Assembly (NCBI GenBank): GCA_013115125.1 | Contig: JABANN010000332.1 | Location: forward strand, 1 to 38,276 | Source: Perkinsus olseni | Taxonomy: Eukaryota | Length of the DNA: 38,276 bases | Direction of reading: 5' to 3' | Shown here: piece after piece, positions 1 to 38,276 of the stretch | Layout of the letters: each line of letters opens with the position of its first letter | How positions within the stretch are numbered: the stretch's first letter is position 1 | Notes under the pieces: model-generated | The model's database searches: none | Seen by the model: the letters and a program-made list of their open reading frames with translations, nothing else | Told to the model about the DNA's origin: nothing | Made by a program: the position numbers and the translations under genes

Positions 1-735
1 AACACTAATCATGCGGCCGTACTGAATCGTACCAGCGGCGGCAGTTTCGTCTTCCTACACCCTTAAGTTACTTCGTGCATCAGTGGTGACTGCGGGTATT
101 GTCGCAGGGGCAACGGATGGGCTGTCGTAATCACTGCTTTCTACCGCTTCTGGTCAGTACTCTATCCCGGATGCAGGGCTGTGTGCAGCCTCACTTATGA
201 GCCATCGCTGTTTACCGGCAATGACTTATTGTATGACATGCGAATCCAGAGTCTGCAGGACCTCCCCATACATACTCTGGATCGGTGAGAGATCGTCGAT
301 CCCACCGGAAAATCGTCCGCATGATCTCTTTTGCATCGCGTATGGCGTGGAGGGATGTGAGTGGGACGAGGTGGGTGCCGATGAGGCCGGGTCGCTATTC
401 ATGTTTTTCACGACGAGGAATTTGATATTAACCGCCTCAGAATAGAGTCTCATCTCGTGCGACTACACGCACGGGTTGAGCTACTGCCCTTTTCCTACCA
501 TAATGATAGGAACGATACGATGAAGATCTAAGTTTCTTCCTATGGCCGTGGGGGTGACATTAACCGAGTCGTCACTCGCCGTCCAGCAAGGGTTTGAGGG
601 CATAAGACGTTGCGTGAGCCACATAGAAGCGCATTATAAGTCAGCGTTAGTGAAATGTCGGCCCGGCACGTCCCCGGTTGTTTTTTCCCACCAGGTCCTC
701 GGGAGCCCCAAGTTGGGGCAGTCCTACCGATCGGA

Positions 736-1792
736 TTAAATCGAGAATTGGAATGGCCTGTCTGCGACGACCCTGGTGCTAGTGCGAGGTTGTTCTGCTA
801 CATTCACATGTGGCGCCAATGTTTGAGACACATGACTCCCTTGCTGTCCAAAGACGCAGAGAAAGAGGTGTGGCAGAGGCAACGAGTGGCCTTTAAGAAA
901 GACTGCCTTCTCACAGCAGTTCTCGTCCGAGGACGAAATGAATCGGGGGTACAGGTGGAGTTGCAGCCGGGCCGTGCGAGCACGGGCAATTTTCATTGAC
1001 GAACCGGCCGAAACTGGCGTCGCAATGATGCCATAGGTCACCTGATACACCCGAATGGCACAACATGGTGAAGAACCCTCCTGGCCTCCGGGGGCTATCG
1101 ACTACTGAACAACTCCGCGTTGTTAACCACAAGGAACTACAGGCTAAAATTAGAGTGGACCCGATCTCCCTCGCTGATCGAGCCTCCTATAGCCACATTT
1201 GCTGCGACCGCTGCTCTACTTGTAAACTTCTCACCTCTCAAGCATCTCAAGGCACAGCTTCTCCCAGAACGACCCTAGCGAGTGGGCCCTGCGGACGCCT
1301 AGCGACTACAGAGTCTGTAGTAGGTAGTACAGACGACGGCTCTTACCTTGGGCAACGACCTCGAGAGCTAGGACAACTCACCAACCTCCCCGTCTCAGGC
1401 GAATAGCCTTATACTAGACACGAAGATGGTCTGACGATGGTACGAAGATGGGTACCCTGACTCGGAGTCATACTCCTTGCAAACAGAATACGTTGCTTCC
1501 GACGGTCTCTGTATAGTCGCTGGCTCACATCATCTCGTTCTCGCTGTCGATGTGGTCTCCTGGGTTCAATGCGACGGGCCGCATCATGAATGATACGTTG
1601 CGCTCGACACTGCGGCCTGGACCATTTCTCGACAGATATTCCAGTACAGCCACCAAAAATCGCGTAAAAAGCTATTTGCGTAGTTCTCTGTAGAACACTC
1701 GATGGGATGAGCTCAGAAACGACTTTCTGTGATCCAAAATCGGTATGGCATATCGCAGCTGTTTCATCCTGGAAGGGAGCAGATTTCGTCAC
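736..1792 (-). mobile_element. Probable decayed non-LTR retrotransposon ORF2 C-terminal remnant
   Basis: Broken minus-strand frames read LQRTTQIAFYAIFGGCTGIS (thumb-like), then VYQVTYG and GRFVNENCPCSHGP...IHFVL, resembling the LINE C-terminal CxC..H knuckle. No RT catalytic motif and no splice pattern seen. Confidence 0.3.
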
Positions 1793-2876
1793 GTGAACGG
1801 ATCACAGAATTCGGCAGATCACCTCACTCAGCTCAATCCTTATGCAATGAGGACTTCACAACTGTTTCAAACAGTTGTACAAATTGTAGCGACTCGCTAC
1901 TAGCGAGTGTTGTCTGAGAATAGTTCGGGCGTGCATCTATCGCCATCCTCTCAGAGGATTCCTTTGAACTCCGAGGTGTGGACACACTGCCCATCCTCCT
2001 TTATCCTCGAGCATCCACTCACCCAGGCTCTACATGTACATTGCTACAACTGCCTAAAAAGGTTCAATAGTCACCTAATAGGTGACACCTATTGATTCTC
2101 TCATCATCACCGCTCCCGCCGGCAAGTACGGGGGAGTGTCGGGTTGGGTACGAGATCGGCAAGGGACGGGTGAGTGCTAAGATAATTCGTTGCTCCTCCC
2201 AGTTTATCACAGGAGACTCTCGTGACCAGAGTCTCACAAGCTACGTACCGTAGCCTACGGTCCTCAGTTGATCGGGATTTTGGTATGACCTCTCTTGTGC
2301 CGAGCGCGAAATGCACAGAAGTTAGCGAGTACAATTCTATTGGGCCGTATTGGGAGCGCGTGATCGCGCGAGAGACACCGAAACCTGAGGCCCGGGCTCC
2401 CTGGATAATATCGCTGGCCCTATCGTTTATATCGCTATCGCTTTTCGCTGGCCGAATTAAATGCTCTCACTGAACTTTCGTCGATAGTATTGACATGTAA
2501 CGGTTTCGCCCAGTATCGTGTCGATAACGCTTCCGTTCATTACTTTCTCATGGCCCGCGAGTCTCGGGCCCAAGCCTGAGCGTTCTTTTCGGTGAGGTCA
2601 TGTGAGGGGATGTTACGCCCAGTCTATGTTTACGCGTGCAGAGAAGTCGGGGCAATAGCTCTTTCATAAGATCTATCTCACAAGCTCCATTTGGCCTTGT
2701 GTTACACGTATGAGTAAGAAGGAAACAACAGAGGCTGGTGCAGTTTCAGGACGTATTAGACTGTCTCCTTGCTCGCATCCTGAGCGCCGCCGAACAAAAC
2801 CACCAGGTTGAGTTGTCGGCGACAACTTGCCGCCGTTTGGCCGCTCCGTCTGATTAGAAGGTAGAGGGTCCGCCTT

Positions 2877-3250
2877 CTAATCACGGTTCTCCGCGGCCAC
2901 TGGAATCCAGTGGTGCCGATCTGCGTTTGATGAGTATGTCCTGCTATCGGGTCTACTTGGTGACCAAGTCTTGGTCGTCATGCCGATGCGTGCAGGTTTA
3001 TTGGTACAAGCGTACGCGAGTGCGGCATGTGCTCCACTGTCGAGATGACGCATTGGAACCCGCCTCACCTCTGATCGCCAACATCCTCAACCATGACAGG
3101 TAGGCTGCTTGCGACGTTGCGGTCGGCCACGCACAATCCCACTCCGTTGGCTGCTCCCACTGCCTCGCTTCCGTGTGGATAAGGCGTTGAAGACGAGCGC
3201 CGACAGCTTAAGCTTGGCTGATGTGTGTATGCGTATAACGGACGATTCAT
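2877..3250 (-). CDS. Possible small hypothetical gene (two exon-like ORFs)
   Basis: ORF 3065-3250 ends at a gtgag donor-like site, followed by ORF 2877-3068. No recognisable motif. Confidence 0.2.
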
Positions 3251-3464
3251 TCGCAGGCGAGTTACATTGAGGGATGCGTCTTTGCATCACAGTAGACTTT
3301 GTCGACCGCATCCGTAGTGCTACCTGCCTCAGATCGTACCTGCTCTACCCACATCCTTCGTGCGGGTACTCGGCGTTCGCAGCCTCAGTTTTCGCAATCG
3401 ACACTTGATCGGCTTCCGTTGGCGGACCAGTTTTCTTGCTTCAAGCTTTCTAAGGTAACGAATC

Positions 3465-4661
3465 ATGAGCAAGCTGACCTTGTTCGCGTACTCCCCCTCG
3501 AACAACTGCCTGAGAGTTGAGGTGGCCCTCAAGGAAAAGAAGCTGGAATACGAAAGGATAGAGGTACCTTGGTCTCTAGATGGGACTCGATGATTACTAA
3601 GCTTGCCGTGGTGCTCAGATCGACATATTCAAAGGGCAGCAGAAGACTCCGAAGTTCTTGGCTATGAATCCTCGTGGTACCGTCCCATGCCTGACTCACG
3701 GATCCATTGTTCTACAAGACAGCATGGCGGCCATACAGTATCTTGACATGGCCTTTCCCGACCAAGTACGCCTCCACTCCAACTGCAGATCGCGGCTTGG
3801 GAATGCTTTCATGCTTCTCAAGGTGCCGCTGACGCCCCAAAAGCCCGCTCAAATGGCTTCATGTATTCAATACATCCACGAGTTCGAGCAAAGTTTTAAT
3901 CCCAAGAATGTCGCTTACCAGGTCTTTTTTGGAAATCAGAAGAAAGCGCAGCTGGAAGCGGAGATAGAGGTTGGTATCACGCTGCTGTCACCTACTTATT
4001 TCGGTCGCATCGGACTTATCAGCACAAAATGCTCTACGTTCGGCTGCATTACCTCATCTGGCAGTAGGACGTTGCTGGCGCGTTCAGGCTCTTCTCGAGG
4101 AAGTGGCACTTTGGGACGGTTACCTCAAGAGAAAGGAGTACCTGGTCGGTGATTTCACACTGGCAGACATCGCCGTCTTCCCCCTCGTCTCCCAGTAGGG
4201 ATCCACCGGGCTCGAAACCGGCACATTCCTTGGGTTGCATCCGCTCGTTTGGGTTCTCTCCAGGAACGTTGCCCGTTTGCCTCAGACTACACCTGTGGCT
4301 CGGACTTAACTTGGGGAGTTATCCTAACATTGGAAGATGGTAAGGGTCGAGGTTATTCTCTCACTTCTCGTTTGCGTCCTACACTGAGTACCTTAGTGAC
4401 TAAGGCTTAGTCGACCACTGAGTACCTTGCATACCTCGTAAGTGCACTCGAGAGCCCCTAAAGCTTGTCTTGCAACAGCGAGCACCTGGTCGGATAGTTT
4501 TTCCGGACCAATCCTTATACTCCGGGACGCCCCTTCATTTAAGGTACCATAACATGAAGAGTCGTCCTTCGATCAAGGACCATCCGTACTTCGAATGCGC
4601 CGATAGAGTCGACCAAATATTTGGAACTGTAGCGAAGGAAAGAGCCGTTCTTAAGAAATGA
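3465..4661 (+). CDS. Glutathione S-transferase (cytosolic GST, ~223 aa, 6 exons)
   Basis: Exons 3465-3563, 3619-3765, 3823-3969, 4088-4194, 4286-4339 and 4544-4661 join in frame via GT-AG introns. They give MSKLTLFAYSPSNNCLRVEVALKEKKLEYE..FLAMNPRGTVPCL..LQDSMAAIQYLD..YLVGDFTLADIAVFP..YPNIGRWYHNMKSRPS, with classic GST N- and C-domain motifs. Confidence 0.93.
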
Positions 4662-5121
4662 TGCGGCAGCTTGAGGTCAAATTCATGGTCACTCAATTTG
4701 AGCCAGTATGTATCACATGTATCCTGCACAAGGGTGGTCGTACTCGGCTCAGTGACATGAACTTATCTTGGTGGATGTACAGCGGCTCATAATGAGCCGC
4801 TCATTCATTGATGGTATGCAAACGCAAAAAGTCGTTTTTAAGATGACAAGTTGTGAGTCCCTTTGAGGAAGTTTTTTTGGTATAATCTTTATCTTGAGCG
4901 AAGTTTTGGGTTAGTATGAGACCAGGGAGAACATCCTCTTGTCTATGTGACCATCGCGCCCACCTACGAACAGTTAGAAGCCGCCGCTTCTCGAAGCAAA
5001 CGATCTCTAACCGGCTAACAGGATCAGCCTTACGACATCCCTCGACGCAAGCTAGTCGCACCCTGACTTCTGGCTATATGTGGTCTCGTGATAAGACGCA
5101 CTTCGTGATCAAGTGACTTAA

Positions 5122-8100
5122 ATGACAACTTCCAGCGGCGGCGCTGCGGTATTACACAGGCGGCACAGCTCACCTACGTTGAATGACAAAGATGGGTCGC
5201 CTCGAGCACGACTGGCCAGAAGAGCATCGTTCGCTACCACTGCGGACGCTGCCGGGGCAGCTGTCCGTGCCGCTCATGCATGCGAAGAAGAGCGAGAGTT
5301 CAAGCAGATTCTCAAAGCGCATGATAGGTCACACTGGATAATTGCTGACCGGGGAATTCCGGAACTTCCAGATTCATATTGTTGTCTGACAAGCTAGCCG
5401 GGTTGCTCAAGCGACTTGCACTCGGAGACACCAGTGCACTCCTGGGAGTGGACGTCCATCGCTTGGCCGAGAAGATAGGCTCTGACTTCAGCATAATAGC
5501 GCGAAGTAGGGTTCCCGCGCACTTCCGAGACGGAGAGCTCTCCTCAGATTTGGTCGTAGCACCCAACCCGAACGATCCCAACCTATCTTGGCCGGCTATG
5601 GTCGCGGCCGCTCGAAGGAAGGCCGAGAAGGCCGAACGGTATCGAACGCGCCCCCGCTTCCTCGGGCCAACTCTTCGTGACCTTGCATTGCCCATGTGCC
5701 TCATAGGAGATTTAAGGAGTGCCAACTCGCTTACTTGAAAGAGATATCTCATTTACGAGACCTCAATAAGCTCGAAGATGCCCAGGGGTGTACGGATGTC
5801 TTGCAGGATGTCAGCTTCTATGACCCCATCTCGTGAGTGAGGACGCCGCTGCATTCGGACGTGGTGCAGTTACTACCGACCAGAGTGATGGTCTCAGTTA
5901 CCTCGACACCGACACTCGTCAACTAGTCGAGAAGATAATCGAGGAAGGTTTCAAGTCGAAAGTACGCCTGGGTGGGCCATCTTGTTCATCGGCCAGGCGT
6001 GGCGAGAGGAGATTTCTATCATAAGGTTCGGGAGCTCGCTAGGAAGCTTCTCGGACAACGCCGATCAAGCATGAGCGCCGCTTCCATTGAACCCACCGAG
6101 GAGCTAGGGGAGGCAAGCTCGACACAAGTAGGTGAGCTATCTGTCAACGTCCTCCAGAGGGGCCATGCTGGATGAACCGGCACTGGGTTCGATTGTGCAC
6201 GATGCGATTGTGAACCAGAAGTTCTGGACTAGAACTTCTGGCTACTCAGAATCATCATACCGAAGGTGCCTCGGTGAAGAGACCGAGTGACGGCAAGGGT
6301 AGACGGCGCAAGAGAGCTAAGGATCCGACATTGTTCTGCTCAGATTTACCGTGCGAGGACTGCCTGAGCTGCCGCGCGAGGGTGCGCGAGTTGGAACTAG
6401 AGCTAGCCAGGATGGAGAGGACGCATCGCCAGAAAGCCGTTGAAATGATCAAGGTGTGCTCCAGTCACTACTTCTGAGAGCATGTCATGGATCTCCAGGA
6501 ATTTGACGATGAACGGAAGCTACTGCAGCAGGATCGGCATGCTCGAAACGAAACTCAAGTCACCGCCGGTATGCAGGTGAGAAGAGAGATGCCGTCGCTC
6601 GTGTGAGAGCAGCATTGCTAACCATGTTTGCTCTTCCGTCACGGCCAGGCATCCGATATCGCTAACAGTCCAAGCCCAGGAGAGTGCTACTCTACTACTA
6701 CTCACACGGATCCAGCGGCTGGCTGGCTCTCGGTCTTCGGGAATGATCCCCGAGCCACCTTCTACAACACAACGACATACTCGAGCTCAGAGCAATTGCG
6801 TCGGACACTACAGGAATCGTAAGGGGCTAGGTGGTGCAGTTCGTCCGAGATTTCAGCTTTTCGCTAGTTACGCAGAACTGGCGGATCTGATGCAAACTAA
6901 ACTCAGCCTTACTACCAGCGAGAAGGATCAAGCCTTCATAGAGCGGGACGCGATGCAACAGAATAAGGAAGAGTGATGGTCCGGCTATCGTGGGCCAGCT
7001 CTCAATGAGAGCCTCTCATAGTCGCACGTACTCACGAGCTGCCTTGCCTGAGTGGTGCTGATCTCAGGGCCGAAGGCCTGCTTTCGACGTTAGAGCAGGA
7101 GGTCATTGCACTTGAGGCTGCTTTGAGAAGAGAAAAGCGGAAAAGAGATAAATGCGAGAAGCTGCTGGCCGAGCAAGCTACACTCTACTCCGCTTCGAAT
7201 AGAGCTCGACAGAATCCAGCTGGTGAACCCTGCGGTCTGCGAGAGATGGTTGAAATTCTGCCTCTCTTAAACGGGTAGGTGCGTGGCCTTCGAGTATGGC
7301 CGCCACAGCGAGAGATCCCTCGGCGCCCGCTCATCGTGTGAGATTCGGACCCGATGGCCCTGAAGTATTCAAGACTCTGAGTGAGGTGAGGTAACTCTAA
7401 GGAGAGTGCTCGGCTACTCAGATTGTTTCAGAACCTCCGCGATGAACGAGAGGAAAACGAGCGAATTTGTGACCAGAACGGTGAGTTGAAGGAGGAGAAC
7501 AGGAAACTGAGGCTCACGCTTAACGAAATGCAGGTGAGAATGTCTCACTCCCCTAAAGGGAGTCCCCTTCCATGTCTCCTTCCCGTGGCACTGGCCGGCT
7601 TTTCGGGGGTACTTGGATTCGCTCGGATGAGGATTTGTTGCAAAGGTTCGACTACAGAGGGTCCGAACAACTGCATCGCGGAGCCGCGTCGCCAGGGATC
7701 TCAACGAGATCATCAAACGTATACACTGGATGCATTCTGCGCATTGTGAAATCTTCGATTCGCACTCCAGTGCTGTCAGGTTCTGGCCTGGAGGACTTCG
7801 TCAGCGAAGAAGGGCTCCCTCGGCATAACGTATTCTCTCGGTTGTACGACGATGCAGTGAATAGAGTGCGAAAGCTGGAAGCCTTGTCCAAGAAAATCAT
7901 CCAGGAGGAGGCCAGGCTTCTCAACCGCGTAGCGTGCGCGGTCCCCCATACGAAGGATCTCGCCCCTCCATAGCCCATTGTTGGTTGTTACTAACAACCA
8001 ACAATGGGCTACGGAGTAAAACACCTAACAACTTGTTAGGTGTTCACGGTGCATATGCCGGGAAAGCTGCATCGTCCAAAGCCCGCCGCAGTCTCGAACG

Positions 8101-8479
8101 ACAAGTAACTGCGTCATTGTGGCTCCGCCGGAGCCGCTCCGGCCATCACGTCGTCGCTTTCAGGCTCTTGCATAACAGCGATGGCGAGAATGTCATTGAA
8201 GAAGCCGTAGCGACCCTTGATCAGGAGCCTCTCACGTAGAACTGTGCGGCCGGGACCGTCCTGCTAAAGCTTCGCTTCAGCATCACTGCACCCATCTTGG
8301 CACGCTCCACTGCAGACGACGTCTTCGAATCCACGCCGGTAACCGTCGTTCATATTGAGGCAAAAGGCAGCGTGATGATTCTGTTTTTGCAGGTACAGAA
8401 GCATAAGTTCTTATTCGTGTGTGAAGACCCCGATCCACCAGCTTATCAAATGCAAGGAATATCGGGGAGAAGGCCTTGA
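5122..8479 (+). CDS. Multi-exon hypothetical protein with coiled-coil segments
   Basis: Chain of exon-like ORFs bounded by GT/AG: MTTSSGGAAVLHRRHSSP.., CRARVRELELELARMERTHRQKAVEMIK, LRDEREENERICDQNGELKEENRKLRLTLNEMQ, VFSRLYDDAVNRVRKLEAL. Last exon ends ..GISGRRP*. Could be more than one gene. Confidence 0.65.
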
Positions 8480-10444
8480 TATATTTTTCTCGTCCCGTCT
8501 TTTTAGTCAACTTGACTAAGTCAAGCCATACGTATGCGCTGAATGGATTTGATGTCGCGCAAATTGCTCGAGCTTCGACTCATGTCCGAATAATGACTCA
8601 CATAGTCTCCAGTCACCGGCAACTTGGGGGCGGGATGGGCTAGCCCTCCCTTAGGTTCCAATATCGTCGGGCCGCGGCCGTGTATCCCATGCCTCCGTTG
8701 GTGGGAACAACAACTCGACGGCGTAAAGGTGGCGTTCAAGGGAACCTTGCTCGTAGACACTCTAGCCTTGTTTCTCGGATTATGAAGAGGCGAAAGGTCC
8801 CACTCTCTCGCACCACCCAGGGATATAATCCGGGCATGCGCGTGTTGAGCAAGCCGATCACATCGCGGCAGCCTGCGTGAGCGTTGAACTTCAGTTCTGC
8901 CGTGTCGCGTTCGGAGGGATCCCTGGAGCCCGGGTCTCGAAAGACCGATTTCCTCAAGGTGCTCGCTATAGATGGGCGAGACTAACACATTCCCCACTGG
9001 AGCGATGCCAACACGACACAGTGTAATTATACATGGGAAAACCTTGCGCATACGCTGGGAGCGTGGGGGAAGTCTATAGTCGATTGATTGCTGAATAGTC
9101 TCAGTCGGACGCGCGGACCTGGAATTGGCATACGAGGCTAGCAGAGACAGCCGATACAACCGCCATGGCGCGAGCCGTGGGCACAATGTCGAGAGATGGT
9201 GGAGGTGTGGTAGGAGCACAACCGCACAGGGAGCCTATAGAGGCCAGGGCGCGTGGGCGGGTGCGAAAAACAAATAATGGTGCCAATTTTTCGGCACCTG
9301 GTACCTTACAGCGGTTCGATCATCTGTAGCCACTTATTGACTCTATCTCTTTTCCCTACTGATGGCCGCCTGATCCGGGTATTGAGGTTCGAGTTGAATT
9401 CAATCGAAGCTTCTGATTTAAAATTGCTGCTTCCGATATCGAGAGAGTACCGATGTTGAATACGGAGCGTTCGGAGGTTCTCGGGCGCGCTTTCTGAACA
9501 AGATCGCTGGCGAAACCTGCCGGGGTGCGCATGAAGAAGCTTCGGATGTGGCCGAAAGAATTTTTCAGAAAACACACTATTTTTCCGCTATTTTTCCTAT
9601 TTTTCAACAGAAAATTACCAGAAAGAAAAATAATCTATTTTTCCACGTTTATGCCACTGGTGGCACGGTTTTGTAGGACATGGACAGCATTACTGCATCC
9701 AGAATCAGCCAGGATGAGGCGTGCCCGTACCGCCAACTTTAGCAGGAACATACTAGAATTCGGCCCGGGTAACGAGTCGGGCAAGATCAGGGGGCTGAGA
9801 CTCTTGACTCAAGAGTCTTGAGGAAAGCGGTATGCGAACGAAATAGCGACCTGAACAAGTTCCTGTCCAAAGTAGTGCCTGACTGGGACTAGGGGGATCC
9901 AGCTCAAGCCACTTGGGCAGGAGTAGCTCACACTGAGACGAGCCCGGAATGTTCAGACTCAGCGCTTTCATAAGCGCGAGGCTAGCAACCATACTGACTC
10001 AGTCAGGACATGTTGCGTAGCGCTTAGGCGCAGAAGCCTCACTAACAAAACAGAACGAAACCATTGCATCGACAATCCATCGGACAACAAGTATTCGATA
10101 GAAGATTTTTTATAACTCGTACTGTACATGGTACAACCGACACGTCTCTTAGCACCGAGGGCACCAGCTGTTATGCTCGTTCTACACAATAGTGGTTCAG
10201 AACCACTATCGATTGAGAATCTCAGAACGGTCTTCTTAATATCAAATCCTGAGGCTTCTCTGGGAGTCGCCAGCTACTCCGATCTGGTCAATCATTGACC
10301 GTCAATGCAGCGGTGCTGCTTCCGGGTCCTTTGCTGATCTTGCTGGTTGCCTTTCCGACCAGCGTAGAGAGCGTTTAGATTGACCCTGACAGCTTTCTGA
10401 TGTCTATAATGTTTTTTTCGCAGAAATTATGAAACGACCTTCTC

Positions 10445-11010
10445 CACACATGCCACACCTGGGGTTCGAACCCGCGACCTCCGCGAGCCTCCACCACTGC
10501 AGCCGGTGGATGAAAAACGCCTAGGCGGAAGATACTGGATGAAATAGAACTGGGTGGAATGGCAATTTGGGTTTTCAAGCGGTATTCGATGGATGAAATG
10601 AGCCGGATGGAACTGCACTGAATAGTATGGTCGTGGGTGAGATAAGAATGGGGAGTTGATGAGTAGCAGATGAACTGACCAGACCACTTCAGTGGTCAGG
10701 AGTTAGATCGAGGAAGCGCAAGTCAAACCGACTGAGCTATGCTCCGCGAAATGATTTCGCGGAGCATAGCGGCGTAAGTCCCCCTCTCTGAGAGGGGGAC
10801 TTACGCCGTCGAGCCATCCTCGGTCACACTCGTGGAGTGGATGTATGAGTGATGGCAGACCCGGCCCCAGTTTCGATCTGACCATTACTGGCCAGTGACC
10901 CCCAAGCCACGATCAGGCACTGGGACCAATGGGGGTGTAGAATGGAGAGCAGCAGGATTCGAACCCGGGAGCTATCAGCGGAGCGATTCGCGACTCTGAT
11001 ACCACTTTTC
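10445..11010 (-). other. Cluster of tRNA-like fragments (SINE-like or degenerate), not intact tRNAs
   Basis: Minus strand has GGCTGCAGTGGT..GGGTTCGAACCC (~10460-10505), GATCGAAAC (~10870-10878) and GGGTTCGAATCC..GCTCTCCA (~10943-10968). No complete cloverleaf could be folded. Confidence 0.4.
10736..10808. repeat. Two abutting perfect palindromes (17-bp and 19-bp arms, 1-nt centres)
   Basis: gctatgctccgcgaaat-g-atttcgcggagcatagc (10736-10770) and cggcgtaagtccccctctc-t-gagagggggacttacgccg (10770-10808). Confidence 0.95.
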
Positions 11011-11054
11011 ACGTTAGGATGCTCTATAAAGTACCTCGGGAGGTACTTTAGTAA

Positions 11055-11284
11055 CGCGTCCTTAAAAACACGTCCTAACGCTAGGAAATGTATCTTGTGA
11101 AATAGCTTCGACCTAACCACCCATCCCAACGTCCTTATCGAAGATTTCCTAACTTGAAAAGTCCTAGTGTCCTAACGTCCTACCCCAACGTAAGGAAATG
11201 GGCCTTGTGAAAGAGCTTAAGCCCGAAATCGCGTCCTAACCTCTTAGGATCCTAAGAAAAAACGTCCTATTAAATAGGCCCCTG
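11055..11284. mobile_element. Probable end of a non-autonomous DNA transposon with subterminal repeats
   Basis: Repeated cgtcct(a/t)a motifs and a degenerate direct repeat (aggaaatg..cttgtgaaa.agctt at ~11083 and ~11193). The end AAATAGGCCCCTG reads CAGGGGCCTATTT on the minus strand, which is TIR-like. Partner end and target-site duplication not established. Confidence 0.4.
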
Positions 11285-11772
11285 GACTTTTGATGCGATT
11301 ATCTGCTGTTGTGACAGCGGACGCGTTGCTATCCTCACATAAGTTACTTATACTGCAGCCATTGTCTTCGCGGTAATCCCTCAATATTTCCAATCCGTTC
11401 TACTTCTAACTCCTGCGACTGATCATCCCTTCCGTCGTTTCATCTACCATATGTACTATCAATGATAGTAGTACTATCGCTAGAGTATAACTTTGATTAT
11501 CCTATCACTGGTCCAGCTGCTCATCCCCTACGCAACTGTATCATCAGTAGAAGGCTTTGCATCAGATCCGCGAGTGCTACGTTATTGGGTCATCATGGTA
11601 ATGTATTTTTACTCGTATTCGGCGATTGCCGAGCCGGGAGTGTTGCAACATTTGTCTAAACTTGAAACCTTGGAATGCTTGTAACGCTAGCCGCACGCAT
11701 GAACATGTTGAGAGTGTGAAGAAGAACTCTCAGTGTTGCCTTCATATGATTCGGGCGTCTCTCGGACTGTAC

Positions 11773-11831
11773 CTGTGAGAAACTACTGAGACGGAAGACT
11801 ATGTACGATGGCTTGCGTTCACTATAAGGGG
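11773..11831 (+). repeat. Dispersed repeat, copy 1 (core)
   Basis: ctgtgagaaactactgagacggaagactatgtacgatggcttgcgttcactataagggg matches 22372-22430 at 54/59 nt. Weaker similarity extends on both sides. Confidence 0.9.
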
Positions 11832-12440
11832 CACAGTAGCCAGATGGTAGTCAACAACTCTCACGGTGAACTTGTCCCGTTGACGCATGCCATCCGGTGC
11901 CCAATTCTTCTACATTTTTATCTAAGACGTAATGAAGCGCAGTCTCGTAGATTGATGCGGGACTTCAATCTGAGCGCGAGACCTTCTATTACCTTAGTGA
12001 TCGACAGAATCGCTGAACCTCCTTCGCAAGACCGTCTGAGGCGGCCCGCCTCTATGTGCCTGCCCTCGCGTGCGTATGTCCCATGCCAGGGAGTCCGTGA
12101 GACGAACCGTGCAGCACAGTACCAGTCTTACCGCACTTCGGTTACCGCTGATTTCCCTTCTTACCCTCATTCTCCGTGAGCTTCCTCGCTCCATTTCTAG
12201 AAAACTATCTCGAGTCGATTCTCTTCGTCGAGTTGACCTCAGTGAGGTCATAGCGAACCTTGAGGTCCACGAGTCTCCAAAAATAGGCTCTAGGTGCTCA
12301 GAGTCTCTGAATTGGAGAGCCCAAATTGCCCCGCCTAACGTAAAAAGCCAGCCGGGTTCATGCGGGGCCTCTAGTGATACGTCTAATATCGCACGGAAGC
12401 ATCTGGGATGAGTATCTCTTAGTAGAGCATCCAGGTACAA

Positions 12441-13931
12441 ATGTCCAGTCCCCTCCCTCTTGCTCCAGCCCGCGCTGGGCCCTCGTCAATCCCTCGAAGC
12501 CTAGGCCGTGATGCTCGTTTACGGGCCTGTCCTTTGTCAATCATCTTGCTTCATCGATCCTTTCTTCGAAGCTGCGAGAGTCGTGAGGATGCATTCCTCG
12601 CTTCGGTACCGGTCGGTTCTGTTGACCTTTTCTTGAGCCATTCATGGGCTGCTGGCGGCTTTTGGAAACAAATGGGTCTTGCTATTTCGTGTTGCTCCAG
12701 CGCTTCCTATAAGGTCATGCTGTTCTCATCTTTAATAGCAGCTGGCCTGCTATATGATCCGTCGTGGATCGGTTGCCATTACGAGCTCTCCGTATGTGCC
12801 TTCGGTTTCGTAACATTCATAATTACCCTATCCGTTATACCGTTAGTTACGCACCGCAAAACCATGGTATTTCTTGATAAGTGTTGTATACCACAGAAGG
12901 ACCCCATTGCTAAGTCCTATGGAATTTCGAGGCTAGCTGATTATCTCCATGCATCAGACACGCTGCTCATCCTCTGGTCTCCTGATTATCTCGATCGTCT
13001 CTGGTGCGTCTACGAGTTAGCCGTCTTCTTGCAGACACATGATAAAGAAGACGTGGTCTTGGTGAATCTGGACCACCTAAATCTCTGCGTATCCATGATG
13101 TTCCTGCAGTTCTTCAGTACCGCCATCGCGAGCCTCGCAGAACCGTATTATGTAGACGTATGGTACATCCTGTATGTCCTTCTACTGACTTCGAGTTTGC
13201 TTACGGATTTCGGAGCATACCGTTGTAGTGAGGAGTGGCAGAAGTTCTGTTCTGAAGTGAGGAGTTTCACTCTTCGCAAAGCTAAGTGCTCATCATTAGC
13301 GGATTACCCGATCCTCAAGCAGCTCATAGTTGATATGTACGGGTCGGAGACAAGATTCGAAGCGGCCGTGAGGGCCCTTTGGTTGGGTGAACGCAGAGAG
13401 AGGCAGTGCCCAGCTTGGCTGTTCTCTGCGGCATCGCTGCGAATCATCTGTGCGTCTTATATCCCTCTCATTCTGGGGCGTGCTGTAGGCGCCATCGCAC
13501 GCTCGAGCGAGGAAGATACGGTTAGTTTACAGCCAATCTTTTCAACCGAGGTTGATTCTGAGACCAACGTGCCCGATAACGTGCAGGTGCTGCTGTGGGA
13601 ACTACGTAGCTCGGTTATACCGATCTTGATGGCTTGCGCCCGAGCTCCTTTGATGCTACTGGTCACCCATGAACTGGCAACGGGTTGGACATTGAGTAGA
13701 TGGTGTCGTGGAGTCATCTTCGTCTCGCTCTTTCTTGCGTATAATTGTCTTTCAACGAAGATTTGCGGCGGGGGGCCTTTGTGTGCTCCATTAGTGCAAG
13801 TTCCGATGCGTTCGCCGGCGGATGAAGCACGACTTTGGATCAACGGAATCATCGCTGTAACTTTATTATTTTCGATTGTACGAAGGTCGTATGTATTTGA
13901 ACTCCCTTCAAACCGAAACAAATTGCAATAA
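12441..13931 (+). CDS. Intronless multi-pass membrane protein with TIR-like domain (496 aa)
   Basis: Uninterrupted ORF with ordered motifs DLFLSHSW, VFLDKCCI, LLILWSPDYLDRLWCVYEL matching the TIR/TIR_2 strand pattern. Several hydrophobic segments lie inside and after the domain. Confidence 0.8.
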   Translation: MSSPLPLAPARAGPSSIPRSLGRDARLRACPLSIILLHRSFLRSCESREDAFLASVPVGSVDLFLSHSWAAGGFWKQMGLAISCCSSASYKVMLFSSLIAAGLLYDPSWIGCHYELSVCAFGFVTFIITLSVIPLVTHRKTMVFLDKCCIPQKDPIAKSYGISRLADYLHASDTLLILWSPDYLDRLWCVYELAVFLQTHDKEDVVLVNLDHLNLCVSMMFLQFFSTAIASLAEPYYVDVWYILYVLLLTSSLLTDFGAYRCSEEWQKFCSEVRSFTLRKAKCSSLADYPILKQLIVDMYGSETRFEAAVRALWLGERRERQCPAWLFSAASLRIICASYIPLILGRAVGAIARSSEEDTVSLQPIFSTEVDSETNVPDNVQVLLWELRSSVIPILMACARAPLMLLVTHELATGWTLSRWCRGVIFVSLFLAYNCLSTKICGGGPLCAPLVQVPMRSPADEARLWINGIIAVTLLFSIVRRSYVFELPSNRNKLQ

Positions 13932-14434
13932 TTGACGGAAAGCGTGTGATTCTGAAAAGATGAGCGTCTTCCGATTCCCTTATCTTTGATTCCAAGATTG
14001 AATTCGGAGTCGCGTCAGATTACGGGAAGGTTCTCAATTTACCGATACCACGGGGGAATCCGCCGCAAGGCCCATCCAGGGCGGGCCGCCCTTACCGTTG
14101 TTTACCCGGCTCCCTTCCTCCCCGGCGTTGGGGCGTGGGCCAGAGGACTGCGCATCGTGCGCCGGGTCCTCGGCCAATGTGACGGGGCCGCCTCCCAACA
14201 AAAGGGAGGCAGCCGCACCACATCGCCAGGGTGGGCGGGAGGCTTTTTTTTAGAAGATAAAATTAAACTAACTCGACGCGAATGTACCTCACTCACTCCG
14301 TACTCTCCTCGACCGAACTACCCACTAGCACCATCACAAAGCTACTGTCTCATTTGTGCGCCGGGCGACACCGCCGAGTAAACTGGCCCAACGAGTTGAC
14401 CTCGAATCTTACCGTTACATCGGTAAGGAGTCGA

Positions 14435-15905
14435 ACTTCCCATTTGACTGATCGAATTCTTTCATGGAGGGCTCCTCGACCAGGAGTAGAGCATCAACTT
14501 CACTTTACATCCCGCTGGCCTATGAGTGTCCACTCAGTGGATTCCACTGTGTTCAGAGTGAAATATCGCTAGGCACTGCCAGTGCCATCTGGACACACTG
14601 GACTCGCTGATTGGTGAGAAGACTGTTAGCCTTCTCGTGGACGATCATCGTCCGGCGATGCGATCCTGACCGCGTGGACCTCAATGACGCGCGAGTTGTT
14701 CTTGGGCTGATAGTAGAAATTCTACTTTCGAAGTGCTCAGTGAGTTTATAATCGACTGTCTTATAACTGTTTGTGATAAACTGTATTTTCGCGTTATTTC
14801 ACGTGGTTCCACCGTGGAACTTCCACGCGTATAACACGCTATTCTTGCACGAAGTGTGAAACACGTTTCACGGATGCCATTACGCATGCCACCCGTTAAT
14901 ACGCGTGTTGTGGGGGTTCGTTTCGGGTATGAACCAGTGATCAGATTCAGCTAATACAACCGTAAGGGGCCTTAGGTTAAGTGGATAGTGAGAGGGGTGA
15001 CTGTAGATGGCGCTGAGAGCTGGGACGATGACCAACTACACCAGCCGCGCCGACTAGCTATAGATCTGATGAAGCACGCATGCACACGAAGTGGCACTTA
15101 GGATGTTGCGCACTTCGGAAGTGCGCAACATCCTACTATACGCGTACTAGCCCCGCGTGGTCACTCGTAATTTCGCATGCGTTATTACGCGGAGGGTCTC
15201 CGCGTAGGAAATAGGAAATACTAGAAAATATTCTGAGTATTTCCTACACTTCGCGTTTTTCGCGTAATTACAGTAGCGTAGAGCTGATTTGCGCGTAAAG
15301 CAGGTGCAACTCCATTCTCATGGGTTTACTGATACCGTATTCCTCGAGTTACGTCCAATAGCAGCTCCCGAGATTCTCAATTCCTCAGGCTGAGAATTTC
15401 TCCATGAGAAATCTACCACTGGGCGCTAGTATCCAATAGTATTGGACCAATACTGACCGCTGATGTTGTCATGATCTCAGAGATTAACACAAATACATAC
15501 TGATAGTCACATAATGTGACTCACATTCCCACTGATGTAGAAGGTTTACACTTTCGGAGCCTCTGCATTGCAGGACCTGCAACCACAGCTCTCTCATAAT
15601 GACTGAGCGACACCATTTGAGTAGACACGGTAATTTTTTCCACCGAGGCAACGAGATAGTAGCTCCAGGGAGCTTTCACAAGACATATGAGTCTCACATT
15701 GCGAAGCTCCATATTATGAGAGCGGGGCAAACTAGACTCCTAGCCTTCTCGCCAATCAGCGAGTCCAGTGTGGCATTGCAGAAAATGGCGATATCTAATT
15801 CCTGAACACAGTGGACAATCATAGGTCGACAGGATGTGAAGTGAATCCTTTACTCCCGGTCGAGGAGTCCTCGATGAGAGAATTCGATTAGTCGCAATGG
15901 AAAGT
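14435..15905. mobile_element. Diverged long inverted repeat (~160-190 bp arms) enclosing ~1.1 kb non-coding DNA; MITE/foldback-like or two opposed repeat copies
   Basis: Reverse complement of ~14435-14625 aligns to ~15744-15905, e.g. ttctc(a/g)ccaatcagcgagtccagtgtg, ctgaacacagtgga, tactcc(t/c)ggtcgaggag, gaattcgat(c/t)agtc. Confidence 0.7.
15099..15135. repeat. Perfect palindrome, 18-bp arms, 1-nt centre
   Basis: taggatgttgcgcacttc-g-gaagtgcgcaacatccta. Confidence 0.95.
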
Positions 15906-16430
15906 CTCCCGTAGGTTTAGCCCCTCATCGTGGCGTGGGAGTGTCAATACAAAGCTAAACCGAACTTGCCGCGCTCGACAATCACTCAGCGCTGCTGGGC
16001 CAGTGGGTGGTGACTGAGTGGCGGGAAAAATTCCCTCCCCCCTTTTCTATCATAGAAATTCTATCACTCCATGCTCTCTTCTCGTCTCTACGCTATCGAC
16101 TCGCCGGCAAATTTCGCCTCTACGATCACTCCCAAGACTGCTGGTATTGTCTGAGTTGGACATTGGCTATGTAGTACATAACCAATGTCCAGTATGCCGG
16201 TATGTGTAGTACATAGTATGTACATCGGTGCTCGACCATATTAGCTGATTATACAGTAGCTGATATTAGCTGACTACTCATTGTAGATTAGACATTCATC
16301 ACTAAAGGAAGAGAAAACCTTGCGGCTCGCGCTCAGAATGGAGTCCCGTATCAGTTTATCAGCATTGAAGGGCAGCGCCAAGGAGAACAGGCGAGAATTG
16401 GGTCCCAGACGACAAGCGCCACTGTGACTT

Positions 16431-16481
16431 TGTCGCTTGTCCCGTGGACGGCGTCACTTGTCCCGTAGACAGCGTCACTGT
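16431..16481 (+). repeat. 21-bp tandem repeat (~2.3 copies)
   Basis: cttgtcccgtggacggcgtca / cttgtcccgtagacagcgtca / ctgtcc. Confidence 0.8.
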
Positions 16482-16881
16482 CCACGGGATTAGGTCGCCG
16501 TGATAGAGCTTCGCTGGTCTCTGACTATTCGGTGAACAGTGTTCACTGGACAGTGCGATGATTGTGTTGAACACATTGTTCTGAACCTGGCCAAGGGTAC
16601 TCATCGCGGCTCCATCGACGAGGGCTGGCTCGTTCTGGCATCATGCGATACCATTCTCGACGGCGTGGGGGGGGCTGCATCTGGATGAAGGGCCGAACGG
16701 TGTTGAGTTACCCGTTAGGTACTTCTGTTGCGCGAACTATTTCCACTATTGATTGATGATAGTTGGGCGTGCGCGCATTACTTAAGCTCATATCTTTTCG
16801 CTAGTGGATTCGGTAATAATTTCATAAGTTAGAGGGTTAAGGTAAAGATTGTTATTACCAACTTAGGATCGTACAAGATCT

Positions 16882-17768
16882 TTGGTATCTACTTCCACTA
16901 CTACATCATCGTTGGTATTGGCATTGTTGGTACTAATGACATTAGTACCAACAATGCCAATTAGTCTAATGTTGTTGGTATCCATCCCGAGTTGTGTTAT
17001 TGGCTTCGAAATACAACCCAAGAAGTACTTGAGAAACTCACCACTGCAACTAGTCGACCGAGATCTGCACGTGACGAAGCCTCCGCGTTGTTCTCTAATT
17101 TATGGAGTGATGTTCGCCCTCTGGATGCTCTCGAAGGGCTTCATTGCGAGAAGGAGTCTGAGTCGCACGATCAAGGCTGTGCATCATCATAAGGATGATG
17201 ACACGAATCTTGGGACCCAACCGTTGCGAAGAACTGGCTGTCTACCACCATTTGATGCTGGTGTTTCTATGTGGGGTATTAGGAATACAGACGACGTCTG
17301 TCAGACGTTGGTCAAGCGACCCCGTGAGCAAGTATCTGAGAGGCATTACTCTCAATTAGAAACAATTTCCCCATTATGCCAAGAGGACGCTTCAATGCTA
17401 ACAGACAAGTGTAGAACACTCAAAGAGCAGCCGCGGCAAGTGCCGCTCAGGGTCTCAGTGGAGGGGACTACATCGCGGTGAAGGAGCACTATAACACCAT
17501 TCGTCATGTTGTATATATTGATGTGTACTTTCCGCTCGACGATATCACTTGTCAGCAGACAGCTGACAAGCACTGCGATGTAGACCAATCCCTTCACTCT
17601 TTATCTGCACTCTATCTACGTATAAATCAGTACTCGGGTTATATGTTAGAGTCGTGTTATCGAGACCATTTGGGAAGTTCTTCTCAATACTCGGATAGTG
17701 CTCAAGGATTTAAGAACTGTACGCAAACTCTAAGAAACCTACCTGTTCGGGAACAAACCCAAGCTTAG
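16882..17768 (+). pseudogene. Possible frameshifted or degenerate gene with hydrophobic N-terminus
   Basis: Two overlapping ORFs (199 aa and 96 aa) in different frames. The first has a signal-like hydrophobic start. No family recognised. Confidence 0.3.
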
Positions 17769-18392
17769 CTCATGCAAGTACTGTACTATGTACTTGAAGT
17801 ACATACAGTCTGTCCCACCACAAATTTCCGCACGGGACAATTTGCGCTAGAGCGAGTTCACCAATGAAACTCAGTGTTCCGGAATAGTTATGATGTTCCG
17901 CATCTAATGGTGTCCCTAAGCCGGCCTACTCAACCGTCTCGGCTCACTACTGCCCCGCCAATCCAGAAAACTATTTGTGAAAATTCTCATGAGAAAGCAC
18001 TATGAGAGTATGGCAGCCGTGCTGGAGCCCACCGGAGACGGCGAGGGAATAAGTGTTCTCGTAATTTGCGTATTTGTCCATGATGGAGCATGAGCTTCAA
18101 TCTAAAGGCTTGTTATAGACACGAGACTTGAGTCGGAGCGAGCTGCTCGGTAATCCTGGAGGATAAACTTCAAAATATGGCCGCCGGCCCCCTCGGTGGT
18201 CTATGATCGGAATAAACGAAATATGAATAAACGGGCATTACCGGGCCATTTGCGCTTTTCTGGTGAGCAAGCTTGCCGGAAAAAAGGCGCGGGGGGAATG
18301 CCTTCTGGAGCTGAGCTCGAACGTGTTCAGCAGGCAACTAACGCAACATTATCGAGACAGCACGCCAGCCGCAACAACTGTTAGGCATCGCT

Positions 18393-20134
18393 TCATGTGC
18401 GGTTATTTTCTAGGAAGTTGCTGAGGCTCATGCACAGCTCTACTGCACCCCGCCAGCCCATCCAGTTGAGAACAGAGACAGGTACGTATCTGTACCGATA
18501 CTTCCAGATTCGAGTATGGAAACCGATAAGGGATCCCAACAGTGAGAGGGGGGGGGCGAAGGAACTCACCCTCCAGGGTCTACACACGATATGATCTTCA
18601 ATAAAGTCCCATCAGTATTGTCAGAAAGAGGCTGTATTAGCCATCCGCCGAGATGCTGGTGGGCTCTAGTGTGCCCTTCTTTAACTGGTACATTGAACCT
18701 CAAAGAACAGGGCGATGGGGAACCTACTGTAGGTCCTAGTAGGTTCCCAACCCGAACGGAACCGTTGGCGACGTATCCTAGACTCTAGGATACGTGGCCC
18801 AACGGTGCGGTGGGCGCCCAAGGGAAGGGGGCGCAGAGGGGAAATTTGTTGTTTTGGGGGCGGGGTGGTTTAAAAAAAAGAAGCGGGGGGTGGCACCCTT
18901 CCTGGCTCTTCTGGGCCCCCCCCCCCCCCCCCCGCCCGGGGGCGCCATCCTCCGGGCGTTACTCACCGGCCCCCAAACGGGTTCCGTTCGCAGCCAAAGG
19001 AAGGAGGCCGAAGAGAGAATAGTGGTAGTATGCGGTCAGAGTGGGGGCCTTCTGAATGATGAAATATTTACGCGTTTGTGCCATCGCTAGTGAACGCAAG
19101 AATGCTCCTCTGCTTCGCCCTCTGACACGCTCTGAGCTGAAGCACCTGTCACCGGTGCTCACTACCATTACCCTCACACAATGAGAACCAACCCTACCTC
19201 TCTCGCACTGATAGTGAGTGGAACACCCGCGTACGTACATCTTACGAGCTCCAGGGACCGCTTCTCCAGAAGCTCGTCAACAGCTATCACCTAGGAGCCG
19301 CCTCAATCACATTCGAACGGCAGCCGTATAGATGTCCTAATGTACCTCCGACCCAGTGCACTGAGAATTCCACTCGTTCTCCTTCCTCCCAACCATAACG
19401 TCATACACTTCCTTGGCACTGTGATTTCTTATATGCACAGTTATCCGCCACTGCGACATAGCCTTCTGCTCAGCCTCAGCATCGCTCACCATCACCGAAC
19501 GTTTCTCGACGTATAAGTAACATGGTTCGGTTTGTGTGTGTACAACTTGGAACCCGTCAGGGTCGGCCTCGCTGGCATCCGGGAGGGCTAGAACCTCCGA
19601 TACTTTTTCGATCAGCGTCGAGCCTTGGGGCACATCGTCAGGGAGTCCGGTGGCCGCGTCAGTGGGCCGTCTTGGCCTCCGCTCGATCGAATGCTCGACG
19701 GGGCTGGATGAGGCTACGGTGGCCCATGCTTTCCAGTAGGTGACGAAAACCAAGGCCAGCGCTGCCATCCATAGGAGCCCGGCGCGGAACAGAGAGATGC
19801 CACAGAAAAATAACCCGATTTCGACCAGCCGGTCGAGGGAAGCCAGTAACTCCAGAATTTCCCAGCCGTAACGACTCAGCAGAGCTGACACGATGGAGCT
19901 AACTACAACTGCTATCGAAGAGATGACAGTAATTTGGAGCAGGAGACCGGAAACCTCGACCGGTCGGCTGGTGAGTTCCGGAGGAACCTTCTCAGCTGTC
20001 CTGATCGGTATCTTGCTTCCCTCGGGCGCAGGAGGCGGAGACCTCCTCGAAGCGGGCGGGATGGCAGCAAACTCCAACTGGTTGTCGTTAGCGAAAGTCT
20101 CAGAGCACCACTGGCCCAAGTCGCGAAGGGACAT
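18393..20134 (-). CDS. START (lipid-binding) domain protein with N-terminal transmembrane segments
   Basis: Large first exon with TM helices and AKEVYDVMV..NEWNSQC. Later exons read GHTRAHQHLGGWLIQPL..IISCVDPGG|YVPVSVLNWMG..NNRT*. DPGG-x-V-P..N is the START C-terminal signature. Confidence 0.85.
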
Positions 20135-20526
20135 GCAGATCGGAACGACAAGCTGTTATGAGTATCTTCACGGCTCCAGTAACGATCCAGTGGTGAGAAA
20201 ATGAGAATATTACGCTAGGCACCGAGCCTTGGCCGGGCCCTGAAAATCCTCGCCAGTTTTGTCTTGACGCGGCACGGCCTGCTCAGCCGTCCGAAAAGGG
20301 TTGAACTGTCAGTCCAGGCTAACAACACAGCACAGCGTAGGTGAGTATAGTCTTAGTTTAACAGTAATGGTGACGTTATGCAAGTCTAGTAACATTGAGC
20401 GGTTATGCTGCCTCATCAGTGGCGGCTTCGCCGAGAGAGGGCATCCATGCTGAGGGGTAATAGGGCCTGAGGGAAATCCAAACTGATGACGGATGAAATC
20501 TCGACCTACGGTAGCCTTCCAGAGTC

Positions 20527-21865
20527 TTACCCAGCTATTTCGTCCAGCTCGTCATTATTGACCCCCTGGGTCTGCCGCAATCTCTCAACGTATGCCTGGG
20601 TTCTGGCAAGGCCACTCTGAATAGTGCGGAGCATCTGAGGTCGATCATGGTCATGAATCAGCAACACAGGGCCTCTCACCGAGGGTCGCATTCTCTCCTG
20701 GTTGAGGCTGAGGTAGTATACTCCAGTGTGAGAGAAGCCTCGACTCAAAGGCCGCCTGAAATCGCAAGCACAGCCATACTGCCAAGCCGCCTTCAGACGC
20801 AGCGATGGGAGCTCTCGAAATGTACGCAGGCAAACAGGGAAAGCGAGTCGGTGTGTGGGTTCGGCTGACCAGGTTTGGAGTTTGGAACCAGCGGCTGATG
20901 TAGCGATGCCTCCGAAGTCGACATGCGTGATGTTGCGGAACTTGGCCAGTACGTCGACAAAGGACTCCAAGTGGTCTTGATTGAAGGCTCGAGTGAACCG
21001 ACATTCACCAGCGGGGAATTTTATGAATCTAAAATTACAAATCTGCCGAGTCAAATGGTAACTCCAGTGACGCCGCGGGGACGACGTCGGCCCAAGTATC
21101 TCTATAAGAGCACAATTCCTACTACTCAACTGAATGAGGGTATACTATAGGAGGAGAGAACCAGTAGCTACATAGCACATTATCAAACGAGCAAGCCAAG
21201 GCCAGCCTTGAGAATAGCCCTGCTCGATACATCCCAGGAGGAGCCCGTCGTTCACCCACCTGAGGCCGCTGATGTCGCTCTTTCTGAGCAGCTCGAGCAA
21301 GTCCGTTACCGCCACTTCCTCCTCGAAGCACTGAGAGGAGCGCGTTCGAACCGTACCCGCGTGTAGCGTCTACTGACCGAGTCCGGGATGGCCATAACTT
21401 CTCGGCTGCCCTCCGGTGGTGCGTCCTGGGCGAGCAGGAGCACCATGGCTGAGTGCTGGGTGATAGGGGTGAGCAGGGACGAGAACAAGGCTTGGGTTCC
21501 GGCCTCCAAAGACCTCTGCGGAAACGACCTCTACTCTACAACGGTCAAGGGAACTCACTCGGTTCCTTCGAGGTGGCTGCTTTTCCTTTTCGACCCGACT
21601 GATCGCCTCCGTTACGGCCTAAAGCAGCGAAGAAGATTCCCTTGGGGCACTGAGAATCAAATGCGACGCGAATCGCCCCATTCACCTCTCGGGTATCTTC
21701 AGCATCCCCATCCCCATCGTGACCCTGATAGAAGGACGCCACTAGAGAAGGTGTCAACGCAGTGCTTAAGGGCGTGTACTTCGCTATCGTCAGCAAGGGC
21801 AGCCACCTTCGGCCTGGGCTTCCTTTTCTTATTGGCAACAGATGGCGCGGATGAAGGGGCTCCAT
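20527..21865 (-). CDS. Multi-exon hypothetical protein
   Basis: Exon-like ORFs from MEPLHPRHLLPIRKG.. to a terminal ..DHLESFVDVLAKFRNITHVDFGG..NNDELDEIAG*. Middle exons unresolved. Confidence 0.55.
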
Positions 21866-21888
21866 CGACCTAAGGAAGGGCGTCATTC

Positions 21889-23696
21889 TCAGGCTGACCT
21901 CGCACAGTCGACCACCTGGAGGTCATGTTTAGCCTCCCTCGACTTTGATCGCTGCCGCTTCAGTCCGGTTATTTTGAGCTGCGGGAACGACCATTACAGA
22001 GACTTAGGGGGGTTCACGCTCACCGAAGATTTCGGCGCAAGAGCCGTCTGCGACGGTGCCGTTGACGGAGAAGGGATGAGAGGCCAGTCGTCAATCGCGG
22101 TGCAGTGTGAACCTACGAACGAGGTCGAACCTAGGCTATCACGGGTAGAAAGATACTCCTACCCTCGAGCATCGAACAGAAAAATTCATCCAGGTGGGCT
22201 ATCCATTCCGCAGTAGCAGTACTGACGAACCTGAGGGGCCCAGCGACCTCACGGAGCGCTCCCAGATAGACCTGGAAGCTTGCAATACTTGTGCTGTTAG
22301 TGTTTCATGCACGACCATATGAAGAACAAAAAGAAGTCACAATGTTTGCTCACTATGAGACGACTTTGGAGCTGTAAGAAACTACTGAGACCTAAGACTA
22401 CGTACGATGGCTTGGGTTCACTATAAGGGGTGCAATATCCAGCTTTCACTCAACAACCACTGCTCTTACCTCCGACGATGACAATGGTCGCATTCCACCA
22501 GTGCCATGTCATCCATCCAGGAAGCATCCCCAGTCGGGGTTGCCTGAGCTGAGGGAAGCTCAGCTGGAAGAAGGGCCTGATCGATAAACGAGAGGCGATC
22601 TACCACCTTCTCCTCGGGAGGGATACCGCACTGAGTGGACCGCCTCGAGAGCGACGGCACGGGCGTACCTTCTCAGTGTCTCCATCTGCCGCTGCTGGCT
22701 TGTTCTCTTTGATGCCTGTGGACAGCACATAACACAGCGCCTCCACCCTTCTCGCCCTACCTAATTCGGACTTGATCCTGGAGGCGTCCAACCGCTCCTC
22801 AGGAGTCAGTCGACTCTGAAGGTGAGGGAAAATCGGCCACACTTAGTGCGCAGTAATGTGCAGTAGCCTTACTATGGCCCTAGGACCCCCTGGTGCTGGC
22901 AGGATCACTTCGTTCGCCATGCTCAGGCACAGAGACTCGAGCTCCACTGTCTCCTCGGGCGAACACTGTAGACTGAAGGAGCAGCAGCAACATATTAACA
23001 AATTAACATCACACACAACAATAGATCTACTCGAGAGAACAACCAGGGCCAGCTCACCTCAAGAACAGGACCTGACAGACGGACGCCCCTTCCTCGGAAC
23101 CCAGAGCCTCTCCGACTGCATCCGCCATCACCCGAATCTACAACGACTTCACTACAGTACTAGCCTTTGAGCCTACTAGCCGAGCCGAGCCGAGCCGAGC
23201 CGAGCCGAGCCGAGCCGAGCCGAGCCGAGCCGAGCCGAGCCGAGCCGAGCCGAGCANNNNNNNNNNNNNNNNNNNNNNNNNNNNNNNNNNNNNNNNNNNN
23301 NNNNNNNNNNNNNNNNNNNNNNNNNNNNNNNNNNNNNNNNNNNNNNNNNNNNNNCCCGATGGCTGCCCCACCCACACCAACCCGATCCAGGGAGTCGAAC
23401 AGCGCTATATTGGTGAGATGGAGCTGAGCCATGGGCGACCGTGCCTGCTTGGCTCGTCGAGCGAAGGCCTTCAACTACAGTAGAGAGCAATACAGTGACG
23501 CTTGAAAGGAGGCAGCGAAGGTAAGTACCAATTCGAGGAGCTGATCCAGATCAGGGAGGGCTATGCTGTCTAGGTCCACCACGAGGGATGTGCCCCAGTA
23601 GACGCTCGCGACTTCCCTGAAGGGCGGTTGATATGGTACGGACTACTGCCAGGCATATCTTTCAAACGGGTCGGCTATGATGTCGACCTCACTCAT
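21889..23696 (-). CDS. Multi-exon protein with CW-type zinc finger-like domain
   Basis: Spliced reading from MSEVDIIADPF.. through ALVECDHCHRR|RFVSTATAEWIAHLDEFFCSMLE|GSHCTAIDDW, matching zf-CW spacing (CxxC..FxCSM..C). One intron spans the assembly gap. Confidence 0.7.
22372..22430 (+). repeat. Dispersed repeat, copy 2 (inside an intron of the CW-finger gene)
   Basis: ctgtaagaaactactgagacctaagactacgtacgatggcttgggttcactataagggg, matching 11773-11831. Confidence 0.9.
23178..23255. repeat. (AGCCG)n pentanucleotide microsatellite, truncated by gap
   Basis: About 15 perfect copies running into the N run. Confidence 0.97.
23257..23354. other. Assembly gap (98 N)
   Basis: Run of N. Confidence 1.
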
Positions 23697-23763
23697 GTTA
23701 AACCATGAGCGAGATAAGATTCTACGCCAGAATTGTCCTGGTTTTATACCCACTGAACGCCCC

Positions 23764-24430
23764 CTACTTGAGTGCCCGCAAGTCGGGCTTGGCAGGGTCC
23801 TCAGGTTGAACCCGGTAGAGCTCCCTCAGGGCAGAGGAAGAGGATGATGCTGCTCCGGTATCCTGGTGATGGGGATGGGAGACAGAGGCCTCCCGCGTTG
23901 AAGACTGACGAGGATCACGGTACACTCTCCCGAGCCCCGCGGCAAGCTTGCTTGACCACTGCGGAGCCGGTCCATTGCATCCTCCTAGAGACGTCCAGCA
24001 CCCAATCCTTACCTTGGCAGCGACCAACTGGTTCGTAGCGAAGACTGCCGCTGACGACGACGAGGACGAGGACAGATGCTTCCGATGTCTGCTACTGCTG
24101 CTGCTACTGATACGGACCATCGCCTCAGTTGTCCAGAGAGGACCAGCAACTACTCGGACGAGCGCCATTCCCGCCGCCCGGAGTGATATGACTAACTCAG
24201 CGCGGTTCAGTGAGAGGAACGCAGAAAACGGTGGTCAAGCTTAGATACGTCAAAGGTAAGAGAGTTAATGAAGCAGGGCTCAGAGCCAGCAGCGAGCTGC
24301 TGCTGCTGCTGCTGCTGCTGCAGTCGTTGGAAGTGCGGCGAGGAGAAAAGAAGTTGGGATAATGGGAATTGTTTATTGTGATGACGTGGCATAATACATG
24401 CACGCGTGCGCACGGCGCAGATTTGCACGC
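23764..24430 (-). CDS. Low-complexity hypothetical gene (CAG/AGC tracts)
   Basis: Exon-like ORFs with a gtaagg donor near 24010 and (CAG)n at ~24296-24322. Frame uncertain. Confidence 0.35.
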
Positions 24431-24563
24431 ATGCACAAGATACTCCTCTCCTCGGCCCCTAAGTACTGAGACCTCTTCGGCTCTAGCAATAGACAATCGA
24501 CGCTCGCTAGGCTAATTCGCAGCGTGGCATAATACAGAACGCTATCGGCTATTGACCAGTTTC

Positions 24564-26657
24564 TTAGGGTCTGAGGTAGAATAGAATAGACGTTCCCGAC
24601 TGAGGACCAGCGACGGTTCCCTTACTGGATGTCGCGGACGAAGTGCGCCGCTGCTGGCCGTCCATTTTAGAGGACGGTAGTGTACTCGGGAGGGACGTAT
24701 CAGGAGCCGTGAGCCAGAAGGTGAAGCCACAGGCGAAGAAGATGATGGAGAAGCCCAGACAGGCCCTTGGGAAGCCGATGATGCTGAGGGATGGTATGAA
24801 CCCAGGAGAAGCGACCCACCCACCTACTCAGTCAATACGCCTCCTAGTAGTGGGCCGAGAGCTTCCCCGAAGGACGCCCCTCCATTGAAGAGTGCTGATA
24901 TCATATCGCTGGCACCATGGCCCAGGCCAGGAGGCACCTGGTAGGGGAGACTGCAGGTAGCGGCAGTTGCTGTGTGCTGACCCCTTCAATCATGTAGGGC
25001 ATGCAAGGCACCCAACCCCAGCTGGAGCCGATACCGGCCAGCCCGAGGGCCACTAACTGCTGCACCCACGGATTGGAGGATACCTTTACCGCTGGTCCGA
25101 GGTCCGCCTGAGAACAGAAGGGCCCGATTTGACTGCGCGCCACTAAACTCGTGAGTATCTTACAAAGAACAGGCCCATGGCGAGCAGTCCCAAGGCGATG
25201 GTGGTACGTTTGGTGAGAAATGCGGTAGTTCTGAAACAGGAGCAGTGACAGGGGACTCCCCAATGGGGCTTACTGTGGTATGAAGGGAGTAACGATGGCC
25301 ATGGTGACTGTGGGGAAGGCGAAAAGCAGGCCCATCACGGACGGGGATACTGGGCCGAGGACGTCTAGGAAGTGGCTAGAGAGGACCTGATCGACAAGGT
25401 AAGAGGTGACCGGTATGCTGCTGTCAATGGCAATGCACCTACAGGGTCCATGAACCCGAAGGCTGAGCACACCAAGGCAGTCGATATTAGAGTAAGCACA
25501 ACATGACGCATACTGAGGACCTGAGGGGAGGGTGGGCGATGGTACGCCTCGGCCAATACAGCAGTTCCAAATGACATCAGTTTCAGGGAGAAACGACAAG
25601 GCCGATCGCGTTGGAACTGCAAGGGTCTATCAGGACCATCCACTAGAATGATCTCACAACCTCGGGGTCAGCTAATGGACAGGGTTCATTCAGGTAGGTC
25701 TTAAACCGAGCAGACTCAGACGAGGGTATCTTACTTCGCGCACGCCCACGATCTTCTTGCTGTCAGCATCAGCGTCCTGTTCCCTCCTATGCTGACCAGC
25801 GTCATCTTGAGAGAGCGGCACCCAGGTTATCATCATCGTGAACTGAGGCACCACTACCAACCAGAGATGATCGCCCGGGCTTACAATGACAGCCAGATGG
25901 ACTATCGCGAGAGTCACGAAGGGCATGCGGAAGCCTCCCCACTGGAAAAGGCCGGCGCCTGAATAACGGGACGCTCACCAGGGGCGTAGTCCCTGAACGA
26001 CAAGGCTACCAATTGTCGGTCCCAAAGCGAACCCAACGTTAGCTATCAACTCCTGGGCGGCAAAGACCTTCTCAATATCATCGGGGAACAACCTGCAATC
26101 AGCTGCGGAGAATCTTAGGTCGAAGCGCGTCAAACTCACCTGGCCATGATGGCAGATATCGCTGAGTAGCTGCAGGCCGCCCCGGCCCCTTGGATGGCGC
26201 GGAAGGCGAAGAAAGCACTGCAGGGTGGAATCATGACGAGCTCACCGAAAGGCAACTTACGGCAGAGTGTGCGAGAAGCCAAAACCGCTGGTCCCGACAG
26301 CAACACAGATGCCGCCCGCAAGGAGGACGGCGAAGTGGCCCACAGTCTGGAGGAGATAACCGGTAAGGGGGGCGAGGAGACAGGATGTCAGAGGCAGGCC
26401 GGCGAATACCACACCAACCCAAGCGTTGGTTAGACCTGAGGAAGGGGGGTCGTCATCAAGCAAGCACTATGGCGTCCCTCACCGAGCTGCTCCTTGGCGT
26501 ATACTGGGAAGAAGGGTGCCATCTGGTAGAGTAGGGTTATCGTGACGAAGTACGCTGTTTGGCAGAGGACCAGCATCCTCCGCCTCTTTGCACGCTGGCC
26601 CGGCGTTAGGGCAACGGTGGACGGCTCAGCAGGCAGCAAGGGCTCAGAAGTGGCCAT
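24564..26657 (-). CDS. MFS transporter (SLC18B1-like), tandem copy A
   Basis: Exons read LLYQMAPFFPVYAKEQL, WVGVVFAG, FRAIQGAGAA, FAAQELIANVGFALGPTIG, LGLAGIGSSWGWVPCMP, ISALFNGGASFGEALGPLLGG: a multi-TM MFS pattern. 3' end approximate. Confidence 0.88.
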
Positions 26658-26921
26658 GGCCGCGGCGAAGGGCAAGAGCTGCCAGTGAAGGAATTCCCTT
26701 GGAGGGAATATTACTTACACAATATGAATCAAGTGGTGAAAGAGTATGCTGATAAATTGGAGAGGGGACAGCGCAATTGTGACAGAGAGTATCGTTAACG
26801 GCATCACCAGCACAGGACAGGTTCCTTCCCTACTGCACTTGAATGCTTCGCTGAGCATAAACTCCGGTGAGCATGCTTCGAGCTAAGATACCTCAATTCT
26901 CTCGCAAATACACAGAGAAAA

Positions 26922-29484
26922 CTACTCACTTCGTTCTCTCAATGCTGGCCGCGGCTCCACAGGAGAGGGAAGGAGGGATGCTGTCGAGTATCGTCGAGAT
27001 ATCCTAGCCGCTGAGATACCAGGATTGGCGTCGTAGTCAGTGTAGGGCAGCAGACGGTCTTGAGCTGACGTGTCGGGTGCCAGTATCCAAAACAAGGCGC
27101 CGTAGAGTAGGAAGAGCACAGCATAGGAGAGGCAGGCCGGGGAGAAGCCGATGACTCTGAAGGAAACAGAGGTAACGACGATGTCATAGAAAACCTTTTA
27201 TCTACTAAGACAAGCGCTGTGAGGATTTGACGCGCGGGCCGCTAGGTTGGACAGCGGAGGGAGGTATAGTAGTGCAGTAACCAGTAGGAAGGGGGCACAG
27301 GTGGTTTTTCGCAAGATCACGATCGCGGCCACGGAGGAGATACACTTACCCGGTTAGCGATCCGCCCAGTATAGGCCCTAGTGCTTCACCCAAGGAAGCT
27401 CCGCCGTTGAAGAGGGCAGACACCATGTCGATGGCTCCATGGCCCATCTCAGGAGGTATCTGTAATACCACAACTGCAGCAACTCTGCCGGGTGAGTGAT
27501 AGTGCTGACCCCTTCAATCATGTAGGGCATGCAAGGCACCCAACCCCAGCTAGAACCGATACCGGCCAGCCCGAGGGCCACTAACTGCTGCACCCACGGG
27601 TTGGAGGATACCTTTATAGTTGGTCCAAGGGTCAACTAAAGATACCATCATGGTTGTGGAGCGAGTGAGTGGGGGTTTACGAAGGAGGCTCCCATGACCA
27701 GCAGACCGAGGGCTAGGGTAACGTGTTTTGTTAGGAGGGCTGTTGTTCTGAAGAACCAGTGAGAGTAAGGCGCCATCTCGAGTGGGTGTTAGGAGAGAGT
27801 ATCAAGATCGAAGCATGCGAATCATAGAACTCGTAAGTTACGAGTCGTAACGACCAAAAGATTCCGTAATATTGGAGCAGTTGCTTCGAAGAGCCATCAA
27901 GAGTAAGGGGCCGTTCCCAATAAGTCTCCGGCGAACCACGCGAATCGCCCATACCCCCTCTCCTGCTTACTTCGGAATGAGCAGCGTTGCCACGGCCATA
28001 GTGACTGATGGGAAGGCAAACATGAGCCCCATTGTGGCCGGTGAAACATCTCCCAAGACATTCAGGAAATGTTCTGACAGTACCTGGAAAAAAAAGCGGA
28101 GCGATGCTGGTCCAAGATGATGGTCGAGAGGCAGCTTACTGGGTCCATGAAGCCGAAGGCTGAGCTGACGAAGGCACTGCAGAGGACGGTGAGGAGTATG
28201 TGCCGCATCCTCAGGACCTGAGCACGTTGGACTAAGCATGGACGATGCTACCGAATATAACGACACAATAACGATAAAACGAATGATGACTGGAAGGGGA
28301 GTATTCAACCGAAGGCTCTTCCGAGGGTGGTTGGAGAGGGGTCATCCAGGAGGGCTGATCTAGTGATGAAGCAACAGCAGCAGAATTGGGGTAACTCTCG
28401 GCATGCAGCTAGCTGTAATCATATCTTAGGTCGAAGGGAGTTGTACACAAGACAAGAAGATATTCATTTAAAATCCAATATATGAATACCGGTTGATAGT
28501 GTAGTAGTAGCATAAACTTACCTCCCTCACCCCCACAACCTTCCTCCCGCTCATCTGCTCGCTCCCACCATCACCATCACTGACAGGCACCCTAGGAGCC
28601 GGTGGTATAGGGACCCAAGTAGCCATCATGAGGATCTACTACAGTTGGTACAGGGGACCTCAGCAGGGGGGAGGCGACTCACCATCACGCCAAAGTGCAC
28701 AATAGTAAGGACGATGAAGGAAGTATGGAAACCACCAATCTGGAAGAGGCCAGCACCTGACTGGACGTGGTTCAACTCCGATAGGATGGGTTGAGGCGTC
28801 ACCTATGGTGGGCCCGAGTGCGAAGCCAACATTCCCTATGAGCTCCTGTACGGCGAATATCTTCTCGATGTCACTGGGAAACAACCTACATGTAACTTGC
28901 CAGCTTCGACCTAAGATACTCCACACTAGCCTGCCTGGCCATTATCGCTGACGTTGCAGAGTACGTGCAGGCAGCCCCTACTCCCTGAGCCGCTCGGAAG
29001 GCCAGGAAACCCCTGACAAGCACCCATCCAGCCACCATCACTGCGGCATACCACACTCACCCCAACGCCTTCGAAAAGCCAAAACCTAGCGTCCCGATCG
29101 CCACGAAAACGCCTCCAGCCAGGAGTACTGTGAAGTACCCCAACAGTTGCAGTAGATAGCCGGTGACCGGTGCCATGATACACGAGGCGCACGGTAGGAA
29201 GGCAAATACCACTCCAATGGTGGCGTCAGTAAGACCTGAGGAAGGGGGTTCATCGTCAAGCAAGCACTATGGCGTCCCTCACCGAGCTGCTCCTTGGCGT
29301 ATACTGGGAAGAAGGGTGCCATCTGGTAGAGTAGGGTTATCGTGACGAAGTACGCTGTTTGGCAGAGGACCAGCATCCACCGCCTCTTTGCACGCTGACC
29401 CGGGGTCAGGCGCATCGGGGCGGTCGAGGTGGTACTGGCAAGGAGAGGCTGTCGGGCATCATACGTTGGGCTACTGTCGTTCAT
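26922..29484 (-). CDS. MFS transporter (SLC18B1-like), tandem copy B
   Basis: Same exon order as copy A: LLYQMAPFFPVYAKEQL, IGVVFAFLP, FAVQELIGNVGFALGPTIG, MGLMFAFPSVTMAVATLLIP, GIGSSWGWVPCMP. Confidence 0.88.
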
Positions 29485-29988
29485 GACGAACAAGAAACAA
29501 CTTCGATTCGAGAATCTCATATTCCGTAATGTACCATGGTCAACCTCAATAAGCCAGCCACAAGGCGCTTGTTGTTGTTGCCGACTGTACAGTGGTGTTT
29601 GGACGGTTTGACCGGTGGCGAATGGGGTTTGACAGAGAGAAGAAAGCCAGACCATCGAACTCTCAGCAGGGCAGCAGCATGCCTAGGATTTGCGGAAAAT
29701 GTGGTATGAGTTCAAAGGGACCTGTAAGCATGCTGCTGTTGGTCACCAACGGCTAGACGATCAGGTATGCCAACAGGGACAAAGCTACTTTCGTTGTCAT
29801 AACCAATCTATCTACCGGCGTTGGAAATATCGGTTGTGGTCGTGGCGGTAGCATAAATCGACGGCGGCTGATCGAATCGATCGGACCTAGCCATCCCCCA
29901 CATTTTGAACTCAACAGGACTAGCAGATTGAAACACATACCCTACAATGATACAAATACGTCCACGATCACTCTCCAAACCACCACCA

Positions 29989-32624
29989 TCACCCCTGCTC
30001 GAGAGCTGCGTGCTCACAGCAAGACACGACCGTGTACAGCAGCGGTTGGACCTCCTTCTTCCGTCGCCTCGGTGCGCCCTGAGAGCCCCTCAGAAGCCTA
30101 TCGACTCGTCGAGGGGCGCAGACCGCGTGATACCGTCGTCTACAGGACCTCACACAACACCTCACCTGAGCGTGGCCGCGGACGATAGGCTGACCACAGC
30201 CACTACATTGATGCTGATGCCTCCTCGGTACTCCCTGCCGTGCAGCCGAGGCGAGCAGGACTCGAAGGAAGCCTTCAGAGTCCTTCACCATCGACACGCC
30301 GTCGAACGACAGACCGCAGAGCAGGTGGCACCAGTCCGCGTAGCCAAAATCGCCCATGGGCAGAAGCACACTTCGCCTAGCCACGTCACAGGGGCAGAGG
30401 GAACACCTCGGACGGGAACCCCCCTGGGCGTGGGAGCAGGCGAGGCAGAGCCCCTCCGTTGTGTTGGTGCTGTCCCAACCGATGAGGCTTCGGCAGGCGT
30501 CGTGAAGACTGATACCACACCTTTCGCAAATGAAAAAGGATCCTTCGCAATCAACACCACATACTCCACACATGCGATAGGAATCACTGAGTGACATCTT
30601 GAAATCTTGCCCAATCTTGCCCATTTCCTCAACGCTCCCTTCCGACTCAGCGTCATCAACCAGACTCTGCAACACATTATCGTCGATCGGCTCATCCCCC
30701 ATCACCCCACAGCCCCGCAAGAAGTATCTTAAGGTCGCCTCCTGACCCGGAGGGAGCTCGGGAAGCACCTCCCTAATGGTGTCCTCACCCACCAACGCCG
30801 ACGCGCCGTGTACCAGTATAAAATCACAATATTTCCCTTCAGACTCGATACTCAGATTGGCCGGGCTTGGGCGTTCCTTCTCCTCCTCCTCTTCCCCATC
30901 ATCCACTACCCCTGGCCATCCTACCAGGTTCTGTGCTGATGCCGCTGCTGCTGCCTTCGCCGCCGCCACTCTGAGTTGATCCGGAGGAGCATCGTCCGGC
31001 GGGTAGCCTCCATGCAACGCTCGCTCAAGGTCCTCTAGCAGCAGCAGACGGTCATAAGGCTCCTCAAGAGTCCTTCTTCGTACCGTTTCTTTTACTACCA
31101 CTCCTTCCGATATTCTCCCGACCTCCACCATTTCGTCCTCCGCCACCACCGCCCTCCCCCCGTACATCAGAACACGCTCAGGAGGCGGCTTAGCAATCAC
31201 CGTCGATATCGCCTCCCTCGCAGATGCCTCCGACCCCCCTCCAGAGCCCGGTAGAAAACACTTCACAAACAAGGCCATGGCACAGGCCGCCAGGGACGCC
31301 AGATGGACCCTCTCCCAAAGCTGACCCTGTCGAGTACTCAGCTGCCCACATTTTCTCTCCAGCAGGAACCATACCCTCTCCTCGATCGCCCTCGGCAGCG
31401 TACTGCCCTCTTCAGTATCAGAATCAGAATCTTCACTCCCCGAGCCCCCTTCACTCGGTTTCTCTAGCATGCACAAGCACATGAGCTCGAAAGCCACGAT
31501 TTCCACGCTATCAACCGTCACCCTCTTTCGAATCATCTTCCGTGCCCACTCCGGTACTTTCGCCACTACCTTTCCGTCCTCAGTAGCCTCAGCAAGCTGA
31601 TAATACAGATGCGCCACTTGGCCTGCGGGCGACTGAGGGTCAACCTCGAGCGAACTGCTATTGCTCCCTCCTTTAAATTTCTTGTAAATGCCCTTCAGCT
31701 TCTCGACATCAGAGGCCCTGGTTTCCTTGGTAGCTTCATCATCACAGTACTTGTCGAATAGCTGCAGTCGCTGTATCGCCCATGGAAGGGCGTCATCAGC
31801 TTGGTGCGAGGACACGGCCTTCTGAGGCCTGGCGTGCATCAAAGAATTAACCACGTATCTGGTGAAAAATGCATACCGCGCGAGTTTTTCACTGATACAC
31901 CTGTCAATCAAAGCTACTGCGCCTAGAATCACGGTTAGGCTATGGTGTTCTCATCATAGAGTATGTACTGATATTAATGTAACATCACCCACCCACTGCC
32001 ACACTAAAGAGGAGTACTGACTGAATGACACACCCATGCCGCGGTCAAGAAGCCGAGTAGGTCACAGCGAGCACAACTGATGAGAGCTCCTCCAGAATCC
32101 ATCCACCAAAGTGAGTAATTTCTCCCACCCGGTGGAAGTGGCGGCCTACGGATGCCCAGGGCCCTTTCAAGCCTCCTTCCCTCCCGAGTCAGAGCGCCCG
32201 GGGGTGAACCCTACTCAAACTTGGGGGAATTTTTCTACTCTCAAGTCCAAGCGCCCCCAGTACTACTTCCTCGACTCCAGTCCTGCCCGTCTTCCAAGCT
32301 GTAATGCAGCAAGTGTCCTATCGCTCGCATTAAGAGTAGACACCGGTGGTCCCAACGCCAACACCGTCATCATCGACGCCGAGCTACGCGGTGTACTGTG
32401 AGGAGTGCCCGCCGGAGACCCACCGTCCGTCCTCCCACGAGAGCCCGGTGAAGTCGCCGCAGAGCCCCCCTGACCCTCATTCAGTAGCTCAGCCACGACC
32501 GAGTCGTGAACCCAGCGTACCGTGGTGAGATACCTGATCGCAAAAAGTATCCAAGGTCGAAGCTGGGCAAATCCAAGTACCTCGCCGGTGAGTAGGGCCT
32601 CTCTCTACTGATGGCTCGTGTCAT
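29989..32624 (-). CDS. PHD finger plus extended PHD (HC5HC2H) chromatin protein, PZP-like
   Basis: 647-codon open exon with CGVC..CERCGISLHDAC..CLAC, then CSLC..WCHLLC..CSGC..VRCCVRSCRRRYHAVCA..CCEH. Small 5' exons start at ATG 32624 (MTRAISRERPYSPA|RYLTTVRW). A further 3' exon near 29750-29940 is possible. Confidence 0.85.
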
Positions 32625-32724
32625 GGCAGAAAGCTGACACCTGCAAGCTCAGAAAAGATCCTCCCAAAACTTGTGATCAACGCAAAAACGGCAGCCGCTG
32701 AAAAACATGCAGGAATAATTATTA

Positions 32725-35700
32725 TTAAAATTCCATTTCGACATCCCTCCGGTCGCCAAGTATGTCGCCTTCAACACCATCCACGAACTTCTTGAAGTAC
32801 GCCAAGTACCTGCTGGACCAATACACTCCCCCCAACAAGATTCCAGTCCCGACGCCGAGGTCGCTTCTAACCTCGACAAAAATAATAAATTCTGCTTTCG
32901 AACTTACCGTATCACTTCTAACGAGATAATTCAACCCTGCTACCACACCGACCACAGCCGATCATTCATAATTATCGAGCGCGCGAGATTTCCACTCTAC
33001 AGTAACTCCACCCAAGCCTCGCAGAAGCTCCTTCCTCCTCTCCCTAGTCCCAGCACCCACTTCGATAGTCTCGTCGTCTGCTTCTCAGAGTCGCCGGCGC
33101 TGTCTCCCTTCCGGGCCGCCAGCTCCTCGATTAGCTCAGCCACAGCGGGCACACTCAAAGGGTTGAAAGACTCCGGCTTCTCAACGTCAATGATCGGTAC
33201 GCACACTCTACCGGTTTTGGGATGGATACAGAAAGGTGCTTTCAGCAAGTGATTCATCTGCTTCGAAACGTTTATGTCCAACCTAGGATACGCCATCTCG
33301 AGTGCAACCTCATCCAAGACAATCGGGTTAGCGCATCTTGAGGTTACCCATCGCCATACCTGAGGGAAAAGATACTCCCGCACAGGTAAGAAAAAAATTA
33401 GATAAACATTGAGCTTGGAATACAGCACTTCAGAAAAAGATCACTATCCCGACTTCGTCAGAAGCTCGCATGAATCTTGCCAGGGTCAACCTCGGATACC
33501 AGGCTAACGGTTAGCCACTAACCCAAGCTACTCCTCTAAGACGACAGGGCGAAAAAATTTCAATTGAGCTGACAATACGACACTCATCAAAGAGTAACTA
33601 CAAAGTCGAGCTGGGAAGCTCGACAATCCCAGACTACAAGACTACAATCCGAGACTCCATGTATTCCCAGCTCCAACAGAGCCTTTCTCGAATCTTGCCA
33701 AGGTCAACCTCGGATACCATGCCCACCAAAAAACCAACCCAAACTACCTCCTTGCTGCTCCTCTTAGAAGACAGGAAGCTCTTCGCCTCCGCCCGTCCCA
33801 CCGGATCACTTGCGGGAATCGCCGCGTTAACAATTTTCTGCGTCAAATTCTTGGCGTCCGATTCGCCCGCCGGGGCCTCCAACAACTTCTGGCCTTCCAG
33901 GAGACCACACTGAGGGCTCGCCAAGTCCCCGGAGATGAATCTTTGGCCACCGTCTACCTCGGGAATTTCCAGATATTTTCGGCAGATCTCGATACCCCTT
34001 CTAACGTGGGGATGCCGCTGTTGAGTCGACGAGCGGATGTACTTGCACCTATCTAATACATGGCACTCACGACAAATAAAGGCGGCGTGGGCTACAAACC
34101 GGTTATAGCTGTGACGGTAGCATAAAATTAAATGATTGCCAAGAAGGGTGATGCAGGAGTTCCTCCCACTCTCGAGGAATCCGTTATCGCAAATCTCCCC
34201 CCTCCCAAACACGCTAGTGACCAGAAGAAGCAAATGTAGCGCTACTTAGGACTACCGGTAAATAATCGACAACGATGACGGCGCGCCCCTCTCGGACACT
34301 GATGGTAATTGTACGTACTAATTAACCGACTATCACACGGCCGTCAAGGAGTATTTTCAGCGTGCGTTACTCGTATCATTCCATTGCATCCAAAGCTCGC
34401 CATTCGGATACTTAATACCGTCACGGTGCGTGCTGGACAAACCAACTAATAGGTTGGGGTTTGGTACCATCAACTATTGCTCCCTAACCAACGGCTTCAG
34501 CCTACTACGAGGGTCTCGATCTAACACCGTTAATACCTGCCACCATTCAGTAGCTGAAGATACTCCGCCACAGCCGACCTCTGCTCGTTGCTCAGCTTCC
34601 TCGCTACCTGGCAAGAACGCCGGAGAGAAGTCCCATCACACGATCAGCCCTCCGCCCAGGCGCCCACCTCATCACACACCCAGCAATGGACTCCTCTACG
34701 GCCGCTGAATACAAAGAGGATGTGCTTGAATCCAAAGTCGTCTCGCAGCGCCTTGTTCAGGATCCTCACCGCGCAGGCAATGAACGTCCAACACAATTTA
34801 CACACCTACGACACACTGGGACCATTAAGAGCAATAAATATTTCGTGGGGAATAAAATACGTCGTCTTAAACATAAATTAATGAAAAATTTTGCAACCGG
34901 CTCGTTCTCATCCGGACAGATGAGGAGGCCAGGGCGTGCCAATGGCGTCAGGCTACGTGGGAGACTAAATTCCCCCTTCCACTCAGCACCAGGAGACAGG
35001 ATATCTTCGCGCAGGCCACACAAAAACAAGCTAAGCATCTTACATTGGAGCCTGTGCAACAGTTCCGCACTTCATCATAGTCGTCCATATCAATATCAAA
35101 CACCAACTCCCTCTGTTGTGGTTGGAAGCCGCCACCTGAAGGGCCCTCCCATCCACTACAACGATGTCCTCGAGCGCTACAACCTACCACTCCCACCAGT
35201 GAGACCGAACTGCTGATAATTAGTGGGTGGAATATTGAATACCGCACCAATGTCAATCTGACAAACATTCCGGAGTAACGCACCGTGGACCAGTACAGTC
35301 TCCAAGCACTTCAGTAAGACTGTTTACTCCGTCCTTTTCACGCGGGAGAGGCGTCGATGCCGCACGCAGTTGCCTACCTTATCAGGGACCCTGTCCAATA
35401 AAGCCTTCCTGAAGTCGTGTTGGCCATGGAAAGACAGATAACGACAATAGATGTCACCAGGCAACGTGAAGGAGAACTCTCGGCGGAATAGGAAAGAGCC
35501 CTGAAAGTGGTGGCGAGGTGATCAGAGTAGAACTAATGGGAGGCGACAAAACTGCCGAAGCGGAAAATTGACGTGTATCAACCTTCATAAGCAAAGAGCT
35601 CCCCTCACAGTCGCTGATAATAGGGCGAAGACATCCATACAACGAACGAGCCTTCATAAACTAAAGTGGCACCAACTCATTGACTTTCTCTGATATCGTG

Positions 35701-36675
35701 TATTCGATACAACTGATGGTCAGATAAGATTGGGCCTTGATTCCATATCCAATTCACTGTCCTACACAGTTCCAATTGAAACTATTCTCTACCGCTGGTT
35801 CTCGACTACCACCGCCATCGCCTTTTGACTATTTCCCATCCTAGGACCCCAACAGAGCTGCCATGCCCACATAAGAATGTTATATCACAACTCATTATCA
35901 ACTTAGTTGATTCATTCTGATTTCTACGATAAGAATAGTCTACTGCTACTCCCAAGACTTGGATGTGCTCCAAGTTTGCGTTCGCATGGTAGAAGTTGAC
36001 GGGCCCAGTCCTCTCTCGCAAGTGGCTTTCCTAGCCAGTGTCATAGAGTTATCACATCCGAGGTATTAGAAGATGCTAGTTTCAGTTTCTCAAACACTAA
36101 CTAGTCCTCGTCACTCTTCAATGGACGTTGAGTTCTCTAGACTAGTACATCGCCTTTTGAAAAGCAGCATCAAATTCTCTGTAGCATACAAGGCATTCGC
36201 CATGTAAAAGTCCAATAATTCGTATAAAAACTCTCAGAGATGATACAGGACGAAGTCACTGCCACCTCTATCGGTTGCTGGTAACACTATCTGAATTTAC
36301 CGGGCAGATTACGAAGCCACAGGAGTGGAGTTGTTGACATTAATGACGGTACATGAACAGCCCCCCTCCCTCGGTACTACCCCCTTGTCAGCCGCCTTGC
36401 CGACGGGATCATCCTCCCGATACGATAACCATCTACAGAAGTCTCGAGATGGGAATAGCCTCTCATAGTAGATCCGGAGTGCCTCTGGGGTGACTTCCGA
36501 GGGCTGAAAATAACAGAATAATTACAAGGTGATGAGCTGTCGGAAGATGCTACCTTGGCAGCGTTGGCTGTTCCGGGGTTATTCTCGACGAGGACCTGAC
36601 AATCACAATGATACGCTATTCTGATAGTAATGACGACGGCGATGGTTGGGGGGGTGGAGGTAGTACCTCGGCCAT
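32725..36675 (-). CDS. PRIM1: DNA primase small (catalytic) subunit
   Basis: Exons read [124 protein letters not shown], and a last exon [12 protein letters not shown]. Confidence 0.95.
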
Positions 36676-36789
36676 GGGCTGATGAAAATCTAAGAGCAGT
36701 AGAAGGTGAAGCACTCATTGATCGGCACTCCAACACTATCTACCCTCTCAAGCGTGAACGTGAAACAAAATCGAATTGATGTCATCTGA

Positions 36790-36844
36790 TGAGTATTCAA
36801 TACTCAATGAGTATTGAATACAGTATTCAATACTCATTGAGTAT
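36790..36844. repeat. Nested/chained perfect palindromes (22-bp and 14-bp arms, 1-nt centres)
   Basis: atactcaatgagtattgaatac-a-gtattcaatactcattgagtat (36800-36844) overlapping gtattcaatactca-a-tgagtattgaatac (36793-36821). Confidence 0.95.
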
Positions 36845-37533
36845 GGGAAAATATGCACCTAGCCAGCTACATATGTAGCTGAGGAACACACGAAAATTGA
36901 GGAAAGCCTCGGACTGGTCGGGCAAAGTTCGGCGGGGCCATTCAGGGTCCACTAGAGAGGATACATGGGATGATGGCGAGTCACCATGGGGATCACTCGG
37001 AGTCCGTGAGTATTTCATTGTGACATTAAAAAAGCCCCAATGGGGCTGCCCCATGTTTGTGCGGCGCTCTTGTTACCGAACACGCCCTTGGGCCAATGTT
37101 CAGTCAACATGTTGACTACCGACTGCGCGACCAGGGTCACTGAAGTGCACGCGCGCACCCCATGAGGCGCCGATTTCTCTCCCCCTAACCCAGCGCTAGG
37201 TAACTCTAGTCTATGGTGTAAGAGCAATCTTCAGGACGCAATGTGATGATGAAATTCTCACCAGTCATACATCCACTCCCGAGAGTACCCCGAGCCCGGT
37301 TACCAGCCGTAGGCAGCAACACCGTGAGAACGCGTGCACACGCGATCCCGTGCACGTATGCTCAAGAGGTCCAGGGCTGGGCTCCTACGTCGTTCGATTC
37401 CAGGAAGTTGTCATTGCAGCCAGAACACTAGGCAGGCTTACAATACTAGACTAGTATTACTAGTTGGCAGTCCACCCTCGGGGGTAACTCCGTTGCCAAG
37501 ATTCTACAATCTCAGTTTTTCCTACGCCGCCAT

Positions 37534-38276
37534 ATGTCGTGCCAGCTGTCTAAAGACTTTCTACGATGCGCATACTGTGATGAGCCGGCTATGAGAGCCG
37601 ACAACCTGAGAAGACATATCAATGCTGTCCATTCCGGGAAGCCATTCAAAGCCAGACCGCCGCCTGGCGTTCGCAGTGTCCTGGACATGTTTCCGAAGAG
37701 GGCGCGCGATGATGGGGAGGATGGGCCCGATCCCAAACGAGATGAGCCGCCGAAGAACCTTCGCCGTAATATACCTCATCTTTGCTATCACGTCGCCCTT
37801 CTCAAGGCTCTCTTCAGTGAAAAGACTCTTCGGAACATCGGAGTTCACGTATAGGATCTGAATTATCCTCGTCGCAGGTACGGATGGAGGGAGTGGAGAG
37901 AAAAGCAAACATGTGGTTGACCCACTCCCAAGCGCACCCGCGTCGTCGTCATCGTCATCATCCTCATCATCGGCGTCGAATCTAGCCAAGGCCTCTGCAG
38001 CTGATTCTCAACGACGCGATGTTGTGGCCCGGGAAGATTCGACTCATCATCTCGGTAACTTCAAATCGGCAATGTATCCGGTCGCTAGCCTCAAGAATCA
38101 AGAAACAATCATTCGGAAGATAGACTGTATGAGCAGCGCTCTCAATGAGGTTCTCGAGGGTGAGGCTCGCAAGAGGGCTAAGAGTGACCTGGTCACTGCT
38201 GTGAAGTCTGCGGGTCAGAATTTTCGAGTATGTTGGTTATCTAACCAAGTCATCTGCACGACTTGTGAGAAGTATA
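37534..38276 (+). CDS. 5' part of a zinc-finger gene, possibly a hAT/ZNF862-like transposase (truncated by window end)
   Basis: Exon 37534-37765 has CAYC..MRADNLRRHINAVH (C2H2/BED-like). Intron 37766-37877 (gtaata..cgcag) joins in frame to an open exon ending WLSNQVICTTCEKY, like the start of a TTF-type finger. The catalytic domain is not in the window. Confidence 0.55.

Follow-up and report, generated by a model that had tools for sequence, protein, structure and literature searches.

The genome of the shellfish parasite Perkinsus olseni carries a recurrent 22-bp structure, T1-7 + revcomp(T1-8) + T2-8, which represents a gain of 14 bp at an 8-mer T, and the palindromes that it forms are very probably excision footprints of hAT-type DNA transposons. 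The analysis started from a window of 38,276 nucleotides (the whole stretch examined, contig JABANN010000332.1), in which an initial annotation had noted an excess of perfect palindromes with exactly one central nucleotide.

Palindromes with a one-nucleotide centre

Relative to 100 dinucleotide shuffles in 1-kb blocks, the sharp peak predicted at spacer 1 is present in the window, with 73 palindromes with arms of at least 7 bp (shuffle mean 2.59, maximum 7) and 13 with arms of at least 10 bp (mean 0.03), whereas spacers 0 and 2-7 lie near background, at 2-7 palindromes per spacer against 1.6-2.5 in the shuffles. Spacer 5 is slightly high (7 against a mean of 1.99 and a shuffle maximum of 6), and spacer 0, the even palindromes expected of a RAG-type process, is not enriched (3 against 2.47). 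All nine palindromes that had been listed with arms of at least 10 bp were found in place with correct arm lengths, as was every listed case of 7-9 bp, and four further long ones were added (7971-8011, 20-bp arms; 8020-8044, 12; 16917-16961, 22; 36793-36821, 14). The palindrome at 29395-29409, which has a paralog of the same length as judged by eye, is probably due to chance.

The arm lengths have a sharp mode at 7 (44 palindromes against 2.0 in shuffles, and just 17 with arms of 6), and 17 chained pairs with both arms of at least 7 have centres exactly 7 apart, while any other offset yields at most 2 pairs. The arm peak and the spacing of the centres together define a single 22-bp structure. 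The overlap of palindromes described in the initial annotation is real, but a chained 7/7 pair is one event around an 8-bp duplication rather than two palindromes; similarly, the long arms that it emphasised exist but are a minority, and the chained 7/7 pair is the main signal. Partnerless palindromes account for 17 of the 73, where chance alone predicts 2.6.

The 22-bp structure in the genome

In a genome sample outside the window (46 stretches, 428,194 bases), the +14 model with a length of 8 gave 84-88 perfect matches against 0 in shuffles, 50 with one mismatch (0.1 shuffled) and 63 with two (1.0 shuffled). Lengths of 4-7 and 9-12 were near background in this sample, the 9-bp version giving 0 perfect and 2 one-mismatch cases, and 594 kb of other hAT-bearing DNA, taken as a control, contained 0 occurrences of the structure. 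By extrapolation, the genome would hold about 8,000 perfect and 18,000 slightly decayed scars, and the density of natural scars is about 1 per 2 kb. Spacer-1 palindromes number 352 in the sample (30.25 shuffled), 60 of them partnerless where 26 are predicted by chance; spacer 0 gives 54 against 26.75, and spacers other than 1 are about twofold above shuffles.

The polarity of the centres is fixed, since both centre bases are complementary to the lost base at 105 of the 120 sites with a 6+6+6 core and both are original at 0, and a search with the opposite-polarity model returned 0 matches. Together with the number of perfect structures, this bears out the view that a genome-wide process writes inverted copies of adjacent DNA. 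Of the middles, 104 with a length of 8 are fully explained as flank copies without element remnant, as are about a dozen with a greater length, and short products of the kind that Ac typically leaves in plants barely exceed chance (10 against 6.0 for a middle of 2, 11 against 3.4 for a middle of 3). In 282 reconstructed targets, with strands symmetrised, T2 and A7 have a frequency of 0.40 against a background of 0.24, a weak preference; T at position 2 and A at position 7 is the target preference of Ac, hobo and Hermes. Furthermore, the scars are depleted in open frames of at least 250 aa (3 of 167 against 25 expected), and they decay through substitutions, comprising 40 transitions and 19 transversions. 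The features of the window are collected in Table 1.

Table 1. Proposed footprints and related features of the window (isolate comparisons refer to contigs of runs X1, X7 and X8)
Feature	Position	Target 8-mer	Remarks
Perfect +14 footprint	1886..1907	GTAGCGAG	no gap in X7/X8 contigs, common to divergent isolates
Perfect +14 footprint	2071..2092	TCACCTAT	no gap in X7/X8 contigs
Perfect +14 footprint	2955..2976	ACTTGGTC	
Perfect +14 footprint	4391..4412	CCTTAGTC	intron of GST-like gene (by eye); 14 bases missing in X7, X8
Perfect +14 footprint	4784..4805	GGCTCATT	initially annotated as 4781-4801; 14 bases missing in X7, X8
Perfect +14 footprint	6998..7019	GCTCTCAT	intronic (by eye); no gap in X7 contig 6276-7226
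Decayed +14 footprint	7548..7569		one substitution in middle 8-mer, counted as 2 mismatches; 14 bases missing in X7, X8
Long footprint	7971..8044	GTTGTTAG	20-bp + 12-bp arms around one 8-mer, short filler; X7, X8 skip 48-52 bases
Perfect +14 footprint	8121..8142	GGCTCCGG	
Perfect +14 footprint	8504..8525	TAGTCAAG	
Perfect +14 footprint	9801..9822	CTCTTGAG	initially annotated as 9798-9818
Perfect +14 footprint	10286..10307	GGTCAATG	
Perfect +14 footprint	14806..14827	GTTCCACG	within a repeat; diverged paralogs shorter by 12-14 bases
Long footprint	15087..15135	CGAAGTGC	5-bp + 18-bp arms around one 8-mer; initially annotated as 15099-15135; paralogs L033, L034, L045 pass through single 8-mer into right flank
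Perfect +14 footprint	15432..15453	TCCAATAC	
Perfect +14 footprint	15506..15527	GTCACATT	
Long footprint with filler	16167..16223		6-bp + 7-bp arms around one 8-mer
Long footprint	16917..16972	ACTAATGT	22-bp + 5-bp arms around one 8-mer
Perfect +14 footprint	17287..17308	ACAGACGT	
Long footprint	17775..17805	CAAGTACA	5-bp + 9-bp arms around one 8-mer
Perfect +14 footprint	27830..27851	CTCGTAAC	
Perfect +14 footprint	37033..37054	AGCCCCAT	
Perfect +14 footprint	37443..37464	ATACTAGT	
One-mismatch +14 footprints (7)	1945..33523		starts 1945, 2240, 2812, 14528, 14639, 16044, 33502
Two-mismatch +14 model matches (10)	698..16553		starts 698, 2210, 6214, 12031, 14071, 15561, 15853, 16202, 16525, 16532; some may have arisen by chance or coincide with other forms
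Palindrome, 10-bp arms	1858..1878		no duplication partner; putative one-sided or decayed footprint
Palindrome, 10-bp arms	10189..10209		no duplication partner
Back-to-back 17-bp + 19-bp hairpin copies	10736..10808		no common 8-mer; identical in X1 (0 differences); two unrelated hairpin ends, presumably joined over a deletion
Chained pair, offset 9	11454..11478		the window's one near-fit to a 10-bp model; unexplained
Palindrome, 12-bp arms	18771..18795		no partner; adjoins G/C-run stretch
Nested palindromes (8, 14, 22, 7 bp)	36790..36844		not resolved into a single event; the site may have been affected repeatedly
Fragment of hAT-like non-autonomous family	9283..9667		family ends flanked by common 8 bp elsewhere in genome; context, not footprint

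Empty sites in isolates and paralogs

Logan contigs of runs X1/X6, which come from different samples and studies, match the window at 1801-9036 with 0 differences and at 1801-9110 with 1, and an X1 contig covers 10532-10833, which includes the 17- and 19-bp arms, with 0 differences; the matches are to assembled contigs and not to raw sequencing data, and the window may itself derive from one of the runs. In the divergent runs X7/X8, 14 bp is the length in 5 of the 12 indel rows listed (of 43), three of these five being window footprints that are missing and two being footprints private to X7/X8. Within a single X7 contig, three +14 events make up 42 of the 47 gap bases, which suggests that such scars may be a leading indel class between isolates.

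In addition, 15 paralogous sites were usable, nine of which hold an 8-bp empty site (six identical to T and three one base off), and at a tenth T lies within a 9-bp gap. The empty sites carry the base predicted from the centre complement. In the comparison of empty and palindromic alleles that the initial annotation had proposed, divergent isolates and paralogs alike show a single 8-mer. A search for an element-filled site over perfect footprints in the sampled loci gave empty sites only, and no filled allele was seen among the 12 listed of the 43 indel rows from the isolates or in the listed part of the loose ends.

Proposed excision mechanism and candidate elements

We infer that an element once occupied each scar site and that the acting transposase was of the hAT type. 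An inserting element would duplicate an 8-mer T, and its excision by the transposase would leave a hairpin on each flank with one strand one base short, which would give each hairpin a 1-nt tip. A host nuclease would then open both hairpins at least 8 bases beyond the tip, producing 3' overhangs with revcomp(T) at the terminus on one flank and T on the other. Annealing of these overhangs across all 8 bases, followed by fill-in and ligation, would yield T1-7 + revcomp(T) + T2-8, a +14 product visible as two chained 7-bp palindromes, and the long arms would stem from hairpins opened further out and joined at other homologies or with filler.

A survey of end-joining and transposase genes, as had been suggested, detected Ku, ligase IV and one SNM1A/Pso2-like nuclease, along with 11 hAT and 18 MULE domain matches. 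The protein family search was scored exon by exon and its counts are lower bounds, including for Artemis, and it is on this scale that the SNM1A/Pso2-like protein is the sole nuclease of its kind detected in this lineage; one ligase exon gave no structure match. The SNM1A/Pso2-like protein and Mre11 are candidates for the hairpin opener.

One hAT match corresponds to an open frame of 819 codons, and its start is found again at the ends of two other contigs. The conserved transposase is accompanied by element-like termini at several contig ends, and a protein of P. marinus shares 80% identity with one transposase. Few elements combine both ends with an 8-bp duplication (a single convincing autonomous copy, a 77-bp candidate, a 167-bp candidate and one cross-contig pair), and the fragmented assembly may hide others. 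The element at G000:C293:336-4429 (4,094 bp) carries inverted ends of 11 bp, is flanked by an exact duplication of 8 bp and encodes a hAT dimerisation domain, with just one further, partial copy; it was recovered only by a more tolerant search on an enlarged locus set, while a de novo search for inverted ends plus duplication in 408-460 kb of loci gave no 8-bp case. In a pattern search the 77-bp candidate occurred once, the remaining matches being at control level. The repeat ending at 11284 looks hAT-like but is ruled out as a scar source by its 3-bp duplication, as it belongs to a PIF/Harbinger family (10936-11284) with an exact 3-bp CNG duplication in five of six two-ended copies. An exact look-up of two window proteins returned no match.

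Scars exceed the detected transposase loci about a thousandfold. Thousands of scars against about ten such loci suggest that few elements hopped many times without building copy number.

Alternative origins

The same anatomy would result from a MULE, or from a different transposase that makes flank hairpins and duplicates a fixed 8 bp, and several of the 18 MULE matches lie in open frames of 600-935 aa. Muta1, a MULE, resembles the proposed source in that it forms flank hairpins (PMC5499845) and can make 8-bp duplications (PMC5225508). The same papers nevertheless describe duplications of 8 or 9 bp, excision from duplicated sites in yeast that is about 90% precise, and a hairpin read on a gel as 43+43 nt with no lost base evident. 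In the 428-kb sample no perfect 9-bp form stands beside the 8-bp one, and a MULE origin of most scars is very improbable. A search for MULE inverted ends in limited stretches around 12 loci found none, and the local MULEs may still make 8-bp duplications.

It is very unlikely that the scars were produced by a hAT-like nuclease domesticated by the host, or by a programmed cycle of insertion and removal, with no selfish element needing to persist at the sites. The disproportion between about 18,000 extrapolated scars and some ten transposase loci, the lack of a filled site in the sampled loci, the dominance of a single product and the similarity of one transposase to its P. marinus counterpart would all fit such a nuclease; however, a duplication of 8 bp calls for integration, the genome contains ordinary elements that have inverted ends and such duplications, the conserved transposase recurs with element-like ends, and the scars lie dispersed, vary between isolates and have been purged from coding sequence.

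Template-switch events in replication or repair have the layout X, inverted X, X. The product matches this layout, and unpartnered and nested palindromes exist, but micro inverted triplications arising without a transposon would give no reason for a length of 8 only, a 1-nt centre or a fixed polarity (105 of 120 against 0), and the structure is absent from the control DNA; this origin is extremely unlikely. Of the two routes offered in the initial annotation, hairpin repair as in hAT excision is supported, while fold-back template switching is unsupported because the structure exists for the 8-mer only and has centres of one polarity. Finally, the probability of a library or assembly fold-back artefact is next to nil, since the window is repeated in contigs (not raw reads) of two studies, some sites are common to divergent isolates and others distinguish them, substitutions erode the structures, which also avoid open frames, and paralogs contain the empty site.

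Relation to known systems

The hAT reading is closest to Ac/Ds, for which reports on yeast, Candida and plants (PMC5873905, PMC2921059, PMC1978519) likewise describe 8-bp duplication, hairpin opening and microhomology joining. As in Perkinsus, the palindromic additions have at their centre the complement of the base that adjoins the element (PMC5873905), and in S. cerevisiae the arms reach about 20 nt. The Ac/Ds products described there are, however, experimental, come from single donor sites and are diverse and mostly short (at most 3 nt in Candida, 1-bp changes in sugar beet), whereas the Perkinsus scars are natural and genome-wide, and the one product joined over the whole 8-bp duplication accounts for the majority of those visible. 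A comparison of rice species also detected natural excisions, 94 of them beside 393 insertions; the deletions and fillers varied, and no hAT excision was found (PMC4423477). Compared with that account, the Perkinsus scars follow one stereotype, can be recognised from a single genome with no outgroup and greatly outnumber the detected elements.

The P nucleotides of V(D)J coding ends (RAG, Artemis) similarly derive from a flank hairpin opened off-centre. RAG hairpins lose no base and give even palindromes of 1-3 nt without duplication, and this prediction differs from the window, where spacer 0 is not enriched. Long palindromic additions from hAT hairpin ends have reportedly been described for Ascot-1 in Ascobolus, Tam3 in Antirrhinum and yeast hairpin repair (Yu et al. 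2004). These are reportedly single-locus revertant series, presented as extensively diverse, and the +14 product may well be among their footprints.

Implications

The chemistry of hairpin excision is already known; in the literature searched, no account was found of such scars in Perkinsus or of a comparable genome-wide signature left by one product. Counting the excisions of DNA transposons is normally difficult, since the scars vary or cannot be seen, and other genomes mostly lose theirs, whereas this genome keeps a readable record of past jumps in a scar that is recognisable from one genome, hardly ever arises by chance and reveals the target 8-mer. The extrapolated scar set would yield a dated map of past transposition, and would also serve as natural target-preference data and as a gauge of selection against frameshifts.

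The uniform product points to an unusually uniform route of hairpin opening and joining in this lineage. Should the scars stem from a standing insert-and-remove cycle, run by a host-kept hAT-like transposase and a dedicated end-joining route rather than by ordinary selfish copies, which is very unlikely, it would constitute a RAG-like mutator that writes +14 inverted triplications genome-wide in an alveolate. The +14 scars may also supply typing markers for isolates.

A 22-bp unit underlies most of the palindromes

The initial annotation had described a window-wide excess of perfect palindromes with a one-nucleotide centre; every palindrome it listed was found where it had placed it, together with four additional ones with arms of 12-22 bp. 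Measured against 100 dinucleotide shuffles of the window, the spacer-1 enrichment is confirmed: 73 palindromes have arms of at least 7 bp (shuffled mean 2.59, maximum 7) and 13 have arms of at least 10 bp (0.03 in shuffles), whereas spacers 0 and 2-7 give only 2-7 palindromes each. The arm length has its mode at exactly 7 (44 versus 2.0 expected), and in 17 chained pairs with both arms of at least 7 bp the centres lie exactly 7 nt apart. The explanation of the palindromes rests on these two features, which were absent from the initial annotation: two 7-bp-arm palindromes chained at offset 7 form a single 22-bp unit composed of T1-7, the reverse complement of T1-8 and T2-8, where T is a target 8-mer to which the unit adds 14 bp. 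This +14 unit accounts for 50 of the 73 palindromes (0-3 mismatches), six belong to long pairs, and 17 are unpartnered, against 2.6 expected by chance.

The signature is real and genome-wide. The 22-bp model was fitted for lengths 4 to 12 over 46 stretches beyond the window (428,194 bases in total); at length 8 it matched perfectly 88 times, with one mismatch 50 times and with two mismatches 63 times, where shuffled sequence gave 0, 0.1 and 1.0. Other lengths stayed near background, apart from a modest surplus of imperfect units at lengths 6 and 7. In the window itself there are 17 perfect, 7 one-mismatch and 11 two-mismatch units. If each recurring 22-mer is scored a single time per stretch, 84 perfect footprints remain, and 197 when up to two mismatches are allowed; extrapolation over the 39.9-Mb assembly (3,353 contigs) gives about 7,800 (bootstrap 5,100-11,100) and 18,400 (12,100-25,700), respectively, from a non-random sample of mostly long contigs that had surfaced in prior searches. 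The 28 stretches found by routes other than hAT matches were denser, not sparser, in footprints (68 and 153 in 250 kb). Control DNA consisting of 79 metagenome loci with related transposases, many from one organism and mostly AT-richer (593,640 bases), contained no perfect footprint, three with one mismatch and six with two, and the spacer-1 surplus was absent.

Footprints are insertions at single 8-mers

The footprints represent insertions into what was a single 8-mer. A homologous site was present among the fetched loci for 20 of 306 distinct footprints with flanks, and five of these were excluded as low-complexity or tandem DNA. Among the 15 usable sites, nine carry an empty 8-bp site (six T exactly, three differing by one base), one has T in a 9-bp gap, three are over-diverged and two share the footprint. 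Sequencing runs were compared through assembled contigs, not raw reads, over window 1801-11600. Runs X1 and X6, from different samples and studies, show 0-1 differences over 7.2-7.3 kb. In the divergent runs X7 and X8, among the indels listed (12 of 43), 14 bases are missing at 4395, 4785 and 7549, and private footprints occur at 3032 (both runs) and 4746 (X7 only). Furthermore, both runs skip a long pair at 7984-8033 and are gap-free over 1838-2420. They also carry a 33-base non-palindromic insert with a short direct duplication at 8463-8468. Footprints decay by substitution. Only 3 of 167 lie inside open frames of at least 250 aa (25 expected), a shortage that fits the frameshifting effect of +14.

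Hairpin repair and its alternatives

In hAT excision, the cut has a one-base overhang, after which both flanks end in hairpins (PMC2921059, in part). Ac/Ds footprints, as partly described in PMC5873905, are palindromic, with the complement of the element-adjacent base at the centre; most joins use microhomology, and the arms can reach 20 nt in budding yeast. Excision of this type therefore predicts a centre polarity, and among 120 sites with a 6+6+6 core both centres are complementary in 105, one is the original base in 4 and both are original in 0. Read with the nick polarity of Hermes, the 105 complementary centres suggest that both hairpins would be opened past the tip, giving 3' overhangs. 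These would end in the reverse complement of T and in T, and annealing over 8 bases would produce the exact +14 unit. An alternative pairing of the same overhangs could restore the single 8-mer, and since that outcome leaves no trace, one product can be called dominant only among visible scars. Of five tested features of a hAT footprint at the sequence level, four are present; no filled site was seen in the fetched loci, and target preference of the scar 8-mers is weak. Ku and a ligase IV-like gene are present in the genome, and the one DRMBL nuclease found is nearer SNM1A (159 bits) than Artemis (69 bits).

Scars of hAT-type excision are the best reading, and a highly probable one. The initial annotation had proposed a genome-wide process, which holds, acting through either hAT-like hairpin repair or fold-back template switching; the length-8 unit and the centre polarity favour the former. 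MULE excision is an improbable alternative. The genome has 18 MULE transposase matches, several in open frames of 600-935 aa, and Muta1 is described as forming flank hairpins, duplicating 8 or 9 bp of target and excising precisely in about 90% of cases (PMC5499845 and PMC5225508, both in part). In 428,194 bases the 9-bp version of the unit had no perfect match and two with one mismatch. A search of 12 MULE loci for inverted ends, from which a duplication length would be read, found none. That a host-kept insert-and-remove mutator writes the scars is very improbable.

Long arms and unpartnered palindromes

The long-arm palindromes are products of the same process as the +14 footprints, and an empty site is visible for two of the five long pairs in the window. 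When middles of 2 to 60 bases were allowed across 466 kb, length 8 accounted for 104 fully explained cases, length 2 for 10 (6.0 expected) and length 3 for 11 (3.4 expected); the slight length-3 surplus may point to a second, lesser outcome of repair. A further 11 middles had lengths of 6-28 apart from 8, and another nine carried filler (0 expected), some of these deriving from one tandem stretch or from two chained events. The unpartnered palindromes could arise where one end was resected, two unrelated ends were joined or events were repeated.

Features of the window and of the C293 element
Position	Strand	Feature
1858		Unpartnered palindrome
3465-4660	+	Glutathione S-transferase-like gene with introns; limits judged by eye
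7971-8044		Long pair
9283-9667		Fragment of second hAT-like family inside another repeat; right end altered relative to other copies
10189		Unpartnered palindrome
10736-10808		Unpartnered palindromes
10936-11284		Right end of a member of a non-autonomous family of 700-1000 bp; GGGCC ends, 3-bp CNG duplications
12441-13928	+	Intronless 496-aa frame; weak TIR_2 match, hydrophobic stretches
15087-15135		Long pair
16167-16223		Long pair
16917-16972		Long pair
17775-17805		Long pair
18771		Unpartnered palindrome
18800-18960		G/C-run stretch; may be low-quality sequence
23178-23354		5-bp tandem array running into N gap
24800-29500	-	Tandem paralogous genes, segments 73-80% alike; transporter-like by eye; no Pfam match for one frame tested
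29992-31950	-	653-aa frame, PHD-like zinc-binding domain
33000-35300	-	Gene for the small subunit of DNA primase; a short stretch duplicated locally near 33470-33750
36790-36844		Unpartnered, unparsed nest of palindromes; resembles hairpin copy of an older footprint
37450-37851	+	Frame with weak C2H2 finger; possibly start of a decayed transposase
G000:C293:336-4429		hAT element, 4,094 bp
L117:520-527, 3001-3033, 3944-3951		Footprints within the full-length C293 hAT element (L117, fetched stretch)

Candidate source elements

The hAT dimerisation domain has 11 matches in the genome. The element on contig C293 has ends that are inverted over 11 bp and is bounded by an exact 8-bp duplication; its frames match the dimerisation domain above cut-off and the Hermes DNA-binding and BED domains weakly. 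Contig C521 encodes an 819-codon open frame of the DUF4371-type hAT class that shares 80% identity with a P. marinus protein. The first 70 bases of the contig are repeated without change, and with different flanks, at the ends of contigs C1438 and C2937, which is the pattern of a collapsed recent multi-copy element. The C521 transposase is a candidate for recent activity. One of the transposases in this genome matches a P. olseni protein at full identity. In addition, the left end of a second hAT-like family lies on one contig and its right end on another, and the two ends have one 8-bp flank in common. Against a hAT source, the fetched loci held few complete elements flanked by 8-bp duplications and no filled site, and the 18 MULE matches exist alongside.

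Comparison with known systems

The scars share their mode of action with excision repair of Ac/Ds, Tam3 and Ascot-1, but differ in scale and uniformity. Natural excisions in rice are varied and outnumbered by insertions (PMC4423477), and TcBuster and Ds leave small footprints of mixed kinds (PMC3499496, PMC1978519), according to parts of these papers. The portions available of reports on Dada, with 6-7-bp duplications in RNA genes (PMC3706591), and on Amoebophrya introners (PMC7789003) mention Perkinsus and do not describe this signature. No report of the genome-wide signature was found in literature consisting mostly of papers open without subscription and of main texts without supplements; a single-locus +14 product may already be in print.

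Other families

The non-autonomous family represented at 10936-11284 is PIF/Harbinger-like but not TAA/TTA-targeting, and has 12 end matches in the genome. The 496-aa frame belongs to an expanded P. olseni protein family with members up to 93% identical.

Follow-up and report, generated by a model that had tools for sequence, protein, structure and literature searches.

The window analysed here, the whole stretch of 38,276 nucleotides, is from Perkinsus olseni, and at positions 12441..13931 on the forward strand it contains an intron-less open reading frame (ORF; stop codon included) of 496 aa that starts at the first ATG downstream of a stop. Among the 17 stop-to-stop frames of at least 150 aa in the window, just two reach 300 aa or more, and the 496-aa ORF is one of these. 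That the ORF is more than chance follows from its full-length match to the paralog P0002 (496 aa; 60% identity, 99% query coverage, E = 1.9e-182); no paralogs were found elsewhere in the window with tblastn. The first-pass annotation, made from the letters alone, had described a membrane-embedded TIR-like protein of a protist, which agrees with the source organism, and the motifs that it quoted are all present in the translation where it had placed them, among them FLSHSW (residues 64-69, first nucleotide 12630), FLDKCCI (residues 144-150, first nucleotide 12870), and LILWSPDYLDRLWCVYEL, which contains the glutamate E192. The features of the gene are collected in Table 1.

Table 1. Features of the 496-aa ORF, with positions in the window
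Feature	Position	Strand	Basis
Conserved N-terminal lead-in, residues 25-58 (LRxxxLS ... S-x-P-V)	12513..12614	+	Conservation, AF2
BetaA strand and loop, residues 61-69 (VDLFLSHSW), first TIR-like piece	12621..12647	+	AF2 strand 61-67
Transmembrane (TM) hairpin 1, residues 73-137, replaces helix alphaA	12657..12851	+	Kyte-Doolittle, AF2
TIR core, residues 141-209	12861..13067	+	Pfam TIR_2, PDB sequence matches
E192 codon GAG, catalytic-type glutamate, helix alphaC	13014..13016	+	Alignment, conservation
TM hairpin 2, residues 210-255, replaces helix alphaD	13068..13205	+	Kyte-Doolittle, AF2
Last head piece, residues 256-312	13206..13376	+	Conservation, soluble-relative model
C-terminal bundle, four TM helices, residues 326-483	13416..13889	+	Kyte-Doolittle, AF2
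Annotated 208-nt GT..AG intron	13587..13794	+	Reads in frame as coding, residues 383-451

The gene model deposited for this locus is different from ours; it gives a product of 262 aa that starts at M142 and lacks 13587-13794. When this putative intron was translated in frame, identical residues were found at 36 of 69 positions in P0002, 33 of 68 in P0004, 33 of 69 in P0005, and 19 of 66 in P0018 of P. chesapeaki. Four sequencing runs were compared with the locus. A 1847-nt contig (covering 12300-13891) and a 1554-nt contig (12423-13976), each of which could be RNA or DNA, pass through the annotated intron without a break, and a low-depth contig from another organism's run ends at 13587, which says nothing either way. 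If the spliced 262-aa form were the true product, no full-length split-domain protein would be produced. In favor of this form there is the GT..AG pair, which the deposited annotation used, and the low-depth contig, which is uninterpretable. Against it, the 208 nt taken out as an intron have an open reading frame and are, as given above, similar to the paralogs; the residues that it drops (1-141) include betaA and motifs kept in more than 95% of the listed relatives, dinoflagellate ones included; full-length paralogs (489-497 aa) are known from two Perkinsus species; and the two contigs, whether of RNA or DNA origin, span the segment unbroken. We regard the 262-aa product as extremely unlikely. 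The deposited model is truncated, and the public annotation of the locus is wrong; the gene models of other paralogs, which are given as 216-363 aa or as partial, are probably wrong too.

The structure of the full-length protein was predicted with AF2 (mean pLDDT 88.1, pTM 0.88), and the predicted helices agreed with the Kyte-Doolittle peaks across the protein. Two helices (73-103 and 112-137) sit between FLSHSW and FLDKCCI, two others (210-236 and 241-274) sit after the WCVYEL helix, residues 256-325 are soluble, and four more helices follow (roughly 326-483). The N-terminal lead-in, a short strand plus helices, packs against the head (pLDDT >90 from residue 31) and is conserved among the best-scoring relatives (R28, 135/141; S55, 145/151). 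The core runs in the order betaB (VFLD), a long BB loop (KCCIPQKDP), alphaB, betaC (LLILWS), alphaC (RLWCVYEL), and betaD. The second helix of hairpin 2 (241-274) extends into the cytosol, and the last head piece is made of betaE (FTLRKAKCS), alphaE (ILKQLIVDMYGS), and one further helix; in a soluble relative, the counterpart of this piece lies within the TIR-aligned range (53-237). The C-terminal bundle has two far-side loops (349-381 and 442-458). No Pfam family was assigned to it in a scan at E<=10, its helical fold matches (Z<=7.6) are uninformative against the bar of about 13 set by the tool for helical proteins, and the ESM Atlas scores (<=0.86) assigned no fold. A two-copy prediction of the full-length protein gave a score of 0.00, which is no verdict and counts as evidence neither way.

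A canonical TIR domain is a single contiguous unit of about 125-200 residues; here the domain is in three pieces (61-69, 141-209, and 256-312). The split-domain architecture, which had been proposed from the motifs, was supported by the AF2 model and by alignment with soluble relatives, relative to which hairpin 1 is about 31 residues longer and hairpin 2 is an insertion of about 48 residues. The first-pass annotation had described one TM hairpin inside the domain, followed by two more TM segments and a soluble stretch (FTLRKAKCS). All of these elements are present, but the in-domain hairpins are two, not one: the two later segments were reassigned as a second insertion, at the position of alphaD, and the soluble stretch was reassigned as the betaE/alphaE end of the same TIR-like domain. 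As alphaA and alphaD are each swapped for a TM hairpin, the head would be anchored in the bilayer at two places. Hydrophobic segments were found at both insertion positions in 51 of the 53 relatives with all three motifs, and the two exceptions were H-NOX fusions with a short spacer. In the relatives with hairpins, the spacer between the A and B motifs was 71-93 aa long in 48 of 51 and 55, 62, and 65 aa long in the other three; it was 43 aa in the two H-NOX-fused soluble forms.

Each interruption of the TIR-like domain is a pair of helices in the model, and Lys and Arg account for 33 of 246 residues on the head side vs 2 of 62 on the far side. From this hairpin logic and these counts, all of the TIR pieces are placed on one side of the membrane, so that an arrangement on opposite sides, which would have told against the original proposal, was not found. 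The Lys/Arg-rich head side is taken to be the cytoplasm. The computations show an eight-TM membrane protein with a cytosolic head of the TIR superfamily that carries HET-like motifs and is assembled from three sequence pieces.

The best Pfam match of the protein was TIR_2 (PF13676; residues 162-211, E = 2.1e-4), with a score under the gathering cut-off (22.2 vs 28 bits); TIR (PF01582; 13.0 vs 21.3 bits) and ThsB_TIR (PF08937; 13.9 vs 21.2 bits) were also under theirs. One paralog, P0051, was above the Pfam TIR cut-off (25.0 vs 21.3 bits), PF13676 or PF01582 is assigned to P0008, P0015, P0028, and P0030 in precomputed tables, and 15 of 17 family members matched TIR_2 and TIR at E<1. When the PDB sequences were searched with residues 139-215, all 19 matches, which were weak (best E = 0.012), were TIR proteins, and E192 was aligned with the Glu of Roq1 WCLEEL. 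In structural comparison, the full-length model was aligned with the TIR of SARM1 (Z 7.5, rmsd 3.6, 127/140 aligned) and of RPP1 (Z 7.1, 139/166 aligned), with TIRs in 13 of 50 rows, and the domain of a soluble relative (model pLDDT 95.2) gave TIRs in 14 of the 15 top rows among 48,161 chains, the best being RPP1 (Z 8.0, rmsd 4.0, 133/166 aligned); by the tool's own statement, Z of 7-8 is typical background. Foldseek ranked TIRs on top for both models, yet at E of 0.02-0.3 (RPP1 and RUN1 with the full-length model, probability 0.99, E about 0.2), and gave no match at E<=0.001 for either. Neither PADLOC (best, ThcB4; 13.7 vs a 220-bit cut-off) nor NCBIfam (best, FxsC_Nterm; 18.4 vs 130) gave a significant match. 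Because the Pfam scores of the protein are under the cut-offs and the Z values are in a common range, the TIR assignment consists of several consistent weak lines with no single strong match. Their consistency, in sequence and in predicted structure, supports a TIR fold for the cytosolic head (flavodoxin-like, with a parallel betaA-betaE sheet flanked by helices), in accord with the TIR-type fold expected by the first-pass annotation.

The residues of the head were counted in relatives that include 150 best-scoring matches from a large family search, and the counts are thus biased toward close members. Among these best-scoring relatives, E192 is Glu in 184 of 185 and Asp in one, so the glutamate that had been pointed out as intact and catalytic-type is also conserved in homologs. 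It is part of a wider near-invariant set: in betaA, F64 (153/153), S66 (152/153), H67 (153/154), and W69 (153/154); in the core, D146 (182/182), C149 (176/182), Q152 (181/182), and W188 (185/185); and in the last head piece, F276 (154/168), C283 (161/169), D288 (165/167), and F306 (155/158), all among the best-scoring relatives. In the comparison with P0002, conservation is lowest in the TM regions (identity 18/43 and 28/57, vs 63/75 in the core).

The family, counted in clusters at 50% identity, has 2114 members at E<=1e-3, 701 at E<=1e-10, and 23 at E<=1e-30, and divergence goes down to 20-25% identity. Named members are from Perkinsus and Symbiodinium (perkinsids and dinoflagellates), and one P. 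olseni assembly has at least 13 distinct locus tags of the family (counted from names). Soluble or N-terminally anchored relatives (the H-NOX fusions P0038 and P0041-P0048, the haptophyte P0194, and P0191-P0193) share the motifs and the betaE/alphaE module and are matched by the family profile at E of 1.7e-28 to 6.6e-8; they differ in that the domain is contiguous, with a spacer of about 28-43 aa between A and B, and follows either an H-NOX, PAN, or lectin-like module or TM regions at the N-terminus. H-NOX (PF07700) was found in the precomputed domains of eight relatives, four of which were re-scanned. The PAN domain of P0193 and the zinc ribbons of P0191 are above the Pfam cut-offs, and the C-type-lectin match of P0191 is below (17.8 vs 22.6 bits). 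The match at E = 6.6e-8 is an Emiliania huxleyi protein that UniRef names as a heterokaryon-incompatibility-domain protein; none of its 19 matches had a precomputed Pfam domain when Pfam-labelled HET proteins were sought among them.

With the TIR NADases (SARM1; plant TNL TIRs such as RPP1, RUN1, and Roq1; the bacterial AbTir, ThsB, and SpbK), the protein has in common the fold, the F-x-S-H of betaA, the Asp that ends betaB, the G-I...L...S pattern of alphaB, and the W-C-x-x-E of alphaC. Unlike them, its domain is non-contiguous, with TM hairpins for alphaA and alphaD, its BB loop is longer and has a near-invariant C-x-x-Q-x-D, and it scores under the Pfam cut-offs and is without ARM/SAM, NB-ARC/LRR, or SLOG partners; the Pfam scan (E<=10) gave the three TIR models only, which sets it apart from the SARM1 and plant TNL type. 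It is also different from Toll-like and IL-1 receptors, as no LRR or Ig match and no N-terminal hydrophobic signal segment was found and the TM helices are eight, where these receptors have a single one ahead of a contiguous C-terminal TIR. The fungal HET domain (PF06985) is a TIR-related cell-death effector; HET proteins share the three-block motif pattern and a multi-copy, lineage-expanded family, whereas they are soluble and often N-terminal in NLRs, and the conserved betaE/alphaE residues (F276, C283, D288, and F306) are outside the reported HET-TIR aligned region. A TIR head at the membrane is shared with Toll-like receptors, with Dictyostelium TirC, in which one N-terminal helix is reported to tether and restrain a toxic NADase (PMC13142454), and with TIRs of Gephyrocapsa huxleyi that are reported to have N-terminal TM helices (PMC12489294). 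In all of these the TM helices are outside a contiguous TIR, whereas in our protein four are inside the fold and four come after it. No description of the family or of a TM-split TIR was found in the literature searched, and the supplements of PMC13142454, outside the search, may list members; nothing relevant was found in the literature on gene-family expansions in P. olseni.

The reading that we think probable, with some reserve, is that of a split-TIR, eight-TM protein with a TIR NADase-type head under the control of TM helices. We infer NAD+ cleavage by the head and, further, an immune or cell-death role; host interaction was another candidate role in the first-pass annotation. The substrate of the head would be NAD(P)+ or a nucleotide related to it, and E192 would act in its cleavage with the near-invariant S66/H67/W69, D146/C149/Q152, R186/W188, and C283/D288. 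TIR enzymes are switched on by self-association, and in plant TIRs the association surfaces are the alphaA and alphaD/E helices. If these surfaces hold here, the association helices have been moved into the membrane, and activation would be governed by lateral packing of TM helices. The trigger may be a ligand, a lipid, or an altered membrane state, and the output, NAD+ depletion or a nucleotide signal, would lead to regulated cell death or to stress or immune-type signalling. A role as an output module is favored by the relatives in which the contiguous domain is fused to H-NOX, PAN, zinc ribbons, or the lectin-like match. Against an enzyme, there is no single strong TIR match, and a conserved Glu is also kept in adaptor TIRs, among them IL1RAPL2, the best sequence match. 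The C-x-x-Q-x-D of the BB loop is absent from canonical TIR NADases, and the chemistry may therefore differ. A more far-reaching version, which we consider unlikely, is that the TIR fold was rebuilt as an integral membrane enzyme, with association helices that cross the bilayer and activation gated inside the membrane, as part of an alveolate-wide system. The gate would then respond to the lipid state, to damage of the membrane, to a factor from a virus or host, or to a ligand within the bilayer, and the C-terminal bundle could be an effector or let the nucleotide product pass. With the H-NOX-fused soluble relatives added, this would amount to alveolate-wide TIR signalling with thousands of genes and with gas, ligand, or membrane sensors as inputs, distinct from the systems of animals, plants, and bacteria.

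The head could also be a non-catalytic scaffold or receptor that works only by binding other TIRs or partner proteins, in the manner of TLR, IL-1R, and MyD88 signalling, with the TM part as an anchor or ligand-sensing module. The top sequence matches are indeed to animal receptor and adaptor TIRs (IL1RAPL2, E = 0.012, followed by TIRAP and TLR2), and the PAN module of P0193 and the sub-threshold C-type-lectin module of P0191 precede the TM segments and the domain in a receptor-like manner. However, about 12 polar residues, located in betaA, the BB loop, alphaC, and betaE, show 95-100% conservation among the best-scoring relatives, in a family with identities as low as 20-25%. Active sites have such a pattern more typically than contact surfaces do, and the H-NOX fusions speak against a scaffold as well, since H-NOX sensors usually drive enzymatic outputs. 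A purely non-catalytic role is thus improbable in our estimation. The least conserved parts of the protein are the TM regions, which argues against the bundle as the working part, that is, a channel or transporter for which the head is a nucleotide-binding regulator or the maker of a gating ligand. The eight TM helices are modelled with high confidence, pTM of 0.88 points to a fixed arrangement of head and bundle, and the last four helices are conserved, in frame, from paralog to paralog, all of which suit such a function; but no family or fold of transporters or channels is prominent among the matches, those to helical proteins are far under the bar given above, and the bundle is absent from soluble relatives. 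We hold this function to be very unlikely.

A death effector of the HET type would act by chemistry other than on NAD+, with another substrate, or would kill on clustering alone. Three blocks of the family (FLSHxW, [FW][LI]DKxCIxQxD, and RLWCVYE) resemble the consensus of the three HET blocks. HET-TIR homology and HET homologs outside fungi, haptophytes included, have been published (PMC4986451; for the HET-TIR relationship, also PMC10197012), P0038 matches Pfam HET at E = 0.0066 and one of 17 family members at E = 0.085, and the E. huxleyi protein named for this domain is matched by the family profile. On the other side, the HET matches are all under the Pfam cut-off (17.2 vs 22.5 bits for P0038), the window protein has no HET match at E<=10, TIR models match 15 of 17 members vs one of 17 for HET, and relatives within one haptophyte group are named either HET or TIR by UniRef. 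We give this alternative somewhat less weight than the scaffold, and it too is unlikely. The TIR NADase-type head remains the reading that we prefer.

In bacteria, plants, and animals, TIR domains are enzymes with a central place in immunity and cell death, and to our knowledge those studied are always contiguous and soluble, with TM helices at most flanking them as a tether. The present family would be a different solution, in which a globular alpha/beta enzyme domain has had two of its own helices made into TM hairpins. It is not a rare one, as a mollusc parasite (with several copies) and coral symbionts both carry the family. If the protein is active, it would give access to regulated cell death or stress signalling in perkinsids and dinoflagellates, in which these processes are very little studied, would be a natural experiment on the control of TIR self-association, and would link TIR and fungal HET domains at the sequence level.

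The region that the first-pass annotation had read as a membrane-embedded TIR-like protein is an unbroken frame of 496 aa, and both sequence motifs and the glutamate codon were found where they had been placed. The window has 17 stop-to-stop frames of at least 150 aa; this ORF and one 653-aa frame are the only two above 300 aa, and elsewhere the sequence has the look of eukaryotic DNA with introns. The 653-aa frame contains a zinc-binding region of PHD-like type, with a sub-threshold match to zf-HC5HC2H (E = 1.1e-5), the GC skew across 30-36 kb is strongly negative, and a further frame, probably a single exon of a GST gene, matches the N-terminal domain of glutathione S-transferases (GST_N_2, E = 1.2e-7). 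A Kyte-Doolittle scan of the ORF reproduced the annotated hydrophobic pattern (residues ~78-104 (weaker), 115-136, 213-233, 237-255, 326-353, 385-409, 422-442 and 462-482) and detected no N-terminal hydrophobic signal segment.

Features of the window and conserved residues of the family (counts are among the proteins covering each column when 194 proteins were aligned to the family HMM; these proteins come from the top-scoring end of the family, and the figures may be optimistic)
Feature	Position (nt)	Strand	Residues	Basis
Full ORF	12441..13931	+	496 aa
FLSHSW	from 12630	+	64-69	ORF translation
FLDKCCI	from 12870	+	144-150	ORF translation
E192, codon GAG, within LDRLWCVYEL	13014-13016	+	192	ORF translation
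Last head piece		+	betaE ~281, alphaE 288-300, helix 303-312	AlphaFold2 model
betaA region			F64 153/153, S66 152/153, H67 153/154, W69 153/154	family HMM alignment
BB side			D146 182/182, C149 176/182, Q152 181/182, D154 160/180	family HMM alignment
LDRLWCVYEL region			R186 176/184, W188 185/185, C189 167/185	family HMM alignment
E192			184/185, one D	family HMM alignment
C-terminal head			C283 161/169, D288 165/167, F306 155/158	family HMM alignment
Deposited protein P0188	12864-13857	+	262 aa
Core stretch encoding LILWSPDYLDRLWCVYEL	12972-13028	+
GST-like frame	3601-4152	+
Zinc-binding frame	29989-31950	-	653 aa

The deposited product of this locus, hypothetical protein FOZ61_006115 of Perkinsus olseni (P0188), matches a portion of the ORF at 100% identity: it begins at the internal M142, tracks the ORF up to Q382 (nt 13586), excises 13587-13794 as a GT..AG intron and takes its last 21 residues from a different frame, and it lacks betaA, hairpin 1 and TM helices 6-8. 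We considered this gene model wrong and preferred the full ORF, because residues 1-141, which the spliced product would drop, are conserved (betaA and the N-terminal motif are kept by >95% of relatives in the family HMM alignment, dinoflagellate ones included); because the "intron" is open in frame and conserved on par with the other membrane segments (identity 36/69, 33/68 and 33/69 with the relatives P0002, P0004 and P0005, and 19/66 with P0018 of P. chesapeaki); because two Perkinsus species have full-length paralogs (489-497 aa); and because the AlphaFold2 model is confident across the "intron" region (pLDDT ~90). Two public contigs, of DNA or RNA, run through it unbroken (1847 nt, matching 12300-13891; 1554 nt, matching 12423-13976). 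That the spliced 262-aa protein is the real product is very improbable. Many public Perkinsus paralogs are 216-363 aa long or flagged as partial, and these may have been cut in the same manner.

The TIR-like head (residues 61-69, 141-209 and 256-312) very probably has the TIR-superfamily fold, which was accepted because it is the common answer of sequence comparison, of two independently built models and of two aligners, without a competing fold; the fold proposed in the first-pass annotation is thus supported. The best Pfam match was TIR_2 (residues 162-211, E = 2.1e-4, 22.2 bits, under the cut-off of 28 bits), the TIR_2 and TIR models match 15/17 family members at E<1, and the paralog P0051 exceeds the Pfam TIR cut-off (25.0 vs 21.3). 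When residues 139-215 were searched against PDB sequences, all 19 matches at E<=10 were TIR proteins (best E 0.012), including IL1RAPL2, TIRAP, Roq1, TLR2, TLR15, TIR-STING, IL1RAPL1 and IL-1RAcP; WCLEEL of Roq1 aligns with WCVYEL here. The AlphaFold2 model, built on a 60-sequence alignment (pLDDT 88.1, pTM 0.88), interleaves strands 61-67, 142-144, 172-179 and 205-209 with helices in TIR order. Compared with 48,161 chains by VIA-align, this model matched the SARM1 TIR (Z 7.5, rmsd 3.6, 127/140 aligned) and the RPP1 TIR (Z 7.1, 139/166), with TIR entries in 13 of 50 rows and generic helical-bundle matches intermixed. Foldseek assigned probability 0.99 to the TIRs of RPP1 and RUN1, though with E only ~0.2. 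The second model was of the last 277 residues of the H-NOX fusion P0045, a soluble relative with a naturally contiguous domain, chosen so that membrane helices were absent without any sequence alteration (69 relatives aligned, pLDDT 95.2). Named TIR proteins took 14 of its 15 top structural rows, and a conserved protein without a name took the remaining one (RPP1 best, Z 8.0, rmsd 4.0, 133/166 aligned; then SARM1 7.4, IL-18Rbeta 7.4 and MyD88 7.3); note that Z 7-8 is a common range by the tool's own warning and no single TIR score is strong. Nucleoside 2-deoxyribosyltransferases and SLOG/LOG proteins came further down, and Foldseek placed TIRs on top at E>=0.02.

The earlier reading had one TM hairpin inside the domain; a hairpin is indeed present there, but the number is two. 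In soluble relatives, the betaA-to-betaB spacer (~28-43 residues) is a single helix, alphaA, and the stretch from alphaC/betaD to betaE is a single helix, alphaD; in the window protein these sites hold the helix pairs 73-103 + 112-137 and 210-236 + 241-274, with ~31 and ~48 extra residues, respectively. Hydrophobic segments occur at both positions in 51 of the 53 relatives with all three motifs by strict patterns (141 proteins failing the patterns were left out), the other two being H-NOX fusions, and the inserted form is therefore the main form of the family. To our knowledge, all other TIRs have the contiguous form. At both interruptions, two helices are joined by a short turn on the far side (104-111 and 237-240), and therefore the chain comes back to the side it left; the model joins the three head pieces into a single sheet, and four additional TM helices follow the last piece, ending at residue 483. 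Lysine and arginine make up 33/246 residues on the head side vs 2/62 in the four far-side loops, which fits a cytoplasmic head under the positive-inside rule, an established generalisation. The TIR pieces are thus all predicted to lie on one membrane side, and computation shows a polytopic protein whose TIR-fold head is in three pieces on a single side.

Computation likewise shows a near-invariant polar constellation in the aligned heads that includes the catalytic-type glutamate, E192 being kept among the homologs, while most of the aligned proteins are only ~20-25% identical to the query. Of the three outcomes that the first-pass annotation had named as refuting its reading, none was seen when checked. 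Run X1 has short contigs that span only the core stretch, with 4-6 differences (one a synonymous C>T at 13001) and word depths of 254 and 876, vs 45 for the locus contig; the core in these data seems common to many copies or to abundant paralog sequences.

Natural fusions, again shown by computation, link a contiguous domain to sensory or ligand-binding modules. In eight proteins from dinoflagellate or marine-transcriptome sources (P0038, P0041 and P0043-P0048), H-NOX (haem-NO-binding, PF07700; E 1e-28 to 1e-35 in four re-scanned) stands N-terminal to a contiguous, TM-free TIR/HET-like domain; no paper was found on H-NOX, dinoflagellates and TIR together. H-NOX is known to drive cyclases and kinases, and the fusions fit an output-module role for the domain. 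Four other relatives with a contiguous C-terminal domain have receptor-like architectures: the domain is preceded by a PAN domain in P0193, by zinc ribbons plus a sub-threshold Pfam match to C-type lectin (17.8 vs 22.6 bits) in P0191, and by several N-terminal hydrophobic segments in P0192 and P0194.

As for function, the enzymatic reading of the first-pass annotation is taken here as a hypothesis: the head would work as a TIR-type NADase or act on a related nucleotide. Plant TIRs self-associate through the AE and DE interfaces; here, the self-association helices of soluble TIRs would span the bilayer, and activation may be governed by membrane packing. Against the NADase-type reading, the TIR matches are weak, the BB-loop motif is unusual and the conserved glutamate is found in adaptor TIRs too. 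A non-catalytic scaffold or receptor is unlikely. It is improbable that the membrane bundle is the working part; relative to P0002, the core (63/75 identical) is far better conserved than the TM segments (18/43 and 28/57). HET-like chemistry different from NAD+ cleavage is somewhat less likely than a scaffold. The blocks FLSHxW, [FW][LI]DKxCIxQxD and RLWCVYE resemble the three blocks of the fungal heterokaryon-incompatibility (HET) domain (PF06985). The family profile matches an E. huxleyi protein named HET-domain-containing in UniRef (E = 6.6e-8), a relative of which carries a TIR name instead; the Pfam HET model matches 1/17 family members (E = 0.085) and P0038 at E = 0.0066 (17.2 bits, cut-off 22.5). 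By sequence, the family sits in the TIR/HET borderland, and TIR models fit more members. Dyrka et al. 2014 (PMC4986451) report a remote homology between HET and TIR that spans three blocks as far as alphaC, and HET homologs outside fungi in stramenopiles, haptophytes, choanoflagellates, green algae and bryophytes; Daskalov 2023 (PMC10197012) gives the biochemical activity of HET as still unknown.

A word-indexed search gave 47 close relatives (best E = 1.9e-182), ~30 from P. olseni, P. chesapeaki and P. marinus and the rest from Symbiodinium and marine transcriptomes, and when 1.84 billion cluster representatives were searched exhaustively, 2114 matched at E<=1e-3 (701 of them at <=1e-10, 23 at <=1e-30); the named taxa among ten representatives looked up were P. 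chesapeaki, P. olseni, Symbiodinium natans and Symbiodinium sp. CCMP2592, and two others were labelled only "hypothetical protein". ESM Atlas look-alikes (0.96-0.97) were haptophyte clusters of ~550 aa without a shared Pfam family. One P. olseni assembly has at least 13 distinct members by locus tag (prefix FOZ60; haplotigs may inflate this count), some with adjacent tag numbers, and no second copy was found within the window. Many members are named "TIR domain-containing protein" automatically in UniRef, and the label is already present at that level; the literature searched on the family and on P. olseni gene-family expansions yielded no description of the split architecture. This is a large, unstudied alveolate family, whose architecture is a new variant within the known TIR superfamily, and under the NADase-type reading the head would deplete NAD+ or make a nucleotide signal, which may lead to regulated death or stress signalling.
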